Shown one piece after another: positions 1 to 64,000 of a stretch of 64,000 bases of DNA (its first letter is position 1; each line of letters opens with the position of its first letter). This stretch comes from a virus. Taxonomy: Duplodnaviria; Caudoviricetes. A program made the translations under genes and the position numbers. The stretch spans positions 1-64,000 of the IMG/VR virus record IMGVR_UViG_3300032086_004057. One strand, 5' to 3'. Under the pieces are notes generated by a model. It was not told where the DNA came from. It worked only from the letters and a program-made list of their open reading frames with translations, and did no database searches.

Positions 1-162
1 AAATTCTTGATCTACTCTGTCGCATAAATCTTCAGCGAAGTCATCGCAAAGACTATCCGTTAAAACCGCAACATCTTTTGCCGATATGTGTCCGTGCGTG
101 TTAAAATAGTTGTAAATAGAGTCTTTCAAATCTTGCTTTAGGTCTGATATTTTGTATCCCAT
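1..162 (-). CDS. hypothetical protein, 3' end runs off the window
   Basis: Manual translation MGYKISDLKQDLKDSIYNYF..., open to the window edge and co-oriented with its neighbours. Confidence 0.5.
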   Translation of the reverse strand, partial: MGYKISDLKQDLKDSIYNYFNTHGHISAKDVAVLTDSLCDDFAEDLCDRVDQEF

Positions 163-165
163 AAT

Positions 166-330
166 TTAGTCCTCCATTGTATCGTTGTAATAATCTTTCA
201 TTTGATCCAACGCTATCTTCTCTTTGATTGTCAACCCATGTCCGTGGTCATCAACTCCTGCGTCAACGGCAGGGTGCGCGTTGGCTAACTCTAATACAAT
301 CTCAAGTGCTTCTTTGTTGCTCATAACCAT
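166..330 (-). CDS. small hypothetical protein (54 aa)
   Basis: Manual translation MVMSNKEALEIVLELANAHP...; tightly packed against the flanking ORFs; below the ORF-track cutoff. Confidence 0.5.
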   Translation of the reverse strand: MVMSNKEALEIVLELANAHPAVDAGVDDHGHGLTIKEKIALDQMKDYYNDTMED

Positions 331-509
331 TATTTCTCCTCCAAGTATTCTTCCATGTAGTTTTGCATCTCAGAATGAGCTTTGCTCATCTTCACCAACC
401 AAGGCGGAAGGTTTCCAGTATCGGAAGCTTTCCAATCGTACCTTTCATATAGTTCGCAAATGATGGTGTCCATTTTATCTTCGTAATACTTTAAATCTTC
501 GAGTGTCAT
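330..509 (-). CDS. small hypothetical protein (59 aa)
   Basis: Manual translation MTLEDLKYYEDKMDTIICELYERYDW...; the stop overlaps the next start (TAATG). Confidence 0.55.
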   Translation of the reverse strand: MTLEDLKYYEDKMDTIICELYERYDWKASDTGNLPPWLVKMSKAHSEMQNYMEEYLEEK

Positions 510-511
510 TT

Positions 512-748
512 TTATCCTCTTGTGTAGTCAATGATTTTGTTGTTTATTACCATGTTAAAAGTTAACTGAACATCAGTAGACCTTTCATCGTAATCTTTTT
601 GCCTTGTATCATGCAGGGCATCCTCAACGGAAGTATATGGGCCTTGTTCAACCATGCGACCATTGTCGCTTGTTATAAACCAACACTCGTCAGCGGGATG
701 AGTACCTGCTTGGATAATTCTTTTTTGAATTTCAAATCCGCTCGTCAT
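512..748 (-). CDS. hypothetical protein
   Basis: ORF track, 78 aa; a TTGAC-type promoter candidate lies upstream. Confidence 0.55.
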   Translation of the reverse strand: MTSGFEIQKRIIQAGTHPADECWFITSDNGRMVEQGPYTSVEDALHDTRQKDYDERSTDVQLTFNMVINNKIIDYTRG

Positions 749-786
749 AAAAATGATACTACGGACTTTTTTAAGTTAGGTCAAGA

Positions 787-814
787 GAAAAAAATACCCC
801 TATGAAAAAGGGGC
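787..814 (-). terminator. intrinsic terminator
   Basis: Minus strand GCCCCT-TTTTCAT-AGGGGT followed by a T-run. Confidence 0.65.
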
Positions 815-890
815 AAGATTTGTGACAGCCTAGTTGCTTATCTTCGGGATAACCTCCCTGAGTTTGCTCCTACAGAGCTTGCCTCGTTAT
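815..890 (-). ncRNA. candidate small structured RNA
   Basis: Lies between an AAGTGTA promoter motif (900-906) and the terminator; hairpins GCTC-TGTAG-GAGC and TTATC-CCGAA-GATAA; no ORF. Confidence 0.35.
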
Positions 891-916
891 ACTATTATTT
901 ACACTTAAAAAACAAG

Positions 917-1225
917 TTAATCAACAATATTTTCACGCTTATATTTGAACTTTAAGAAATCACAAATATCGTAAATATTATTATCTTTTTCGAGACTAAT
1001 TGCGATAGTTTTTAGCCCTTTTTTTAGGTATATTTCTAAGTCCTGAAGATCGACTTGCACTGCGCCCAATTTATATTCAATTAATATAAATAATTCGCCG
1101 TCATTTAATGTACCCTGCCACTGGTACTTGGACATTTTATATAAACCATCAAGCCTTTTATTTTTTAATGCATTGCAGCCTTTTTGTGAAATTACTTTAA
1201 AAGACATTATTTCATCCTTTGACAA
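917..1225 (-). CDS. hypothetical protein
   Basis: ORF track, 102 aa; overlaps the end of the sigma gene. Confidence 0.55.
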   Translation of the reverse strand: MSKDEIMSFKVISQKGCNALKNKRLDGLYKMSKYQWQGTLNDGELFILIEYKLGAVQVDLQDLEIYLKKGLKTIAISLEKDNNIYDICDFLKFKYKRENIVD

Positions 1226-2076
1226 ACCAAATCTTTAAGTTTAGCCATTGCAATTGTTTCGATCTGCCTAATTCTTTCTCTAGTTACACCGAATTTATCG
1301 CCAATGGATTCAAGAGTTTGACGTTTATCACAGTCTAAAGCTTGCCTTTTTGATATAATATATCTTTCGCGGGAAGATAGCTTGCTCAAGCATTCGTATA
1401 ATACTTTTGAATTGTTTTTATAAACATAAGCTTCATCGGGTGGTTGATTACTTTTGTCCTCTATGATATCCATCAATTCTTTTTCATCCCCTTCTGGGTC
1501 TGATATTAAAGAATTTAAAGATGGTATTTGTAGCGAGCTTTCGTTTAATAATTTTACTCTATCAACTGATACGCCAACTTTTTTAGATATTTCCTTGATA
1601 GATGGATAACAATCATATTTTTCTTTATACTGCTCTTTAAATTTTATTATATTTAATTTCTGTTGGATAGAACCCGTTGGAATTCTAATTGTTCTCCCTT
1701 GGTTTGATAAAGCCCTTCTAATTTTTTGCTTTATCCAGAAAGCTGCGTAAGTAGAAAATTTAGCTCCAACATTAGGTTTAAAGTTCTCAACGGCTTTCAC
1801 CAAGCCAAGGTTGCCCTCAGAAATTAAGTCTTGCAATTCTAAGCCAAGAGAATTGAAATCTTTAGCTATTTTTATTACTAATCTTAGGTTTGAATTAATT
1901 AAAGTTTCTTTTGCTTCTTTACCTTCTTTCCTTGCAATGGTGCTACAACGTTTCTTATTTTTAGACCATTTTAGCATCCGCTCAAACAGTTCGATCTCCT
2001 CTTTTCGTGACAATAAAGGATATTTAGAACTCTCTTCGTAATAAATATTTAAAAGGTAAGATTCTTCAGATGGCAT
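1207..2076 (-). CDS. sigma70-family RNA polymerase sigma factor (RpoD/RpoS-like, lacking region 1.1)
   Basis: Region 2 motifs NLRLVIKIAK, DLISEGNLGLVKAVE and KFSTYAAFWIKQ; RTIRIP; region 4 TLESIGDKFGVTRERIRQIE. Confidence 0.95.
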   Translation of the reverse strand: MPSEESYLLNIYYEESSKYPLLSRKEEIELFERMLKWSKNKKRCSTIARKEGKEAKETLINSNLRLVIKIAKDFNSLGLELQDLISEGNLGLVKAVENFKPNVGAKFSTYAAFWIKQKIRRALSNQGRTIRIPTGSIQQKLNIIKFKEQYKEKYDCYPSIKEISKKVGVSVDRVKLLNESSLQIPSLNSLISDPEGDEKELMDIIEDKSNQPPDEAYVYKNNSKVLYECLSKLSSRERYIISKRQALDCDKRQTLESIGDKFGVTRERIRQIETIAMAKLKDLVCQRMK

Positions 2077-2117
2077 AATTTTGTATACTAAATATTTGAC
2101 TTTTAGTCAATATAAAA

Positions 2118-2462
2118 TTATTTCTTAAATAAATTATCGGATAGCCCGAAAGTATCATCAGAATCATCAGAGTAATAGAGCTTGCAAACGTATTCATATT
2201 TAGAAGTAATAAGTTTTACGGGAAGCTCGTCTTCGAAAGGGAAGTTTTTGTATAAATGATCCACCATACAGTAGTGGCAAAAATTTTTATAAGACTTTGT
2301 TTTTGGTGCTTTAAATTTAAAATAAAGAAGTTTTTTACTATCAAATAATAGTTTATAATCTTTAGCCGAATAAGATAAATCACAAGCCGAGCATTTTATA
2401 GCTCTTTTTCGTGATTCTGAATCTATGAGGATTATTTCAAGCACTGCGTTTAAATATATCAT
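2118..2462 (-). CDS. hypothetical protein with two CxxC motifs
   Basis: CSAC and CHYC motifs; 114 aa. Confidence 0.55.
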   Translation of the reverse strand: MIYLNAVLEIILIDSESRKRAIKCSACDLSYSAKDYKLLFDSKKLLYFKFKAPKTKSYKNFCHYCMVDHLYKNFPFEDELPVKLITSKYEYVCKLYYSDDSDDTFGLSDNLFKK

Positions 2463-2549
2463 TAATAATGACGTAAACGCAAATTATTGCTAATAAATAT
2501 TTAATGCTTTTTAATTGAGATAATATTTCTGTTTCCATTTTAGAAATTA

Positions 2550-2742
2550 ATGGGTAGGAGAGACTCTCATATACCTCCATCGTTTCAGGGTTGTAGCTTG
2601 AGTTTTCAAGTCAAAACCTTACTTTGAGCCAACCCTCATCGACCCCCAGACTTGGTGAGTCCTGTCAATGAGCATTGCACGTTAACTGCCACAACAGCAG
2701 CTTAATTCCGTCATACCCTTTGCCGCTCCGTCGAGCAGCAAA
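2550..2742 (-). ncRNA. candidate multi-hairpin structured RNA
   Basis: About 190 nt, GC-richer than its flanks and ORF-free, with at least 6 hairpins readable by eye. Confidence 0.5.
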
Positions 2743-2769
2743 ATTATTTTAAAGAACAAATTATTACAA

Positions 2770-3105
2770 CTACACCACTTCCCACAATGTAGCGGGAGTT
2801 CTATGCGCTTTTGGATTTTTTACGCTACTAAATCCAATTGGGGTTATTAAATTATTTTTTCTTCCCCTTACAAAAATAGCCCCCCATGCCCTTTTACTTG
2901 GCGGCTCAGGAATTACCCCTTCAGCAGCAACCCTTACATCTTCAGCCAGAAATGTATTATTTGTTTTTGCGTACTGCAATAAGAAAGAATACGCACGTTC
3001 TCCCCAAGACTCGTTATTGTTTTCAGCGTTTTCAAGCGATTGCTTAATACCCAAATCTCTTAGCTTATTTCCTTGAAGCAAATTTAACTCTTCTTTTTTA
3101 TTCAT
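2770..3105 (-). CDS. phage hypothetical protein
   Basis: 111 aa; FLAEDVR...PPSKRAWGAIF motif resembles phage ORFans; 4-bp overlap with the next ORF. Confidence 0.6.
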   Translation of the reverse strand: MNKKEELNLLQGNKLRDLGIKQSLENAENNNESWGERAYSFLLQYAKTNNTFLAEDVRVAAEGVIPEPPSKRAWGAIFVRGRKNNLITPIGFSSVKNPKAHRTPATLWEVV

Positions 3106-3452
3106 AGTACGAAAATCTTTGAACCTTCTAAAAAGAGTCTTTCGCCAAAACTTCTCTTAACAGGCTCCTTAGTTTTAAAGTCAACAAAATGTGCTGCCTT
3201 TTCTTTACAGGAGGGTACTAATTCTACTCTCTGCTTCCACTTTGGCCTTGGGGACTTCTTTTGCTCCAAGCTATTAATCTCACTTAAATCTACCGCACCT
3301 TTAATCCAACCGCCCTTTTCAATGCGTTCGAGCGTCATACTAAAAGCGTGACTCTTTTTTAGTCTTTGCTTTTTATTTCTAGCGTACCCCTCTTTAAAGC
3401 CCTTTATTTGTATGGACTTTTTCTTGGGGATATATTTCGCTATTACGTTCAT
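3102..3452 (-). CDS. hypothetical basic protein
   Basis: ORF track, 116 aa; operon packing. Confidence 0.55.
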   Translation of the reverse strand: MNVIAKYIPKKKSIQIKGFKEGYARNKKQRLKKSHAFSMTLERIEKGGWIKGAVDLSEINSLEQKKSPRPKWKQRVELVPSCKEKAAHFVDFKTKEPVKRSFGERLFLEGSKIFVL

Positions 3453-3616
3453 TAATCTTTGCTAATTACTTTGTGTACATTCCAGAAACCTAAAATACTT
3501 GGAACCCACAGGCCAACATAAATACCCGCTTCTTTCGATCCGCCGAACCATAGTAATACACTGGCGGTTAAGCTTGCGATACTTGCTACGAGATATACAA
3601 CATCTAATTTTTTCAT
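3452..3616 (-). CDS. small membrane protein (54 aa)
   Basis: Manual translation MKKLDVVYLVASIASLTASVLLWFGGSKEAGIYVGLWVPSILGFW...; two hydrophobic segments. Confidence 0.55.
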   Translation of the reverse strand: MKKLDVVYLVASIASLTASVLLWFGGSKEAGIYVGLWVPSILGFWNVHKVISKD

Positions 3617-3618
3617 AA

Positions 3619-3858
3619 TTAATCTAAATCGTTTTTATATTCTGCAAAATGATTTTTAAGATAGTCAAGCTTATCTTCCGCGTCAGCGGCAAGCGCAACT
3701 TGTTTATCCATTTCTTCAATAATTTGCGGGTGTTCACCAATACCCGCTGGTCGATTGAAATAAACCTCCAAAATAGCTACCGCCTCTTGCTGTTGAGCAA
3801 GGTACTTTAGCTCTAGTGCCCTATATATTTCGCTCTTCATGTTTTCTATTGTATGCAT
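3619..3858 (-). CDS. conserved phage hypothetical protein
   Basis: GIGEHPQIIEEMDKQ motif of a small protein family common in T4-like marine phages. Confidence 0.7.
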   Translation of the reverse strand: MHTIENMKSEIYRALELKYLAQQQEAVAILEVYFNRPAGIGEHPQIIEEMDKQVALAADAEDKLDYLKNHFAEYKNDLD

Positions 3859-3878
3859 TTTTTAATTTAAGTCAACAC

Positions 3879-4520
3879 TTATTTCCAATTAAGTGCTTCA
3901 CTTATATTGGGAAACTTATCAACGAATATCTTTTTAATTTCTTCAGCTATTTCTCTATGCTCTTTTTGAGTGTCTTCGGCAGACCTAAGATCAATGTAGT
4001 GAACCCAACTTCTTAATGTTCCGTTCATATACATAGTGGTTTTAGTGTTTAAAGGTAAGACCCCTCTAGCAGTTTCTTTTGCGACTCCCATTCGTATAAG
4101 AGTTTCATATGCAGCTAAAGAACCTTCAAGAGAAGCTTCAGCGTATTCGTAAGCTTTGTGATCTTTATTCAGGGGGTCACTGCTACTTTGTCTATTTTTC
4201 TCCGCTGGGAACCTAAGTTCAATTGGCTCTAACCCAGTGGCTTTGCTGTATCTTTGGCTAAACTCTTGAAAACTAAAACTTCTATGTCTTAAAATTTGCG
4301 CTGCGATAGCTCTGCTGGTAGTTATTTCAACGCACATACTAGCGAGTTCAAAGGGGCTCCAGTGCTTATGTTTAATTAAATATTTAATTAATTTAGGCGC
4401 AGTTTCAGTGTTCATTTGATTGCTTGGATTTGAAACCCTAGCGCAATACGAAACAATATCTTCAGGGTCGTTTAACCCCTCAACCTCTGGTTTTGTTAGT
4501 GATATAAGTTTGACTCTCAT
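3879..4520 (-). CDS. thyX: FAD-dependent thymidylate synthase
   Basis: HWSPFE and the RHRSFSFQEFSQRY ThyX signature; the start is probably the second ATG (MRVKLIS). Confidence 0.97.
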   Translation of the reverse strand: MRVKLISLTKPEVEGLNDPEDIVSYCARVSNPSNQMNTETAPKLIKYLIKHKHWSPFELASMCVEITTSRAIAAQILRHRSFSFQEFSQRYSKATGLEPIELRFPAEKNRQSSSDPLNKDHKAYEYAEASLEGSLAAYETLIRMGVAKETARGVLPLNTKTTMYMNGTLRSWVHYIDLRSAEDTQKEHREIAEEIKKIFVDKFPNISEALNWK

Positions 4521-4672
4521 TAAATATCCCAATCGTCACACGCCATATCCATAATAACTTCAGCGGGTAAATCTGGATTTGTTTTTGCGTGATTTATGGC
4601 AGATAAAATTACTTCCGCTAAAAGATTATACTTTTGGGCTTCTTCTAAATAATGGTTTATTTCGCTGGTCAC
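4520..4672 (-). CDS. small hypothetical protein (about 50 aa, GTG start)
   Basis: Manual translation ...YNLLAEVILSAINHAKTNPDLPAEVIMDMACDDWDI; the stop overlaps the thyX start. Confidence 0.4.
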   Translation of the reverse strand: MTSEINHYLEEAQKYNLLAEVILSAINHAKTNPDLPAEVIMDMACDDWDI

Positions 4673-4747
4673 AATCGAAATTATAAATTAACTTTTATTT
4701 GAAGTCAATTATTTTTAAAAATTAAAAAAGTGTAAAATATAATAGCT

Positions 4748-5569
4748 ATGGATATTTTCTTTACTCATTTTTATGGCAGAATGTCTGACGTCATGGGCAT
4801 AATAAACTGCGGTGCCTATGCAGAAAATATCTCAGTAGACGAAGAGCAATACGCTTTAGAAAATGGTTGGACTAAACTTGAAAGTGCTAAGAATAAAGAT
4901 ATCTGGTACCAAAGCAGACAAACAAGAATAAAAGTATCGGAATTAAAATATAATAAAAAAATAAGAAAAATGACTAATCCTTGTAAGGATATAAAGTCAG
5001 AAGTTAAGATGCTTAAAGATTGCGACGTTGAAGAATTAAGAAAGGTTTATTGTGATTACATAAAATTGAAAAGCGATCAGTACAAAGAATCTGATGAAAT
5101 TTTTTCAGAATTTTATACTCATGACGAGTTTTTTAACGATTTACTGATAGACCCAGAATATAAAAGAGTTATAGAATACAGAGAAAATGGTGAGCTCCAC
5201 GCTTTCGTTTTTTGCAGGGTTTATGAAAAAGCTAATATAACAACTTCAATACAATTTTGTTGGGATTACCACAATCCAAAAACATTTCTAGGGAAATATA
5301 GCTGCGTAAAAGAAATAGAAATGTGCATAAACGAGGGTTTAGAGTATGTTTATTTAGGGGGCGGCTATGAAAATATGTGCATATACAAGTCAATGTACCA
5401 AGGGTTTGAGTGGTGGACTGGTAGCGAGTGGTCTAAAGACAAAGAAGCTTATAAAACTTTGTGCGCCAGTGACACAGATACAAAAACAATTTACGATTTA
5501 GGGCAACTAGAAGAAAGATACACAGGAGAATTTTTCTTTTCCCCAAATGAAATATCAAAAAGGGTATGA
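4748..5569 (+). CDS. arginyl/leucyl-tRNA-protein transferase-like (ATE1/Bpt family, GNAT-like fold)
   Basis: ALENGW and WYQSRQTRI at the N-terminus; QFCWDYHNPKTFLGKYSCVKEIEMCINEGLEYVYLG...YK matches the ATE_C pattern (YDP...SLG.Y..L.EI......YVYLG...YK). Confidence 0.7.
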   Translation: MDIFFTHFYGRMSDVMGIINCGAYAENISVDEEQYALENGWTKLESAKNKDIWYQSRQTRIKVSELKYNKKIRKMTNPCKDIKSEVKMLKDCDVEELRKVYCDYIKLKSDQYKESDEIFSEFYTHDEFFNDLLIDPEYKRVIEYRENGELHAFVFCRVYEKANITTSIQFCWDYHNPKTFLGKYSCVKEIEMCINEGLEYVYLGGGYENMCIYKSMYQGFEWWTGSEWSKDKEAYKTLCASDTDTKTIYDLGQLEERYTGEFFFSPNEISKRV

Positions 5570-6021
5570 TAGAAGATTATATAAAGTATATCAGTTTAAA
5601 AAGAAAAGAGCTTGGTGGTCACGCAATCTGCCCCTTTGCTAAAAGATTTTTAGATAAAACAGTAATAATAGAATCTAAAGACCTACAAGCAGACGCTATA
5701 AAATGTTTAGAATCTCAAAGCCGCCCAATGCTTTGGATGATATATGGTTGTCCGAATAAGTTTAATAAAAGATGGCTTGAGTCGTTTTGTGAAAAACATA
5801 AAGAAAAAGCTAAGTCAAAAGATTTATGGCTGATATGGGATCACCCTGATCAAGTAAACAAAATAGGAGACGTAGAAACAAATAATAAAGAGTACGGAAT
5901 ACTGTTGATACAACCTCTAACAGAACTAAACGAATACTCTGACAAATTAAAAAACACTAATTATTATGATTTTTGGCAAAAAGACTACTATAAATCGATA
6001 GTAGAAGATAGAAAAAAATAA
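5566..6021 (+). CDS. DUF1415-like protein
   Basis: GGHAICPFAK (CPFA motif) and a later DHP motif; 4-bp overlap with the ATE-like gene. Confidence 0.5.
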   Translation: MIEDYIKYISLKRKELGGHAICPFAKRFLDKTVIIESKDLQADAIKCLESQSRPMLWMIYGCPNKFNKRWLESFCEKHKEKAKSKDLWLIWDHPDQVNKIGDVETNNKEYGILLIQPLTELNEYSDKLKNTNYYDFWQKDYYKSIVEDRKK

Positions 6022-6043
6022 GTGTAAATACTGGAAACGATCA

Positions 6044-6769
6044 ATGAAAGAATTTGAAATAGATTTTACAGAGGAAATAAACGCTCAAGCTTCAGAGGGG
6101 GCAAACTCTTTAGATAAGTTAACCTATAAAAAAACTCCAGAAGTATTTTTAAAAGTCGCTGAAAAAGACTTTAAATACATGGATATAAATATAAAGCCTC
6201 TTTTAGAGCTTTACCCTCCCGCTAATTCTAGCCAACAAACCAAAAATGAACTTCTGCAAGTTAAAAATTTTATGGAGCGATCTCACTCCAAAGAGTTTAC
6301 TTCCAATCTTAAAAGTATGGATGATGAGCCAGCTATGTTTATAATAGATTACTATAAAAAAGCAAGCGGCAAAGAAGTTCCAAAAGTAATTTTAAATTTC
6401 ATAACAGGAGGAGATGTCGAAGTTTTAGCGATGAAACTTAAAATGCATTTTAATAGACCGCGACCTTTTCAAATAGCAGAATATTATAACGTTAATTTAA
6501 ATTACAATAAAACAATTCAACACGGTGCAGCAGATGCGCCGTCTTATCCAAGTGGTCATACTTTATCGGCTTATTTTGCAGCTAGAGTTTTAAGTTATTT
6601 GTATCCAAAATATGAAGATGAGCTATTGAAAAGAGCCATGATGGTTGCTGATTCTAGAATGGCAGAAGGCGTTCACTTTAAAAGCGACAGTATGTTTTCT
6701 TTTTATTTGGTTGACAGGGTTTTAATGCCAGCTTTCATAAAAGCATATGACAAAACAAGAAATAATTAA
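6044..6769 (+). CDS. PAP2/haloperoxidase-superfamily phosphatase
   Basis: KMHFNRPRP, PSYPSGH and SRMAEGVHFKSD are the three PAP2 catalytic motifs. Confidence 0.9.
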   Translation: MKEFEIDFTEEINAQASEGANSLDKLTYKKTPEVFLKVAEKDFKYMDINIKPLLELYPPANSSQQTKNELLQVKNFMERSHSKEFTSNLKSMDDEPAMFIIDYYKKASGKEVPKVILNFITGGDVEVLAMKLKMHFNRPRPFQIAEYYNVNLNYNKTIQHGAADAPSYPSGHTLSAYFAARVLSYLYPKYEDELLKRAMMVADSRMAEGVHFKSDSMFSFYLVDRVLMPAFIKAYDKTRNN

Positions 6770-7169
6770 CTCTTTATCTTTTACTTATTGTAGGATTAAA
6801 CCATCAAAAATACATGGCGTTGGAGTTTTTGCTATAGTAGATATAGATAAAGGTGTGAACTTATTCCCAGACTGCTCTTGCGACTTAAAAAAAATAAAAA
6901 AAATAAACAAAAAAGAAATTTCTAATCTAGCTCCTGACATTTTAAAAATGATGAGCGATTTCCTAATTGAAAGCAAAACTCATTATTTCACAACTACGTC
7001 TTTAAACAATATAAACATATCTTACTTCTTGAATCATTCAGACCAACCAAATTGCGAGTGGGTAGAAAAAGATGACTCCTTTCGGCCTTTGAAAAACATA
7101 AAAAACCAAGAAGAGCTAACTATAAACTACGAAAAATATCTTGAAAGCGACGTTATAAAAAATGTATAA
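6747..7169 (+). CDS. SET-domain methyltransferase
   Basis: PSKIHGVGVFA, NHSDQPNC and EELTINY SET motifs. Confidence 0.9.
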   Translation: MTKQEIINSLSFTYCRIKPSKIHGVGVFAIVDIDKGVNLFPDCSCDLKKIKKINKKEISNLAPDILKMMSDFLIESKTHYFTTTSLNNINISYFLNHSDQPNCEWVEKDDSFRPLKNIKNQEELTINYEKYLESDVIKNV

Positions 7170-7512
7170 AAATTTAGCACCAGATATTCAAAGGCAAAGA
7201 CTTGTCATAGAAGGAACTTTACATAATCCATTTAAAGCAGAAGAAATGGATCGATTTTGTAGGGAAATGACAAAAGTATTAAACATGACAGAAGTTACTG
7301 CCCCGTTCTGCAACTACGACCCAGATTACGGTTGGTGCGCTTATGTCCACTGGAAAGAGAGCGGTATGCATATCTACGCTTGGGACGACAGAACTCCTTG
7401 TTTCTTCTCTGTGGATATCTATACTTGCAGAGAGTTTCAGGTAGAAAGCGCGTTAAATTATGTAAAAGATTTTTTTAAAGAAAACTTAATTGAAGTTACT
7501 TGGAAAGATTAG
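7162..7512 (+). CDS. speD: S-adenosylmethionine decarboxylase proenzyme (class I, pyruvoyl)
   Basis: HWKE-SGMHIYAW (E-S autocleavage site) and SVDIYTC. Confidence 0.75.
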   Translation: MYKNLAPDIQRQRLVIEGTLHNPFKAEEMDRFCREMTKVLNMTEVTAPFCNYDPDYGWCAYVHWKESGMHIYAWDDRTPCFFSVDIYTCREFQVESALNYVKDFFKENLIEVTWKD

Positions 7513-7514
7513 TT

Positions 7515-7709
7515 TTACCAATGTCTTATCACATTTGCGATAATAAAGAAACAAGTTATCAAGTTCACTATTATAATCAGCGTTCTTATTAGAAGGCTAT
7601 ATCCTGCATCTTTATTTGTTAGTATTGGAATATCTGGTTTATCATCATCAGTCTTTCCAATTCTGTGATCTACAGTCCTAGCCCAAATTAGCCAAAGTCT
7701 TTTAAGCAT
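7515..7709 (-). CDS. small membrane protein
   Basis: 64 aa with a C-terminal hydrophobic helix. Confidence 0.6.
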   Translation of the reverse strand: MLKRLWLIWARTVDHRIGKTDDDKPDIPILTNKDAGYSLLIRTLIIIVNLITCFFIIANVIRHW

Positions 7710-8205
7710 CTTTAACCGCTTTTCTTCTAACCCCTAAGTGCTTTCTCATCCAAGCGATTTGATTATTAGTTTTATTTTTAAAAAACATTCTTCTAAGATC
7801 ATCGCTAGAATAATCTGCGCCGTGATCCAGTAGTACCCCCCGCTCTTCGTTAGTCCACACTGGCGGCTTGTGAAGCTTCATGCTTTGCTTCTTAGCGTTA
7901 ACTTGGATTGGGGTTTTATTTGGTATAAATCTTTCGCTTATTTGACGTTGATCGTAATCTTTCCAAACTTTTAATAACGTCTCAACTTCGTCAGGAGCCC
8001 ATCTTTGATTATGTGGCCCTCTCCTTATGCCCGCTTCAAGTCTGGCTGTTTGCACGGCTCTAGTGCTTCTGTGGGGCAATAAAAATTTACTGATTTGCGC
8101 GTCTGAATACTTCTTGTAATTATCTTTTATTAATTTTAATTCAGACTGTTTCCACTTACGTTTAGCTTGATAACGGTCTCTACCTTTGATTAAATTTGGG
8201 TGCAT
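7702..8205 (-). CDS. Myb/SANT-like repeat protein
   Basis: Three repeats of about 50 aa starting WKQSELKLI, WAPDEVETL and WTNEERGVL. Confidence 0.55.
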   Translation of the reverse strand: MHPNLIKGRDRYQAKRKWKQSELKLIKDNYKKYSDAQISKFLLPHRSTRAVQTARLEAGIRRGPHNQRWAPDEVETLLKVWKDYDQRQISERFIPNKTPIQVNAKKQSMKLHKPPVWTNEERGVLLDHGADYSSDDLRRMFFKNKTNNQIAWMRKHLGVRRKAVKDA

Positions 8206-8206
8206 T

Positions 8207-8509
8207 TTAAGTAAGGTTTTTCAGTTTATGGTTTTCAAGTTTTAAATCTTGTAGCTCTTTTTCTTTACGAATAAGGAGCTCTTTGGCTTCTCTCAGCAGT
8301 TTAAGTGCTTTATTTAGACTTTGTTTGCTTGTGGTGTAGCCTTTGTGATAAGCGATGATGGCTTTATTTGATTTCTCTACTTTTTCTTTGCAATTGTCAA
8401 TTACATCTAGAGTCCTTCTGTTCTCGTAAAAAGAACCCACAAGTGCACCAGATACAAAGCAAATTAGAAACGCAATTATGTAACCATGTTTGAGGAGAAA
8501 TTTATTCAT
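8207..8509 (-). CDS. membrane-anchored coiled-coil protein
   Basis: N-terminal TM helix followed by a heptad-rich tail. Confidence 0.55.
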   Translation of the reverse strand: MNKFLLKHGYIIAFLICFVSGALVGSFYENRRTLDVIDNCKEKVEKSNKAIIAYHKGYTTSKQSLNKALKLLREAKELLIRKEKELQDLKLENHKLKNLT

Positions 8510-8841
8510 TGACTTTCATGATAAGCTTTTGCCTCATCGTAATCTGAATAGTGACTTCTAGGCTGTTCCGTTTCCTTGAATCTCGGCGGCATGAGCTTTG
8601 TGTAAACATCTCTTTGTTTTTTACAGGTAAGGTGCTCGTAAGTTTCTGTACGAGGGCGAGTATGTTTGTTTAAGTAGTCTTGCCTATGTTGGCAGTCCAA
8701 CTTTGCGTCCTCCAAATCTATAAATTCAACATACAGAGAGAAAAATCTTTGCACTCTTTTTGTTTTTGGCGCGACCCACCAAGTTAGTCTAAATAAAATT
8801 TTAAATAAAAATGTTCTCATTTTGTTTTTTTCCACACCCAC
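8506..8841 (-). CDS. hypothetical protein
   Basis: ORF track, 111 aa; operon packing. Confidence 0.5.
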   Translation of the reverse strand: MGVEKNKMRTFLFKILFRLTWWVAPKTKRVQRFFSLYVEFIDLEDAKLDCQHRQDYLNKHTRPRTETYEHLTCKKQRDVYTKLMPPRFKETEQPRSHYSDYDEAKAYHESQ

Positions 8842-9941
8842 ATTGGTTCAGCGAATCTACCAAGCTTGCCTTTTAAAGATTTAGAGTTTGGTCTTTTTCT
8901 CATTTGATATCCCATACAACCACAATACTTTGAATTTTTTAAAGAATCAAGAAAATCGTTCATTGGATCGCAGATTTTATTTACTGTATGTTTAGCGTAA
9001 ACATCGCTGATATTTATCACCATTTTGCCCCCATCTTCTAGAGCGTCCCAACAATTAGATAAAGACTTGAATAAAAAATTTTCTAGCCAATCTTGTAATT
9101 GTTTATACTTTTTCCAAGACTGGTTATCCTCTTGAGTATATCTTTCTAGAGTGTAATAAGGAGGGGAAGTGAAAACTAAATCAAATTTTTTTCCTTTAAA
9201 GTCTACATCTTCAGCGCACTCATTTACTAGTTGCACTTGTTTATCTTTTTGTAAATATTCTATCATCTCATAATATTTAGGAAAAAGCTTAGAATTTGGG
9301 TCAATACCAAAATAGCTTTGAGCGTCACTAGCTAGAAAACCGCAAAGTCTGTCTCCCCATCCAGAGCTAAAATCTAAAACATTCTTAGCTTTAAAATGGT
9401 TGTATACAGCTTTTGCTGTTGAGGGTCTGAACTGACTAGCTATGTACTTCCTTAGAGCTATACAGTTCCTTAAATCCTTAGAGGTTACTTGTTTTAATTT
9501 TAAACTCCAAAGAGCTTTAAGCATTGTTAACCTAAATTTTTCTTGAGTCCAAGATCGATAGGGGCTTGGTGCGGTAATACTATCACACATCCATCTATTC
9601 TCTTGTTGAAAATAATCAGAGGTTTTATTGCCAGTGTTACAGCAAGAAAAAACCACATCAGTAAAAAAATACTTTGATTTGTATTCGTATCTAGTGAACC
9701 ATTCTGAATCGGTTTGTATGATATCTTTGTGGTCTAAATCTAGAAGCTTTTTAAACTCGTAAGCCGCATCGTCTTTGCTTATTTGTCTCATGGGCATTGG
9801 TAAATTATTTTTACCGATAGCGTCAGAGATTGCTAATTTAATATCTTCAATATCATAAATATTATTTAAATACTCCCAGTTTTGAGAGTCTATAAATATT
9901 TCGTCTTCTTTAACGATACCAAAAGAATCTAAGGAGGTCAC
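8817..9941 (-). CDS. amino-DNA methyltransferase (m6A/m4C), orphan
   Basis: SAM-binding LDFSSGWGDR precedes the catalytic FTSPPY. Confidence 0.85.
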   Translation of the reverse strand: MTSLDSFGIVKEDEIFIDSQNWEYLNNIYDIEDIKLAISDAIGKNNLPMPMRQISKDDAAYEFKKLLDLDHKDIIQTDSEWFTRYEYKSKYFFTDVVFSCCNTGNKTSDYFQQENRWMCDSITAPSPYRSWTQEKFRLTMLKALWSLKLKQVTSKDLRNCIALRKYIASQFRPSTAKAVYNHFKAKNVLDFSSGWGDRLCGFLASDAQSYFGIDPNSKLFPKYYEMIEYLQKDKQVQLVNECAEDVDFKGKKFDLVFTSPPYYTLERYTQEDNQSWKKYKQLQDWLENFLFKSLSNCWDALEDGGKMVINISDVYAKHTVNKICDPMNDFLDSLKNSKYCGCMGYQMRKRPNSKSLKGKLGRFAEPMWVWKKTK

Positions 9942-9984
9942 TCAAGTGAGTGTGTATTTTTTTTGAAGAAACGTCAACGAAAAT

Positions 9985-10359
9985 TTAATTTTCATTCTTT
10001 TTAGTTATCTTTTTTAACTTTTCTAAAAACACTTTGTATATTTTATTGGCAGCTAGTAATCTTTTTTTAGTTTCTGGGTCTTTGGCGTTTTTAGCTGCGA
10101 ATCTAGACCTCTGCTCCATAGCCATAGTAGCTTGAACTTTATGTTTATGCGGCTTGTTGGATTTTTCTATTATAGAAATACTCTGTCTAGCAGATTTAGC
10201 ATCTTTAAAGCCTAAGCCTTTTATTGTGCCTTTTGGATTTTCATCCGTATAAAGATCAGAGTGTTCGGATTTTGGTCTAGTGGTTCCATCTTTTCTTTTT
10301 TCAGGAATCCTTTTTCTAGCTCGTATATGGTCAGTAAAATCTATTTCAAATTCTTTCAT
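9985..10359 (-). CDS. basic phage protein, candidate internal head protein
   Basis: SDLYTDENPKGTIKGLGFKD...HKVQATMAMEQR domain is typical of large myoviruses; Lys/Arg-rich. Confidence 0.6.
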   Translation of the reverse strand: MKEFEIDFTDHIRARKRIPEKRKDGTTRPKSEHSDLYTDENPKGTIKGLGFKDAKSARQSISIIEKSNKPHKHKVQATMAMEQRSRFAAKNAKDPETKKRLLAANKIYKVFLEKLKKITKKNEN

Positions 10360-10522
10360 GGATTTTAAGTAATAAATAAATATTAATCGCGAAGCTAATA
10401 AGAGATAAGGAGCCTAAAAAAATAAACTTTTTATTTACAGATTCTATTTCAGAGTCAAACTCTTCAACGTCCACTTTCCATTGGTTATTTTTTTTGCTTT
10501 TGTGGTAGAAGCGATTTGACAT
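10346..10522 (-). CDS. small membrane protein
   Basis: The start is probably ATG 10522, 9 nt downstream of an AGTGTA motif; C-terminal TM helix. Confidence 0.5.
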   Translation of the reverse strand: MSNRFYHKSKKNNQWKVDVEEFDSEIESVNKKFIFLGSLSLISFAINIYLLLKIHERI

Positions 10523-10542
10523 ACTATATATTACACTATTTT

Positions 10543-10947
10543 TTATCTCCAAACCCTGTAACTATCAGAATCCTCATGGAAGGTACTCGTTTCGACTAAT
10601 TCCACGTTACCATCGTAGGCAATCAGTTGGTGTGGTTGACCGCGTTGAATTTCCATAACATCTCCTTGTTTAAGGAGCTTATAACCTGTGTTACCAGATT
10701 TTGTATAAATTAGGTCAACCCTTAACTCTCCGCTTAATATGTAAAAAGTCTCATGCTTTTTAAGATGATAATGCATGGAAGACCTGTAGCCTTCGTAAAT
10801 TTTTAATATTTTACCGCAATAATTTTCTTCACGATTATTAGCCATCCAGATTTCATGTCCCCAATCTTTTTCTACGAATTTACTTTCAATCGGCTTTTTA
10901 ATTTTAGCTTGACCCTCTCTCCAGATTTCTCCGCCGCTTTTTTTCAT
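10543..10947 (-). CDS. cupin-domain protein (sugar isomerase-like)
   Basis: KDWGHEIW, SMHYHLKKHETFYIL and GQPHQL cupin motifs. Confidence 0.8.
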   Translation of the reverse strand: MKKSGGEIWREGQAKIKKPIESKFVEKDWGHEIWMANNREENYCGKILKIYEGYRSSMHYHLKKHETFYILSGELRVDLIYTKSGNTGYKLLKQGDVMEIQRGQPHQLIAYDGNVELVETSTFHEDSDSYRVWR

Positions 10948-11120
10948 TGATTACCTTTCAACGCTTCACTAACTATCGCTTCAACTTCCTCTTTTGTAAA
11001 ATGGTCTGGGTTGTCGCAATGACCCCATTTGGAAAGCACACCCACAAAAAGACCAAAAGAAATAGATAATAAAATAATAATAATTAATTTCTCTTCTTTA
11101 TTTGGCTTTATGACCCTCAC
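10944..11120 (-). CDS. small membrane protein (58 aa, GTG start)
   Basis: Manual translation ...LIIILLSISFGLFVGVLSKWGHCDNPDH...; 4-bp overlaps on both sides. Confidence 0.45.
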   Translation of the reverse strand: MRVIKPNKEEKLIIIILLSISFGLFVGVLSKWGHCDNPDHFTKEEVEAIVSEALKGNQ

Positions 11121-11479
11121 TTTTCTGGAGAAATAATAGCGTCAGTAGTGCGAGGATTGCTCACATTTTTCAAATCAAACAACTCATCTCTTAACTTGGA
11201 ATTCTCTTTGCTCCAGTAGTCGTTTATTACATCGACCTGTTTCTCAAGCATTATAGAAAAGTTCTTTTGACCGAGGTACATGGCTTTCCAGTGGTCTATT
11301 GCCATACTTTTAGTCATGGAGTGAGCTAAGTGCTTTTGTGCTATCTCTTCGCTCTTGTACATTGACTGCTGTATCTGCTTGTCCCATTTGTAATGGTAGA
11401 AGTAACCTGTGAACCAAGTTCCAAAGCAAATCAAGCCAAGGAAAATAAAGAATCTTTCTTGTATTGTATAGTTTTTCAT
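11117..11479 (-). CDS. membrane-anchored hypothetical protein
   Basis: N-terminal TM helix; 120 aa. Confidence 0.55.
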   Translation of the reverse strand: MKNYTIQERFFIFLGLICFGTWFTGYFYHYKWDKQIQQSMYKSEEIAQKHLAHSMTKSMAIDHWKAMYLGQKNFSIMLEKQVDVINDYWSKENSKLRDELFDLKNVSNPRTTDAIISPEK

Positions 11480-11480
11480 T

Positions 11481-11861
11481 TTAACCAGCTAAAGCTCCTA
11501 ATATCATAATGAAAATAAGCCCAAGGATTCCTAATCCAGAAATAACCAAAGCGGCTATTGCTGTGCTTATCTTTTTTACGCCTTTGTCTTTAATGATTGC
11601 AATCGCAGCAACTACAGCACTCACAAACGCCCCAAGACCGCCAAGAAGCATAACCATACCAACTTTAGCAGCGGTAGCGTCATCAATCTGCGGTTCGATT
11701 CCAGTTGTTTGTGCGGTTTGTGCCGCATGGAAGCCAAGTGACGCAGCCTTAAAAAACCCATAAAAACCTATTAGTGCTGATACTAAAGTTCCAACCAAAG
11801 ATACAATACCAATGGTGCTGTGTTCAGTTGCTTCTTGTGGAGTCGTTATATTATTTTCCAT
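11481..11861 (-). CDS. membrane protein (3 TM)
   Basis: Three hydrophobic segments. Confidence 0.65.
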   Translation of the reverse strand: MENNITTPQEATEHSTIGIVSLVGTLVSALIGFYGFFKAASLGFHAAQTAQTTGIEPQIDDATAAKVGMVMLLGGLGAFVSAVVAAIAIIKDKGVKKISTAIAALVISGLGILGLIFIMILGALAG

Positions 11862-11866
11862 AATTT

Positions 11867-12271
11867 TTATTTATAATCTGGATGAGTCCATTCAATTTCG
11901 TCTGGTAGATCGCCATCTTTTACCTTTACCCAATAATTATAAATATGTTTTGGGGGAATATCAAGACTTTTCGACTTTTCATGAAACACCTCGTATAAAG
12001 CCTCATTATAGAATGGGGTAACTAAACTATGATACTTAATAAATTCTAAACACGCTTTAAAATTAGAGAAATACAATTTTCCGTTCTTAAAATCGCCATC
12101 TTTATAAATTTCTAAAGGCCAGTATTGTTGATTTTGAACGTAACAGTTTACATAATAATCGTGATAAGCATGTTTTGAATCGTCAGGTAAACTGTCTTGA
12201 GTTTTTGCAGTTAACGTTGAAGTTAAAGCTGCTGCTAGTGGGATTGTTTTTAGGAAGTCTCTACGGTTCAT
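11867..12271 (-). CDS. protein with a twin-arginine (Tat) signal peptide
   Basis: MNRRDFLKTIPLAAALTSTLTA matches the RRxFLK consensus. Confidence 0.65.
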   Translation of the reverse strand: MNRRDFLKTIPLAAALTSTLTAKTQDSLPDDSKHAYHDYYVNCYVQNQQYWPLEIYKDGDFKNGKLYFSNFKACLEFIKYHSLVTPFYNEALYEVFHEKSKSLDIPPKHIYNYWVKVKDGDLPDEIEWTHPDYK

Positions 12272-12288
12272 TTTTAATTATTTTGTTA

Positions 12289-12630
12289 TTATATTTTTGT
12301 AGTGGCGCGAAGCTTATCTATATAGGCTTTGGTAAGCTCTTCGTTTTGGCAGACTAGCCACGCTAAAGTCCAACGTTTCTCGAACTCTTTTACTTTTTCC
12401 TCGGTGAGAAAAACCTCTGGATTACGTTTGTCAAACTGAGGTCTATCGTCTACCACTGGTTTAAAGTCAGGATGTACGATGTGCTGCGCTCTTGAAGGTG
12501 AGCAGTTAATGCACCTTCTGTAGGACAATAGACCGAAGTAAGGCTCATCCCATGCGATACAGTGCATAGTAATAGCACAGTTTTCGGTGGTAACCTCGCA
12601 GTCACATTTATCGCAATATTCTTTACTCAC
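12289..12630 (-). CDS. hypothetical Cys-rich protein
   Basis: CDKC and CINC motifs. Confidence 0.55.
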   Translation of the reverse strand: MSKEYCDKCDCEVTTENCAITMHCIAWDEPYFGLLSYRRCINCSPSRAQHIVHPDFKPVVDDRPQFDKRNPEVFLTEEKVKEFEKRWTLAWLVCQNEELTKAYIDKLRATTKI

Positions 12631-12654
12631 TACTTTTTAATAGTAGTTATATTT

Positions 12655-13083
12655 TTAATTAATGTCGAGAATTATTTTTAATTCTTTCCAAGTATTTTTT
12701 ACTGGCTCGTCAGTAAGAATAATGTGGTCTGGATCACCCAACTCAAATTCTTTTACATGGTATTCTTTTCTTAAATCTCTAGTGGATTGTAAAAATATCT
12801 CAATAACTTCATCTTGATTATTATTTTTTAATTCCTCTCGTAAATCTTGGTAAGGATTAACCAAGCACATGATTACATTTTTATGTTTTTTATTTAGATA
12901 AGTTGCAACAGCATTTGCATTTTTTATATTCTCCTTGCGTCCAGACTTACCATAATTATTATTTGTAAACATTTCTCTAAACTTATCCCCATCAATAACA
13001 AACTGAGTTTCAAGATGCTTTGCGAGTAGCTTTCCTAAAGTAGTTTTACCTGAAGCGGGTTGACCATATAGTAAATAAATCAT
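12655..13083 (-). CDS. cysC: adenylylsulfate kinase-like P-loop kinase
   Basis: GQPASGKTT, IDGDKFR, GRKENIKNA and VNPY follow the APS kinase pattern; shorter than canonical. Confidence 0.7.
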   Translation of the reverse strand: MIYLLYGQPASGKTTLGKLLAKHLETQFVIDGDKFREMFTNNNYGKSGRKENIKNANAVATYLNKKHKNVIMCLVNPYQDLREELKNNNQDEVIEIFLQSTRDLRKEYHVKEFELGDPDHIILTDEPVKNTWKELKIILDIN

Positions 13084-13114
13084 AATTATTTAAGAAATAA
13101 GTGTATAATATTAT

Positions 13115-13213
13115 ATGAATGAACTCGCGATTATGATGGCTGCTATAGATACGATTTGTAAAATTTTCACCGCGATTGGCGTGTGTTGGATTGCAATTAA
13201 AATAAAAAAATAA
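13115..13213 (+). CDS. 32-aa hydrophobic peptide
   Basis: MNELAIMMAAIDTICKIFTAIGVCWIAIKIKK, 9 nt downstream of AAGTGTA. Confidence 0.5.
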   Translation: MNELAIMMAAIDTICKIFTAIGVCWIAIKIKK

Positions 13214-13330
13214 TCAAGCGCTACACCTAATTACTAATCCTAAAACGATTACAACAAAAACCACAAACACTCCAAAAGCTTTACTGTCTTCAGGGGGAGG
13301 GTTTTTATCTGCGTCGTGAGGTAGTATCAT
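13214..13330 (-). CDS. 38-aa membrane peptide
   Basis: MILPHDADKNPPPEDSKAFGVFVVFVVIVLGLVIRCSA, immediately after the ECF sigma stop. Confidence 0.45.
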   Translation of the reverse strand: MILPHDADKNPPPEDSKAFGVFVVFVVIVLGLVIRCSA

Positions 13331-13331
13331 T

Positions 13332-13973
13332 TTATTGTTTTGTGTATTTATATTTTTTGACTATTTTAAAAGCTTCAATCCTAGCGTAATACAATCTAGA
13401 CATAACAGTTCCCACTGGAATTTTTAATTTTTTTGAAATGTCTTTGTACTCCATTCCGTCCCTATGGTGCATCCTAAGCACATCTCTGTGGTTGGGTTTA
13501 AGCTTTCTTAAAACTTTATCTATTAAAAGTTTATTTTCTTTAAAGGACTCCAAGCTTTCAATATTAGAATAAGGTAATTTTTCTTTTTGTTCGTTGTAAT
13601 TTATATTTACTTCAACTTGGTGTCCGTCATTATACTTGTCGCTTCTATTAAACTCTCCTGATAAGTTTATACACTTTTCTACTTCAATAAATCCATATTT
13701 TTTATTTTTTCTGTACTCGTCTAAGAAGTTTCTGTTTGCGATAGAGCAAAACCAAGTCTTGAAGGCGCAATTACCTTTAAAGGTATTAATTTTTTGCCAA
13801 GACTTAACAAGGGTTTGAGAATATATTTCTTCCCCTAGAGAGTCATTACCTTTACAATATTTAAGAATCCACGATTTAAAGTAATGTTCATTTCTACAAA
13901 TAAGCTCGTCAAAAGCAGCACGGTTACCCCTTTTGCACATCGAAACAAGCTGTTTGTCGGTTTTATTTTCCAA
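13332..13973 (-). CDS. ECF-type sigma factor (RpoE/SigW-like)
   Basis: AAFDELI, FKTWFCSIANRNFLD and region 4 GMEYKDISKKLKIPVGTVMSRLYYAR. Confidence 0.92.
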   Translation of the reverse strand: MENKTDKQLVSMCKRGNRAAFDELICRNEHYFKSWILKYCKGNDSLGEEIYSQTLVKSWQKINTFKGNCAFKTWFCSIANRNFLDEYRKNKKYGFIEVEKCINLSGEFNRSDKYNDGHQVEVNINYNEQKEKLPYSNIESLESFKENKLLIDKVLRKLKPNHRDVLRMHHRDGMEYKDISKKLKIPVGTVMSRLYYARIEAFKIVKKYKYTKQ

Positions 13974-14091
13974 ACTTTTTTGACTTTTTCTTCCCCCAGT
14001 TTATTGAATCGTAATTTTTTTTATATTTTTTAGAAAAACAATTTCTTGGCTTATCACCTTTTCCGTTCTGATTTGACTTATTGCTTTTCAT
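13963..14091 (-). CDS. 42-aa basic peptide
   Basis: MKSNKSNQNGKGDKPRNCFSKKYKKNYDSINWGKKK...; directly follows the tRNA. Confidence 0.5.
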   Translation of the reverse strand: MKSNKSNQNGKGDKPRNCFSKKYKKNYDSINWGKKKSKKFGK

Positions 14092-14097
14092 TTAAAT

Positions 14098-14172
14098 TGG
14101 TAGGCAATGAGGGATTCGAACCCCCGACTTTCTCGGTGTAAACGAGACACTCTACCACTGAGTTAATTGCCC
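14098..14172 (-). tRNA. tRNA-Val (TAC)
   Basis: GGGCAAT acceptor stem, ACTC/GAGT D-stem, TCTCG-TTTACAC-CGAGA anticodon arm, GTTCGAATC T-loop and encoded CCA; 75 nt. Confidence 0.96.
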
Positions 14173-14588
14173 GTGCTACCGAAACCTCCAGCTTCTCTTT
14201 CGGAAACGTCTAAAGATAAAACTGTTTCAAAATTCATGTCTTCACATTTTTCAAAAATTAATTGAGCGATTCGAGAAGACTTTGGTAAGCTTACAGATTC
14301 AAACTTATCAGTGTTTATTAGCACTACACCGATTTCACCATTATAGCCCGAATCTATTACGCCAGCTAAAACATCTACGCCATTTTTTACAGCTAGTCCA
14401 CTTCTGGGCGCAATCCTTCCATAAAATCCAGCGGGTATAGAAAGCTTAATTCCAGTTTTTACGACTTTCCTCTGAGAAGGTTTTAGAAGAACATCTTCGG
14501 TAGAAAACAAATCATATCCCGCGTCAGTCACATGAGACTTGGTGGGGTATCTAGAATCTGAATTTAATAATACTATTTTACAGTTCAT
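14163..14588 (-). CDS. dut: trimeric dUTPase
   Basis: AGYDL, PRSGLA, GVIDSGYNGE, RIAQL and GGFGSTG (motifs 1-5). Confidence 0.97.
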   Translation of the reverse strand: MNCKIVLLNSDSRYPTKSHVTDAGYDLFSTEDVLLKPSQRKVVKTGIKLSIPAGFYGRIAPRSGLAVKNGVDVLAGVIDSGYNGEIGVVLINTDKFESVSLPKSSRIAQLIFEKCEDMNFETVLSLDVSEREAGGFGSTGN

Positions 14589-15676
14589 TTTATTCCAAGT
14601 TTCTTTTTAGTTTCTCTCGCTAAATCGTTATCGGCCCAAACACCGCCAAGTTCGGGGATGTATTCAGCAGCTTTCTCTGTATTTTCTTTTGCTGTAATCA
14701 CTCTCATATTATCTTGATGGTGAGCACCGCCAATACTTAAAGCGATAATGTGATCAACGTGATACAGTTCATTATATTTTTCCGACATTTTAGCCCTTTT
14801 CTCGTAAAGCTTTTTAATTATTTTAAAATCGGTTGAAGGAATTATAGCTTGTTTTTTTATCGCTCGCCTTTTCATTTCAAAGGAATGGACAGCCGCTTTA
14901 TTATTTTTTCTATAAGCTTTTACCCTAGCCTTAACCTTATCCTTGTTAGCTTTGTAGAGGGCTTTTTTGAGTTCTTTTCTTGAGTCGTTGTAAGCCTTTA
15001 TCTTATCCTTATTGGCCGCGTTGTAAGCTTTTCTGCGAGCCTTTATCTGATCTTTATTGGTCTCTTGGTAAGCCCTTATTTTCTCTTTATTAGCCTCACC
15101 ATAAGCTTTTTTATAAGCCCTTCTTTTCTCTTTGTTAGCGTCAGCATAAGCCTTATGTTGAGCCTTTATCTTCTCTTTGTTGGCCTCGTAGTAGGCTTTT
15201 TTGTAAGCCCTTATTTTCTCTTTATTAGCCTCGTTCGAAATCTTTTTTTGAGCCTTTACCTTCTCTTTGTTAGCCTTATCCCAAATCTTTGCATAAGCCG
15301 CTATCTTTTTTTTGTTAGCCCCGTAATAACCCGCCGCACGAGCCGCCAACTTCTCTTTGTTGGCTTGACGATAAGCTTTGTTTCGAGCCTTTATCTTCTC
15401 TTTGTTAGCCTCGTAGTACGCTTTTTCATAAGCCATTTTCTTCTCTTTGTTGGCTTCACGATAAACCTTGTCTTTAGCCTTTATCTTTTCTTTATTAGCC
15501 TCACGATAAGCTTTTACCGTAGCCTTCACCTTATTCTTGTTAGCTTCGTAATAAGCCTTGTCTTTAGCCTTTATCTTTTCTTTATTAGCCTCACGATAAG
15601 CTTTTGCCTTATCCTTATTAGCTGCGTACCAAGCCCTTTTATAAGCCTTTCTCTCCTCTGGGTTTTTTGGGGCCAT
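14585..15676 (-). CDS. HNH endonuclease with a long N-terminal helical repeat region (free-standing homing endonuclease)
   Basis: About 20 copies of KAY(R/Y)EANKEKI-like 11-mers, then HVDHIIALSIGGAHHQDNMRVITAKENTEK. Confidence 0.85.
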   Translation of the reverse strand: MAPKNPEERKAYKRAWYAANKDKAKAYREANKEKIKAKDKAYYEANKNKVKATVKAYREANKEKIKAKDKVYREANKEKKMAYEKAYYEANKEKIKARNKAYRQANKEKLAARAAGYYGANKKKIAAYAKIWDKANKEKVKAQKKISNEANKEKIRAYKKAYYEANKEKIKAQHKAYADANKEKRRAYKKAYGEANKEKIRAYQETNKDQIKARRKAYNAANKDKIKAYNDSRKELKKALYKANKDKVKARVKAYRKNNKAAVHSFEMKRRAIKKQAIIPSTDFKIIKKLYEKRAKMSEKYNELYHVDHIIALSIGGAHHQDNMRVITAKENTEKAAEYIPELGGVWADNDLARETKKKLGIK

Positions 15677-16215
15677 TATCTTAACTCCTTTCTTAAAAGC
15701 CTCCAGCGGTCACTATCTATACTTTTTTCTCCAGAGTCAATCTTTTTAATCATATCTAAAACTTCATCAATGCTATCATAAATATAATTATGCGGAAGCA
15801 TTCCTAGAATCCATAAAGGTGTTTTAGATTTACCGCCTTCCATAGAAATGAAAATTGGCTTTTTCATTCTTACCGCAGTTACAAGCTCTTCCGCGCTCCC
15901 CCAACTTGCAACATCTGGAAGTAAATGAGCAATAATAAAATCTGATCTATCCACTAAATTGAGATCATAATTTCTAATGACGTGCATTCTTTTAGCTACA
16001 TCGCCGTAATAACCATTTTTCATGTTCTCAGCCATTTTTTGGCGAACACCGTCATCTTCTTCTACATCTTTAACAAATGGTTTACGGTAAGGATTAAATG
16101 TAATAATATTAAGTTGATCTAATTCATCTTCTACTTGTTTTCTCCAATCTTTACCGTCAGCATATTGCATATGCCCAACAAGATAAGTTTTGGTTTTTTC
16201 AAGTAAATTACTCAT
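15676..16215 (-). CDS. nucleoside 2-deoxyribosyltransferase-like protein
   Basis: TYLVGHM...WR...TFNPY...DLNLVDRSDFII...GSAEEL...KKPIF. Confidence 0.7.
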   Translation of the reverse strand: MSNLLEKTKTYLVGHMQYADGKDWRKQVEDELDQLNIITFNPYRKPFVKDVEEDDGVRQKMAENMKNGYYGDVAKRMHVIRNYDLNLVDRSDFIIAHLLPDVASWGSAEELVTAVRMKKPIFISMEGGKSKTPLWILGMLPHNYIYDSIDEVLDMIKKIDSGEKSIDSDRWRLLRKELR

Positions 16216-16411
16216 CTTCGTTATTTATATCCTCTAGAAGCTGAACAAGCTCGTGCATGAAATAAACCATGTAGCCTTCACCGCTGGCTTTTTGAGCTTG
16301 GCCCTCTGAAATGCACTTTTTTTTAAATTGCAAATCTTCTTCTTTAGCTTTATGAAGTATGTCTTTAGATAGCTGAAGAGCCAACTCTATTTTAGTCTTC
16401 TTTGAGGTCAT
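16208..16411 (-). CDS. hypothetical protein
   Basis: ORF track; overlapping start and stop. Confidence 0.5.
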   Translation of the reverse strand: MTSKKTKIELALQLSKDILHKAKEEDLQFKKKCISEGQAQKASGEGYMVYFMHELVQLLEDINNEDE

Positions 16412-17124
16412 TGAAGGGATTCTAAAATCTTTTTGGTGTGATTACAATCTTTTACGTCAAAAAATTTCCCGTCATTATTATTATTTATATTTATTTTAGC
16501 GTCGTAATCATTGCCACCCTCGAAGCCTTTATCACCAAAATAATAAATTTTATTATACATTCCAGAGTCTCTTACCCAATCCACAGCTTGAGATTTGTTA
16601 AAACCTTTTGGTTGTATGTCTAAACTTATCATTCCTCCAATTCTTATATCTAAATTAGGGAATTCTTCAGATAAATCATTAGCTATAGTTTCTCTTTCGG
16701 AATGGATTTTATCCCATTCGAAATATTTTTTTCTTTCGTTTTCGTTTGAGTCTCTCCCCGCGATAGAGAAATTTATCATTCCCACTCTTTTATCAATATA
16801 TTTTTTACCTTTTTGTTGGTAAGGGGATTTCATATGCCACTCTAAAAGCTTAGAAAGTAATTCTACGGAAGGCTTCCATTCTCTTTTGTATATTAATTTA
16901 TTTTTAATTCTAAGTTCATTACCCATAGAGGAAAAAATACCGCAAGCTCTAGAAAAAATGCTTGAAGGTAGCTGCCTTAGTAGAGAATTATTAGAACTAC
17001 CGCCAACCAAGAAAAAATCTTTACTTTTTGACCAGTCTAAAAAACTATAAATAAAATCCCCCTGCATTTTTTGCGTAGGAGGAGTTAGGGTTCCGTCTAT
17101 ATCAAACAAGTAAGCTGTTTTCAC
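16408..17124 (-). CDS. phosphomannomutase, eukaryote-type (HAD IIB)
   Basis: LFDIDGTLTP, RVGMINFS, GGMISLDI and FGDKGFEGGNDY. Confidence 0.9.
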   Translation of the reverse strand: MKTAYLFDIDGTLTPPTQKMQGDFIYSFLDWSKSKDFFLVGGSSNNSLLRQLPSSIFSRACGIFSSMGNELRIKNKLIYKREWKPSVELLSKLLEWHMKSPYQQKGKKYIDKRVGMINFSIAGRDSNENERKKYFEWDKIHSERETIANDLSEEFPNLDIRIGGMISLDIQPKGFNKSQAVDWVRDSGMYNKIYYFGDKGFEGGNDYDAKININNNNDGKFFDVKDCNHTKKILESLQ

Positions 17125-17456
17125 TCTTTTTTTTTATTTTTTCGTCTCTCAGGAGAATTAAAAAGTCTTTTTGGTAAACGCCATCCGTTTTGATATAAAA
17201 AATTACTGCATACGTCTGCAAATCTTGCTATGTCAGTCTCAGATTTATCCCAAAAGAAAGCATGAGCGATCTCATGAATGCTTGTGTTTAGCTCGGACTT
17301 TTTAGTAAGGTAAGGGTTAATATAAATTTTTGGATCAGGCTCGCTTGGGTCTAAGCACAAGCCATCTACTATTTCACCGTAAGCTTTGTGAGGTTTTCGA
17401 AAAACAATTTCGTACTCTGCGCCTTTAGTGTTTGTAAATCTAAAGTTTTCTTTCAT
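17121..17456 (-). CDS. zincin-like (HExxH) metalloprotein
   Basis: IHEIAHAF. Confidence 0.6.
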   Translation of the reverse strand: MKENFRFTNTKGAEYEIVFRKPHKAYGEIVDGLCLDPSEPDPKIYINPYLTKKSELNTSIHEIAHAFFWDKSETDIARFADVCSNFLYQNGWRLPKRLFNSPERRKNKKKE

Positions 17457-17794
17457 TAAGAATCTTGGTCTTCAATATCTTTTATTTTATCTATTTTAAA
17501 ACCAATATTTTTAATCCCTAATTTCAATCCAGATTTTTCTAGAACATCAACTTTATTTTGAAAAGACTGGAGTTCTCTGTTCTCCCATTCGCCTTTTAAT
17601 AGAAGGTATTTAAGTTTATTTTGTAAATCTTCTTTAGCTATTTCGAACTCTTCTACAGAATATTCCCCTGAAGCATTTTTATCTTCCATTTTAGAACACT
17701 CAGACATAACTTTTAACATTTCAGCCTTCCACCAACCGATGGTATCGTGAAGCATTTCTGCTTCTTTTTTAAGCTTGCTTTTTATTTCTTCCAT
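17456..17794 (-). CDS. hypothetical coiled-coil protein
   Basis: ORF track; preceded by a sigma70-type promoter. Confidence 0.6.
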   Translation of the reverse strand: MEEIKSKLKKEAEMLHDTIGWWKAEMLKVMSECSKMEDKNASGEYSVEEFEIAKEDLQNKLKYLLLKGEWENRELQSFQNKVDVLEKSGLKLGIKNIGFKIDKIKDIEDQDS

Positions 17795-17832
17795 AGCTTG
17801 AGTTTAATGTTCTAATTGTTAGCTTTCTTGTA

Positions 17833-17861
17833 TTATGAGACTTTTTTACCGTAAAGTCAAG
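17833..17861 (-). promoter_or_regulatory. sigma70-type promoter
   Basis: TTGACT-N17-CATAAT. Confidence 0.7.
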
Positions 17862-17864
17862 CTT

Positions 17865-18101
17865 TTATCTCCAGTTGCAGAAGCTGGTAGATATTCCTTT
17901 AGGGTCTATTTTTTTTCTTAAAAGTAAACTAGAACATCTATTTAACTCTACCATTAATTCTCTATCAGATATTTTTTTGTTTTTAGAAAGCTCGTCCATA
18001 TAGTCTTGAAAATTATAGAACGCGGTCCTCCAAGGAACCCAATAAGCCGACACGTTATCTTCAAAAACGTTTTTTAAATCATCGACAAGGTTTTTTTTCA
18101 T
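17865..18101 (-). CDS. hypothetical protein
   Basis: ORF track; AAGTGTA lies 10 nt upstream. Confidence 0.55.
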   Translation of the reverse strand: MKKNLVDDLKNVFEDNVSAYWVPWRTAFYNFQDYMDELSKNKKISDRELMVELNRCSSLLLRKKIDPKGISTSFCNWR

Positions 18102-18125
18102 TAATTATAATTACACTTTATTTTA

Positions 18126-19640
18126 TTAAATATCTCCGTCAGCCGCTCTGTAACTTTGCTTCACTTTTCCGCCGCGTTTCATCTTTAGAAACATATTAAC
18201 GCGAGCCATAGCCCAAGACCCTCGACTTTGACCTGGTCTGTGTGACCCAGAAAAGGCTCCAGCACCTCTGCGATAAACTTTTTTCAACTGAGAAAGTGTT
18301 ACCTTCTTGGAGTATTTAGAGTTATGCTCTTTAACTTTGTTTCTTAAAGCGAGGGTAGTTTTTTCGGAAAAGGTTATAGCTGGCCCACTTTTACCAGCAC
18401 TTCCTTTTTTGTTTTTGGAAGAACCTCTTCTTCTTTCGCTAGGTGCCGCTGGGGTTTGCGCGGCAGATTTCGGGCCTCTTCTCTTGGCTGCTGAAGATTC
18501 AAAATCGGACTCGTTTAAATGATCTTTACATTTAACCTCGTCTTCTAGAGTCATAACTTCAGAGTATTCTTCTTCGCTCATGCCGTATGAAGAGTTGACC
18601 TCTTCGTATTCAGCGTCAGAGTTTTTATAACTCATGTAATCATAAGCTGCTTCAACAAAATGTTCGGCTTTTGAGATTTTATCTTGAACCCAAGCCATGA
18701 TGTTTGCATCTTCAGGCATTGCAGCCATCATTACAGCTAGTTCGCTTGATAATTTAGAAATTTTTCTAAGCTGGGCTTCAGCCATGCTAACTTCATGATC
18801 TTCGCTATCGGCCTTGGCTTTTTTCATTTGTTCTGGAGTGGGAGCCCCTTCTTCCCCCTTCTTTCTCATTTTTTCTCCTGAACCACTTTTGATTCTTTTT
18901 CTTTTCTCGTGGATGTTTTCCCAAAGACTAGCGTACTTTTCTTCCATGCTTTCTTCTTCTGAGGCTTTCCCCTGCTTTTTTAGTATGGCTTTTTGTAGGG
19001 CGATAGGAAGCTTTTTTTGTTTCTCGGTTAAGCCTTTGGTTGGCTTGTCGTCTTTCGAGTCTTTTTTATTTTCCTCTTCTTTCTTGTCGTCTTTTTTATC
19101 CTCGTCTTCCTTCTCAGGGTTTTTCCCCTGCTTTTTGAGTATCGCTTTTTGCAGGGCGGGTGGCAGCTTCTTTTGCTTCTCAGTTAGCGCAGCTTCGCTT
19201 TCTTCATCTGAACATCCGCAACCGTTACCACACTTACAATCATCGTCTTCTGTTATCTCTTCTTCGACAAAGGCCAAAGCTGGGTTAACGCTTAAAAGCT
19301 GGTCAAAGTCATAAATAGTTTCCCCGTCCCAATCTTCAGAACCTTTTGTATAGTCTGTTACAGATTTTTTAGCTTCCCACATCTTACAAGACCAGTATCG
19401 AGCTTTTGTTTTAGGACCAGGATTATCGCAGTTATGTCTTGCTCTGAAATTTTTTCTACGATCTGGGTCATCGCGTTTAATTTCCATATTTGGATCACCA
19501 AAGTTTACTTTTACGACATTTCCTTTTTCGTTTTTAACGTAAACCGAGAACTTTTTAGGCCCATTAGGGGTTCTAAAAGGCTTGTTTAGAGTCTTCTTCT
19601 CTTTAGCCTCCACCAAATATTTAGATAAATCGATTTCCAT
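18126..19640 (-). CDS. mosaic multi-module phage protein, candidate internal head/DNA-condensing polyprotein
   Basis: Modules KPFRT..KARYWSC, 2x LTEKQKKLP.ALQKAILKKQG, SLWENIH.KRKRIKSGSGEKMRK, DHEVSMA..WVQDKI and VYRRGAGA..WAMARVN, separated by acidic linkers. Confidence 0.75.
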   Translation of the reverse strand: MEIDLSKYLVEAKEKKTLNKPFRTPNGPKKFSVYVKNEKGNVVKVNFGDPNMEIKRDDPDRRKNFRARHNCDNPGPKTKARYWSCKMWEAKKSVTDYTKGSEDWDGETIYDFDQLLSVNPALAFVEEEITEDDDCKCGNGCGCSDEESEAALTEKQKKLPPALQKAILKKQGKNPEKEDEDKKDDKKEEENKKDSKDDKPTKGLTEKQKKLPIALQKAILKKQGKASEEESMEEKYASLWENIHEKRKRIKSGSGEKMRKKGEEGAPTPEQMKKAKADSEDHEVSMAEAQLRKISKLSSELAVMMAAMPEDANIMAWVQDKISKAEHFVEAAYDYMSYKNSDAEYEEVNSSYGMSEEEYSEVMTLEDEVKCKDHLNESDFESSAAKRRGPKSAAQTPAAPSERRRGSSKNKKGSAGKSGPAITFSEKTTLALRNKVKEHNSKYSKKVTLSQLKKVYRRGAGAFSGSHRPGQSRGSWAMARVNMFLKMKRGGKVKQSYRAADGDI

Positions 19641-19653
19641 ATGTTAAATAATA

Positions 19654-19670
19654 TACACTTTTAAAGTGTA
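19654..19670. promoter_or_regulatory. back-to-back AAGTGTA phage promoter motifs (perfect inverted repeat)
   Basis: TACACTT-TTA-AAGTGTA lies between divergent ATGs at 19640 and 19680. Confidence 0.7.
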
Positions 19671-19679
19671 TTATACAGT

Positions 19680-20012
19680 ATGAATCTTATTATTAACGCA
19701 GAATTATCCTCTGATCCGCCATCAGAAGGGCTTTTTTTTAGATTCTTAACTATGGTAGCAAAAAAAGACCTAGAATATTACGTTTTACTCGAATCTGAGA
19801 AAGAAAAAATTGACTTACATTATAATTTTTTAACAAAAAAAGGCTGGTTTGATTATGTTGATGAAATTGTACAGCCAGAATGGAAAGAGGAAGGGGTTAG
19901 GTTAGATACGGATTATAATTACCCTTTGACTGTAAAAACTGAATATATACGCTGCGAAAACACTAATTTAATTATTGGTCAATTAAAGTGTTTAAGAGGT
20001 ATTACTCGTTGA
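19680..20012 (+). CDS. hypothetical protein
   Basis: ORF track, 110 aa. Confidence 0.6.
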   Translation: MNLIINAELSSDPPSEGLFFRFLTMVAKKDLEYYVLLESEKEKIDLHYNFLTKKGWFDYVDEIVQPEWKEEGVRLDTDYNYPLTVKTEYIRCENTNLIIGQLKCLRGITR

Positions 20013-20178
20013 TTATTTCACAGTGTATTTCAACATCAGCGTTTATAAAACCTTCCTCATGAAGATATTCAAGGATTAAAATAGCGTATTCATCAGAAAC
20101 TACGTTTTCAGGGTCGTATATCTTAACCTTTTTTTTGTAAACTATAATGTCTGTACCTAAAACTTTAAGCTTTTTCAT
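20002..20178 (-). CDS. small hypothetical protein (58 aa)
   Basis: Manual translation MKKLKVLGTDIIVYKKKVKIYDPENVVSDE...; AGTGTA lies 9 nt upstream. Confidence 0.55.
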   Translation of the reverse strand: MKKLKVLGTDIIVYKKKVKIYDPENVVSDEYAILILEYLHEEGFINADVEIHCEIINE

Positions 20179-20199
20179 AACTATATATACACTAAAAAC

Positions 20200-20706
20200 T
20201 TGTTAAAAATGAAAGACGAAATGAAAATCAATTTAAGTAAAGCATCAAGAAGAGATGTTTTTGTAAGAGATGCAAGAATACTAATATTAATATTAGCATT
20301 GGGTATTATTTTTCACTTATCTTTTCTTTGGCTGTCTATAGATGGAGAAAGTATGTTTGACACTTACTCAGACGGAGAGGAAGTATTGGTAAATAGAGTT
20401 AGCCACAAAATTATAAAATTAAGTAGAGGAGATGTGATAGCATTCTCAAATGATGGCGGCAAAGAGATACTTGTAAAAAGGATCATTGGAATGCCAAATG
20501 AAAAAATAAAAACTTTTGATGGCCAAATATTTATAGATGATGTACTCTACGAAGACGAATTCTCAGAAAGAAACGACGAGTATTCTTTTGGTTATGTTAA
20601 TTATACACTAAAACAAGATGAATATTGGGTCGTTGGCGATAATAGATCAAACACTTGGAGTGGTAAAATAAAAAAAGAGAATATTATAGGGGTTATTCTA
20701 AACTAA
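20200..20706 (+). CDS. signal peptidase I (S26)
   Basis: TM helix, GESM (catalytic Ser), LVKRIIG (catalytic Lys) and GDNR. Confidence 0.9.
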   Translation: MLKMKDEMKINLSKASRRDVFVRDARILILILALGIIFHLSFLWLSIDGESMFDTYSDGEEVLVNRVSHKIIKLSRGDVIAFSNDGGKEILVKRIIGMPNEKIKTFDGQIFIDDVLYEDEFSERNDEYSFGYVNYTLKQDEYWVVGDNRSNTWSGKIKKENIIGVILN

Positions 20707-20921
20707 AAAACTATAATACTATTACTTTTAGAGAAGTTTTCTAAAGCGTAAGTAGTCCAATCGATAGAAGCGTTAGACTTTTTAGCTCTATCGTATTGAG
20801 AATAACACACTGCCGCCCTTTGACTTTGATTTGTAAACTCTTTCCGCATGGTTGAGTCAGCCATGCAGGAGTTAATAAATTCGTCTTTGCTCTGTTCTTT
20901 TTTAGGGGATGGCAGTGGCAT
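20703..20921 (-). CDS. small phage protein
   Basis: MPLPSPKK..KDEFINSCMAD..EF...QRAAVCYSQY family seen in large phages. Confidence 0.6.
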   Translation of the reverse strand: MPLPSPKKEQSKDEFINSCMADSTMRKEFTNQSQRAAVCYSQYDRAKKSNASIDWTTYALENFSKSNSIIVF

Positions 20922-20925
20922 TTAT

Positions 20926-22110
20926 TTACCTTTCATGTGAGCTAATTATATGATTGTAGCTCTTTGTAAATACACTTTTATCTTTTAAGTGTGAGTTATT
21001 TTTTCTCACTAGCCCTTCAAGATTTCCTTGATCTTTAATATTATTTGAGAGCATTACATTTGGTTTTTTAGGGTCAAGCTTCAAATTTGAAAAAAGCAAG
21101 AAGTTAGTTTTATGTGCTGTTTTTCCGCTTTCAGAAATGCATTCCACCATTCTATTGTAAGAAGAAGAGCTTTCATGTCGATTCTTAACCACAAACAATT
21201 TCATGGCATCCCAATCTTTATTGAATTTTTCTTTTTTTAGGATAGCCGCAAAAGAAGCATTATTAACAACTTCAATTTTTGAAGCTTCAGCTATCTCAGG
21301 CTCTTTAGCTAACGTAGAAGTCGTTATTACAACGCAGTTATAATCTCTAGCGATCTTCCCTAAGTCGTTAAGTAAAACTGGACATTGAACTCCATCAAAA
21401 AATAAAACTCTAACATTTGGGTTAGGCAAGGAATCAATAGCTTCACTTATCCACTTGTAATACCATCCAGATTGATGTTGCTCATCGAATTGTTTGTGGT
21501 AGAAACTATGGTAGTTCTCCGAGAAGTTTTGAGCTTCTTTTTTTATATTTTTTGAACCTTTTAGAAATCTTTTATAGAAACTCTCAGATGTGTATTCTTT
21601 ATCAAAATAAATAAAAGAATTTACATTTTTTTTCTGGTAAACCTGCCAGTGGTTAAAGGCTCCGAGAATAAGGCTACTTTGGGCGGCTTGTGTTTTTGAC
21701 CATTCCTTTAAACTGTCCTTACATTTAAAATCAACAATACTTTTTAATGTTTTCTCTGGCCAGCCATAGGCGTATGCTGCTCCAGATTTGGGGTATTTTT
21801 TAACCCACTCTTCTTTAACCTCTTCAAGATTTGTTTTACACATTTGATTGACTAGGTTCATTAAGAATGAACTTTTAGAGGTGTTATCTTTGCCTAGAAA
21901 AGAGTACACATACCCATAAGTAAACCCGCTACCAAGGCAATCGTCTAAATTTTTATAACCTGAAGGAATTGACTCCTCATTCTCTTGAATATCCCAACCC
22001 TGAGAAAGAAGATCGTGTAGGCTTTTGGTTTGATTGTGGTAATTTTTATTTACCGAGCGACTTCCTTTAGAAGCGGTGTTTTCGAAAGATTCTAAATATG
22101 TTTCTGACAT
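20926..22110 (-). CDS. DnaB/RecA-fold protein with a degenerate Walker A
   Basis: IPSGYKNLDDCLGSGF..GKDNTSKSSF, VLFFDG and VVKNRH. Confidence 0.6.
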   Translation of the reverse strand: MSETYLESFENTASKGSRSVNKNYHNQTKSLHDLLSQGWDIQENEESIPSGYKNLDDCLGSGFTYGYVYSFLGKDNTSKSSFLMNLVNQMCKTNLEEVKEEWVKKYPKSGAAYAYGWPEKTLKSIVDFKCKDSLKEWSKTQAAQSSLILGAFNHWQVYQKKNVNSFIYFDKEYTSESFYKRFLKGSKNIKKEAQNFSENYHSFYHKQFDEQHQSGWYYKWISEAIDSLPNPNVRVLFFDGVQCPVLLNDLGKIARDYNCVVITTSTLAKEPEIAEASKIEVVNNASFAAILKKEKFNKDWDAMKLFVVKNRHESSSSYNRMVECISESGKTAHKTNFLLFSNLKLDPKKPNVMLSNNIKDQGNLEGLVRKNNSHLKDKSVFTKSYNHIISSHER

Positions 22111-22206
22111 GATATGTAATGTTTGTGCCTTTTCGGCGTTAGTGGGCTTTTAACCCGTTTCAATTAAAATAAATCAATTTTAAAAATAAGTCAACACAAA
22201 AACACT

Positions 22207-23061
22207 TTAATAACTTACCGCTCGACCTTTACCATTCTCCCAATCTTTATCTGGTCTGTCATGTTTTTCGTTTCTTTCTTTGGCAGCTTTCAAAATATAG
22301 TTTTTGACTTTAGATTTTTTCATTTGGAAAACTAGAGAATTTACATCCTTTGGAAAACAAGTCCCGCCGTAACCTCTTTTACCGTCTTTACCTGGTACTT
22401 GGCTGTGGCTCTCGCCTATTCTGGGATCGCAAGCTATCAGCTTTCTAACCGTTGGAAAATTTAAATTATTTTTCAAGCAAAACTCTTCTATCTCATTAAA
22501 AAAAGAAACCTTCGTAGCTAGAAAAGTATTTCTACCGTACTTTACTAACTCGGCGTTGCTTGTTGAGGTGAACGTTACCATGCAATTGGATATCACATCA
22601 TTATTGGTGGCAAGCTTAATTAATTCGTAAATTTGTTCAACTAAATTTTCATTTTGATCTATTTTACATATGCCAAAAATTCTGTGGTCATTTTCTTTGA
22701 AATCTTTTGCCCAGTTTTTTTCGGTTAAAAACTCTGGCATAAAATTAACGCCAAGAGATTCGCATGTACCTACGGGAACTGTAGACCTAACGATTATTTT
22801 ATTTTTTTGTATTCCATTTTTTTGGCAATCCTTGATGACGTTTTTTAAAATAGACAAGTCGCACGAGCCATTTTTTTTCATTGGTGTTGGCACGGCTACA
22901 AAAACAAAATCGCAATCTTTTAAATCTTTAAGCTTTGTACCTTTTGGGTAACATCTATTTTCATCTTTGTCGTACCACAAACAGTCTATGCCTTCTGATT
23001 TTAACAATCCAGTTGCGCGACCCACGTATCCATTGCCTACGATTCCTATTTTGAAGCTCAT
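22207..23061 (-). CDS. ugd: UDP-glucose/GDP-mannose dehydrogenase family protein
   Basis: GNGYVG, VAVPTP, PEFLTE, AELVKYGRN and GYGGTCFPKD; lacks the C-terminal UDP-binding domain. Confidence 0.88.
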   Translation of the reverse strand: MSFKIGIVGNGYVGRATGLLKSEGIDCLWYDKDENRCYPKGTKLKDLKDCDFVFVAVPTPMKKNGSCDLSILKNVIKDCQKNGIQKNKIIVRSTVPVGTCESLGVNFMPEFLTEKNWAKDFKENDHRIFGICKIDQNENLVEQIYELIKLATNNDVISNCMVTFTSTSNAELVKYGRNTFLATKVSFFNEIEEFCLKNNLNFPTVRKLIACDPRIGESHSQVPGKDGKRGYGGTCFPKDVNSLVFQMKKSKVKNYILKAAKERNEKHDRPDKDWENGKGRAVSY

Positions 23062-23097
23062 TAAAAAGATTATGTTTTATTTTTTGAAATTTATCAA

Positions 23098-23124
23098 CAA
23101 AAAAACCCCGCCGAAGCGGGGCTT
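23098..23124 (-). terminator. intrinsic terminator
   Basis: Minus strand CCCCGC-TTCG-GCGGGG followed by a T-run. Confidence 0.9.
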
Positions 23125-23137
23125 AATGTTTGTTGGG

Positions 23138-23323
23138 TTAGGATAGTGGAATTAGATTTGTGAGCTTCAAGATAACATACCCAGTGAACAAAACGTTTAG
23201 CGCTAATAGACCCAACGCCACTCTGGCGTAGTTAGTATTTACGGTGAACGCCTTTGAGGCTCTAGATACTGTCTTAGTTTTGGCTCTACTTGAGGTTCTT
23301 TTACTTTTTTTACTATTTGTCAT
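23138..23323 (-). CDS. small basic membrane protein
   Basis: Lys/Arg/Ser-rich N-terminus plus one TM helix. Confidence 0.6.
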   Translation of the reverse strand: MTNSKKSKRTSSRAKTKTVSRASKAFTVNTNYARVALGLLALNVLFTGYVILKLTNLIPLS

Positions 23324-23353
23324 ACAGTTTTTATACTATTTATTTTTTTAATG

Positions 23354-23710
23354 CTAGTCAATATTTATTTTTATTGGTTTAGCAGATTCTTTTTTATTTA
23401 TCTGAATATTTAAAATCCCGTTTTCATATTTAGCGGAAATAGAGTTTTTGTCGCAATCTTTTTTTATAAAATAAGTTCTCTTAGATTTACCGCTTTTAAC
23501 GACTAAAAAATCTTCGTCTTTATTGTTTTGCTCGATTGAAACATCTATGTCTTTTTTATGTGTTCCAGCTAAATTAATTTTATAATTATAAGACTCCTCA
23601 TCTTCAGAACAGTCCTCTATGCTGTAGTCAAAATAGTGCACGTTTAATTGGTTGGTTATTTGATTTAACATGTCCACCATTGGGTCTCTAAGAAATATTG
23701 ATTTGTACAT
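23354..23710 (-). CDS. small heat-shock protein (Hsp20/alpha-crystallin)
   Basis: INLAGTHKKDIDV and ISAKYENGILNIQINK. Confidence 0.88.
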   Translation of the reverse strand: MYKSIFLRDPMVDMLNQITNQLNVHYFDYSIEDCSEDEESYNYKINLAGTHKKDIDVSIEQNNKDEDFLVVKSGKSKRTYFIKKDCDKNSISAKYENGILNIQINKKESAKPIKINID

Positions 23711-23725
23711 AACGCAATCAATAGA

Positions 23726-23807
23726 GCACCAAACATGCCAGATTTTTTTATTGTTTTTTCTAAGTAAAATTAAATTCGAGTGAGCCAGCAGGGAATTTGT
23801 GTCTCAC
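23726..23807 (-). promoter_or_regulatory. sigma54-type -24/-12 promoter with an upstream inverted repeat
   Basis: TGGCATGTTTGGTGC at 23740-23726 has exact GG-N10-GC spacing; inverted repeat GTGAG(A/C)CA at 23780-23807; AT-rich spacer between them. Confidence 0.6.
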
Positions 23808-23809
23808 AT

Positions 23810-23989
23810 TTAAACAGAACGTATGTCAAAAATACTCGCCTTTACTAACTCTCCGTTCTTTATAGATTTAACCAAAACAGTTTCCTCGTCTATTACGGAG
23901 TTCACTATTCCAGTAAAAGGTCTTTCAGCGCTAAGAACCGTAACGGTTTTACCAATCATTTTTTTATTTGATTCTATCTTAGTATTCAT
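23810..23989 (-). CDS. small hypothetical protein (59 aa)
   Basis: Manual translation MNTKIESNKKMIGKTVTVLSAERPFTGIVNSVIDEE... Confidence 0.55.
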   Translation of the reverse strand: MNTKIESNKKMIGKTVTVLSAERPFTGIVNSVIDEETVLVKSIKNGELVKASIFDIRSV

Positions 23990-24498
23990 TAAACAGTTTT
24001 TATTTGATTACCATTATTTAAAAAAATTAAACCCTCAGTCGATAAAGCTTCTTTTATGTTTTTAACAAAAATCCATTCGCTATCACACTGATTTACTAAG
24101 TCTTCATAACACAAATCGGCTTCTTTTAATAGCTGCTTTTTCGCAGAACAACAGGCTCCGCCTAAAGACTCCTGAATTGTTGTGATTGTATTTATCCAAG
24201 TTTTTTCGCCCTCTGATATTTGGATGTTATTTTCATTTATAAAGTTGGCTAAACTAAAAGGACTGTCAAAAGAGTGGGGGCTGTTTTGAAGTTTAAAGTC
24301 AGAACCAGTTAAAGAAACTATAAGATTGTAAAGCTCTTTATTGTTATCTAACTCTTCAATTAATTTTACATAAGCTAAACTTTCAATTTCTTTTGACGAG
24401 TTGGCAAAATTTTCAGCAACTGGAAAATCACTGAACATGCTTACATTAAGCGAGATTAAATTTTTAATTTGGTATTTTTCTAACTCAAGCATTTTCAA
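23989..24498 (-). CDS. hypothetical protein
   Basis: ORF track, 169 aa. Confidence 0.6.
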   Translation of the reverse strand: MKMLELEKYQIKNLISLNVSMFSDFPVAENFANSSKEIESLAYVKLIEELDNNKELYNLIVSLTGSDFKLQNSPHSFDSPFSLANFINENNIQISEGEKTWINTITTIQESLGGACCSAKKQLLKEADLCYEDLVNQCDSEWIFVKNIKEALSTEGLIFLNNGNQIKTV

Positions 24499-24859
24499 GC
24501 TTATTCTTCATTATAGTTAATAAATAGTAAACAGATAAAGATAGCACAAACGTAAAAGGGAGATAGACAATTTCAAAAATAAATAAATTTAAAAATAAGT
24601 TCAACCAAAACGAAAGACAAATGGAGCATGTTATTAACCTTACAGAGAAGCAGTCATGACTTAAAGCAAGGTAAGCTGGGAAATTTATTTGTGAAAACTT
24701 ATTTTGTTTTTTGTATTCTTCATACTTATAAGACCAAACACCGCCTAAATTAAAATATCTAACGTATTCATAGAAAGCGTTTGTTTCTAACCAAATAAAT
24801 AATACAGAAGCGCAACAAAAGCTTAAAAAAAGTACATCAACGAATTGTGAAAGGATCAT
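24485..24859 (-). CDS. membrane protein with a CxxC motif
   Basis: Hydrophobic segments; CSIC. Confidence 0.6.
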   Translation of the reverse strand: MILSQFVDVLFLSFCCASVLFIWLETNAFYEYVRYFNLGGVWSYKYEEYKKQNKFSQINFPAYLALSHDCFSVRLITCSICLSFWLNLFLNLFIFEIVYLPFTFVLSLSVYYLLTIMKNKLENA

Positions 24860-25334
24860 TGTCTGGAATTTCTACTTTCTTTTTTTCAGATAGAGAAGCC
24901 TGATCGTTGGGCTTTTCCTTTATTTGTATAAATTCTATATTATTAAATTCAAATATGCCTTTAATTAAGTCTAGATCATTCTGCTCGTAATCGTCTTGAT
25001 AAATCACTTTCTTAACACCATACGCCGATATCATATTAGCGCAATAAGAGCAGGGAGCTAGAGTGACGGCTAGAATCTTGACTTGATTTTTTTTGCACAA
25101 AGACAGGCAATTCACCTCTGCATGAACCATCAGGGGTCTACGTTCATCCCTACTAAAGTTCTCCCATTTAAGATCAACGCCAGAAGGTAACCCGTTGTAG
25201 CCTACGCCCACAACCATATTCTCATGATTGAGAGCGCAAGCTCCAACTTTAACAAAAGGGTCTTCGCTTCTCGAACTAGCGGCCTTAGCCAACTCAAGGG
25301 CGTACTCCTCCCAAGATGGCCTTTTCTCAACCAC
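24837..25334 (-). CDS. dCMP deaminase
   Basis: VHAEVN and PCSYC zinc motifs; KVGAC and GYNG. Confidence 0.93.
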   Translation of the reverse strand: MVEKRPSWEEYALELAKAASSRSEDPFVKVGACALNHENMVVGVGYNGLPSGVDLKWENFSRDERRPLMVHAEVNCLSLCKKNQVKILAVTLAPCSYCANMISAYGVKKVIYQDDYEQNDLDLIKGIFEFNNIEFIQIKEKPNDQASLSEKKKVEIPDNDPFTIR

Positions 25335-25560
25335 CTAGCGAGCTTTTCTTGTAAACATTTTGAGGTCTACCCATTCCACCCTTTTGCCTAACGATGGTGA
25401 TTTCTCCAGATTCAACGGCTTTGTTTATTCTAGCGTGCACTGACACTCTGGAGAGCTTACCTTGCATCACTGATGCGACTTCTTTAGCTGTGAATTCTGT
25501 ATCGGGCCAATCCAAGAACACTGGCTTTCTACCTCTTTTAGTATTAGTATTTGTAGTCAT
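25327..25560 (-). CDS. small winged-HTH DNA-binding protein
   Basis: FTAKEVA...SRVSVHARINKAVESGEI...GRPQNVY. Confidence 0.65.
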   Translation of the reverse strand: MTTNTNTKRGRKPVFLDWPDTEFTAKEVASVMQGKLSRVSVHARINKAVESGEITIVRQKGGMGRPQNVYKKSSLGG

Positions 25561-25638
25561 CTACCTCGAAGATATATACTTTTTTAAATGTAGTCAATAT
25601 TTTTTGAAAAAAAAAATTTTAATGATAGTGTTTAATAT

Positions 25639-26046
25639 ATGACAATTTTAGAAGCATGTGTTAAAGCTTATAAGTGGTTTGAAAAAAATGATTATTTTGA
25701 GTTAGAAAGAGACTTCAAAAAAGTAGTTTTAATTACCGAATCCGAAGAAGAAGATAAGGCTTGCTTGCTGTGTGCGTTGAATAAACTCGTTGAACAGAAA
25801 GCTATTTCTAAAGGGTACATGCACGGCAAAGATATATACATATTAAATAAACCGTTAGATTCATTGGAGCAAGATGTGACAATAGATGCAGAGACCGCCT
25901 TAAAGGTTTCTGAGGTTATAAACAAATTTTGCGATGAAATTAAAGACCACAAGGATGTGTCTGACCCATCTAAGATAACTAACAAAGATATTTTTAATTT
26001 ATCATTAATTTTAGAGAGTTACCAAAACCAAAATTCTCTTGACTAA
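25639..26046 (+). CDS. hypothetical protein, first gene after the strand switch
   Basis: ORF track, 135 aa. Confidence 0.65.
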   Translation: MTILEACVKAYKWFEKNDYFELERDFKKVVLITESEEEDKACLLCALNKLVEQKAISKGYMHGKDIYILNKPLDSLEQDVTIDAETALKVSEVINKFCDEIKDHKDVSDPSKITNKDIFNLSLILESYQNQNSLD

Positions 26047-26066
26047 ATGTCAAAAAATAATACTAT
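26039..26066 (+). promoter_or_regulatory. sigma70-type promoter
   Basis: TTGACT-N16-TACTAT. Confidence 0.55.
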
Positions 26067-26071
26067 AGAGC

Positions 26072-26465
26072 AAAAGGTTTAAACCCTTTTAACCTCGCTG
26101 AGAGAAATCAGTAGAGTTTCCTGAGACAACCGAAGTAAAGTAGGGTGGTAGCTGGCTTGCTACCAAGTCAAAAGGTAGCCTCTCATTATATACATGAGAC
26201 TTAAAGGACGCACGGTTAATTACCGTGGGAATGCCCGCCGTATTGTGGTATATCAGACGTAATCGAAGTTTTTGAGTACAGTCCCTTCAGCCTTATTAAA
26301 GGTAGTCTGGTAGCGAAAATTATTTCGCCAGTATATTGTCGCAGAATGTCCCATCTGCATAAACAACACAGGGGCTATGGAAAAGCTTCATGGCGTTAAA
26401 GACTATATGCACAGTGCCCCCCTTACTGGGGGGGGTACTTGTGTCTATAGTGCTTGGAAAAGCAT
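26072..26465 (+). ncRNA. candidate large structured ncRNA, or a structured replication-origin region
   Basis: About 400 nt, ORF-free and GC-richer than its flanks, with at least 10 hairpins readable by eye. Confidence 0.55.
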
Positions 26466-26490
26466 TCAGCGTTAGAATATATAAAAAATT

Positions 26491-27216
26491 ATGAATGAAC
26501 AAAAAAATAAACCTACTTCACTATTTGTGGCTACCCCATGCTACGGCGGCATGGTTACACAAGAGTATACATTAAGTATGCTTAATTTGACTCATGCTTG
26601 TTTAATTAATAATATTAATTTAAACGTTAGGTTAGTGGGTAATGAAAGCTTGATTACAAGAGGTAGGAATCATCTTGTTTCAGCATTTATGGCTTCCGAT
26701 TTTGAAAACTTTATGTTTATTGACGCGGACATAGAGTTTGACGCTATGGATGTTATAAAAATGCTAAAGTATGATGAGTTAGTTCTATCTGGGGCTTACC
26801 CGCTAAAGACTGAACCTATCAAGTATGTTGTAAATGGAATGAGTAATGAAAAGCATAATAAATATGAAAATTTACTATCTGTAAGGGATACTGGCACTGG
26901 TTTTTTACTTTTCAAAAGAGAGGTTATAGAAAAAATGAAAAAAGCCTACCCAGAGCTCCATTATGAGACTGATCTAGATTGTGAGTCATACATGGGAATT
27001 CAAGATGAAAATTACAAAAATAAATTAAAGGAAAATCTTTACAGTTTGTTTGACACAATGCATGACACAGAAGATAACAATAGGTACCTATCTGAAGATT
27101 TTACCTTTTGTAAAAGATGGAAAGACATAGGTGGTGAGATTTGGTTGGACACAGACATAAACTTGAGTCATGTTGGTAGAAAGAAATACGTAGGAGATTC
27201 AGATAAAATAAAATGA
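26491..27216 (+). CDS. GT-A fold glycosyltransferase-like protein
   Basis: VATPCYGG, LITRGRN, FIDADI (DxD), GTGF and YLSEDFTFC. Confidence 0.8.
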   Translation: MNEQKNKPTSLFVATPCYGGMVTQEYTLSMLNLTHACLINNINLNVRLVGNESLITRGRNHLVSAFMASDFENFMFIDADIEFDAMDVIKMLKYDELVLSGAYPLKTEPIKYVVNGMSNEKHNKYENLLSVRDTGTGFLLFKREVIEKMKKAYPELHYETDLDCESYMGIQDENYKNKLKENLYSLFDTMHDTEDNNRYLSEDFTFCKRWKDIGGEIWLDTDINLSHVGRKKYVGDSDKIK

Positions 27217-27833
27217 AGATAATCGGATTAGCTGGGGTAGCTGGAGCAGGTAAAGATTTGTTTTGTAAACTACTGTCAGAAGAACTCGACTGCCAAAGGT
27301 TTTCATTAGGTGATGAACTTAAAGAGGAGATAAAGCCTCACTGCTTAAAGCACTTCAACATCGACCCCACTACATGCTCTAGAGAGGATAAAAATTTTTT
27401 AAGGCCAATCCTTGTTTCTCACGCAGGAGCTAAAAGAAAAATGTCAAAAGGAAGATACTGGATAGACAAAGTTGACCCAAAATTAAAGAATTATTTTTTT
27501 GAACGTAATGTAGGAAATCAAAACACAGAAAATCAAGTTTGCTGCGTTACTGATATAAGATACTGCGAATACGATCACGATGAAGTATCTTGGTTAAAAA
27601 ATGAATTAAATGGTATTTTAGTTCATATATCTCAATTTAAAATTATTAATTCACAGAGAGTTTTAAAATCTGGCGCAAATGAAGATGAAATCAAGTACGA
27701 CCCAATACTTAAAAGTTTATCTGACATTTCTTACGAGTGCGAGTTCATTGAAGGAGATTTAGAGTCTGTAGAATTAAAGCTTAAAAATAGTGTGATAAAA
27801 GATTTTTTAAAACAATTAAAAAAACTACCTTGA
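27213..27833 (+). CDS. deoxynucleoside monophosphate kinase-like protein
   Basis: IIGLAGVAGAGKD, R.ILV, YWI and VTDIRY..E. Confidence 0.75.
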   Translation: MKIIGLAGVAGAGKDLFCKLLSEELDCQRFSLGDELKEEIKPHCLKHFNIDPTTCSREDKNFLRPILVSHAGAKRKMSKGRYWIDKVDPKLKNYFFERNVGNQNTENQVCCVTDIRYCEYDHDEVSWLKNELNGILVHISQFKIINSQRVLKSGANEDEIKYDPILKSLSDISYECEFIEGDLESVELKLKNSVIKDFLKQLKKLP

Positions 27834-27867
27834 CATATTTTAAAAAAATACATAACTTAGTCGAAGC

Positions 27868-28179
27868 ATGAGTGATTCAAATCAAACTAATAACGGCGGA
27901 GATTGGAAAGACAGAGAGATCGGAGCTCTTTGGTTAAAGAAGAGCGCCTCTGGCACAAAATATCTTTCTGGTCATATCGAGACTGGGGAAAACGACGATA
28001 TCGATTCTGAGAAAACTAGAGTTATTGTTTTCGCTAATAAAGACAAGAAAAACGATAGAGCTCCAGATTACAGAATGTACCTATCGGAAACTCCTCAGAG
28101 CTCTGGTAAGAGCAAAGAGTCTTCAGCTACTGAAACTCAAGATGCCGTAGAAGAAGACGAAGAGCTTGATGTCCTATAA
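27868..28179 (+). CDS. DUF736-like protein, candidate ssDNA-binding protein
   Basis: IGALWLKKSASGTKYLSG...NKDKKNDRAPDY; acidic tail. Confidence 0.55.
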   Translation: MSDSNQTNNGGDWKDREIGALWLKKSASGTKYLSGHIETGENDDIDSEKTRVIVFANKDKKNDRAPDYRMYLSETPQSSGKSKESSATETQDAVEEDEELDVL

Positions 28180-28188
28180 AAGATATTC

Positions 28189-29271
28189 ATGAGCTTCTCT
28201 TTTAATGCTCCATTAGGAGAAGTCTCTTTTGGGCAGGTATCAACCCTGCTCCTAAGAGGCTTTTTTTCTCGTGATTTACACCCAAACGTATTTGTAATTG
28301 GGCAAAATCCTACTTTTTCATCACAAAAACAGGATCAAGCTTTTTTTAGCTATGTAAATCAATGCATCGGGAAAGCTCACGAGTCTCACTCTAGAGATAC
28401 CCCATGCTTAAAGCTTTGGCACCTTAATCAAGGGATGGATTCCTTTTCTAAAACTCACTATCTTTTTACGTTTTATGAGTTAGATCAACCAACAAGCTAC
28501 GAGATAAATGTTGCTAAAAATTGTGATAAATTAATTTTTACAAATAATTATACTAAAGATGTGTTTGATCAGTTCGGAGTAGAAAGCGAAGTCGTCCCCC
28601 TTGCTTTTGATAGCTTTAATTTTAAAAAATTAAATAAAAATTACTTCGATGACGATAGGATCGTTTTTAACCTCTCTGGTAAATTCGAAAAAAGAAAACA
28701 CCACGAAAAAATTATCAGAGCTTGGAGTAAAAAATTTGGTAATAACAAGAAATATTACCTACAGTGCTCGCTTTACAACCCATTCTTAAACGAACAATTA
28801 AATAAGCAAAACTTCGTAAGATCGTTAGACGGTAAAAGTTATTTTAATATACAATTCCTTGGTCACATGCCAACTAATGAACTCTATAATGATTACTTAA
28901 ATTCTGGAGACATCATTATAGGTATGTCTGGCGCGGAGGGTTGGGGCTTACCTGAGTTTCAGTCTACGGCTATCGGGAAGCACTCTGTAATCCTTGACGC
29001 GCATGGGTATAAAGAATGGGCAAACGAAGAAAATAGCACACTCGTACAGCCAAATGGAAAAATTGAAGCTTACGATGGCTTATTCTTTAAACCGAATCAA
29101 CCCTACAATCAGGGTAATATATATGACTTTTCTGAGGATGATTTCATATCCGCTTGTGAAGAGGCGATAAAGAAAACTGAATCCAATAAGATTAATGAAA
29201 GTGGGTTAAAAATACAAAAAGACTTCTCACTTGATAATACTTTAGATAAACTTCTATCCATTATAGGGTAA
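28189..29271 (+). CDS. GT-B (GT4-like) glycosyltransferase
   Basis: GKFEKRKHHE and EGWGLPEFQS. Confidence 0.85.
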   Translation: MSFSFNAPLGEVSFGQVSTLLLRGFFSRDLHPNVFVIGQNPTFSSQKQDQAFFSYVNQCIGKAHESHSRDTPCLKLWHLNQGMDSFSKTHYLFTFYELDQPTSYEINVAKNCDKLIFTNNYTKDVFDQFGVESEVVPLAFDSFNFKKLNKNYFDDDRIVFNLSGKFEKRKHHEKIIRAWSKKFGNNKKYYLQCSLYNPFLNEQLNKQNFVRSLDGKSYFNIQFLGHMPTNELYNDYLNSGDIIIGMSGAEGWGLPEFQSTAIGKHSVILDAHGYKEWANEENSTLVQPNGKIEAYDGLFFKPNQPYNQGNIYDFSEDDFISACEEAIKKTESNKINESGLKIQKDFSLDNTLDKLLSIIG

Positions 29272-29272
29272 A

Positions 29273-29656
29273 ATGCCGATATACATTTTCCAGAACCCGA
29301 CCACTCAAGAGGTAATTGAAATCCAGCAGAGGGTGAAAGACGAACATAAGTATACCGATGAAAACGGATTAGAATGGAACAGGGTTTTTACCGTACCAAA
29401 CGCAAGTGTACCGAATATGACTAGAATAGACGCTGGCTCTGAGAAAGACTTTATGGCTAAAACTCAAGGCTCAGGGGGCACATACGGTGACCTTTTCGAT
29501 TTATCTAAAGAGTTAAGCGAAAAAAGAAAATCCAAAAGCGCAGATGGAAAAGACCCAGTTGAGCAAAAATTCTTCAAAAATTATTCCAACAAAAGAAAAG
29601 GGTTAAAACATCAAAACGATAAACGCTCTAGCTCTGGCGGGACATTAGAAGTATGA
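29273..29656 (+). CDS. FmdB-like hypothetical protein
   Basis: MPIYIFQNP..EVIE start resembles the FmdB zinc ribbon without the Cys residues. Confidence 0.5.
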   Translation: MPIYIFQNPTTQEVIEIQQRVKDEHKYTDENGLEWNRVFTVPNASVPNMTRIDAGSEKDFMAKTQGSGGTYGDLFDLSKELSEKRKSKSADGKDPVEQKFFKNYSNKRKGLKHQNDKRSSSGGTLEV

Positions 29657-30918
29657 AATTTTCTATTTTCACGCCTTCTCACAACTTAAAAAGAATTGAT
29701 CGCACCATAGAAAGCGTAGCGAATCAGTCGTTTAAAGATTTCGAATGGATAATCTGCCTTAATAACGACGCGCTAGATTCCGATTTAGAGCTAAAAGCCA
29801 AATTAATGGATAAAGGTATTACCTATAAAATACTTAAATGGCATGGTGATACAGACAAAATAGGAGCCCTCAAAAAATTCTGCTGCGCTAAATCTCAGGG
29901 CGAATTATTATTAGAATTAGATCACGATGATGAACTTTCCCCAGATTGTCTAGAGGAGATTAACAAAGCTCACGAGCAACATAAAGCTGATTTTTATTAC
30001 TCAGATGATATAGATATCGTTGAGTCAAGCGGTGAATCTATAGCGCCTTACTCAGAAGAGTTTGGGTGGAAATACTATAAATGCGAACGCACTGGTATGA
30101 CCGCAACCAGAGCTTTTAGTCCATCCCCTCTTACGTTTAGCTATATATGGTACGCTCCAAATCACGTAAGAGTATGGTCTAAGTCTTTTTACGAATCTAT
30201 AGGTGGTCACAACGAGGAAATGGATATTCTGGATGACCACGAGCTTCTTTGCAGAACTTACATCGAAGGTAAAGTATTTCACATAGAAAAACCGTTGTAC
30301 ATTTACTGGAGACACGAAGAGAATACTTGCTACGGCGAGAAAAATGCAAAAATACAAAACTTAACTGTTGAGCTTCATGATAAATACATTCAAGACCTTT
30401 GTAAGAAATGGAGCGACATTAACAATCTTAAAAAATTAGACCTCTGTTGTCATCAATACAAAGCTGAAGGCTTTTCTGGAGTAGATGCTTACCCCTACCC
30501 AAACGTTGACGTAGTGTGCGACCTAGATAAACCCGATTGGCCATTCGAAGATAATAGCGTTGGCGTTTTCAGAATGCAGGACGCGCTAGAACATTTAAAA
30601 AACCCAGTTCAAACAATGAAAGAGCTATATAGATGTCTGGCTCCCAATGGGTGGGTTTTAATCAACGTGCCAAACACGGATGGTAGAGGAGCATTTCAAG
30701 ACCCCACTCACGTTTCATTTTGGAATAGTAACAGTTTTTGGTATTACACTAAGGCTCAACAAGCTCAGTTTATTAATACCCCAGTAAAATTCAAATTGGC
30801 AAGAATAGCAAATTACTATCCATCTCAATTTCACGAAACTCACCTAATAGGGTATACTAAAGCTCACTTAATGAAGCTTGAGGACGGTGTTATTCCCGCT
30901 GGTGGTAGAGAAATCTAA
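29653..30918 (+). CDS. GT2 glycosyltransferase fused to a class I methyltransferase domain
   Basis: SIFTPSHN and ELDHDDEL; C-terminal DALEHL...ELYRCLAPNG...AFQDPTH. Confidence 0.85.
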   Translation: MKFSIFTPSHNLKRIDRTIESVANQSFKDFEWIICLNNDALDSDLELKAKLMDKGITYKILKWHGDTDKIGALKKFCCAKSQGELLLELDHDDELSPDCLEEINKAHEQHKADFYYSDDIDIVESSGESIAPYSEEFGWKYYKCERTGMTATRAFSPSPLTFSYIWYAPNHVRVWSKSFYESIGGHNEEMDILDDHELLCRTYIEGKVFHIEKPLYIYWRHEENTCYGEKNAKIQNLTVELHDKYIQDLCKKWSDINNLKKLDLCCHQYKAEGFSGVDAYPYPNVDVVCDLDKPDWPFEDNSVGVFRMQDALEHLKNPVQTMKELYRCLAPNGWVLINVPNTDGRGAFQDPTHVSFWNSNSFWYYTKAQQAQFINTPVKFKLARIANYYPSQFHETHLIGYTKAHLMKLEDGVIPAGGREI

Positions 30919-31024
30919 CCATCTCTACACAATTTTTATTTGCAGAAAAAGTATTTTTCTTATTCTGTAAATTTTACTTTCTTTAAGAGAAAAAAAATGT
31001 AAATATACTCGAACTATTTAATAA

Positions 31025-33466
31025 ATGAACTCCTCAGATTTACAAGTTAAGAAAAGAAACGGTAGACTCGAAAAGCTCGATATTTCTAAAATCAATAAAT
31101 GCGCCGAAAGAGCTTGCGATAATTTAGACAGTGTTTCAGCCAGTGAAGTTGTTTTAGATGCTCATGTTCAACTTTACGATAAAATTACAACAAAAGAGAT
31201 AGATAAAGCGCTAGTTATGTCCGCTAGGCAAAAAATGGACAAAGAACCAAACTATTCGTATGTAGCAGCCAAACTACTACTTGGAAATATTCACAAAGAA
31301 GTTTTTGGCTCTAGCGTAGATAAGGATGTATTCGATAGCCAGTACAGATTATCTTTTATTAAAAATATTAAATCTTTAATCAAGGAAAATATCCTTAATG
31401 AAAAGCTCCTAGACTTTGACTTAAAAAAGCTATCAGAATCATTACAGCTTGAAAGAGATTTCAAGTTTAAATACCTTGGGTTGCAAATATTAAATGATAG
31501 ATACTTCCATAAAGTTAACGGCAGAGTTATGGAGTCGCCTCAATCCTTCTGGATGAGAGTAGCGATGGGTCTCGCTATAAACGAAGAAGATAAAAACGAA
31601 AAAGCTATCGAGTTCTATAATGTCCTTTCGGAGTTTAGATTGTGCTGCTCGACACCGACATTATTTAACAGTGGTAGTAATCGTAGCCAGCTTTCTAGCT
31701 GTTATCTGAACACTTTCGACGATTCTATTGATGGAATTTTTGACGGAGCTTGGCAGGAAGCTAGAAAATCTAAATACGCTGGAGGCTTAGGGTTTGATGT
31801 TTCTAATTTTAGGTCTTCTGGTTCTCATATTAAGGGTACCAATGGAACATCTAGCGGATTAGTGCCTTGGCTTAAAATCTACAACGACCTTTTGGTTGCC
31901 GTCAACCAAGGCGGGAAAAGACCAGGTGCTGGGTGCGCGTACTTGGAGCCTTGGCATCTAGACATAGAAGAGTTCCTCGATCTTAAAAAGAACACTGGAG
32001 ACGAACGCAGACGCTGCCATGATTTAAATACAGCCAACTGGTTAAATAACCTTTTCCTAGAGTATGTTAAAAGCGACAAAGATTGGTATCTTTTCTCCCC
32101 ATCCGATGTTCGCGATCTGCATGAATTGTATGGTGATAACTTCGATAAGAAGTATAAAAAATACTGCAAGCTTGCTGATAACGGTGAGTTGAAAAATTTT
32201 AAAATCGTAAAAGCAAAAGATTTGTGGAAAAGAATGCTGAGAGTGCTTTTTGAAACTGGTCATCCTTGGATGACCTTCAAAGATAACTCAAACATGAGAT
32301 ACTCTAATTCACACGAAGGTGTGATTCATAGCTCAAACCTATGTACCGAAATTTTCTTACACACTAAACCCTCGTTATTTAAAGAAGGGGATAAGGTAGA
32401 GGTTGGAGAAACTGCGGTGTGCAACCTTAGCTCTGTAAACCTAAACCAGCACATCAAAGAAGATAACACTCTTGATTTTGAATTGCTTGCGGAGACTATA
32501 GCCATTCAAATGAGAATGCTCGATAATGTTATTGACTTAAATTTTTACCCAACTCAAGAGGCCGAAAAATCAAACTTAAAGCACAGACCTATCGGGGCTG
32601 GCTCAATGGGTTGGCATGATGTTTTTCACGCTTACAATATTAGCTACTCGTCAAAAGATGCTGTTAAGTTCTCAGATGAGCTTTATGAGTTTATTTCTTA
32701 TCATTGCATCTTAAACTCAAGTAAAATCGCGAAAGAAAAAGGCGCTTACTCTACCTACGAGGGTTCGCTTTGGAGTAAAGGCGTTTTACCCATTGATACT
32801 TACAAGTCATTAATGGAATACCTTGATGAAAAACCTATCTTACACAGAGGCAAAAAGTATTGTCCAGAAGTGAATTGGAACGCTGCGAGAGATCATATCT
32901 CTGAAAACGGAATGAGAAACAGCAATACTATGGCTATCGCCCCTACTGCAACCATCTCTTATATCCAAGGGTGTTCGCCATCGATTGATCCAGATTTTTC
33001 GACTTTCTTTGTTTACGAAAATAAAAGCGGCAACCTATTTATCACTAATGAATGGTTCGTTAACAAATGCAAAAAACTCGGTATATGGAACAAGCCTTTT
33101 ATTGAGGCTCTTAAATCAGCAGATGGAGACGTTTCGCTATTAGATTCGTCAACTATCCCAGAGGAACTAAAAGAAAACTACAAAACCGCATTTGATCAAG
33201 ATCAATTCAATTTAGTTGATTGCGCTGCCGCTAGACAAAAATGGATTGACATGGGTCAGTCACTTAATTTGTTTAATAATTCAACGTCGTTAAAGCATTT
33301 GAACGATCTTTACTTTCATGCTAAAGATAGAGGCCTTAAAAGCACCTATTACCTTAGAAACAAAAGCGCAAGTAAAATAGAAAAAACAACCAAATCGAGC
33401 GCTCCTGAAACGCAAGAGCAAAAAGCTTGCTCGATCATTGACCCGACATGTGAAAGTTGTCAATAA
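31025..33466 (+). CDS. nrdA: ribonucleotide reductase class I alpha subunit with ATP cone
   Basis: VKKRNG ATP cone, SSCYL, SNLCTE, APTATIS, STYYLR and C-terminal CESC. Confidence 0.98.
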   Translation: MNSSDLQVKKRNGRLEKLDISKINKCAERACDNLDSVSASEVVLDAHVQLYDKITTKEIDKALVMSARQKMDKEPNYSYVAAKLLLGNIHKEVFGSSVDKDVFDSQYRLSFIKNIKSLIKENILNEKLLDFDLKKLSESLQLERDFKFKYLGLQILNDRYFHKVNGRVMESPQSFWMRVAMGLAINEEDKNEKAIEFYNVLSEFRLCCSTPTLFNSGSNRSQLSSCYLNTFDDSIDGIFDGAWQEARKSKYAGGLGFDVSNFRSSGSHIKGTNGTSSGLVPWLKIYNDLLVAVNQGGKRPGAGCAYLEPWHLDIEEFLDLKKNTGDERRRCHDLNTANWLNNLFLEYVKSDKDWYLFSPSDVRDLHELYGDNFDKKYKKYCKLADNGELKNFKIVKAKDLWKRMLRVLFETGHPWMTFKDNSNMRYSNSHEGVIHSSNLCTEIFLHTKPSLFKEGDKVEVGETAVCNLSSVNLNQHIKEDNTLDFELLAETIAIQMRMLDNVIDLNFYPTQEAEKSNLKHRPIGAGSMGWHDVFHAYNISYSSKDAVKFSDELYEFISYHCILNSSKIAKEKGAYSTYEGSLWSKGVLPIDTYKSLMEYLDEKPILHRGKKYCPEVNWNAARDHISENGMRNSNTMAIAPTATISYIQGCSPSIDPDFSTFFVYENKSGNLFITNEWFVNKCKKLGIWNKPFIEALKSADGDVSLLDSSTIPEELKENYKTAFDQDQFNLVDCAAARQKWIDMGQSLNLFNNSTSLKHLNDLYFHAKDRGLKSTYYLRNKSASKIEKTTKSSAPETQEQKACSIIDPTCESCQ

Positions 33467-33504
33467 ATTGTATAAGTATTGTATAAATTAGTGTATAAAA
33501 TATT

Positions 33505-34515
33505 ATGAGTAAAAGTGGATTATTATTGGGTGAAGAAATAGCGGGCGTGAATCAAATTTTACCCCATAAACATCAGTTCGCATGGGATTTATTCCTTAAA
33601 GGTGTAGCAAATAACTGGTCTCCGTCCGAGATAAATATGACCGATGACGTTGACCAATGGAAGGGTGAAGAACTTACTGAAGATGAAAAATTACTCGTTA
33701 AAAGATGTCTTGGCTTTTTTGCTGGAAGTGAGTCCTTGGTTGGCAATAATCTACTTCTTACTGTCGCGAAATGGGTGACAGACGCTGAGTGCCGCCAATA
33801 CATACTTAGACAAGCTTACGAAGAATCTCTGCATAACTGGACTGTAGTTACATGTTGCGACAGTTTTAATTTAAAAGTTTCAGAGGTTTATGAGGCTTAC
33901 AACAACATTCCATCCATCAAGGCCAAAGACGACTTCTTGATGGAGATTACTAGCGATATAAATAGAAACGATTTTACCACTAAAACAGCAGAAGGAAAAA
34001 AAGAGTTTTTAAGAAACTTAGTAACTTACTATATAGTCTGCGAAGGTACATTCTTTTTTAGCGGTTTCGCGATGCTTCTAGCTCTAGGAAGACAAAAGAA
34101 GTTAATAGGGCTGAACGATCAAATTAAATACACGCTTAGAGACGAAAGTCTGCATATCCAGTTCGGTACTTACTTAATCAACACGATTAAAGAGCAATAC
34201 CCGACTATTTGGAGTAAGAAATTTGAAGAAGAAACAGTTGACCACATCAAGAAAGCTGTAGAGCTTGAAATTAATTACGCTCATGATGTACTTCCTCGCG
34301 GCATTTTAGGTTTAAACGCTGATATGTTCGTCGATTACATGCAGTACATTGGTAACAGAAGACTCGAAGGGATTGGTATCGACTACCGCTTTGATAGCGA
34401 TAACAACCCATTCCCTTGGCTTTCCGAAGTGGTAGACACTGGGGCAATGACGAACTTTTTTGAAAGAAAAGTCAAAGACTATCAAAATTCTGGAGTTCTT
34501 GAGGACGATTTTTAA
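33505..34515 (+). CDS. nrdB: ribonucleotide reductase beta subunit, class Ic-like
   Basis: FFAGSESLV, EESLHNWTV, CEGTFF, RDESLH and NFFERKVKDY. Confidence 0.95.
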   Translation: MSKSGLLLGEEIAGVNQILPHKHQFAWDLFLKGVANNWSPSEINMTDDVDQWKGEELTEDEKLLVKRCLGFFAGSESLVGNNLLLTVAKWVTDAECRQYILRQAYEESLHNWTVVTCCDSFNLKVSEVYEAYNNIPSIKAKDDFLMEITSDINRNDFTTKTAEGKKEFLRNLVTYYIVCEGTFFFSGFAMLLALGRQKKLIGLNDQIKYTLRDESLHIQFGTYLINTIKEQYPTIWSKKFEEETVDHIKKAVELEINYAHDVLPRGILGLNADMFVDYMQYIGNRRLEGIGIDYRFDSDNNPFPWLSEVVDTGAMTNFFERKVKDYQNSGVLEDDF

Positions 34516-34537
34516 AAAATAAGTGTATTAATATTAC

Positions 34538-34840
34538 ATGGAAGGCTCAGTCGATCTACAGACGTTTGTAAACATAGCTATAGGTTTAATATCCTTTTTC
34601 GGTGGGTGGATTCTCAAGGTTATTTGGGAGAAAACCAACGTTAACGCTGGCCATATAGAAGAATTGCGTGAACACCACGAGGAAGACTTAAAAGAAGCTA
34701 GGCAAAAAATAAACGACCTAGCCCTCAGTATGCCTGAGAAGTATGTTTCGAAAAGCGATTTTGACAATTTAGTTAAAGTTGTTCATCATAGGTTTGATAG
34801 GCTTGAAGAGAAAATAGACCACCTATCAGGCAGAAATTAA
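34538..34840 (+). CDS. holin-like membrane/coiled-coil protein
   Basis: One N-terminal TM helix followed by a coiled coil; own AAGTGTA motif. Confidence 0.45.
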   Translation: MEGSVDLQTFVNIAIGLISFFGGWILKVIWEKTNVNAGHIEELREHHEEDLKEARQKINDLALSMPEKYVSKSDFDNLVKVVHHRFDRLEEKIDHLSGRN

Positions 34841-34875
34841 TTGATTTTCAGTCAAATACCCGTTAAAATATACGG

Positions 34876-35727
34876 GTGAGGTATGTTTTAGTAGCGGACT
34901 TTTTTGCTGAAGACACCGTTGGTGGTGGAGGCACTCACAGTGGGGGTGCTGAATTAAGCGATGAGATACTATACAGTATACTCAAATCTAAAGGTGAAGA
35001 TGTATTCAGGATAAGAAGTAGATATATTAACGAAAACTTCCTGAATGACGAAAAAGATTCACTTTTCATACTTTCAAATTTTTTTCATATCCACCCTAGT
35101 ATACTAGAGAGGTTTTACGACTTAAATTATTGCTTAATCGCTCATGATTACAAGTTTGTTGCCCATACACAGCCTAATTTATACAAAGATTTTTTAGTTC
35201 CTAAGCATGAGCTAATAAACACCTATCTATTCCACAAGGCTAAAGCGACAATATGCCAAAGCAGCTTTCAAGCCGCTATACATAAAAAGAATCTTGAAGT
35301 AAATAATATAATTAATTTTTCTGGAAATTTATGGAGTAACGAGACGCTAGAGTTAATGAGTCAGTTTTCTAAAAATGAAAAGAAGAAGGTTTATTCTGTA
35401 GTTAAGTCTCCATATAAAGAAAAAGGAGTCCCCGAAGCGATAAAATTCTGCATAGAAAATAAGCTGGACTACGAGCTAGTTTATGATAAAAATCACAACG
35501 ATTTCTTAAAAAAGATTTCATTAAACGAGGGTGTTGTATTTTGGTCTAAAGTACCAGAAACGTGCGGTAGAATTTGTGTAGAAGCTAAAATGATGAATTG
35601 CATTGTCCACACAAATGAAATGCTTGGCGCTAGTTACGAACCTTGGTTTAATCTTCAAGGAGAAGAGTTGATAAACGTAATGAAGCAAAAGCATCAAGAG
35701 ATACACAAAATTATAACTTCTTTATGA
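34876..35727 (+). CDS. GT-B glycosyltransferase-like protein (GTG start)
   Basis: GGAELSD, KGVPEA and PETCGRICVEAKMMNC. Confidence 0.7.
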   Translation: MRYVLVADFFAEDTVGGGGTHSGGAELSDEILYSILKSKGEDVFRIRSRYINENFLNDEKDSLFILSNFFHIHPSILERFYDLNYCLIAHDYKFVAHTQPNLYKDFLVPKHELINTYLFHKAKATICQSSFQAAIHKKNLEVNNIINFSGNLWSNETLELMSQFSKNEKKKVYSVVKSPYKEKGVPEAIKFCIENKLDYELVYDKNHNDFLKKISLNEGVVFWSKVPETCGRICVEAKMMNCIVHTNEMLGASYEPWFNLQGEELINVMKQKHQEIHKIITSL

Positions 35728-36656
35728 AAAAATCATTAGTAACAGGTGGCTGCGGATTCATTGGAAGCCATTTAGTAGACAATCTTGTGGATAAAGGTCA
35801 CCAAGTCTACGTTATAGACGACCTATCCTCAGAGTGTAATGAAGAATTTTATTTTAACAAAAGTGCAATTTATCTACATGAGGATATTAAAAACTATAAC
35901 AAAATAGAGCATTTTTTTAAAGATATAAATTACGTATTCCACTTAGCCGCTGAATCAAGAATTCAACCCACGTTAAATAGACCCCAAGATGCTTGCATGA
36001 CTAACTTTGTTGGCACATGTAACATACTTGAAGCTGCAAAAAATTATAATATCTCTAGATTTGTTTACTCTAGTACATCATCTGCTTATGGCAGAAAAAA
36101 TTACAGTATAGCTTACAAACTCTTAAACAAACCCTGCGAATTAAGAGAGGATATGCCAAGAGACTGCCTTAATCCGTATTCCGTCTCGAAGGTCGCGGCA
36201 GAAGATTTATGTAAAATATATTACTCCTTATGGGGTTTAAACACTATCACGTTCAGATACTTCAACGTTTACGGGGAAAGACAACCAACTAAAGGCAGAT
36301 ATGCGCCAGTTTTAGGCTTATTTATTAAACAAAAAAACGAAAATAAACCAATGACAATCGTGGGAGACGGAAAGCAGCGCAGAGATTTTACCCATGTGAG
36401 TGATATCGTAAATGCCAATATATTAGCTATGGAATCCGAAGAGCTCTCAAAAATATCAGGTGAAGTTTTCAACGTCGGGACAGGGCGCAATCATTCGATT
36501 CTTGAAATAGCTAAAATGATTGGCGAGCAAGTAGAGTATCTGCCACCAAGGTTAGGTGAAGCTCAAGAAACCTTAGCTGACATTCATAAGATTTCTAGTC
36601 GTTTAGGCTATAAGCCCTCCGTTAGACTGGAAGATTGGGTTTCTAAAAACAAATGA
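35724..36656 (+). CDS. NAD-dependent nucleotide-sugar epimerase/dehydratase
   Basis: TGGCGFIGSH, YSVSK (YxxxK), RYFNVYG and RDFTHV. Confidence 0.95.
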   Translation: MKKSLVTGGCGFIGSHLVDNLVDKGHQVYVIDDLSSECNEEFYFNKSAIYLHEDIKNYNKIEHFFKDINYVFHLAAESRIQPTLNRPQDACMTNFVGTCNILEAAKNYNISRFVYSSTSSAYGRKNYSIAYKLLNKPCELREDMPRDCLNPYSVSKVAAEDLCKIYYSLWGLNTITFRYFNVYGERQPTKGRYAPVLGLFIKQKNENKPMTIVGDGKQRRDFTHVSDIVNANILAMESEELSKISGEVFNVGTGRNHSILEIAKMIGEQVEYLPPRLGEAQETLADIHKISSRLGYKPSVRLEDWVSKNK

Positions 36657-37633
36657 AGGCCATTGTAGTTGGTTGTGGTATAAGCGGTATAGTATCCGCT
36701 ATCCTTTTAAAAGAAAAAGGTTATGAAGTAGAGATATTTGACACTAGAAGTCACATTGGCGGGAACTGCTACGATCACGAAGTAGAAGGTGTGAGAGTAC
36801 ATAAATACGGACCGCACGGATTTCACACAAACAATGAAAATGTTTGGAGCTTTTTAAACAGATACTCTAAATTTAATGACGTTTGCTTAAAGGCGAAAGC
36901 CAACACTAAAGAAGGGATAATTCCGATACCTTACTCTCCTGAAACTGAAAAAATAATAGGATACAAAACTCCAGAAGAAATACAAGATTTAATATTTAAA
37001 GATTATAGCGAAAAAATGTGGGGAATACCTTGGGAAGAGCTCCCAAAGTCTATAAGCGGCAGACTCCCCAATAAAAGAGAAGACCCAAGTGAATGTTTCC
37101 ACTTAGATACCTATCAAGGTATACCTGAGAACGGGTACACTAGTATGTTTAAAAACATGCTCAACTCAATTAAGGTTAATTTAAACTGTAAACCTAAAGA
37201 CTACCAAAATAAAAAATATGATATTTTAATTTATACTGGTAAAATAGATGAGTTTTTTGACTATTGTTATGGGTGGCTAGAGTACAGGTCTTTAAAAATA
37301 CAATTTGAAACAGCTAAACCGAGACCAGATTTATTTCAACTAAACGAATGTAATGATTGGAACTCTTGGACAAGAAGCGTTGACCATTCTCATTGGCACA
37401 AGCAGAAACTTAATCAAACTGTAATCTCTAGAGAATACCCATGCGAGCACGACAAGAATAATTTACCATTCTACCCTAAACCCTTCGGAAGCAACCCAGA
37501 AAAATATAAAAAATATAAAAAAATTGCAGATAGACTAAACGACGTTATCTTTGTTGGTAGACTGGCAACTTATAAATATTTAGATATGGATGATGCAGTC
37601 GCTCAAGTTTTTACTAAATTAAATAAAATATGA
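36653..37633 (+). CDS. glf: UDP-galactopyranose mutase
   Basis: GCGISG, HIGGNCYD, HKYGPHGFHT and GRLATYKYLDMD. Confidence 0.93.
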   Translation: MKAIVVGCGISGIVSAILLKEKGYEVEIFDTRSHIGGNCYDHEVEGVRVHKYGPHGFHTNNENVWSFLNRYSKFNDVCLKAKANTKEGIIPIPYSPETEKIIGYKTPEEIQDLIFKDYSEKMWGIPWEELPKSISGRLPNKREDPSECFHLDTYQGIPENGYTSMFKNMLNSIKVNLNCKPKDYQNKKYDILIYTGKIDEFFDYCYGWLEYRSLKIQFETAKPRPDLFQLNECNDWNSWTRSVDHSHWHKQKLNQTVISREYPCEHDKNNLPFYPKPFGSNPEKYKKYKKIADRLNDVIFVGRLATYKYLDMDDAVAQVFTKLNKI

Positions 37634-38691
37634 AAAAAGTCATAATCACAGGTATACTCGGCCAAGACGGCTCAAATATGGCGGAATACCTTCTGCTTAA
37701 AAGTGATTTAAATTGCAAGGTCTACGGGATGATGCGTAGAAGCGCTAACCCTAATTTCATTAACACTAAAAAATTTGAAAATCATCCTAATTTTGAATTT
37801 GTATACGGGGATTTAACTGATGAAATTAGCATTGATAATCTAGTTAAAAAAATACAACCAGATTATTTTATTAATTTTGCAGCTAATTCTTTTGTAGGTT
37901 GTAGCTGGGACATGCCGTTACAAGTAATGGATACTAACGCTGTTGGTGTTTTAAGATGTCTTGAGTCAATTAAAAAATTTAAAAAAGATTGCAGGTTTTA
38001 CAGCGCTGGGAGCAGCGAGGAATGGGGGGATGTTGATTATTCGCCGCAAGACATTATGCATCCAATTAAACCCAGAAGCCCTTACGGAGCATCTAAAGCT
38101 GCCGCAAGACACCTAGTAAAAGTTTACAGAGAATCATATGGAATGTACGCGGTTCACGGGATACTTTTCAATCACGAAGGCACTAAACGCGGCGAAGAAT
38201 TTGTCACCAGAAAGATAACAAAAAATGTAGCCAGAATCAAAAAAGAAATACAGTTTTATCTTGAATCTGGTAGACAAAGCAGAATTACCCCACTTGAGTT
38301 AGGTAACCTAGACGCTAAAAGAGATTGGAGCGACAGCGAAGACTTTATGGAAGGGGTGTGGCTTATGCTGAATCAAGACTTAAACAACACAAAAGACTAT
38401 ATACTCTCAAGCGGCGAAACGCACTCTATAAGAGAGTTTGTTGAAAAAGCCTTTGGTTACGCGGAAATACACGGGGTTTGGAGCGGAGATGGTCTAGAAG
38501 AAAAATTCCTCTTAAACGTAAAAGGCGAGCAAGTGACTTTATTAAAAATAAATAAAGACTTTTTTAGACCAGCGGAAGTCGATCTTCTCCTTGGTGACTC
38601 AAAACCAATAATGAAAGAACTTGGATGGAAACCTAAAAATTCTTTTTGCGATTTAGTCAAAAAAATGATACAACATGACTTGAATGAGTGA
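37630..38691 (+). CDS. gmd: GDP-mannose 4,6-dehydratase
   Basis: TGILGQDGS, SPYGASK, LFNHEG..RGEEFVTRKIT and LGNLDAKRDW. Confidence 0.96.
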   Translation: MKKVIITGILGQDGSNMAEYLLLKSDLNCKVYGMMRRSANPNFINTKKFENHPNFEFVYGDLTDEISIDNLVKKIQPDYFINFAANSFVGCSWDMPLQVMDTNAVGVLRCLESIKKFKKDCRFYSAGSSEEWGDVDYSPQDIMHPIKPRSPYGASKAAARHLVKVYRESYGMYAVHGILFNHEGTKRGEEFVTRKITKNVARIKKEIQFYLESGRQSRITPLELGNLDAKRDWSDSEDFMEGVWLMLNQDLNNTKDYILSSGETHSIREFVEKAFGYAEIHGVWSGDGLEEKFLLNVKGEQVTLLKINKDFFRPAEVDLLLGDSKPIMKELGWKPKNSFCDLVKKMIQHDLNE

Positions 38692-39121
38692 TGAAAAACA
38701 ATTTAGCGTTGGCAGAAAAATCGTATCATCTAAAACAGGCAAACCTCCGTTCATACGCAATAAATATCAAGTTTTAATTTGGCAGTTAATTAAAAATCCA
38801 AACGATTTCTGCCATATAGAGTGGTCGAGAGAAACCAAAGCCGCAAAGCTACTATACTTTCAATATCCTGATATTAACTTCTGGAGACAGCTAGATTTAG
38901 GTTTTTACTTAAACTCTTTAAACTTTTTCAACAAATCAGATGGTTTAAGAAAATTAAGAGAAGCTATAGATGAGTATGAACTATCCAAAAAGGTTAAGTT
39001 CTCAACAAAAGAAAAGGAAAAAACAGTAGAAGACCTTGATACCTTTCATAAAGAAATCAAAACCAAAAAACAGGATTTAAGATACGGAGACTTTTTTAAG
39101 CATGGCAAAAAAACAAAATAA
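38684..39121 (+). CDS. hypothetical protein
   Basis: ORF track, 145 aa. Confidence 0.6.
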   Translation: MSDEKQFSVGRKIVSSKTGKPPFIRNKYQVLIWQLIKNPNDFCHIEWSRETKAAKLLYFQYPDINFWRQLDLGFYLNSLNFFNKSDGLRKLREAIDEYELSKKVKFSTKEKEKTVEDLDTFHKEIKTKKQDLRYGDFFKHGKKTK

Positions 39122-40370
39122 AGTAAAAATATGTCTTTGGACTCACGTTCAAAACGAAGCTTCCGTTATCGAAAAGATGCTCGAAACAGCGGTTGACTAC
39201 ATAGACTATTGGGTTCTTGTAGATAATGGGTCAACCGATGGAACCCAAGATATAATTAAAAACTTTTTCGAAAAGCACGGCATTGAAGGCAAACTTTACC
39301 AAAGTAAAATCGGCTGGAAAGGTCATGGTATCAATAGACAGCATTCATGGGAATTCTTAGAAAACACAGACCACGGGTGTGATTACATTCTAAGGATAGA
39401 CGCAGACGAAGGTATTGCAGTGGATGAGAATTTCGACTGGTCAATTATTCCATCCCAAGAAGCGTGGTCTATAATTTATCAATCTGGTAATCATTGTGTT
39501 CCTAGAATGTGGATGTGGAAATGGGGTTTACCTTGGTACTGGGCTGATGACGTAGCTCATGAAACTATCCACTTAAAAGACGGAAGGCAACCCGATCAAC
39601 CTAAAAACATGCCCATAGGTTTTAAGCATGTAAATATAGGCAAAGGTAATAGCTACGAAAATCCTATAAAATATATACAAGATGTTTTAAAACTTGAAAA
39701 TCAATTACATGAAAGATTTAGAGATGGTAGCTCTTTAGAAAAAGAAAGATATCATTTATTTTATTTATGCAAATCTTTCAATTATACAGGATTCTCATTA
39801 AATAATGAAAATTGCTATAAATACTTTCCATACGGAAAAAAACAGTTGAAAAGCTTTTTAGAAAAGGGTATATTCTACTACGACAGATTCTTAGAGTCTT
39901 TCCAAGACAGCGGTGAACGCTGGTACACTCTGCACTTAAAAGCTCAATTATTCGAAAGATTAAATTTAGCCCAAGAGGCTCTAGATTGCTATAAAGAGTC
40001 TTACAATTTAAGGCAAGACAGAGCAGAGTCTTTATTTAGGATTTTTAATTATTATTATTATAAACAAGAATGGGAATCAGCTTTTAAATACGGACTTAAA
40101 CTAAAAAATTTAAAATGCCCTATTGAAACAGACGCATGGCAAGTGGAGCTAGATAATTACTATGAAAATAATTGGCAAATAAGAGATTGCTTTGCGGTAA
40201 CATTAGAAAGAATTGGCTCCCAGCTAAAAAATACAACTTTACTTGAGGAATCAAAATCTATATTTGAATCTCTAAAAAAAGAATTTAAATCGGACAAAGA
40301 TGAAGTAGACAGATTAGACGGGAATATAAAATATATACAAGGAAAAATTAATGAGAAAAAAGAAAACTGA
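39102..40370 (+). CDS. GT2 glycosyltransferase with C-terminal TPR repeats
   Basis: VQNEASVIEKML, VDNGSTDGT and RIDADE; TPR-like C-terminus. Confidence 0.85.
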   Translation: MAKKQNKVKICLWTHVQNEASVIEKMLETAVDYIDYWVLVDNGSTDGTQDIIKNFFEKHGIEGKLYQSKIGWKGHGINRQHSWEFLENTDHGCDYILRIDADEGIAVDENFDWSIIPSQEAWSIIYQSGNHCVPRMWMWKWGLPWYWADDVAHETIHLKDGRQPDQPKNMPIGFKHVNIGKGNSYENPIKYIQDVLKLENQLHERFRDGSSLEKERYHLFYLCKSFNYTGFSLNNENCYKYFPYGKKQLKSFLEKGIFYYDRFLESFQDSGERWYTLHLKAQLFERLNLAQEALDCYKESYNLRQDRAESLFRIFNYYYYKQEWESAFKYGLKLKNLKCPIETDAWQVELDNYYENNWQIRDCFAVTLERIGSQLKNTTLLEESKSIFESLKKEFKSDKDEVDRLDGNIKYIQGKINEKKEN

Positions 40371-41448
40371 AGCTGCTGGCAATTTTACAGCCCTAGATCA
40401 AATTGAAGCTTATTTAAAAGCTAATCAATCTGATCACTATAATTTTGAAGAACAAAGAGATTACACGGTTTCAAGTGGAAGCTTAAAACTTGATATCGAA
40501 ATGGGTGGAGGAATTAAACCAGGTGTCATTAGAGCATCTGGGGTTACAGAAGGCGGCAAAACTTCCTGCGCGTTATCTTTCGCTAGAAATTTCCAGAAGA
40601 TGGATAATTCTATGATTGTCTACATAAAATCAGAAGGCAGACTTTCAGAAGAAATGCTTGAACGCTCTGGGGTAAACACTGATCCAGACAGATTTTTTAT
40701 TTATAAGTGTAATATTTTTGAGTCTGTAATTGATTTAATTAGGCAGTTAGTACACAACAACCCTAACGATACTCGATACATGTTTATCGTTGACTCTATG
40801 GACGCTCTCGTACCAAGAGGCGACCTAGAAAAAAGCTCTGATGAAGCCGTAAAAGTTGCGGGCGGTTCGTTGCTCACTTCCGATTTCCTTAAAAGAATGG
40901 CTTTGTCTTTTGCGAGTAAAGGGCACATTTGCTACATGATTTCTCAGGTGAGAAGCAATATAAAAATAAATCCATACGAAAAAGGTGACCCACAAATTAC
41001 AAACGCTTCTGGCGGTAACGCAGCACTTCATTACAGCGATTGGATTCTAGAGTTTCAGCCAAGATTTAACAAAGACTTGATATCAACACAACCAAACGGT
41101 AAAGGGGAAGCTCTTGGTCATTGGTGTAAAATTATATTTAGAAAAACCGCCAACGAAAAAACTGGTATAGAAGTCAAATACCCCATTCGATACGGAAGAA
41201 CGGGCGGTAAAAGTATTTGGGCTGAATATGAAGTGGTAGAGATGCTGCAAATGTTTGACCTTGCTCAAGCTAAAGGCGCTTGGGTAACCATAAACGATGA
41301 GATTATTGAAGAGGTTAAAGAAAAGCTTAATTTAGAGTTCAAAAAGCAACATCAAGGCGTAGACAATCTAAGAAAATACTTTGAAGAAAATAAAGAAATA
41401 GGGAAATACTTATTTAGTAAATTTATTGAAGTATTGAAAAAGTCTTGA
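40351..41448 (+). CDS. recA: RecA/UvsX recombinase
   Basis: SSGSLKLDIEMGGG, GVTEGGKTS, IVDSMDAL and ISQVR..I..GGNA..HYS. Confidence 0.9.
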   Translation: MRKKKTEAAGNFTALDQIEAYLKANQSDHYNFEEQRDYTVSSGSLKLDIEMGGGIKPGVIRASGVTEGGKTSCALSFARNFQKMDNSMIVYIKSEGRLSEEMLERSGVNTDPDRFFIYKCNIFESVIDLIRQLVHNNPNDTRYMFIVDSMDALVPRGDLEKSSDEAVKVAGGSLLTSDFLKRMALSFASKGHICYMISQVRSNIKINPYEKGDPQITNASGGNAALHYSDWILEFQPRFNKDLISTQPNGKGEALGHWCKIIFRKTANEKTGIEVKYPIRYGRTGGKSIWAEYEVVEMLQMFDLAQAKGAWVTINDEIIEEVKEKLNLEFKKQHQGVDNLRKYFEENKEIGKYLFSKFIEVLKKS

Positions 41449-41482
41449 TTTAGATTCAAAAAAACAGTGTAATATACTTTAA

Positions 41483-41885
41483 GGGGGCGTACTGGTATCG
41501 ATTTAATATCAGACGCTAAAATAGCAAGTCAAGGATGATAGTTGGCCTTGTAAAAATCTATCTAGGTATTCAACTGCCAAAACTGAAGTTGATATGGCTC
41601 CTTCCCTAGCTGAAGCTGACGCGATTCTCGCTAAGTTCGGTTGGGCTGAAGAGGCTGCTGTAGCTGCGTAAGCTACCCGTCCTACTCTGGATGCTCGTTA
41701 AGGAGCTAGGGCGTCGATAACGAGCAAAAAAAGCTAGGAATGAGATGGTCTAGTCTAAATAAAGAGTCTCAAGCCTCGTGCGTAGGTGTTAGTGACGAAG
41801 CACGGGTGTATAACACTGACTAAACTTGTAGAAATTTAAGTTAACGGTATTAAAGACAGGGGTTCAACTCCCCTCGCCTCCACCA
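41483..41885 (+). ncRNA. ssrA: tmRNA
   Basis: GGGGGCG/CGCCTCC acceptor stem with G3.U70, GGTATCGA, T-arm GGGGTTCAACTCCCC and encoded CCA; internal tag ORF ends in AVAA. Confidence 0.96.
41576..41671 (+). other. tmRNA tag reading frame AKTEVDMAPSLAEADAILAKFGWAEEAAVAA
   Basis: Resume context TTCAACT-GCC; 31 codons, then TAA. Confidence 0.8.
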
Positions 41886-41890
41886 ATTTT

Positions 41891-42307
41891 ATGAGACTGT
41901 ACAATATTTATGGAAACCTTCAAAATAAAAATGTTTCTAGATTCCTTATAAAATGGGATTCTAAATCAAGATCAAAATTACAATTTAGAGCTAAACAATT
42001 TTTCAAAACCGTTTGGGACGGCCAAATAGTTTATGAAGAATTTCCTGTTTTTGGGTCAAGAATGAAAGTGGATTTTATGAATTTCACTAAAAGGATAGCT
42101 ATTGAAGTAAATGGGGCTCAACATACAAATTTTAATAAATTTTTTCATAATAATTCCAGAATGAATTATTTAGAATCAATTAAAAGAGATCATGAAAAAT
42201 CCTTGTGGTTAGAAAAAAATAGTTTTACACTCATTGAACTTTATCAAGAAGATGTTGACGAGCTAAGTGAAAAGTTTTTTAATGAAAAATTTGGAGTAAA
42301 AATTTAA
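41891..42307 (+). CDS. PD-(D/E)XK endonuclease (Vsr/DUF559-like)
   Basis: YEEFPV..VDF..IAIEVNGAQH. Confidence 0.75.
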   Translation: MRLYNIYGNLQNKNVSRFLIKWDSKSRSKLQFRAKQFFKTVWDGQIVYEEFPVFGSRMKVDFMNFTKRIAIEVNGAQHTNFNKFFHNNSRMNYLESIKRDHEKSLWLEKNSFTLIELYQEDVDELSEKFFNEKFGVKI

Positions 42308-43863
42308 TGAAAAAAGATTCATGTGCAGATACAGAAATGAACGTGCTGGCTGGCATTATTTGTCACACTGATGAGCTTGTTAAATGCAGAAGCGTTCTTC
42401 ATAGAGATTTATTTGATTTTTTAGAGAACAAAAGAATATTTGATCTTACAATTGAGACCCTTGAAAACGACAGAAAGGTCTCTCTTGCAACCTTGTGCAC
42501 TAAACTTCAAACGCTTGGTTGGACCGACAAAAAAAATAGACCCTTAGATAAATACTTAGAGGCTATATGCCAGTGCCCACCAAACGAAGAGGACGTTCAA
42601 GAGTTTATATATCAGCTTGTCGATTTACACTACAATAGGAAAGGTAAGAAAACCCTTAAAAATATTGAAGATATATTTAATCAAGATTTAACTTTAGCTG
42701 AAAAGTATGATGAAATAAATAAAATTTATACGGATGGTATGAGAGTTCCAGTATCTGGGACTTCCAAACCTGTAAAAGTCTGGAAAGATTATTCCACCGA
42801 TTTAGAATACTACGCTGCTAACCCAGACGAAAAAGACGAAGAGGGTTTTGACTGGCCTTATGAAACCATGAACAAGCAATACGGGCAAATGCTTATCGGT
42901 GAAGTTAGCTTAGTTGTTGCTAGAGGTGGCGTAGGTAAATCTACTGTACTTAGTCATGTATCTGATTTTGTTCAAAATAAATATAAAGTTCCAGTTTTGA
43001 TAGTTGACACTGAGATGCAGACTCACATGGTGCAGCATAGAGCTTTCGCAAGAAAATCTGGAGTGAACTCAAATAGGCTCAGAAAAAACACTTGGTGGAA
43101 AAACGAATCAGACAAGAAAAAAGTTTACAAAGCTTTTGATGATATAAACGAAGAAGAAAACCTTTACCATATTTATGTCGGTGGTAAGGATTTCTCTGAG
43201 ATAGAAGCAATCATTGAAAACTTTTATTACACTGAAGTTGGTCACGGTAACCCATTCCTGCTTGTTTATGATTATATAAAATGCGATGGAAATTCCGTAT
43301 CCGAACACAGAAAAGAATACCAAGTTCTTGGGGATATAGTTGATAGACTTGATAAAATGGCTAAAAGACTAAATTGCGCGATACTTTCAGCCGCTCAAGC
43401 GAATAGAACTGGAGACTCGTTTTCTAATAGAACTGGCGTAGCCGACGATACTACTGCAATAGGTGACTCAGATAGAATCCAAAGATACGGTGGGCAGATA
43501 GTCATACTTAGAAGAAAAATGCCAGACGAATTAATCCTGCACGAGTCCGTTGATGAGGAGGAAACCGACGAGCAAGAAATGGAGCAAAGAGTTCTAACTA
43601 ACGCTAGTCAGTTGAGATTTGGCACACATATTTGGACCTGCGTAAAGGCTAGACACGGTGGTGAAGAAGGTCACGGTCATCTTGATTTAGTTGAAATAAC
43701 ACAAAGAAACGGAAAAACCGTAAGCTCTAACAATTTCATAAATATTACAATTGATAATTTTGATGTCATAGATAAAGGTGACGCTAGACACATGGAAAGA
43801 ATGAGAAGTGAAGACCATGAAATACTTGACGGTCAAGATATAGATATTGAAGACATCTTGTAA
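42307..43863 (+). CDS. dnaB: replicative DNA helicase
   Basis: ARGGVGKST, IVDTEM, VYDYI, AAQANR, DSDRIQ and KARHG. Confidence 0.9.
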   Translation: MKKDSCADTEMNVLAGIICHTDELVKCRSVLHRDLFDFLENKRIFDLTIETLENDRKVSLATLCTKLQTLGWTDKKNRPLDKYLEAICQCPPNEEDVQEFIYQLVDLHYNRKGKKTLKNIEDIFNQDLTLAEKYDEINKIYTDGMRVPVSGTSKPVKVWKDYSTDLEYYAANPDEKDEEGFDWPYETMNKQYGQMLIGEVSLVVARGGVGKSTVLSHVSDFVQNKYKVPVLIVDTEMQTHMVQHRAFARKSGVNSNRLRKNTWWKNESDKKKVYKAFDDINEEENLYHIYVGGKDFSEIEAIIENFYYTEVGHGNPFLLVYDYIKCDGNSVSEHRKEYQVLGDIVDRLDKMAKRLNCAILSAAQANRTGDSFSNRTGVADDTTAIGDSDRIQRYGGQIVILRRKMPDELILHESVDEEETDEQEMEQRVLTNASQLRFGTHIWTCVKARHGGEEGHGHLDLVEITQRNGKTVSSNNFINITIDNFDVIDKGDARHMERMRSEDHEILDGQDIDIEDIL

Positions 43864-44778
43864 GTGAATAGCTTAGTTGAAATTTTAAACAAGCTAGGTT
43901 ATACGAACCTAAAAAGTTCTGGCCCAGTATTTAGAACGAGACCATTGTATAGAGACTCTGGTAATGATCAAATTTTATGTATATTTAAAGATACTGGTTA
44001 TTTCAAAGATCATGGAAGAGATGAATTTAAAGGGCCACTTGAGGAGCTAGTTAGACTAACCCTTAATCTAAAATCCCATAAAGAAGCATGTGAATGGCTA
44101 GGTGTAGGCTACAAAAAAATAAACTATTCACCTGTCGAAAAAGTAAAATACGTAGAACAGGATAAAATTTTTTCAAATGAAAATTTAAATTTAATTACCA
44201 GCAACCACCAATACTGGAATAAAAGAGGTATATCAAATAAAACCATGAATCTCTTTAAAAGCGGATTAGATAATGGAACTGAGGGTGGTAAAATGCAGAA
44301 CAGATATGTATTCCCTATATTTGACAGCAAACACAACATAATTGGCATGTCTGGTAGAAAAATAGAAAAAGAATCAAAAAGACCCAAGTGGATTCATTAT
44401 GGTAAAAAAAATAAATGGATTTACCCCGCGTTTATAAATACCGATAGTATAAAATCTAAAAGCGAAATAATCCTTGTGGAAAGCATAGGCGACATGCTAT
44501 CTTTATGGGAAGCTGGAATCACAAACTGCATAGTTCTTTTTGGAGTCAATTTAAGTGACTCTATATTGTTTTATATTCTAGGGCTAAGAGTTGAAAAAAT
44601 TATTATCGCTTTAAATAACGATGGCGAGAATAAAGCTGGGAATACTGCGGCTAAAAAAATATTAGAAGATTTAAAATATTATTTTGATGAGTCACGCATA
44701 AGCATCGCGCTACCTGAAAGAAACGATTTTAACGAAATGACTAAAACAGAAATTTTAAGGTGGAGGGAAAATGTCTAA
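43864..44778 (+). CDS. dnaG: DNA primase (TOPRIM)
   Basis: RYVFPIFD..IIGMSGR, LVESIGDMLS and ALNNDG...DFNE. Confidence 0.88.
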   Translation: MNSLVEILNKLGYTNLKSSGPVFRTRPLYRDSGNDQILCIFKDTGYFKDHGRDEFKGPLEELVRLTLNLKSHKEACEWLGVGYKKINYSPVEKVKYVEQDKIFSNENLNLITSNHQYWNKRGISNKTMNLFKSGLDNGTEGGKMQNRYVFPIFDSKHNIIGMSGRKIEKESKRPKWIHYGKKNKWIYPAFINTDSIKSKSEIILVESIGDMLSLWEAGITNCIVLFGVNLSDSILFYILGLRVEKIIIALNNDGENKAGNTAAKKILEDLKYYFDESRISIALPERNDFNEMTKTEILRWRENV

Positions 44779-45853
44779 AGAACACATATTATCTGCGTCT
44801 AGAATAAAAACCTACGAAAGCTGCACTTGGAAATACTGGTGCGGTTACGTGTTAAAGCTACCCAAAACAAAAAATGACGGCAACGTCAGAGGTTCAGCTT
44901 GCCATTTGGTCCTAGAGGTTTTGCTTAATAAAAGACATAAGCAATATATTAAAAAAATAATTAAAGCAAGCAGCATAAAAGTTATCCCCTCCATAGAAAG
45001 ACTAGTAAGAAAATCTTTAAGAAAAGAAGGCGAAGAGTTTTACACTGAAGAAAATGTAGAAATGTGTGATGATATGATAGTTGTAGGACTAACTATCGAC
45101 GACTTCCTTGGAGGCAAAGGCTCAACAATAGACAAACCAGAAGAAGAGTTTTTCCTAGACACTGTTGAAGACCCTGATAAGCCTAGCTACAAAATGATGG
45201 GGTATATAGATAAACCAGTTCAATTTAAAAGAGGTAAAAGACTTAAAATTATCGACTACAAAACCAACGCTAAACTCTTTGCGCCAGATGAAATAGACTA
45301 TAACCCTCAAGCGTTCGCTTATTTACTAGCCGCAAAAAAAGTTTGGCCTAAGTTAACTGACACTTCCATTGAGTTTCATTTTTTAAGGTACCCAGAAGAA
45401 GCCATAATTGAAATAAAATATACAGATGATCAACTCGAAGGCTTTGAGTATTATTTGGAGCATTTGTACAATCTATTTAACAATTACACAGAGAAAGATG
45501 CCACAAGTAATTTCGCGAGAAATCGAGGATTCCCAGAGGACTCAGATAAAGAAGGGTTCGTTAAACGCCTGAATTGCGGATTTGCTGACTACGTGGGGCA
45601 CAAAAAGAAGGATGGTAGCACTCGCTGGTTCTGTGAGTACAAGTTTGCTTACGACTACTATGCGGTAGTAGACAAAGAAGGGAACACGCTGTATAGCTCT
45701 AAAAATAAAAAAGACCTACAGCCTAAAAGCGGTGAAAAAATAGTCAAAAAACACTACGCAGGTTGCCCAGCTTGGCCCGAACTAAACAAAGCTACAGATC
45801 AAAACCCAGAGGAAGATAAAGAAGATAATAACCCCGAAGACTTCCCTTTTTAA
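44771..45853 (+). CDS. PD-(D/E)XK exonuclease (RecB/Cas4-like)
   Basis: LSASRIKTY.SC..KY, GYIDK..IIDYKT..Q...Y; acidic C-terminus PEDFPF. Confidence 0.85.
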   Translation: MSKEHILSASRIKTYESCTWKYWCGYVLKLPKTKNDGNVRGSACHLVLEVLLNKRHKQYIKKIIKASSIKVIPSIERLVRKSLRKEGEEFYTEENVEMCDDMIVVGLTIDDFLGGKGSTIDKPEEEFFLDTVEDPDKPSYKMMGYIDKPVQFKRGKRLKIIDYKTNAKLFAPDEIDYNPQAFAYLLAAKKVWPKLTDTSIEFHFLRYPEEAIIEIKYTDDQLEGFEYYLEHLYNLFNNYTEKDATSNFARNRGFPEDSDKEGFVKRLNCGFADYVGHKKKDGSTRWFCEYKFAYDYYAVVDKEGNTLYSSKNKKDLQPKSGEKIVKKHYAGCPAWPELNKATDQNPEEDKEDNNPEDFPF

Positions 45854-45881
45854 TTGACGTTTTTTAAAAAAAATAGTATCA
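45853..45881 (+). promoter_or_regulatory. sigma70-type promoter
   Basis: TTGACG-N17-TATCAA upstream of the PHP gene. Confidence 0.55.
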
Positions 45882-45888
45882 ATCTTCC

Positions 45889-46674
45889 ATGAGCGTTATA
45901 CCTCTGTTTAAATCTCAGTACAGCATTGGTAAATCAATTTTAACTTTACAAAAAGCTGGGGAATCAATCAAAGATGGTCCAGACTCCATCATAGACATTT
46001 GTTTAGATCATAAATTAGATTCATTTTTTCTAATCGACGATGGCATGTCTGGCTTTCTTGAGGGGTATGTAAACTCAAAAGAGTCCAAAGTGAAAATGAT
46101 CTTTGGGCTTAGACTCACTATTTGCGAGGATATGGAGACGAAGAACGAGGAAAGTCTGAACTCGTGCTGTAAATATATAATTATAGCAAAGAACACTCAG
46201 GGGTATAAAAGACTTATCAAAATTTACTCCAAAGCAGCTACAGATGGTTTCTATTATGTGCCCAGAATAGATTTTAAAAATCTTTCAGAATTTTGGGACG
46301 ATAAAGATTTGCAATTAGTTGTACCGTTTTACGACTCCTTTATACACAGAAATTATTTAGAGGATAGCTTGTGCCCACCCCCACCAACAAAATTTAAAAT
46401 TGATTTTATAAAAGAAGATAATAACCTTCCATTCGATGATATTTTGTCTGAAAAAATAGACTCCTACATCAAAAAAACAAAATCCTCAAAAGGCTTCAAT
46501 ATAATTAAAGGGCAAAGTATTTTCTATAAAAATAAAAAGGACTTTAAAGCTTACTTAACGTTCAAGGCGATAAACGCAAGAACCACGCTTGGAAAACCAA
46601 ATTTAGAACACATGGCTAGTGATGAATTTTGTTTCGAAAGCTGGATGGAGAAAAACAATGAAAAAACTTCTTAG
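45889..46674 (+). CDS. PHP domain of DNA polymerase III alpha (stand-alone)
   Basis: KSQYSIGKS, KMIFG and IIAKNTQGYKRLIKIYS..ATDGFYYVPRID. Confidence 0.85.
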   Translation: MSVIPLFKSQYSIGKSILTLQKAGESIKDGPDSIIDICLDHKLDSFFLIDDGMSGFLEGYVNSKESKVKMIFGLRLTICEDMETKNEESLNSCCKYIIIAKNTQGYKRLIKIYSKAATDGFYYVPRIDFKNLSEFWDDKDLQLVVPFYDSFIHRNYLEDSLCPPPPTKFKIDFIKEDNNLPFDDILSEKIDSYIKKTKSSKGFNIIKGQSIFYKNKKDFKAYLTFKAINARTTLGKPNLEHMASDEFCFESWMEKNNEKTS

Positions 46675-47293
46675 GTACAACAAAGATAAAGAGTTTGTCT
46701 TTATAGATTGCGAAACGTTCAATTTGTGTTTGAATTTTACGCACAATCTGCCTTGGCAAATCTCAATGATAAAAGTCAAAGGTGATGAAATGACCGCTTT
46801 TAAGGATTTCTACATAAAGTGGGATACGCATCTAAAGATTGGCGCAGAGGCCGCTAGAATAACAAGATACAGCCAAAAAAAGATGGACCAGAAAGGCGTG
46901 TCTCCTGAAAAAGTTTATCCGACTATTAAAGATTGGCTAGACAATGCAGATTACGTAGTAGGGCACAACATATTAGGTTTTGATATTTATTTAATTAAAG
47001 GCTTATATGAATACATGGGCGACGATTATAAACCTTTAGTAAAAAAATTAATTGATACGAATTGCATCGCTAGAGGTTTAAAAACTGATAAGACATACGA
47101 TAATAAATCAGATTTCCTTGAGTATCAATATAAAATCATGAGCAAAAGAGTTAAAGGAGTAAGAACTAATCTTACCGCACTTGGGAAAGAATATAATATT
47201 TCTCATGATTACGAAAAACTTCATGATGCTCTAGTCGATTTAGAGTTAAACCTAAAAGTGTGGAACAAACTGAAGTGGGAAATTGATCTTTGA
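46619..47293 (+). CDS. DEDDh 3'-5' exonuclease (DnaQ-like)
   Basis: FIDCET, VGHNILGFD and LHDALVD; the true start is probably MKKLLRY at about 46658. Confidence 0.9.
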   Translation: MMNFVSKAGWRKTMKKLLRYNKDKEFVFIDCETFNLCLNFTHNLPWQISMIKVKGDEMTAFKDFYIKWDTHLKIGAEAARITRYSQKKMDQKGVSPEKVYPTIKDWLDNADYVVGHNILGFDIYLIKGLYEYMGDDYKPLVKKLIDTNCIARGLKTDKTYDNKSDFLEYQYKIMSKRVKGVRTNLTALGKEYNISHDYEKLHDALVDLELNLKVWNKLKWEIDL

Positions 47294-48153
47294 GTAAATT
47301 AGAGGACAATTTACTTCACGTTCATTCACCGTGTGGTTTTTGGGGTGATCAAATGCTGTTTCTGTTTTCAGCTTATTACCACATGGAGAGTCAAAAAAAA
47401 GATGGCGTTATAATTCATACGGGTAAAGACCTATGGAATACTCACGCTGGCATATATAGCCCCGCTCAAAAAAACATTTTTCATTTTTGGAGTTGTTTTG
47501 ATTTTGTAAAAGGCATAATCTTTGACATGAATCAAAGGGGCTTAAATCAAGATGCCGAAAAAAGTTTATATAATGTTTTCCCATTATTGAATCACTATTA
47601 TGAAGATGATGAATATAAATTAGATATAAGTAAAAAAATTAATTTTAATTTATTTCCAAGTAGATTTGAAAACGCTTACACAAAAAAAATAGCAGTTTTT
47701 CAGCCTGTTTCCTTGGCGAATAAGCCAGAGCAGTTTAAGCAAGACTTTATATGCAAGTTGAGCGAAACAATTAAAACCGTTGCTGAAAAGGGCTATACGA
47801 TAATTGCTATAGGGTCAGCTTCTGATAGAGAGCATTACGAAGCACTTTATCATGACACGCCTTATCAACACAAAATAGTAGAATTGTTTGATAAAATCAA
47901 TATGTTTCAAGCTATAGATTTAGTTATGAATCACGCTGAACTTGTTGTGTCCTGCTGTAGCTGGTCTGGGTGGTACGGCATAGCCTCAAGAACAAAAACT
48001 GTGATGGCTTTAGGCCCACTGATGGAAAAAGGAAAACCAGATGAAAAATACGTTAACTTAATGAAAAATAAAGACATATTTTTTATGGATTATTCCTCAA
48101 AAAAAGAGCAAACTGACCTTAGCATTTCTAATTGGATAGCAAATAACGTATGA
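47290..48153 (+). CDS. GT9-like glycosyltransferase-related protein (TTG start)
   Basis: GFWGDQ; IAVFQP; QAIDLVMNHAELVVSCCSWSGW..IASRTKTV. Confidence 0.45.
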   Translation: MSKLEDNLLHVHSPCGFWGDQMLFLFSAYYHMESQKKDGVIIHTGKDLWNTHAGIYSPAQKNIFHFWSCFDFVKGIIFDMNQRGLNQDAEKSLYNVFPLLNHYYEDDEYKLDISKKINFNLFPSRFENAYTKKIAVFQPVSLANKPEQFKQDFICKLSETIKTVAEKGYTIIAIGSASDREHYEALYHDTPYQHKIVELFDKINMFQAIDLVMNHAELVVSCCSWSGWYGIASRTKTVMALGPLMEKGKPDEKYVNLMKNKDIFFMDYSSKKEQTDLSISNWIANNV

Positions 48154-50780
48154 GCACTTATACTGACAACTTTGAAGAGCTTGATTTAAAACTTCACGGA
48201 GTTAGGTTGCCTAATTTTGAAATCACTAATACCCAAAAACAAGATGTAAAAATCAGTGAAGACTCAAATAATTTTTCTTTCCTTAGAGCTCTTTGCGAGA
48301 AAGGTATGCAAGATAAAAACCTAAAAGGTAAAGCGTATCAAGAGAGAATGGAATACGAGCTACAAACTCTGGAGGAGCTCGGATTTACTGATTATATTTT
48401 ATTAGTTTGGGACGTTACCAACTTTTGCAAAAGAAATAAAATCGCCATTGGTCTAGGAAGAGGCAGCGCTGCGGGTTGTTTAGTTTTATATTTAATTGGT
48501 TCGACAAATATTGACCCAATCAAATATGAACTATTTTTCGAAAGGTTTGTATCCAAGGTAAGAGCCAAAAAGAAAGTAGTAAACGGTGTAACTTACCTTG
48601 ATGGCTCCTTAATGGTTGATGTTGACATTGATGTATGCTATCACGGCAGACAAGAAGTGTTGAAATATTTAAATGAAAAATTCTCTGGTAAAACGAGCAA
48701 AGTATTAACTCTAACGACTCTAAGTTCTAAACTCCTAATTAAAGAATGCGGTAAAATTATTGCGGAGGAAAACGAACAGGAGATGAACAAGGTGTCCGCG
48801 ATGATCCCAAAATTGTTTGGTTCTGTAAAAGATATCTCGGAAACCTATGATGAAGTAGAAGAGTTTAAAGAGTGGGTTGACTCTTCAGAAATAAGAAAAG
48901 AAACATATAAGACTGCGTTAAAGATTAGAAATCTTGTCAAAAACAAAGGTATTCACGCTTCCGCTATTGCTATTTGCTATGATAATCTAGAAGACTCGTG
49001 TCCTAGCGAGCTAACCTCAGAGGATAAAGACAAATCAAAGTCTAAGTCGTTTGCTAAAAAAGCTGTGGTGTCTTCATATGAAATGGATTTTGTTTCCATT
49101 TCTAACGTCAAATTGGATATCCTTGGTCTTAGGTGTGTGTCTGTGGTTGATGACGTTTGTAATTTAATTGGCATAGATAAAGAGGACATCAACCTAAACG
49201 ACCCATTTATTTACCAAAATCTTCAAGACCTTAAAAATCCACATGGCTTATTTCAAATAGAAGCTGACACCAATTACAAAGTATGCCAAAAAGTAAAACC
49301 TAAAAATCTAGAAGAATTAAGTGGTGTGCTCGCTCTAGCTAGACCAGGTGCGCTTTCATACGTTGATCAATATGCGAACTACACCAACAATGGCGTTGAA
49401 GAGGCTATTCACCCATTCTTTGACGATATATTGTCTTACAGCGGTGGTGTAGCTCTATATCAAGAGCAGCTAATGAAAATGGCTCATAAAATTGGCTTTA
49501 CCCTCGATGAAGCGGAAATACTTAGAAGAATTGTAGGTAAGAAAAAGGTATCAGAAGTAAAAAAGTGGAAAAAGAAGATTTCTGAAAAGATTAAACAAAA
49601 TAATCTTGATGAAAAAATTGGTGATGTCTTATGGAAAGTTTTAGAAGATTCAGCGAACTATTCTTTTAACAAGTCCCACTCAATTGCTTACGCTGCCTTG
49701 GCTGCTATTACTATCTACTTGAAGTTTAAATACCCAAAAGAGTTTTTCTTGGCTTTGCTTAAAATGAGTCGCTATGAATCGGAGCCCATAAAAGAGATAT
49801 CTAAAATCAATAGAGAGATGAATGATGCTGGGGTTAAACTTTTACCACCTCACTTAATTAAGTCTGAAATGGATTTTTCTATTGAGGAAGAAGGAATTAG
49901 GTTTGGCTTACTTTCAATTAAAGGCGTTTCAGACAAGTCGATTGAGAAGCTAAATAAATTTAAAAATAAATACTCCACTAAGTTTCAAGTATTTGAAGCC
50001 GCAAGTAAGTCTGGTATTGGTATAGGAATCTTATCCGCACTTATCCAAGCTGGTACGTTTGAAGGATTTTCTCAAAGTAGGACAACAGTTGTTTACGAAG
50101 CGCAAATATGGAGCATTTTAACTAAAACTGAAAAAACTTTAGTTCATAAGTTTGCAGAGAAGTTTGATTATGATTTAGTGAAGACTGTTAAATACTTGTA
50201 TTCGAACTACGAAATTAAAAACGGAAAAGAAAAGCCGTATATAAAAGATTCAAGAAAGCAAACTATAAAAAAGAAAACAGAAAAGTATAGTTTAATTTAT
50301 AAACAAAATAAAAAATCTGAAAGGTTTGCAAACTGGTTCTACGAAAACCAATTACTTGGCTATACTTACGGGGTTAGACTTATTGACATATGGAAAAATG
50401 TCACAAATAATCTTGTTACAATTAATACGGTAAAAAACTCCCCAATGGATAGCAGAGTTAAGTTTATTGGCTTTGTGGATGGCAAACCATACAGAGGTAC
50501 ATCTAGAAACGGTAACCCATATTTAAGACTTGAAGTTTCTGACGAAAATAAGCAAACTAAAGTTATGATCTTTAATGATAAAATGTGGAACGCGATTGGC
50601 AAAGACGCTAGAAACATGCCAAAGTCTGGAGAAATAGTGATAGTAAAAGGCGTCGTAAAGGACGAGTGCGTATTCGCTGACGAAATGTACACTCAAAGAA
50701 AAAATAGCATATACACAAAGTTATCAGACTTGAAAGATAAAAACTTAAACAGCTTGACAAATGAAAAAGATATCGTATAA
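48150..50780 (+). CDS. dnaE: DNA polymerase III alpha catalytic subunit (lacks the PHP N-terminus)
   Basis: GRGSAAG, LFFERF, DVDID, KLDILGL, YQEQLM, YSFNKSHS, IRFGLLSIKGV and an OB fold. Confidence 0.96.
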   Translation: MSTYTDNFEELDLKLHGVRLPNFEITNTQKQDVKISEDSNNFSFLRALCEKGMQDKNLKGKAYQERMEYELQTLEELGFTDYILLVWDVTNFCKRNKIAIGLGRGSAAGCLVLYLIGSTNIDPIKYELFFERFVSKVRAKKKVVNGVTYLDGSLMVDVDIDVCYHGRQEVLKYLNEKFSGKTSKVLTLTTLSSKLLIKECGKIIAEENEQEMNKVSAMIPKLFGSVKDISETYDEVEEFKEWVDSSEIRKETYKTALKIRNLVKNKGIHASAIAICYDNLEDSCPSELTSEDKDKSKSKSFAKKAVVSSYEMDFVSISNVKLDILGLRCVSVVDDVCNLIGIDKEDINLNDPFIYQNLQDLKNPHGLFQIEADTNYKVCQKVKPKNLEELSGVLALARPGALSYVDQYANYTNNGVEEAIHPFFDDILSYSGGVALYQEQLMKMAHKIGFTLDEAEILRRIVGKKKVSEVKKWKKKISEKIKQNNLDEKIGDVLWKVLEDSANYSFNKSHSIAYAALAAITIYLKFKYPKEFFLALLKMSRYESEPIKEISKINREMNDAGVKLLPPHLIKSEMDFSIEEEGIRFGLLSIKGVSDKSIEKLNKFKNKYSTKFQVFEAASKSGIGIGILSALIQAGTFEGFSQSRTTVVYEAQIWSILTKTEKTLVHKFAEKFDYDLVKTVKYLYSNYEIKNGKEKPYIKDSRKQTIKKKTEKYSLIYKQNKKSERFANWFYENQLLGYTYGVRLIDIWKNVTNNLVTINTVKNSPMDSRVKFIGFVDGKPYRGTSRNGNPYLRLEVSDENKQTKVMIFNDKMWNAIGKDARNMPKSGEIVIVKGVVKDECVFADEMYTQRKNSIYTKLSDLKDKNLNSLTNEKDIV

Positions 50781-50782
50781 TT
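50755..50782 (+). promoter_or_regulatory. sigma70-type promoter
   Basis: TTGACA-N16-TATAAT. Confidence 0.7.
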
Positions 50783-50789
50783 AAAAAAT

Positions 50790-51311
50790 ATGAGCTTACA
50801 ATTTTATAAACCCAATCAAAAGTCTACTGGCACAGCTTGTTCATTCTGGAGAAATGCAGACGATAATACGTTCTGGGTAAGCCTTATTAAGCAAGACTCT
50901 TGGAACTCAAAAACTAAAACGGGCTCATTTTCTAAGAATAAAGACAACCCAAAAAAGAGAGCAATTATCAAATTTAGCGATTTAGAAATTGCTGGCGTTA
51001 TTGACGCTATCGAAAGAAATGCTGAGTACAGCGGTTATCATGGTAGCCAAAAGCAAGTTGTAAAGTTCAACTTTAAACCTTACGTAAAAGACGGTAAACA
51101 GCTTGGTTACTCTTTCTCTGTTAATAGGGAAGATAAAGAAGATTCTACAGAAAAGCAGAATTATCTCATTGGTTTTTACTACCCAGAAGCGATGAGACTC
51201 AAAATCTACCTTCAAACCATTCTTTCTGAGAGCTATAAAAACGATTACACTTCTCAGAAGAACTCCCAAAACAAACCAGCTAAAAAAGACGCTGAAGACT
51301 ACGACTTCTAA
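50790..51311 (+). CDS. hypothetical protein, candidate Whirly/PC4-like ssDNA-binding protein
   Basis: Two beta-rich-then-helix repeats; acidic aromatic tail AEDYDF. Confidence 0.45.
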   Translation: MSLQFYKPNQKSTGTACSFWRNADDNTFWVSLIKQDSWNSKTKTGSFSKNKDNPKKRAIIKFSDLEIAGVIDAIERNAEYSGYHGSQKQVVKFNFKPYVKDGKQLGYSFSVNREDKEDSTEKQNYLIGFYYPEAMRLKIYLQTILSESYKNDYTSQKNSQNKPAKKDAEDYDF

Positions 51312-51313
51312 AA

Positions 51314-53188
51314 GTGAGTAGAAAAAAAGTCTTAATCCAAACTGACTTCTCTTTAGTCAAAACGGGCTTTGGTCGTAGTGCTAAGGCTCTTTTATCGTAT
51401 TTATATAAAACTAACAAATATGATCTAGTTCATTTTTGCGTTGGAATGAACGAAGCTTCTCCAGCCCTTCTCCAAACCCCTTGGAAATCTGTCGGAACCC
51501 TCCCTAGTTCTCCAGAAAAATTAGATCAAATTAATAAAGACCCGAAACTAAGTAAAATTGCTCATTACGGGGCTTATTATTTAGATGAAATAATTGAACG
51601 AGAAAAGCCAGATGTTTATATCGCCGCTCAAGACATTTGGGGGGTAGATTTTGCAGTTGGGAAACATTGGTTTAATAAGATTAACTCAGCTATTTGGACA
51701 ACGTTAGATTCGCTACCGCTACTACCAACCGCCGTTGAATTGGCTCCAGAAATAAAAAACTACTGGATGTGGAGCAGTTTCGCAACGGAAGAAATGCATA
51801 GGCTTGGCCACAAACACGTCAAGACTGTCCACGGAATTATCGATACTGACAATTTCAAAAGACTAAAAGACGAAGAAAGAAAATTATTAAGAAAAAGAAA
51901 TAATATAGAAGAAGATGCTTTTGTAATCGGTTTTGTATTTAGAAATCAGTTAAGAAAGTCCGCGCCTAACCTTATAGAAGGATTCAAAAAATTTAAAGAT
52001 AAAAATCCACACATCAAAAACGCAAAACTATTATTACATACAAGCTATCAAGAAGGCTGGGATTTAAGAGCTTTAGCCGATGAGTACAAAGTAAACTGGG
52101 AAGATATTTTAACGACTGTTATTTGCGCTAAATGCAAAAAATACGAGGTAAAATCATTTAAAAGACCAAATGACGAATGTAGATTCTGTGGTACTAAAGG
52201 CTCCGTGAACACCACTGGAGTCGCCTTGGGCGTTTCAGAAATTGAGCTAAATGAAGTCTATAACCTTATGGACGTGTACTGCCACCCGTTTACGTCTGGC
52301 GGTCAAGAAATTCCCATCCAAGAAGCTAAACTTACAGAGTTACCCACTTTAGTAACAAGCTATAGCTGCGGTCAAGAAATGTGTGGCAAAGCAGCAAATT
52401 CATTATCTTTAAATTGGACAGAGTATAGAGAATTTGGAACATCTTTCATTAAAGCTACCACCGACCCGAACCATATAGCTGAAAGACTTGAAGAGGTCTA
52501 CAACATGCCAGACTCTGAAAGGCAAAGAATGGGTAAGGCGGCTAGAAATTGGACTCTTCAAAATTTCTCAGTTCAAAGCGTGGGTAAAGAGATAGAAAAA
52601 TTTATCGACTCCTGCAAAAAAATAAAAGAGTCCGAATACCCAAAACCAGAAAAAAAAGACCCTTATGCAAAAATAGAAAATATACCAAACGCTGTAGACT
52701 GGTTAAAAGCTCTTTACAAAAACATCCTAAAAACTACAGTAACCTCAAAAGACGAGGGTTTACAGTACTGGTTAACCGAATTAAGCAAAGGTGCTAAAGC
52801 GGAACAAATAGAACAATATTTCAGAGATGTAGCTTCTCAAGATAATCAAAAAGCGAGTGATAAATTATTAAAAGATAAATTATCTGATAATAAAAATAGA
52901 ATTTTATACATAATGCCTCTTGATGAAGTTGATATATTTGTTTCCACAAGCTTATTTAAATCTATAAAGGATTTGTACCCCGATCACGATTTATATGTTG
53001 CTTCTCAACCTAAAAATGAACTAATTTTAGCTGCAAATCAATATGTTCATAAATTCTTAAAGTACGAGCAAGCTTTTGAACATTTACATTTACTTAAAGA
53101 TGATCAAGGCGATGATCTTTTTGAGGCTATCTACACGCCTCATTTAAACAAAAATAATTACAATCTCATACACAAAACTAATCTATAA
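51314..53188 (+). CDS. GT4 glycosyltransferase with a Zn-ribbon insert and a DUF4214-like domain
   Basis: TGFGR, FRNQLRK, CAKC..CRFC and GGQEIPIQEA; LYKNIL...DEGLQYW. Confidence 0.8.
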   Translation: MSRKKVLIQTDFSLVKTGFGRSAKALLSYLYKTNKYDLVHFCVGMNEASPALLQTPWKSVGTLPSSPEKLDQINKDPKLSKIAHYGAYYLDEIIEREKPDVYIAAQDIWGVDFAVGKHWFNKINSAIWTTLDSLPLLPTAVELAPEIKNYWMWSSFATEEMHRLGHKHVKTVHGIIDTDNFKRLKDEERKLLRKRNNIEEDAFVIGFVFRNQLRKSAPNLIEGFKKFKDKNPHIKNAKLLLHTSYQEGWDLRALADEYKVNWEDILTTVICAKCKKYEVKSFKRPNDECRFCGTKGSVNTTGVALGVSEIELNEVYNLMDVYCHPFTSGGQEIPIQEAKLTELPTLVTSYSCGQEMCGKAANSLSLNWTEYREFGTSFIKATTDPNHIAERLEEVYNMPDSERQRMGKAARNWTLQNFSVQSVGKEIEKFIDSCKKIKESEYPKPEKKDPYAKIENIPNAVDWLKALYKNILKTTVTSKDEGLQYWLTELSKGAKAEQIEQYFRDVASQDNQKASDKLLKDKLSDNKNRILYIMPLDEVDIFVSTSLFKSIKDLYPDHDLYVASQPKNELILAANQYVHKFLKYEQAFEHLHLLKDDQGDDLFEAIYTPHLNKNNYNLIHKTNL

Positions 53189-54315
53189 TGCAGCTTGCAA
53201 ATGTATACTCGGCTTCGTGCGGCTTAAAGATAGATAAGCCTGAGATTTACGATGTTTATTTTCCCTTTGTAGAGGAAAAGTTTATAACCGTAGACACCGA
53301 TAAAAACAATTATAGTAATTGGCAAGACGTAGCCAACATAATCGGACCGCATTTAAATAAATTAAATATAAAAATTTTTCAACTAGGCGAGCCTGAAAGC
53401 ACTGAAATTCAAGGCGCTCTTAGAACTAACGGCAACCTGAGTGCTGGTCAAAAAAGCTTTTTAATTAAAAAAAGTATGCTTCATGTGTCTAATAATAACT
53501 TAACGGCACAAATACGCGCTAGTTTAAATAAAAAATTAATATGTTTAGCTGAGAGTAAAAAAAGAGCCTTACCTTTTCCAGAAGTCTGGGGTGATAAAAA
53601 CAATCACACTTTTGTGTACCCAGAAAAAAAACAAGACTTTATTAAGCCAGAGAAATTAGCTAAAACCATCTTAAACAATCTAGGTGTAGATTTTCAATCT
53701 GATTACGAAACGGTTTATATTGGTTCAAGGTATAAAGATGGTGTTCAGTTTGTAGAAAATATTCCAACTTCGTTATTTGACCTAAAGAAATACTCTTTAG
53801 ACTCCGTTTTATTGAGAATGGATTTGGAATTTTCTCAAGAAAATTTAATAAAGCAGCTTCAGATTGGAAAAGCTACTATATACACAGATAAAAGTATTGA
53901 CTTGAATCTATTAAACTCGTTAAAAAATAATATAGTAGAAATTATTTATGAAGTAAAAGAAGATAACAGCCCTTCTTTTTGCGAGCAAGTATCTAAACTA
54001 GGAATAAAATGCCATCTTATTTCTAATTTACCTGAAGACAAAATTAATCAATTAAAGCTTCAGTATATGGATATAGGAAACATTTCCAAACAGTATATTT
54101 TCAGCAAAGATTCCTTACCCAATCATGAGTCACTAGATGTGAATAATCTGTATTACAGAAGTAAAAAAATTATTTGTAAAAATGATTCTATGTACCTTTC
54201 TGAAGCGGCACTAGAAAAAGGAATTAAAAGTAATAGTAGTTTTGATGTTCAAAAAGTGATAGATATACCAAGCTTTTGGAAGAATTTGGACGCTTTTTCA
54301 ATTTTAAAAAAGTAA
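53188..54315 (+). CDS. GT9-like hypothetical protein
   Basis: YSNWQDV...IFQLG...FLIKKSMLHVS pattern. Confidence 0.5.
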   Translation: MQLANVYSASCGLKIDKPEIYDVYFPFVEEKFITVDTDKNNYSNWQDVANIIGPHLNKLNIKIFQLGEPESTEIQGALRTNGNLSAGQKSFLIKKSMLHVSNNNLTAQIRASLNKKLICLAESKKRALPFPEVWGDKNNHTFVYPEKKQDFIKPEKLAKTILNNLGVDFQSDYETVYIGSRYKDGVQFVENIPTSLFDLKKYSLDSVLLRMDLEFSQENLIKQLQIGKATIYTDKSIDLNLLNSLKNNIVEIIYEVKEDNSPSFCEQVSKLGIKCHLISNLPEDKINQLKLQYMDIGNISKQYIFSKDSLPNHESLDVNNLYYRSKKIICKNDSMYLSEAALEKGIKSNSSFDVQKVIDIPSFWKNLDAFSILKK

Positions 54316-54344
54316 TTGACCTGAAGTAAAAAGTAGTCCATAAT
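54316..54344 (+). promoter_or_regulatory. sigma70-type promoter
   Basis: TTGACC-N17-CATAAT. Confidence 0.7.
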
Positions 54345-54350
54345 TTATTT

Positions 54351-55064
54351 ATGGATAAAATTAAATCTCTTTCAAGAGACAAAAACGGTTTAGTTTCAGG
54401 TGTAGATTATATTTTCGACGAAAGTGGTTTAATCGATTGGAGAAAGATGATTAAGCCAGAGTTTCTGGTTCCGAATAGAGATAGGACTAATGAAACAGAC
54501 GTATCTAAGCTCAAAGATCACGAGTTGATTATTCTGCTTGGTGGTATTAAAGAACTTGCTCAAATTAGAGGGTATACTGATGTTAGCTACGATGTCACCT
54601 GCCCTAGCTCAGATTATGTAATTGCGACTTGCAAAATTACTTGGACTCCAAATTACGAAACAGAAGGTAAAGAGGTTTCATTTTCGTCTGTAGCTGACGC
54701 CTCTCCTCACAATACAAATGAATTTGGCCAAATCTTTTTAGCTGCTTGCGCTGAAAACAGAGCTTTTGTTAGGTGCGTGAGAAATTTTCTTAGAATCAAT
54801 GTTGTCAGCAAAGAAGAGTTAAAGCTAGACTCTTCAAATAAATTTACCGCAACTAAACCAACCGCCTCAAATCAAGAGCATAACGCTGATGGACCCCACC
54901 TAATCCTCTCTAAGACAATGAGAGATAAAGGTGTATCTTTCGAAATAGTTAAAACAAAATTAGTTGAAGAAAACTTTAAGGACGCTGACACATTTGAAAA
55001 TGTATCTGACATTCCTAAAAGTAAAGTGTTTGAACTGATTGATAGACTTAAAAAGATCAAATGA
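54351..55064 (+). CDS. Rad52/Sak-like single-strand annealing protein
   Basis: LGGIKELAQIRG, IATCKITW and AACAENRAFVRCVRNFL. Confidence 0.65.
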   Translation: MDKIKSLSRDKNGLVSGVDYIFDESGLIDWRKMIKPEFLVPNRDRTNETDVSKLKDHELIILLGGIKELAQIRGYTDVSYDVTCPSSDYVIATCKITWTPNYETEGKEVSFSSVADASPHNTNEFGQIFLAACAENRAFVRCVRNFLRINVVSKEELKLDSSNKFTATKPTASNQEHNADGPHLILSKTMRDKGVSFEIVKTKLVEENFKDADTFENVSDIPKSKVFELIDRLKKIK

Positions 55065-55645
55065 AGAAAAGTATTATCATTTTAATTCTTGCGGTTAATC
55101 TATCTTTAGCCGCCACTTTTCAATTTAAGGACGGGACTGTAGTAAATGGTGAAATCTTTGAGGAGCCATTTAGTATCGCCAATCCGTCTCCTACTGGAAT
55201 TTTTTTAAAAGTAAATGGTAAATTTTATTTACACCACTATCCATCCAAAGTTCTTAAAAAAGAAGTAATTATTGACCACGGTAATGGTACATACACAATC
55301 AAAGAAGAGAATGAAATTGTCCCAACTCCAGCACCTCCCGAAGCGGGAGAAATGAACCCGTATCAATTACCAAACTGTGTTCCAGCTAGAATTAATTTCA
55401 TTCACTTTTCGCCCAAAACCCTTAACGATTTATACAAATACTATTTCGCAAGAACCGCATACTTTAAAAAAGTAAATAACCCTCTAGAGTTTCGCAATAA
55501 TAAAAATATTGCTCTTGGAATTTACAAGGCTGCTTACTCAAAAAAATATAAGCTCAATTCTCCTAAATTAAGCTCAGAATGGAAAGCAAAAGTAAACAAA
55601 GAGTATGGAAAAATTCCGTCCAGCGTTACTTGGTTTGGTAACTAA
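55061..55645 (+). CDS. secreted hypothetical protein (Sec signal peptide)
   Basis: MKKSIIILILAVNLSLA-ATF. Confidence 0.6.
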   Translation: MKKSIIILILAVNLSLAATFQFKDGTVVNGEIFEEPFSIANPSPTGIFLKVNGKFYLHHYPSKVLKKEVIIDHGNGTYTIKEENEIVPTPAPPEAGEMNPYQLPNCVPARINFIHFSPKTLNDLYKYYFARTAYFKKVNNPLEFRNNKNIALGIYKAAYSKKYKLNSPKLSSEWKAKVNKEYGKIPSSVTWFGN

Positions 55646-58600
55646 AGCTTTGATTGATTCCAAAAGTCGTTGTTATGATCAGCTTGCTCCTTAGTCTTTG
55701 GAGTAAACCTTACACCCTTTAATCCTTTTCTTATGCCACTTAGTTTCACGGTAACTTCTTCAGGTATATTACCTGAGAACGTAATTATTAATTTATTTTC
55801 TTTTACTTTAACCCCACATAGAGCGGGTTCCGTAGTGGTATAACTCACAGCTTTGATTGAGTTTTGCTCGCATACAAAAACGAACTCTGGATCAATTTCT
55901 TGCTCTATTTTAAGTCTCCCGTTAGCCTTTATAGATACAACGTCTTCGAATCTTACATCAGGAGATTCTACACAATACAAATCTACATATTGACCGCTAA
56001 CGCTTTCAACTATGGCCGTTTTAATCGGGTCTCCCGCTTGAGAACTTACATTTCTTACTTCGTCTTCAAAAGTGAAGCCTGACGAATCCCAGCTACTACT
56101 GGATACATAAGCCCATACTGGTGTCGCGCCATAGCTCGTTAAAACTTGACCGTTTTCACCTTCAGTTTCACCCCCTGAACCGTCACTAGCGACAATTCTA
56201 CAACCAGCGGCTGGGTCTATTACCTGCCCAGCTAAATGTATACCTGAACCCGCATTGATATGCATGTTCGCGCCAACATTAAGCTCGGTGTCTGTTATAG
56301 TTACCCCTACATTTACCACGTATGGTAGGTCTGTTGACCCTTGAGCGTCACCCGTAACCCCCAAGTATAAACCATGAACACCATCTAAAGTCCATCTATC
56401 ATCGTAAAATATTACTGCTTGAGGCTGTGGTAAATCTCCGTTTCCACTTGGGTAAGCATCTCTATGCAGGTAAATGTGAGGTCTAAAATCAGAATCGTAT
56501 GAGGTGTTGCCGCTTTCGTTCTTACAGGCGAATATATTTATACCATTTCCTGTAACATTGTACAAATCTACAGCACGATCAGAGTTGCTCCCAACGCTCA
56601 CCGTGGGATATCTATCTGCTGCTAAACCCTGAGCAAATTGACCTCCAGCTAAAGAATTTCTTTTAATTACTTTATTGCTATCAACTACTAAAACATCAGT
56701 CGCGTTAGAGTCGGTTGATATACAATCCAAGTAAACATCACCACTAAAGTGATGATTGTTTGAGCACTCGGCTCCGAAGAACGAATCCCCAGAAGAGAAT
56801 AAAGTAGTTCCTGCTTGACCAATATTTAAAGTCCCAACGTCGCCACCGAAATTTATAGTACCTGGTGTATTTGCTCCAGCCTGATCAAGTATGTTTACGA
56901 TAGGAGACGTTGAAGTGATATCAAAAGCTGAAGTGTTACGTAAACCTAATACAGCCCCGCTGAAAACATGCTGATCGATGTTAGAATCACCAAACTGGGT
57001 ATGACCCAGACCCGTTATATTACCCGTTACCAACAAGCTGCCAGCGGTATATATATCTCCGCAGTCTTGATTTATATCCCCTGATACATAATGGATATTG
57101 CTGCACGGGCCTTCCCCAAATGCTTTACCTTGAACGCCTTGAACTCCTTGAGCACCATTATTACCTTGATTACCTTGATTACCTTGAGCTCCAGCGTCTC
57201 CTTGATTACCTTGAGCACCATTATTTCCAGCGGCACCTTGATTGCCTTGAGCGCCGTTATTTCCAGCGACACCTTGTCTACCTTGGGCACCTTGATCGCC
57301 ATCTGATGGACCTTGAATGCCCTGAACTCCTTGATAACCTTGATTACCTTGATTACCTTGAGCTCCAGCGTTACCTTGATTGCCTTGAGCGCCATTATTA
57401 CCAGCGGTACCTTGTCTGCCTTGAGCACCTTGAGCGCCGTTATTCCCAGCGGCACCTTGAGCACCATTATTACCAGCGACACCTTGTCTGCCTTGAGCAC
57501 CTTGGTCTCCATCTGATGGACCTTGAACACCCTGAACTCCTTGAGCTCCTTGATTGCCTTGATTACCTTGAGCACCATTATTACCAGCAACGCCTTGTCT
57601 ACCTTGAGCACCTTGGTCTCCATCTGATGGGCCTTGAACGCCCTGAACTCCTTGAGCTCCTTGATTACCTTGATTACCTTGAGCACCATTATTACCAGCA
57701 ACGCCTTGTCTGCCTTGAGCACCTTGATCTCCATCTGATGGACCTTGAACCCCTTGAACACCTTGGATACCTTGAACGCCTTGTGTACCTTGTCTACCTT
57801 GAGCACCTTGGTCTCCATCAGATGGACCTTGCACACCTTGAATACCTTGAACGCCTTGTGTACCTTGATTGCCTTGGTTACCTTGGTTACCTTGGTTACC
57901 TTGAGCGCCCCCAGCGCCCGCAGCACCTTGAGCGCCGTTATTTCCAGCGACACCTTGTCTGCCTTGAGCACCTTGGTCGCCATCTGATGGACCTTGAACT
58001 CCCTGTCTGCCTTGTGCGCCTTGGGCTCCTTGATTACCTTGATCGCCTTGAGCTCCCGCAACTCCTTGATTACCTTGGTTACCCTGATTACCTTGGTTTC
58101 CTTGGTTACCCTGATTACCTTTAACGCCTTGAGACCCTTGATTACCCTGAGAGCCTGTAGAACCTTGAGCTCCTTGGTCTCCGTCAGATGGACCTTGAAC
58201 GCCCTGAACTCCTTGAGCTCCTTGATTACCTTGATTACCTTGATTACCTTGAGCTCCAGCGTCTCCTTGATTACCTTGAGCACCATTATTTCCAGCGGCA
58301 CCTTGATTGCCTTGAGCGCCGTTATTTCCAGCGACACCTTGTCTACCTTGGGCACCTTGATCGCCATCTGATGGACCTTGTACACCCTGAGTACCCTGAA
58401 CACCTTGAGCACCTTGATCTCCATCAGATGGACCTTGCACACCTTGGATGCCTTGGATACCTTGGATACCTTGAACCCCCTGAATACCTTGGTTACCTTG
58501 GTTACCTTGGTTACCTTGGGCTCCGTTTACACCAGAGACGCCTTGTCTGCCTTGGGCACCTTGATTTCCTTGGTTGCCTTGTCTACCTTGAGCACCTTGG

Positions 58601-61600
58601 TCTCCATCTGGTGGGCCTTGAACGCCCTGAACTCCTTGAGCTCCTTGATTGCCTTGATTACCTTGGTCTCCTTGAGGCCCGTCGTTACCTTGGCTACCTT
58701 GACTTCCTTGATTCCCTTGATTGCCCTGAGACCCTGTGGCCCCTTGGTTTCCTTGGGCACCTTGATTACCATTGTCCCCTTGAGCTCCTTGATTGCCTTG
58801 ATTACCTTGGTTACCTTGAGCACCTTGGTCTCCATCTGATGGACCTTGAACCCCTTGAACCCCTTGAACACCTTGAGCGCCTTGATCTCCATCAGATGGA
58901 CCTTGTACACCTTGGATACCTTGGATGCCTTGAATTCCCTGAGTGCCTTGGGCTCCAGCACTACCTTGATTGCCCTGAGCACCTTGATTGCCCTGAGCAC
59001 CTTGATTGCCCTGAGCACCTTGATAGCCTTGATAACCTTGTTCGCCTTGATAGCCTTGATAACCTTGGACACAGCTACCTTTGCATATTGTTATGTCTTC
59101 AGTAGTGTCTATGTTAGCGAAAATTGCATTACCATTAACAAAAACTTCAGTGCTAGAAATCTCAATTTCAGCGTCCACCTGAACGACTTCACTTGGCGTG
59201 GCGTTTGTCGTAAATCTTACGCAGACATTTTCTCCGTGAACCCAGTTTGATTTACTAGATAAAATTTCTAATCTATTATCGTTTAGCTTGTTGTAGCCAG
59301 CGGTAAAATACGACAAACAAGATGATGTCCCTTGATGCCCTTGGTAACCTTGATACCCTTGATGACCCTGATCACCTTTAGGTGGACAAGGACCATGACA
59401 AAATAAGAAGCCAGCCGTTTTATCCGCAGTTATATTTGCGTATTCTGAATCAAAAGTAACGAGCCACGAATTACTTTGCCCATTATTATTCGGACCTTTG
59501 AGTGCGCCCTGTACTAATTCATAAACTGTTGCAGAACCATTCTCTTGTTGAGAAAGGCTTACACAAACTTTTAATCCATTGACTGAATCATGCGGCCAAC
59601 ATTGACTTGTAAAAGGGGTTAAAGAAGCATCTGCAAAAGATATTTCTCCCGCAGAAACACTTATATTAGAACTATCGACAATATACTCGCACGCAGGGCA
59701 TCCTGAAAGACCTTGATAACCTTGATACCCTTGATAACCTTGATAACCTTGATAACCTTGATAACCTTGGTGGCCCTGATGACCCTGATACCCTTGGTAT
59801 CCTTGATGACCTTGATAACCTTGGTGGCCCTGATGCCCCTGATACCCTTGGTATCCTTGATAACCTTGATACCCTTGGTACCCTTGGTGTCCTTGATAAC
59901 CTTGGTACCCTTGGTGTCCTTGATAACCTTGATACCCTTGATAACCTTGGTGGCCTTGATAGCCTTGGTGACCTTGATATCCTTGATACCCTTGGTAACC
60001 TTGGTAACCTTGATAACCTTGGTAACCCTGATAACCTTGGTAACCCTGATAACCTTGGTACCCTTGGTAGCCTTGATTCCCCGCTTCGCTACAAACACCG
60101 TGGCAAACAGTAATAGGGTAAGCACTATAATCTACATCCACTACTGATACTGTAGTACCAGTTACATAAAGGTCGCCAAAATCATCAACATCAATACCTC
60201 CGTTTACTTTTATTTTTTCGCCGTCATAATTATACCCGTGAAGACAAACGTTTTCACCACTTCTCCAGTCTATTGCAACTTGCGCGGTATCTGGGAAGTA
60301 AAGTACATTAGTTATTGACGGGTTTGCATCAGGTGAGAATTGTTCATTTGGGAATCCTGAGTAACTAACACACGCGGAAATACCTTGATAACCTTGGTAG
60401 CCTTGGTAGCCTTGGCCTTGGTAGCCTTGATAACCCTGAAAACCTTGATACCCTTGGTTGCCTTGAAGACAATCATCAGCATCAACACCAGATATACCTG
60501 GCATGGGATTATCAAGCGCGTTGCAAAAAGCAGTTGCTTCACCTGTTGTTCCAAAAATAAAGTGTTCTTGCCCATCTTGTTCATCTGGCTGCTGTAAATT
60601 CGCCTCTACTGTCCAACGTGTGTTACTATCAGTAGTACCATTCCAGTTTACCCAAACTGATACGTATGGCTTTATAAGTGCTGTTACCTCATCTATGGTA
60701 ACTCCAGTTGTAAGAGGCCCAGAGCCATCTCTTGCGGGTGCCCAAGAATCAGTTGGATCACTATCACCACGACTTATATTGAGTAATATATCAGCAGCAT
60801 CAATACAATTTGTAATCGGCTGTTTAACATGATCAGGAGGAGCACCAGTTCTGCACGGGTCATCTGCGGTTAACGTTCTTACGTAATCAATGTCCGAATT
60901 AACTATCGTAATCCAATCAGGTACAGATTGGGGATTAAAAGTAACGTTTAACGTGCCACTATTGCAAACAGAAAGACCAAAATCAAAATCATAAACTACA
61001 GCCTCATCGCTAGACCCACCTGCGCTCGTGTCTTGAGTGGAGCAATCGTTTGTGCACTGATAACAACCTACGCTTGATACACCGCCAGACGGACCTTGAA
61101 CGCCTTCAATTCCTTGATACCCTTGATACCCCTGATGACCTGCACCAGCACCAGAAACTCCTCCGCCTTTTAATACTGGTGTAGAAAGTAATTTATACGA
61201 ATAAATTAAAGCATCGCTTTGATTTTCTGGGGCTGGACTATAGTTAGCGCCATATTTTTCTACAGCTTGTCTTACGTTGCTAGAAGCGTATTTGCCACCA
61301 GTATGCTCAATTGGCGCGTTGTATTTTACGCATTGAAGTTTCGCCCCGTTCAATAAAGGAGCAACAAACTCTTGGCTGTATACCCCGAATGCCACTTCGG
61401 TTTCATTTATTAATAGAGAATCCCCGTTTGCCCCTGTTACTTTTAAAAGATTTTCCCTGAAAGCATTTTCAGGTTTTTCAATTACATAAAAATTATTATC
61501 TTTTTCTCTTTTACCTATAAAAAATGTACTTAATTGATTTAAATCGCTGCTGCTAGTTGTAGTAAAAGAATACTTAGTTCCACCATCTTTATTATCGTCT

Positions 61601-61674
61601 AAACCAACAAGAATAAGCTCCTCTGTTTCAGCAGGAAGCTGTGTAATTTCTGGTATTATAATCGGTCTTGACAT
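55642..61674 (-). CDS. collagen-like (Gly-X-Gln) tail fibre/spike protein
   Basis: Long [15 protein letters not shown] tracts interrupted by Cys-flanked globular domains; C-terminal [20 protein letters not shown] domain. Confidence 0.85.
57160..57315 (-). repeat. about 156-bp exact direct repeat within the fibre gene (second copy at 58225-58380)
   Basis: Direct sequence comparison; offset 1065 bp (in frame). Confidence 0.85.
59700..60075 (-). repeat. 9-bp GG(N)-YAY-CAR tandem tract encoding GYQ/GHQ
   Basis: About 40 consecutive triplets. Confidence 0.9.
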
Positions 61675-61682
61675 TTCTTAAA

Positions 61683-63539
61683 TTATTTTACTCCAGTTAT
61701 ATATCCAGTTCTTGAGAAATTTCCACTTCCACTAGCTACTAATATTGCGGTAATAGGAAACACATCAAAGTAATTAGTATTAGCGATTGCAGCCACGAGT
61801 TGGTCTTGCGTGCCTATACTTATCTGTGTATCCTGCCTAAAAGCGTAAAGACCACCAGTATAAGATAATTTATCGACGCTTATTTGTCCATTTTGTCTAA
61901 AATTATAAAAAGAATCCCCTGATCCAGTTAATAAATTAAATACACCAGTAAAATCTTTTGTGTAATTACCAAATACCCCAGAAGTCGAAGCGCCAGAAGA
62001 CATTACCGCAGAACCAGAAAAGCCAGTTGGTAAAACAGCCGCCCCAGAGCCACTTGCGGCTGGATTACCACCTGAAAAGGTCACGGTAGGAACCCCAGTG
62101 TAACCAGAGCCTCCTGAAATTAAAGTTACTCCAGTTATTCTTTGACCAAATCCATCTGTGAACCCCGTTAAAGCTTGAAAGCTTGCACCAGAGCCTCCTC
62201 CTCCTTCAATCAAAACAGTTGGAGTTTCAGTGTAGCCGCTTCCAGAAAAATTTATATTAATCCCACTTAAACCAGGTTCTAAAGTAATTTGGGGTATCCC
62301 AGAATAAGAGGAGCCTCCACTAATAATGTTTATAGAAGAAATTGATCCAGCACCGTCAACCGAAGCTGTTCCTGTAGCCTCTATCCCTCCGAATCTTTCA
62401 CCACTAAATTTTACAATCGGTGAACTAAAATAACCCGCCCCGCCATTTGTAATATCTACTGAATTAACTCCAGATAAAATTAAAATTTCAGTAGAGCTAT
62501 CGTAGCCACTTCCGCCATTAATTATATCAATTCCACTAAGTTGACCAAATGAATTTATTTGCCCAGAAACTACAGCACCGCTCCCACTACCACTTACTAA
62601 TATAGTTGGTGGCTCTATACTTGAATAGTTAACGCCAGAGCTAAGTATTTCCACCCCTGTAAGCGCCCCCTCGATATCACCAGTAAAACCACTTTCATAA
62701 GATAAAGTAAACTTTAAAGGTAAACCAGTAGCAAGACTACTTGTACCAGTGTATAAATTATGAGTTGCTAAAAATTGCCCAGTTTTTTCGGTAAGAGCTC
62801 TTGAGCCAGATAGATCAAGAAGGTTTTCTTGCTCTTCTAGTAATAGTGAGGGTTCATAAAACGGAGTGGTCCCAGAAACAGTAAATTGATTAGTGGATTC
62901 TCCAAAGCTCGTAAAAAGAGTAACATCAAAAGTGTAGACCGACTGATTCTGAATGCCGCTTATGCCGCTTATCAAAAAATTCCCAGTTCCCAATATTCCA
63001 GTGGAAATGGAAGTATCTATCGAAAATAATCCAGTGCTATTGCTAGATAATATTTCCCCAGAAAAAATATCAAACTTTCCTAAATCAGCGTTGTTCGCTG
63101 TGACTGTTCCAGTTATTACTCCGCTGTTCCCAACTGCGGTATCAAAAGATATTGCTTCTATTACGGTTTGATCACCAGAACCATTTACAGTCAACGTTTG
63201 AAGGTCGAATTCGCAACCAGTGCAATCAATAAAAAATCTATCTACATCAAAATCTGCTTTAGTTCCACTAAAGTTGATTCTTTCGTCATTAATAAAATAA
63301 TTATAATTATCTTTATTTACAGTTGCATCTATTCTAAATTGACCAGTGTTATAAGAAGAAACGTAATTATTATTTGGGTCAATTATTCTGCCCTCATCGA
63401 AATTGAATTCAAACTTCTGACTCTCTCCAGAAAAACCAAAAACGCTACTTCCCGTAGTGCTATTTATAGAAGCAGTTAAAGAAAAGTTATAATCACTTTT
63501 CTCTTGTATTTTTCTATATTTTTCTCCAGAAAAAATCAT
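61683..63539 (-). CDS. structural protein with Gly-rich beta repeats (baseplate/tail-associated)
   Basis: Repeated I..GSGY...PTV...GG.GSGA units typical of myovirus baseplate and tail proteins. Confidence 0.7.
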   Translation of the reverse strand: MIFSGEKYRKIQEKSDYNFSLTASINSTTGSSVFGFSGESQKFEFNFDEGRIIDPNNNYVSSYNTGQFRIDATVNKDNYNYFINDERINFSGTKADFDVDRFFIDCTGCEFDLQTLTVNGSGDQTVIEAISFDTAVGNSGVITGTVTANNADLGKFDIFSGEILSSNSTGLFSIDTSISTGILGTGNFLISGISGIQNQSVYTFDVTLFTSFGESTNQFTVSGTTPFYEPSLLLEEQENLLDLSGSRALTEKTGQFLATHNLYTGTSSLATGLPLKFTLSYESGFTGDIEGALTGVEILSSGVNYSSIEPPTILVSGSGSGAVVSGQINSFGQLSGIDIINGGSGYDSSTEILILSGVNSVDITNGGAGYFSSPIVKFSGERFGGIEATGTASVDGAGSISSINIISGGSSYSGIPQITLEPGLSGININFSGSGYTETPTVLIEGGGGSGASFQALTGFTDGFGQRITGVTLISGGSGYTGVPTVTFSGGNPAASGSGAAVLPTGFSGSAVMSSGASTSGVFGNYTKDFTGVFNLLTGSGDSFYNFRQNGQISVDKLSYTGGLYAFRQDTQISIGTQDQLVAAIANTNYFDVFPITAILVASGSGNFSRTGYITGVK

Positions 63540-64000
63540 GATCGTAAAATATTTCTAGAAAGTAATTTTGGCTCTATTTCCTGAGTAAATAAATCTTGAG
63601 CGGGTGGTTTAGCTGGCCTGTTTGTCCAAGAAGCTGTTGCACTCGAACCATTTTGATCAACTTTTGCGCTAAAGGATACTAAACCTTTTTGCACATTTAA
63701 GTACTGTCCTAAAGTGCCATAGTTTAAGCTACCAAAGTCAACTCTTACATTTTGCTTAGGAGATGAATGACCTAAAAGTTGAACATTTTTTCTTAGAAGC
63801 TCGTGATATTCCTCTATGGTTAAAAATCCAACCCCTTGTACATATATATTTGTTATAGTAATTACTTCGTTTGTTACAGGGTCTTTGCTGTTAAATATCG
63901 GGCTGTCTGTATCTAAATTATTTAACTCGATTTGAACCTCGCTAACATTACCAACCGAATGAAAGTCTTCAACTCTAGCACCTAAAAATTGTTCTACTTT
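63536..64000 (-). CDS. structural protein, 5' end outside the window
   Basis: Open frame from the window edge to ...EIEPKLLSRNILRS-TGA, overlapping the next ATG. Confidence 0.65.
   Translation of the reverse strand, partial: KVEQFLGARVEDFHSVGNVSEVQIELNNLDTDSPIFNSKDPVTNEVITITNIYVQGVGFLTIEEYHELLRKNVQLLGHSSPKQNVRVDFGSLNYGTLGQYLNVQKGLVSFSAKVDQNGSSATASWTNRPAKPPAQDLFTQEIEPKLLSRNILRS

Follow-up and report, generated by a model that had tools for sequence, protein, structure and literature searches.

To our knowledge, all enzymes of the ATE/Bpt superfamily described so far are of cellular origin and write N-degrons. The donor side-chain pocket of these enzymes is marked by Glu277 in ATE1, which takes an Arg donor, and by Gln189 in Bpt, which takes Leu, and the Cys4 residues of klAte1 are C23, C26, C95 and C96 (PMC9351520). 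In the Cys/Arg branch of the eukaryotic N-degron pathway, oxidation of the N-terminal Cys by non-haem iron dioxygenases precedes the action of ATE1. An aminoacyl-tRNA-dependent transferase is coupled to a small thiolate-haem enzyme of the sandwich fold in the biosynthesis of argolaphos, where AMPn-Arg, made with ArgRS, tRNA and AglC, is the substrate of AglA, which is thiolate-ligated via Cys44 (PMC12866846); DUF6875 (P422) enzymes are thiolate-haem Trp hydroxylases with the motif RxGxVCP (bioRxiv 10.64898/2025.12.11.692455). At the other end of the protein, tmRNAs are known from the mycobacteriophage Bxz1 group, Bacillus phage G, Melnitz and the pelagimyophages, and have been proposed to act in ribosome rescue or selective tagging (PMC9004378, PMC4131195); TLD-only forms are known as well, and titration of SmpB has been proposed (PMC4131195).

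The window analysed here is the 64,000-nucleotide stretch of a tailed phage in IMG/VR record IMGVR_UViG_3300032086_004057. An earlier note had read six of its elements as parts of a possible integrated phage proteostasis system, and most of these parts do exist. Nevertheless, in what we hold to be the best reading, with about an even chance of being right, the stretch represents the auxiliary-gene region of a tailed marine phage that is uncultured, and it carries several independent host-manipulation genes, not a single degron-writing machine, with the tmRNA and an ATE/Bpt-family enzyme standing out among them. We do not read the parts as one system because they are spread across 37 kb and both strands, amid genes for nucleotide, sugar and replication functions, because two of them (Hsp20 and the S26 signal peptidase) are sporadic among relatives and because the AGTGTA motif that precedes the two main genes is generic. 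Integration, too, finds no support: there is no integrase among the window ORFs that were scanned, phage genes lie on both flanks, and a related genome (G009) has direct terminal repeats. The features at issue are the following.

4729–4734 (+): AGTGTA, a gene-start or promoter-like motif, 19 nt upstream of the ATE-like ATG
4748–5569 (+): ATE/Bpt-superfamily aminoacyl-tRNA transferase-like protein P0039, 273 aa (Pfam ATE_C)
5566–6021 (+): Cys-Pro protein P0041, 151 aa, candidate thiolate-haem sandwich-fold protein, overlapping the stop of the ATE-like gene
6044–6769 (+): PAP2/class A acid-phosphatase-like protein, in a co-directional block with the ATE-like gene
6747–7169 (+): SET-domain protein (profile match)
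7162–7512 (+): S-adenosylmethionine decarboxylase-like protein (profile match)
14098–14172 (−): tRNA-Val(UAC) with encoded CCA, its first base shared with position 3 of the dUTPase Thr139 codon
14163–14588 (−): dUTPase, 141 aa (profile match), with its stop TAA (14165–14163) inside the tRNA
17121–17456 (−): ORF of 111 aa with a HEIAH motif
20200–20706 (+): type I signal peptidase (S26) with an N-terminal TM helix (profile match, TM, motifs)
23354–23710 (−): Hsp20/alpha-crystallin small heat-shock protein (profile match)
41466–41471 (+): AGTGTA motif, 17 nt upstream of the tmRNA 5' end
41483–41885 (+): one-piece tmRNA with G3-U70 in the acceptor stem and encoded CCA (Rfam, ARAGORN)
41576–41671 (+): tag frame of the tmRNA, with resume codon GCC, 31 codons and stop TAA (ARAGORN)

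The relationship of P0039 to the ATE/Bpt superfamily is apparent at several levels. The protein matches PF04377 (the GNAT-type ATE_C core) with 38 bits against a cut-off of 25, its best PDB match by sequence is ATE1 (E 9e-5), and ATE1 is also the best fold match of its predicted model (pLDDT 87; Foldseek E 1e-8). The SxG, YLG and YK motifs align, and Y213-K214, invariant in the family alignment, fall on the catalytic Y303-K304 of klAte1 (PMC9351520). The donor pocket appears mixed: the invariant E189 aligns with the D/E277 position of ATE1 and is ATE1-like, whereas V201, at the second pocket position, aligned with Y289 in ATE1 and L201 in Bpt, is Bpt-like. In other respects, the phage protein is clearly distinct. 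It is about half the size of ATE1 and, with at best 43.9 bits, falls far under the cut-off of 252 of the NCBIfam Bpt equivalog models; no ATE_N domain is detected by Pfam at E<=0.01; and none of the Cys residues is invariant across 22 aligned family members, so that the Cys4 metal site is missing. Invariant G40-W41 are followed by non-basic, variable residues in a segment that would correspond to the GFRRSG-type motif (R80) of klAte1; on this tentative alignment, the basic pocket for an acidic N-terminus is probably not conserved. The ATE_C-type gene that the earlier note called a putative N-degron writer is present, but its product is without the Cys4 site and probably without the basic pocket, the features by which recognition of acidic N-termini is defined.

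Functionally, such a divergent enzyme would most likely move an aminoacyl group from aminoacyl-tRNA onto an amino group. The donor may be basic, such as Arg, because the invariant Glu occupies the Arg-binding Glu277 position of ATE1, a suggestion that hangs on the single aligned residue E189; the acceptor would be something other than the classical acidic N-terminus. The phage family has been met in viral contigs and comprises at least 405 IMG/VR loci, yet it is missing from collections of cultured phages: tblastn with the ATE-like protein against 50,697 deposited phage genomes gave no match, PHROGs contains no family for it, and the literature that we searched yielded no phage ATE or Bpt. This large viral branch of ATE/Bpt, devoid of the metal site and often coupled to a putative haem enzyme, would carry aminoacyl-tRNA-dependent transfer chemistry into viruses, be it directed at protein ends or at a metabolite.

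The coupling involves the Cys-Pro protein P0041. Of 80 loci with an ATE-like gene, 35 have a homologue of this partner no more than 2 kb away, and in 30 the two genes abut, in two orientations; all 17 close homologues have an ATE-like gene inside 1.7 kb, whereas most of the distant ones have no such neighbour, and the partner was not found in two complete genomes with ATE-like genes (G009 and G028). In this phage and in many others, the transferase appears to work with the abutting protein; prediction of a complex between the two scored 0.00, which speaks neither for nor against such a pairing. C22-P23, the candidate counterpart of the Cys haem ligand, are invariant across 12 diverged members of the partner family, 6 of which weakly match the DUF6875 profile (best E 5e-4), P0041 itself giving no match to this profile; an Atlas feature score of 0.93 connects the partner to the DUF1415/DUF6875 clusters. 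In the VIA fold comparison, the top match is AglA (9ub3; Z 7.0, rmsd 3.4, 132 of 151 residues aligned), followed by a match at Z 4.3. The likeness to AglA is modest and is accompanied by differences in size (151 aa against 243); the PDB sequence search found nothing significant, and Foldseek nothing under E 0.02. The partner hence resembles thiolate-haem amino-acid hydroxylases of the sandwich fold, to which YqcI/YcgG, DUF6875/P422 and DUF1415 belong, and is a candidate haem protein, the haem assignment being made by weak matches.

These similarities suggest an explanation outside proteolysis, in which the two proteins form a pair that tailors a small molecule or peptide, the ATE-like enzyme placing an aminoacyl group, perhaps Arg, on an amine and the haem-thiolate partner hydroxylating the product, on the model of AglC followed by the N-hydroxylase AglA. 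On the phage side, both activities are putative, and the comparison with AglC is one of reactions, the phage transferase being ATE-like. Apart from the structural resemblance to AglA, the invariant Cys-Pro and the weak signals of DUF1415 and of DUF6875, whose P422 enzymes are hydroxylases, this explanation gains from the apparent loss of the acidic-N-terminus pocket of ATE1 and from the fold relatives of the transferase, among them MprF and FemX, which use non-protein acceptors. Conversely, every characterized ATE/Bpt member modifies protein N-termini, the transferase is nearest to ATE1 by sequence and fold alike, no neighbouring biosynthetic genes (NRPS, ATP-grasp or phosphonate) were seen among the scanned ORFs, and the partner is devoid of sequence or Foldseek support for the AglA connection. 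We consider a tailoring role to be rather unlikely. Much more speculative, and in our judgment highly improbable, is a two-step editing of protein N-termini, whereby a thiolate-haem oxygenase would prepare or modify the N-terminal residue, onto which the ATE-like enzyme would then load a basic amino acid taken from tRNA. Viruses would thereby have their own version of the eukaryotic branch in which oxidation is followed by arginylation; the lineage would keep it alongside a tmRNA with a long, conserved tag for recruitment of a specific adaptor, such that the phage controls both ends of host degradation signals. Both pathways would join an oxygenase-like protein to a transferase of the ATE family, but the eukaryotic oxidases are of a different, non-haem type, and action of the phage partner on protein N-termini is purely hypothetical.

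The second standout among the independent genes that we favour, the tmRNA, is complete. The RNA matches Rfam RF00023 over its full length (model positions 1-374, 135.3 bits against a gathering score of 47), with the mRNA-like domain and pseudoknot regions fitted end to end; in the acceptor stem, 5' GGGGGCG pairs with CGCCTCC, followed by ACCA, which gives the G3-U70 pair. The 31-residue tag identified by ARAGORN ends in AAVAA. Like the previously described phage tmRNAs, this is a complete ssrA in a lytic-type large phage, next to a tRNA-rich auxiliary region; unlike the two-piece marine form of the Melnitz type, it consists of one piece, and the tag, at 30-31 residues, is about three times the usual length, with a conserved helical middle and conservation of the peptide across diverged phages. 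Tags of the same family are present in phages whose ATE-like proteins share just 39-45% identity with P0039. Across five phages, the variable columns of the tag frame number 5, 2 and 14 by codon position and a 3-nt indel preserves the frame; by this third-position bias and the in-frame indel, the tag of 30-31 residues is under coding selection across diverged phages, and presumably is translated.

The tmRNA is probably transcribed from the general AGTGTA element of the phage, the end of which lies some 11 nt ahead of the mature 5' terminus. During infection, host AlaRS would load the RNA with alanine, given its G3-U70 pair; the tmRNA would presumably rely on host SmpB, and would free ribosomes stalled on broken or non-stop mRNAs, adding a tag whose terminal AAVAA resembles a ClpXP-type degron and may act as one. 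The conserved middle of the tag (DMAPS..EADAILAKFGW.EE) implies an additional binding partner or fate. It could be argued instead that the tmRNA writes no degron at all, being either a recycling aid with an irrelevant tag or an RNA that competes with the host machinery by titrating its SmpB or tmRNA. This view draws on the proposed titration and the known TLD-only forms, as well as on the lack of SmpB in five complete related phage genomes and in the window, where most ORFs were scanned by Pfam. Yet the clear coding selection on the tag frame is unexpected if the peptide is irrelevant, and the mRNA-like domain and pseudoknots fit the model throughout. A tag of three times the normal length whose peptide sequence has been preserved among diverged phages implies that the peptide itself matters, and we deem the non-degron explanation very unlikely. 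The long conserved tag offers a concrete experimental handle on what phage tmRNAs are for.

Could the two genes nevertheless belong together, as in the earlier proposal of a co-expressed system in which an N-degron writer (the ATE-like protein) and a C-degron writer (the tmRNA), aided by Hsp20, an HExxH protein and a signal peptidase and fed by a non-stop transcript from the dut/tRNA overlap, redirect the host proteases? The comparison among large phages that this proposal called for is positive within one lineage: presence of the two genes is concordant in all seven complete or near-complete genomes of the polymerase lineage, with both genes in five of five complete genomes of clades A and B and neither in the two (near-)complete genomes of clade C. 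Of 38 ATE-bearing IMG/VR records, 12 carry a full tmRNA. Furthermore, the distance between them is only 0.7-2 kb in three genomes (G012, G015 and G019). However, this amounts to one contrast on the tree, for which reason shared ancestry accounts for the co-occurrence no less readily than function. Complete genomes from outside the lineage have the tmRNA only (G003) or the ATE-like gene only (G028 and G030), and the spacing between the two genes ranges overall from 0.7 to 83 kb. Concordance and close spacing may leave room for a functional link between the two genes, against our reading of them as independent, and provide a testable lead on phage control of host proteolysis rather than evidence of such control.

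The remaining arguments for a single system fare less well. The exact AAGTGTA said to be common to the two genes occurs 14 times against 10.3 expected and is absent upstream of the tmRNA, positions 41465-41476 reading CAGTGTAATATA instead. What the two genes do share is AGTGTA, and a motif of this type is conserved ahead of the tmRNA in relatives across the clade. AGTGTA is a general gene-start or promoter-like motif, not one specific to the two genes, as judged from its positions in the window: 11 of its 34 occurrences have an ATG-initiated ORF 10-30 nt downstream, compared with 7% for permuted hexamers, and it precedes about a dozen otherwise unrelated genes. The supposed built-in non-stop substrate does exist as a 10-nt overlap, in which the end of the dUTPase gene, stop codon included, falls within tRNA-Val(UAC), and RNase P cleavage at G1 of the tRNA would strip the stop codon. 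The arrangement recurs in L001, but in L002 the tRNA-Val belongs to a tRNA array, and the overlap is confined to near-identical strains, extending no further than a relative with a 97% identical ATE-like protein (on a 124.6-kb contig). Hsp20 and the S26 signal peptidase are both genuine, the latter with 86 bits to TIGR02227 (cut-off 47), a TM stretch and the GESM and KRIIG motifs of the Ser/Lys dyad, but each is found in only one of four complete relatives. The peptidase has a membrane anchor and works outside the cytoplasm on exported proteins. With such an anchor and an exported active site, and adjoining the ATE-like gene solely in G009, S26 was dropped as a maker of N-termini for the transferase. 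The HExxH protein amounts to the bare HEIAH motif in an ORF with no family match in the profile search. A phage-encoded ClpS was searched for and not found, nor was SmpB. Considering also that the ATE-like protein has neither Cys4 nor, probably, the basic pocket, we regard the system as distinctly unlikely, notwithstanding the AGTGTA before both genes and the AAVAA terminus of the tag; several independent genes remain our preferred interpretation.

Several observations concern the neighbourhood and distribution of this phage. The PAP2-like gene is kept beside the ATE-like gene in L029, L033 and L042, and the SET-domain gene is conserved in L033. The 6 kb surrounding the tmRNA have no Megablast match among deposited phages, and a search of G001 and G002 for RecA-like and DnaB-like proteins, meant to test synteny, found neither. 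RNA-labelled runs turned out to be Logan contigs of viral metagenomes, one with flat, DNA-like cover and the others with patchy cover of relatives. A 38-nt tag-specific pattern, searched against 185,579 species genomes as a pointer to the host, has its sole match in a contig of 793 bp from the bin of a Dehalococcoidia MAG; this contig is probably a mis-binned phage fragment.

The earlier note had proposed that the ATE-like protein, the tmRNA, the dut/tRNA overlap, Hsp20, an HExxH protein and the S26 signal peptidase make up a single integrated system writing both N- and C-degrons. This system has not been established; most of the members proposed for it are passengers with no relation to one another. 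The named parts do exist, except that the HExxH protein comes down to the motif HEIAH within a 111-aa ORF of no assigned family. The other parts do not pass the co-occurrence test: Hsp20 and S26 each occur in one of the four complete genomes that carry both the ATE-like gene and tmRNA, no ClpS is present, and S26 sits in the membrane with its active site on the exported side. What remains of interest is the selected tmRNA tag of 30-31 residues, the large branch of viral ATE-like transferases and their recurrent, putatively haem-like partner, and the lineage-level concordance of transferase and tmRNA. The features concerned are as follows:

1207-2076 and 13332-13973, sigma factors of the phage
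4748-5569 (+), ATE-like gene, 273 aa
5566-6021 (+), small Cys-Pro protein, 151 aa
6044-7512, PAP2 acid-phosphatase-like, SET-domain and AdoMet-decarboxylase-like genes, an overlapping co-directional block after the ATE-like pair
14098-14172 (-), tRNA-Val(UAC)
14163-14588 (-), dUTPase (dut)
14585-15676 (-), 363-aa ORF with a weak HNH match, between the dUTPase and a nucleoside deoxyribosyltransferase-like gene
20200-20706 (+), type I signal peptidase (S26)
23354-23710 (-), Hsp20
41483-41885 (+), tmRNA
41891-42307 (+), DUF559 (Vsr-like endonuclease fold) ORF, starting 6 nt past the tmRNA 3' end, before a DnaB-like helicase

The ATE-like protein matches Pfam ATE_C above the cut-off and the Bpt-type NCBIfam models far below theirs; a PDB search with the family profile retrieved yeast ATE1 (E 9e-5), and the predicted structure (pLDDT 87) is closest to ATE1, followed by MprF, FemX and L/F-transferase. 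The latter three are all aminoacyl-tRNA-dependent GNAT transferases. The printed alignment and mutational data of PMC9351520 were used to match residues with those of klAte1:

Residues of the ATE-like protein and their klAte1 counterparts
Y213-K214 (invariant): catalytic Y303-K304, conserved
W172: W260, conserved
E189 (invariant): E277, which binds the Arg side chain; Gln in Bpt
V201: Y289; Leu in Bpt

The family alignment lacks the four Cys that make up the ATE_N metal site. The residues after the conserved G-W, a segment that would align with the basic pocket of ATE1, are variable and non-basic. The protein thus truly belongs to the superfamily, if as an aberrant member: it has probably retained the transferase chemistry, its donor may be basic, and its acceptor is probably something other than an acidic N-terminus. 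In viral metagenomes, the family is represented by at least 405 confirmed IMG/VR stretches; none was found in 50,697 deposited phage genomes (tblastn, E 1e-3) or in PHROGs. One complete IMG/VR genome of 221 kb, G028, bears two ATE-like copies (48676-49332 and 198566-199222), with neither a tmRNA nor the 151-aa partner.

The 151-aa ORF, the start of which overlaps the ATE-like stop codon, was singled out by a tblastn comparison of all window proteins with 80 ATE-bearing loci. By profile search, the small protein lies at most 2 kb from the ATE-like gene in 35 of these 80 loci, near-duplicates among them included, and abuts it in 30 of the 35 (13 co-directional, 17 convergent). In the reciprocal survey, every one of the small protein's 17 close homologues had an ATE-like gene within 1.7 kb, against only 3 of 63 distant ones within 4 kb; furthermore, the complete genomes G009 and G028 lack the small protein, though ATE-like genes are present. 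The coupling thus recurs but is not obligatory. In G009 (L026 10975-11385; G009:104522-105007), the ATE-like gene is followed after ~220 nt by a co-directional signal peptidase I gene, in the slot that the 151-aa partner occupies in other phages. In another genome, G015 (locus L033), PAP2 and then SET follow the ATE pair, the same order as in the window.

Two motifs of the small protein, C22-P23 and D92-H93-P94, are invariant. DUF6875 is matched weakly by 6 of 12 members, the nearest Atlas clusters are labelled DUF1415/DUF6875, and Foldseek gave no match; in VIA, AglA was outstanding (Z 7.0 over 132 residues, the next hit scoring 4.3). Like AglA, the DUF6875 (P422) enzymes carry haem on a thiolate ligand, and the residues hydroxylated are Arg or Trp (PMC12866846; bioRxiv 10.64898/2025.12.11.692455). 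AglC, which depends on Arg-tRNA, makes the substrate of AglA (PMC12866846), so that AglC/AglA sets a precedent for the pairing of a transferase with a haem-hydroxylase. From these leads, we infer that the small phage protein would bind haem.

The tmRNA matches the whole Rfam model (135 bits), its CCA end is encoded, and its acceptor stem contains G3-U70, the alanine identity pair. The tag given by ARAGORN has 31 residues: AKTEVDMAPSLAEADAILAKFGWAEEAAVAA. The same tag family is found in G007 and in the IMG/VR phages G009, G012 and G013, where the ATE-like protein shares only 39-45% identity with that of the window. In an alignment of five tmRNAs, the tag frame has 5, 2 and 14 variable columns at codon positions 1, 2 and 3, respectively, pairwise codon differences in the tag comprise 59 synonymous versus 26 non-synonymous ones, and the sole indel is of 3 nt. 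This shows that coding constraint acts on the tag frame; judged by codon-position bias, synonymous excess and the 3-nt indel, the long tag is a selected peptide and no annotation artefact. Other tags within the lineage are basic (20-31 aa), acidic (21 aa) or, in one case, ordinary (13 aa). At loci L104 (G014) and L106 (G018) of this polymerase lineage, the tags are strongly basic and K/R-rich, with 20-31 aa and the ending LALAA; the tag charge has therefore flipped within the lineage. A second set of viral tmRNAs (IMG/VR loci L007, L010, L016 and L023, in G003-G006), all with the same 27-nt 3' end, encodes long, acidic tags of 24-33 aa that end in LAA and have a recurring LAEA..I..NF-like segment.

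Across about 185,000 species genomes, the tag-specific pattern is absent save for one 793-bp contig (L113, JAAZYK010000267.1). This contig, binned to a Dehalococcoidia MAG, bears a phage-type tmRNA tag region and is probably mis-binned phage DNA. No SmpB gene was found in five complete relatives, so the phage tmRNA would presumably be served by host SmpB. Phage tmRNAs are already known from ~2% of phage genomes, in reports where no mention of long tags was found (PMC9004378; PMC4131195).

Could the ATE-like gene and the tmRNA nevertheless be linked through expression or inheritance? The AAGTGTA motif that they were said to share is no commoner in the window than chance would have it (14 found versus 10.3 expected), and its exact form is absent upstream of the tmRNA, but an A-rich tract followed by AGTGTA is indeed common to both. 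The combination occurs 15-23 nt upstream of the ATG in ~10 ORFs, and AGTGTA lies 17 nt upstream of the tmRNA 5' end, where the element recurs in related phages. An ATG-initiated ORF is found 10-30 nt downstream of 11 of the 34 AGTGTA sites, versus a mean of 7% for permuted hexamers. The element is thus a general promoter-like or gene-start element that places the two genes, at most, in one large expression class. The short spacing leaves no space for a Shine-Dalgarno sequence, which suggests a phage-specific promoter making leaderless or near-leaderless mRNAs.

A-rich tract plus AGTGTA, sites in the window
905(-), 4729, 6021, 10537(-), 13100, 18117(-)
19659(-), 19665, 20193(-), 33490, 34522, 41466

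As for inheritance, a full tmRNA is present in 12 of 38 ATE-bearing IMG/VR records, all 12 being closer ATE relatives, among them all four complete genomes of that group. Further relatives were collected via the polymerase, with a search method validated on known positives, and the (near-)complete G047 and G049 among them have neither gene.

ATE-like gene and tmRNA on the polymerase tree
Clade A (G015, G016, G018): ATE-like present, tmRNA present
Clade B (window, G009): ATE-like present, tmRNA present
Clade C (G047, G049): ATE-like absent, tmRNA absent

The expected co-occurrence accordingly holds within the lineage, presence and absence agreeing in 7 of 7 genomes, but this needs only one branch with two losses, and so the concordance cannot be separated from shared ancestry. 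Moreover, single genes do occur: the complete G028 and near-complete G030 are ATE-bearing and have no tmRNA, and the complete 227-kb phage G003 has a long-tag tmRNA without an ATE-like gene. The distance between the two genes is 0.7 kb in G012, ~2 kb in G015 and G019, 36 kb in the window and up to 83 kb.

With regard to the built-in non-stop substrate, tRNA-Val begins on the third base of dUTPase codon Thr139 and contains the TAA stop; should the tRNA be processed out of a dut read-through transcript, cleavage by RNase P would strip the dut mRNA of its stop codon. The reasoning is sound, but it is weakened because the overlap is otherwise limited to locus L001 (ATE-like protein 97% identical) and the tRNA-Val of locus L002 sits in a tRNA array. 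The overlap is best taken for a chance result of tight packing, tolerated by the phage, perhaps with the help of its own tmRNA. In L001, the 363-aa HNH ORF is missing and the dUTPase and deoxyribosyltransferase-like genes abut; this ORF is likely a mobile homing endonuclease, and the DUF559 ORF may be another mobile insertion.

The window (G+C 36%) is densely packed with phage-type genes throughout, according to ORF family scans:

Nucleotide and sigma genes: thyX, two sigma factors, dUTPase, dCMP deaminase, ribonucleotide reductase
Sugar genes: many glycosyltransferases and NDP-sugar enzymes
Replication and structural genes: RecA-like, DnaB-like, primase, Pol III alpha-type polymerase, large structural proteins

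Integration is not supported because neither an integrase nor host flank was seen in the window; the relative G009 has direct terminal repeats. Megablast with 6 kb around the tmRNA found no DNA-level match among deposited phages; a 124.6 kb IMG/VR contig shares the tmRNA tag with the window, and the two agree at 100% identity in the polymerase and at 97% in the ATE-like protein. Window DNA is present in seawater metagenomes from several studies. The full 10-kb stretch is also found in runs X9-X11, whose labels name single organisms (coded A and B) rather than metagenomes; these runs could point to the host or to a host-associated culture.

What the first reader, a model, noticed from the sequence alone, without database searches (positions are those of the whole stretch)
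25327..26490. Strand switch plus a 400-nt highly structured element: large ncRNA or replication origin
Gene polarity flips at about 25.6 kb, flanked by a small wHTH gene. After one ORF, a sigma70 promoter leads into about 400 ORF-free nt packed with stems: AAAAGG/CCTTTT, GCTGA/TCAGT, TGGTAGC/GCTACCA, TCTCAT/ATGAGA, CACGGT/ACCGTG, GCGAAA/TTTCGC, GCAGA/TCTGC, GCTATG/CATGGC, a roughly 20-bp irregular hairpin at 26402-26451 with a C6/G8 core, and TGCTT-GGAA-AAGCA (GNRA loop). It is not tmRNA, RNase P or SRP by motif. It could be a new large phage ncRNA, a regulatory leader for the glycan/replication operon, or an R-loop-primed origin.
Basis: partly seen in the sequence, partly recalled or inferred. 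Interest (0 to 1): 0.75.

Follow-up and report, generated by a model that had tools for sequence, protein, structure and literature searches.

The report
New knotted twin-box phage RNA
The gene-free 440 bases hold a real gene for an intricately folded, doubly knotted non-coding RNA of about 385-400 bases that is in no RNA catalogue, is shared by well over a hundred uncultured marine phage contigs, and carries a short unit that is repeated just behind its terminator and always changes in step with it; its job is unknown.

Summary

It is a free-standing RNA gene on the + strand. It has a sigma70-like promoter (26039-26066), about 14 helices, two covariation-supported pseudoknots and an intrinsic-terminator-like hairpin (about 26400-26452).

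Homologues were found in 38 IMG/VR loci, 110 marine metagenome contigs and one binned MAG contig. None was found in cultured phages, and none matches Rfam 15.

On 31 sequences, 42 chosen pairs are 97.9% paired, against 39-51% when partners are slid. Twenty-three pairs show compensatory changes.

In five loci the RNA lies between other genes, about 2 kb from the strand switch. So it is neither a leader of the glycan operon nor tied to the polarity flip, and nothing supports an origin.

The oddest feature is a 25-30-nt unit inside the RNA (window box TGGAAAAGC, 26378-26386) that recurs just after the terminator (26455-26463). The two copies evolve in concert across the family.

This scan has noted 'twin-box' phage RNAs with the same hallmarks on other DNA. 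Homology to them could not be tested.

Function is unknown. My best guess is a trans-acting scaffold or decoy RNA.

The parts
25327..25560 (-). Small ORF (77 aa), last gene of the leftward block. Neighbour only, not part of the RNA.
   Evidence: ORF list. No Pfam family; PHROG 25395 of unknown function. Conserved neighbour 'cluster 5' in 19 loci.
25639..26046 (+). ORF1 (135 aa, acidic), the usual upstream neighbour. Winged-helix-like N-terminal fold.
   Evidence: Present in 28 of 30 loci, and directly upstream of the RNA in most. No Pfam or PHROG family. AF2 pLDDT 90.8. Weak Foldseek matches to winged-helix DNA binders (E 0.02-0.1).
26039..26066 (+). Sigma70-like promoter of the RNA (TTGACT-16-TACTAT)
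   Evidence: Scan tool. Equivalent sites in L104 and L139. 62 of 74 family members have a match of 8/12 or better upstream, often TTGAC[AT].
26072..26116 (+). 5' hairpins. H1 is 26072-26077/26085-26090. H2 is 26094-26100/26109-26116, with a near-invariant loop AGAGAAAU.
   Evidence: H2 is 98.2% paired with compensatory changes. It is the most conserved stretch of the family.
26117..26201 (+). U-rich strand GUUUCCUGAG. H4 (CC 26130-26131 with GG 26143-26144), with loop GAAGUAAAGUA. H5 is 26146-26152/26159-26165. H6 is 26181-26186/26194-26199.
   Evidence: The hairpins keep their place while their sequence changes. H4 stem varies as GCU/AGC and UCC/GGA in relatives.
26206..26312 (+). Pseudoknotted core. 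PK1 is GGAC 26206-26209 with GUCC 26281-26284. H7 is 26211-26216/26222-26227. H8 is CC 26235-26236 with GG 26247-26248. H9 is 26251-26258/26305-26312. H10 is 26265-26268/26285-26288. H11 is 26291-26294/26299-26302.
   Evidence: the count of structure pairs: PK1 99.2% paired with 3 of 4 pairs covarying, H7 98.9% with 5 of 6, H9 98.2% with 6 of 7. On 76 sequences PK1 is paired in 301 of 304 cells.
26313..26408 (+). 3' domain. H12 is 26313-26318/26323-26328. H14 is 26333-26340/26401-26408 and encloses H13 (26341-26345/26354-26358). PK2 is CCC 26350-26352 with GGG 26371-26373. H16 is 26374-26379/26389-26394, with box 1 in its loop.
   Evidence: H13 and PK2 counts. H14 duplex energy is -10.1 within a genome, -7.3 across genomes and -6.1 shuffled.
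26378..26386 (+). Box 1 (TGGAAAAGC), the core of twin unit 1
   Evidence: Exact repeat of 26455-26463. Units 1 and 2 evolve in concert.
26400..26452 (+). H15: long C6/G8 hairpin, intrinsic-terminator-like
   Evidence: Family-wide median 14 bp and -19.9 kcal/mol, with 4 or more U in the next 8 nt in 53 of 76. Called terminator-like by the tool in L104, L122 and L139, but not in the window itself, whose tail is less U-rich.
26453..26476 (+). Twin unit 2 behind the terminator, with box 2 (TGGAAAAGC, 26455-26463). Conserved end of the module.
   Evidence: Present in every family member whatever gene follows.

Best explanation
Window 26072 to about 26455-26476 (+ strand) is a self-contained gene for a non-coding RNA of about 385-400 nt. 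It belongs to an uncatalogued family of uncultured marine phages.

Shown: the RNA is conserved as a fold of about 14 helices with two pseudoknots. It has its own sigma70-like promoter and ends in a strong terminator-like hairpin. It moves as a module between two positions in the nucleotide-metabolism region. A 25-30-nt unit inside it (an A-rich box plus flank) is duplicated right behind the terminator, and the two copies change together.

Inferred: the RNA is made early as a discrete stable transcript and acts in trans, as a scaffold or decoy that presents the A-rich box on a rigid knotted core to some partner, either protein or RNA. The identical copy behind the terminator would let the same partner read the read-through transcript, which gives a feedback or titration loop.

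My odds: real structured RNA gene 0.95; trans-acting rather than purely cis 0.5; the decoy/feedback reading of the twin units 0.25.
For: No Rfam 15 family matches the window or 16 homologous loci, at gathering score or at E <= 10.

Homologues: 38 IMG/VR loci giving 30 distinct sequences, 110 of 112 metagenome pattern hits, and one MAG contig.

The element is 100% identical in L001/L002, apart from the length of one G-run, while the next protein is 94% identical.

RNAalifold gives 39 pairs, 18 of them with compensatory changes. For 42 chosen pairs including both pseudoknots, 97.9% are paired against 38.8-51.4% when slid. There are 23 pairs and 191 cells with double changes, and 0 of 500 shuffles reach this. 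The pattern holds on 76 non-redundant sequences.

Conserved G-U pairs (26097/26112, and the base pairs of H9 and H15) fit only the + strand.

Promoter and terminator. Sub-threshold Rfam hits are sRNA and leader models that end at the terminator hairpin.

The position varies and so does the gene behind it.

Twin units: local score within a genome is 13.3, against 8.2 across genomes and 6.0 shuffled, with 34 different shared words.
Against: RNA ends, abundance and termination efficiency are therefore unknown.

In the window itself the tail after the hairpin is not U-rich enough for the terminator scan.

No partner has been identified. The complement of the box is not enriched in the 64-kb window. 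ORF1 is acidic and looks like a DNA binder, not an RNA binder.

Unit 2 lies beyond the presumed terminator, which fits a cis (read-through) role at least as well.

The alignment used for counting was made by MAFFT and the pairs were picked by me, although the slid controls argue against bias.
Confidence: 0.45

Rival explanations
1. Cis-acting attenuator or antitermination leader. The large knotted domain senses a factor or metabolite and decides whether RNA polymerase stops at the H15 terminator or reads on into the following early or middle genes. H14 (seg1:seg2) acts as antiterminator against the lower terminator stem. Unit 2 takes part in refolding the read-through form.
For: The RNA always has the orientation of the flanking genes and sits just upstream of one.

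A strong terminator-like hairpin is present.

In several lineages seg2 can pair either with seg1 (H14) or with the 3' half of the terminator. Terminator-lower-stem energy is -7.0 within a genome against -5.6 across genomes.

Unit 2 lies in the read-through part.
Against: The downstream gene differs between loci, and some loci have a strong promoter of their own behind the RNA.

In other lineages (L082/L003 type) H14 and the terminator use adjacent, non-overlapping segments and can coexist.

At about 300 nt, the putative sensor is far larger than any known riboswitch aptamer.

No match to T-box, put, EAR or any leader family.
Confidence: 0.25
2. RNA-only architecture or ribozyme. Like ROOL, GOLLD and OLE, the RNA self-assembles into a homo-oligomer, with A-rich loops pairing with U-rich strands of other copies. 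Alternatively it carries out a catalytic step.
For: The size, the many helices, two pseudoknots and near-invariant loop and junction sequences all fit.

There are two U-rich strands (GAGUUUUCC after H2, GAGUUUUU in the H10 loop) and three A-rich loops that could pair with them.

It is phage-borne, like ROOL and GOLLD (PMC12286853).
Against: No covariation separates one U-rich/A-rich pairing from another.

No similarity to any ribozyme or ornate RNA family in Rfam.

Nothing here tests assembly or catalysis.
Confidence: 0.12
3. Replication origin. The transcript primes DNA synthesis through an R-loop, as with ColE1 RNA II or T4 oriF/oriG. The twin units are iteron-like DNA sites for a winged-helix initiator (ORF1 or the 77-aa protein).
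For: Direct repeats that stay identical within a replicon and differ between replicons are typical of iterons (established knowledge).

A winged-helix-like protein is encoded next door in most loci.

The cumulative GC-skew minimum lies at 24-26 kb.
Against: The skew follows gene orientation and is no independent evidence.

There are only two repeats, always purine-rich on the transcribed strand.

The bulk of the conservation is RNA-level: G-U pairs and pseudoknot covariation.

In five loci the module is about 2 kb from the strand switch and from ORF1.
Confidence: 0.06

Closest known systems
GOLLD (RF01998), ROOL (RF03087), OLE and raiA: large 'ornate' non-coding RNAs (PMC12286853, PMC10861870)
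   Same: It is a large, multi-helix, pseudoknotted RNA with highly conserved loops. It is free-standing and carried by phages (as GOLLD and ROOL are), and its function is unknown.
   Different: There is no sequence or structure match in Rfam at any threshold tried. It is shorter, at about 390 nt against 580-800. It is not next to tRNA genes in the window. It has the twin-unit feature and a terminator between the copies. Oligomerisation was not tested.
'Twin-box structured RNA' of uncultured marine and lake T4-like or jumbo phages, noted earlier in this scan (for example e1-5753587, e1-5834986, e1-5339112). These are unpublished AI notes.
   Same: It is about 340-440 nt with two pseudoknots and appears in no catalogue. 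It occurs in uncultured aquatic phages and carries one short word written twice, with the copies changing together. All of these features were found independently here.
   Different: No shared sequence words with any earlier window. These phages have a DnaE-type polymerase, not a T4-type one. There is no GIY-YIG nuclease beside the RNA. There is no trace of the Polynucleobacter-1 motif (RF01718) that some of those notes name.
Protein-titrating RNAs (CsrB/RsmZ, 6S RNA)
   Same: It is a stand-alone, promoter-to-terminator RNA that displays a repeated short motif in hairpin loops. This is a resemblance from general knowledge.
   Different: The motif is A-rich, not GGA. There are only two or three copies. 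The motif varies between lineages. No binding protein is known.
Transcription attenuators and processive antitermination RNAs (trp-type leaders, HK022 put, EAR)
   Same: It has a promoter-proximal structured RNA followed by a terminator, with alternative pairings of one strand.
   Different: It is five to six times larger. There is no leader peptide and no family match. The downstream genes vary and may have their own promoter.
Anonymous candidates in 'Identification of over ten thousand candidate structured RNAs in viruses and phages' (PMC10690425)
   Same: That study mined intergenic regions of IMG/VR, the same collection that holds 38 of my loci, so this abundant covarying element may be among its 10,006 unnamed candidates.
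   Different: The text does not describe it, and the supplementary lists are not held. This could not be checked.

Membership tests
Any Rfam 15 family (including tmRNA, RNase P, SRP, 6S, group I/II introns, GOLLD, ROOL, OLE, HEARO, IMES, raiA, riboswitches) | Covariance-model score at or above the family's gathering score | tested here: not met
   Across the whole window only tmRNA (41483-41885) and tRNA-Val match. Fourteen homologous loci give only two tRNAs.
Any Rfam 15 family | A consistent sub-threshold match (E <= 10) in several homologues | tested here: not met
   The window, L122 and L133 versions give unrelated weak hits. Most are sRNA or leader models aligned to the terminator hairpin.
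Polynucleobacter-1 motif (RF01718), named in earlier scan notes as closest to 'twin-box' RNAs | A match to the RF01718 model | tested here: not met
   Not listed even at E <= 10 in three family members.
Scan-internal 'twin-box' phage RNA | About 340-440 nt, with two pseudoknots supported by covariation | tested here: met
   PK1 is 99.2% paired with 3 of 4 pairs covarying. PK2 is 97.8% paired with double changes (CUC/GAG, GCC/GGC).
Scan-internal 'twin-box' phage RNA | One short word present twice, the two copies changing together | tested here: met
   The shared word is 6-11 nt (median 9) with 34 variants. Score within a genome is 13.3 against 8.2 across genomes.
Scan-internal 'twin-box' phage RNA | Sequence or structure homology to the earlier examples | not testable with these tools
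   Look-ups by sequence with four family members found no related window. The earlier sequences are not shown.
Intrinsic (Rho-independent) terminator, for H15 | A GC-rich stem-loop directly followed by a U-tract | tested here: inconclusive
   Met in L104, L122 and L139 and in 53 of 76 members by a count of 4 or more U in 8 nt. Not met by the scan in the window itself. Function not tested.
Iteron-type or R-loop replication origin | Several direct repeats bound by an initiator, an adjacent AT-rich unwinding element, and a skew or coverage signal independent of gene orientation | tested here: not met
   There are only two repeats. The skew minimum coincides with the change of coding strand. The module lies away from the switch in five loci. 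Binding and coverage are not testable here.

The most novel reading that the evidence does not exclude
The twin units mark a regulatory principle not yet described. A knotted phage RNA carries an internal copy of a word that is also written just outside its terminator. Both copies are read by one co-evolving partner, either a phage protein or a second RNA. The short RNA would then titrate or template what happens on the read-through transcript: a self-referential decoy or guide system. This system may be shared with the 'twin-box' RNAs that this scan keeps finding in unrelated aquatic phages.
Probability: 0.25. Interest if true: 0.85.

Novelty: categorically new. Interest (0 to 1): 0.72.

Why it matters
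Large RNAs with many helices and pseudoknots are rare, and each class has either turned out to do something fundamental (ribosome, RNase P, tmRNA, group I/II introns) or is still an open puzzle (GOLLD, ROOL, OLE, raiA).

This one is abundant in ocean metagenomes, including Tara Oceans assemblies. It belongs to a phage lineage with no cultured member.

It also gives a concrete handle for experiments: two short units, one inside the RNA and one just outside its terminator, that must stay identical. Swapping or mismatching them is a direct test of function.

If it is related to the other 'twin-box' RNAs noted in this scan, the feature would be a widespread and unexplained trait of aquatic phages.

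Tried and rejected
- **Known RNA families.** I compared the anatomy by eye with RNase P (P4 / CR-I-like GAAGNAAAGUAGGG), tmRNA, group I intron (P3/P7-type knot, GGUAGUC) and hammerhead (CUGAGAG..GAAA). The topology and conserved cores do not fit, and Rfam finds nothing.
- **Closing stem.** A stem between the U-rich strand after H2 (26117-26125) and the A-rich box is possible (5 + 3 bp). It is not decided by covariation, because U-rich and A-rich strands pair with each other in many registers. RNAalifold's alternative (AAGGG of J5/6 with CUU/UCC near the 3' end) shows only one-sided changes.
- **H17 hairpin.** A hairpin of seg3 with seg4 around box 2 is not supported: -4.05 within a genome, -4.06 across genomes.
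- **Unit 2 displacing unit 1 on seg1.** Only weakly supported: -6.4 against -5.5.
- **Complement of the box elsewhere in the window.** Not enriched.
- **Link to the GT-like gene.** 76 other loci with that gene lack the RNA.
- **Cultured relatives.** None found by DNA or by ORF1 protein. The DNA polymerase is at most 31% identical to any isolate.
- **Bacterial genomes.** One hit only, a 44-kb contig binned as an 'uncultured Pseudomonadales' MAG. The two other pattern hits are chance.
- **Steps that failed.** No whole genome is held for the window. One preprint could not be opened.
- **ORF1 fold search.** It gave only weak winged-helix matches and no functional link to the RNA.
Full report
**Setting.** The window is part of a large AT-rich phage genome of about 34% GC. 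No host genome is held for it.

Nearly identical IMG/VR contigs reach 124.6 kb. The window encodes:
- dCMP deaminase, a dNMP-kinase-like protein and several glycosyltransferases;
- class I ribonucleotide reductase, a DnaB-like helicase and a UvsX-like recombinase;
- a DnaE-type DNA polymerase that is at most 31% identical to that of any cultured phage.

It also carries a tRNA-Val and a one-piece tmRNA.

**The observation.** Genes up to 25327-25560 run leftward. From 25639-26046 (ORF1, 135 aa) they run rightward.

Between ORF1 and the next gene (26491-27216, PHROG 1574, glycosyltransferase-like) lie 444 bases without a credible ORF. These bases are richer in G+C than their surroundings. They fold better than shuffled versions on both strands: z = -3.96 on the + strand and -4.49 on the - strand.

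A sigma70-like promoter, TTGACT-16-TACTAT, overlaps the stop codon of ORF1.

**It is conserved as RNA.**
- The two closest contigs carry the stretch unchanged except for the length of one G-run. Meanwhile the protein next door has diverged to 94%.
- A contig whose neighbouring protein is only 47% identical (L003) has a 73%-identical copy in which stems are rebuilt by paired changes.
- Three independent DNA patterns taken from invariant columns, followed by an nhmmer profile, gave 38 IMG/VR loci with 30 distinct sequences.
- One pattern found the element in 110 of 112 metagenome contigs, many from Tara Oceans assemblies.
- Among 185,579 species genomes the same pattern found it in one MAG contig only.
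- No cultured phage has it.
- None of the versions matches any of the 4227 Rfam families. The only weak hits are small-RNA and leader models aligned to the terminal hairpin.

**Structure.** RNAalifold on 31 sequences predicts 39 pairs, 18 of them with compensatory changes.

I then fixed 42 pairs in ten helices that lie in well-aligned columns, including two pseudoknots, and counted them:

| Measure | Result |
|---|---|
| Cells paired, as fixed | 97.9% |
| Cells paired, partners slid by 1-3 columns | 38.8-51.4% |
| Pairs with changes on both sides | 23 |
| Cells with changes on both sides | 191 |
| Shuffles (of 500) reaching the observed values | 0 |

Individual helices:
- H7 (26211-26216/26222-26227) and H9 (26251-26258/26305-26312) show up to five pair types per position.
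- PK1 joins GGAC (26206-26209), in the junction before H7, to GUCC (26281-26284), in the loop of H10 inside H9. It switches between GGAC/GUCC, AGAC/GUCU, AAAC/GUUU and GGAAU/AUUCC. It is paired in 301 of 304 cells on 76 sequences.
- PK2 joins CCC in the H13 loop (26350-26352) to GGG (26371-26373). Its double changes are CUC/GAG and GCC/GGC.
- H14 (26333-26340/26401-26408) closes the 3' domain. It is supported by duplex energies: -10.1 within a genome, -7.3 across genomes and -6.1 shuffled.
- Variable hairpins H5, H6, H11, H12 and H16 keep their place while their sequences change.

Conserved G-U pairs would be A-C on the other strand. The RNA is therefore read from the + strand, like its neighbours.

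**Ends.**
- A promoter-like site lies at the same distance before H1 in other loci, including those where the RNA sits elsewhere.
- The C-run/G-run hairpin has a median of 14 pairs and -19.9 kcal/mol. In 53 of 76 members it is followed by a U-rich tail.
- The scan tool calls it terminator-like in L104, L122 and L139, though not in the window, where the tail is weaker.
- In L122 a strong promoter (11/12) for the next gene follows the module.

Promoter to terminator gives an RNA of about 385 nt. No transcript data could be obtained.

**Context.** The usual order is:

dUTPase < dCMP deaminase < small ORF < | ORF1 > RNA > (GT-like) > dNMP-kinase-like > ... > RNR.

In five loci the RNA lies instead between dUTPase and a 120-aa ORF. 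There it is on their strand, about 2 kb from ORF1 and from the strand switch. This has three consequences:
- The RNA is a movable module, not the leader of one operon.
- The strand switch is incidental.
- The cumulative GC-skew minimum at 24-26 kb follows coding strand, so it is no evidence for an origin.

ORF1 is acidic and has a winged-helix-like fold by weak Foldseek matches. Nothing ties it to the RNA beyond frequent adjacency.

**The twin units.** The first-stage note on the same stretch (e1-5895473) mentioned two GGAAAAGC stem-loops. Across the family the repeat is much more than that.

A unit of 25-30 nt sits after PK2 inside the RNA. It consists of 'CC', an A-rich word, a few bases, and the strand that forms the 3' half of H14. 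The same unit recurs directly behind the terminator.

The two copies differ between lineages but match within each genome. Examples of the shared word are AAAGAAAAA, AGGAAAAA, AAAAGAGUU, AGAAAAAUGUU, AAAAGCAG, GAAAAGAGA, AAAGGAAAC, and UGGAAAAGC in this window at 26378-26386 and 26455-26463.

| Comparison of unit 1 with unit 2 | Mean local alignment score |
|---|---|
| Same genome | 13.3 |
| Different genomes | 8.2 |
| Shuffled | 6.0 |

For 37 of 69 sequences no foreign unit 2 fits better than the genome's own. Unit 2 travels with the module whatever gene follows.

I found no pairing partner that explains this:
- The hairpin seg3:seg4 is not supported.
- Displacement of unit 1 from seg1 is not supported.
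- The U-rich strands are almost invariant while the boxes vary.
- The complement of the box is not enriched in the window.

After seeing this I found that the scan has repeatedly noted 'twin-box' RNAs of 340-440 nt with two pseudoknots in uncultured aquatic T4-like and jumbo phages. The hallmarks agree. But look-ups by sequence share nothing, these phages are not T4-like, and I could not compare the sequences. Kinship stays open.

**How it most likely works.**
- Shown: a conserved, knotted, independently promoted RNA with a terminator-like 3' hairpin and co-evolving twin units.
- Inferred: a discrete early transcript acts in trans as a scaffold or decoy that displays the A-rich box. The copy behind the terminator lets the same partner act on read-through transcripts.

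I give the trans reading about 0.5 and this particular loop about 0.25.

| Rival reading | Odds | Main points |
|---|---|---|
| Cis attenuator | 0.25 | In some lineages the 3' strand of H14 can instead extend the terminator stem. In others the two helices coexist, and the downstream genes vary. |
| Self-assembling or catalytic RNA in the manner of ROOL/GOLLD | 0.12 | Not tested here. |
| Origin with iteron-like repeats | 0.06 | No positive support. |

**Novelty.**
- No family in Rfam 15 matches.
- No paper in the held library contains its conserved words.
- The literature searches gave only the known ornate RNAs and a bulk catalogue of 10,006 unnamed viral candidates. That catalogue may include this element, but its lists are not held.

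I rate it as a new RNA class, with three caveats: its function is unknown, it may already sit unnamed in that catalogue, and this scan has seen look-alike 'twin-box' RNAs on other DNA.

Noticed in passing
window 41483-41885 (+): A phage-encoded one-piece tmRNA (Rfam 135.3 bits). Its tag peptide is unusually long, AKTEVDMAPSLAEADAILAKFGWAEEAAVAA. It lies between the UvsX-like recombinase gene and a 138-aa ORF.
   Followed up: no
window 14098-14172 (-): tRNA-Val (anticodon TAC), the only tRNA in the window.
   Followed up: no
window 26429-26436 against L001/L002: The G-run of the terminator hairpin is G8 here and G5 in two otherwise identical contigs. This is either a homopolymer length polymorphism or a sequencing artefact, and it is the only difference in 440 nt.
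   Followed up: partly
window 55642-61674 (-): A 2010-aa ORF in a stretch with much higher G+C (0.47 against 0.34) and many overlapping ORFs on both strands. It is followed by a 618-aa protein with virion, baseplate and fibre-like PHROG hits.
   Followed up: no
L187:3888-4278 and L187:4455-4549: One metagenome contig has a full copy of the RNA and, about 180 nt further on, a second partial match (model positions 248-342) cut by the contig end. This may be a tandem second copy.
   Followed up: no
L138:3251-3428 (-): In one relative, two tRNA genes lie about 680 nt downstream of the RNA on the same strand. This recalls the tRNA neighbourhood of GOLLD and ROOL, but it is not seen in the window.
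   Followed up: no
window 25639-26046 (+) and 25327-25560 (-): Two small genes face away from each other across a 78-nt AT-rich gap that holds promoter-like sites on both strands. ORF1 folds as a winged helix plus helical tail (pLDDT 90.8), is acidic, and has no relatives among cultured phages.
   Followed up: partly
window 23354-23710 (-) and 22207-23061 (-): The phage encodes an Hsp20/alpha-crystallin-like small heat-shock protein and a UDP-glucose/GDP-mannose dehydrogenase-like protein upstream of the nucleotide-metabolism block.
   Followed up: no
L141 (CAZYHH010000001.1, 44-kb contig): The only hit among 185,579 species genomes is a contig binned as 'uncultured Pseudomonadales bacterium'. 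It is probably a phage contig in the bin, and it may hint at a marine gammaproteobacterial host.
   Followed up: no
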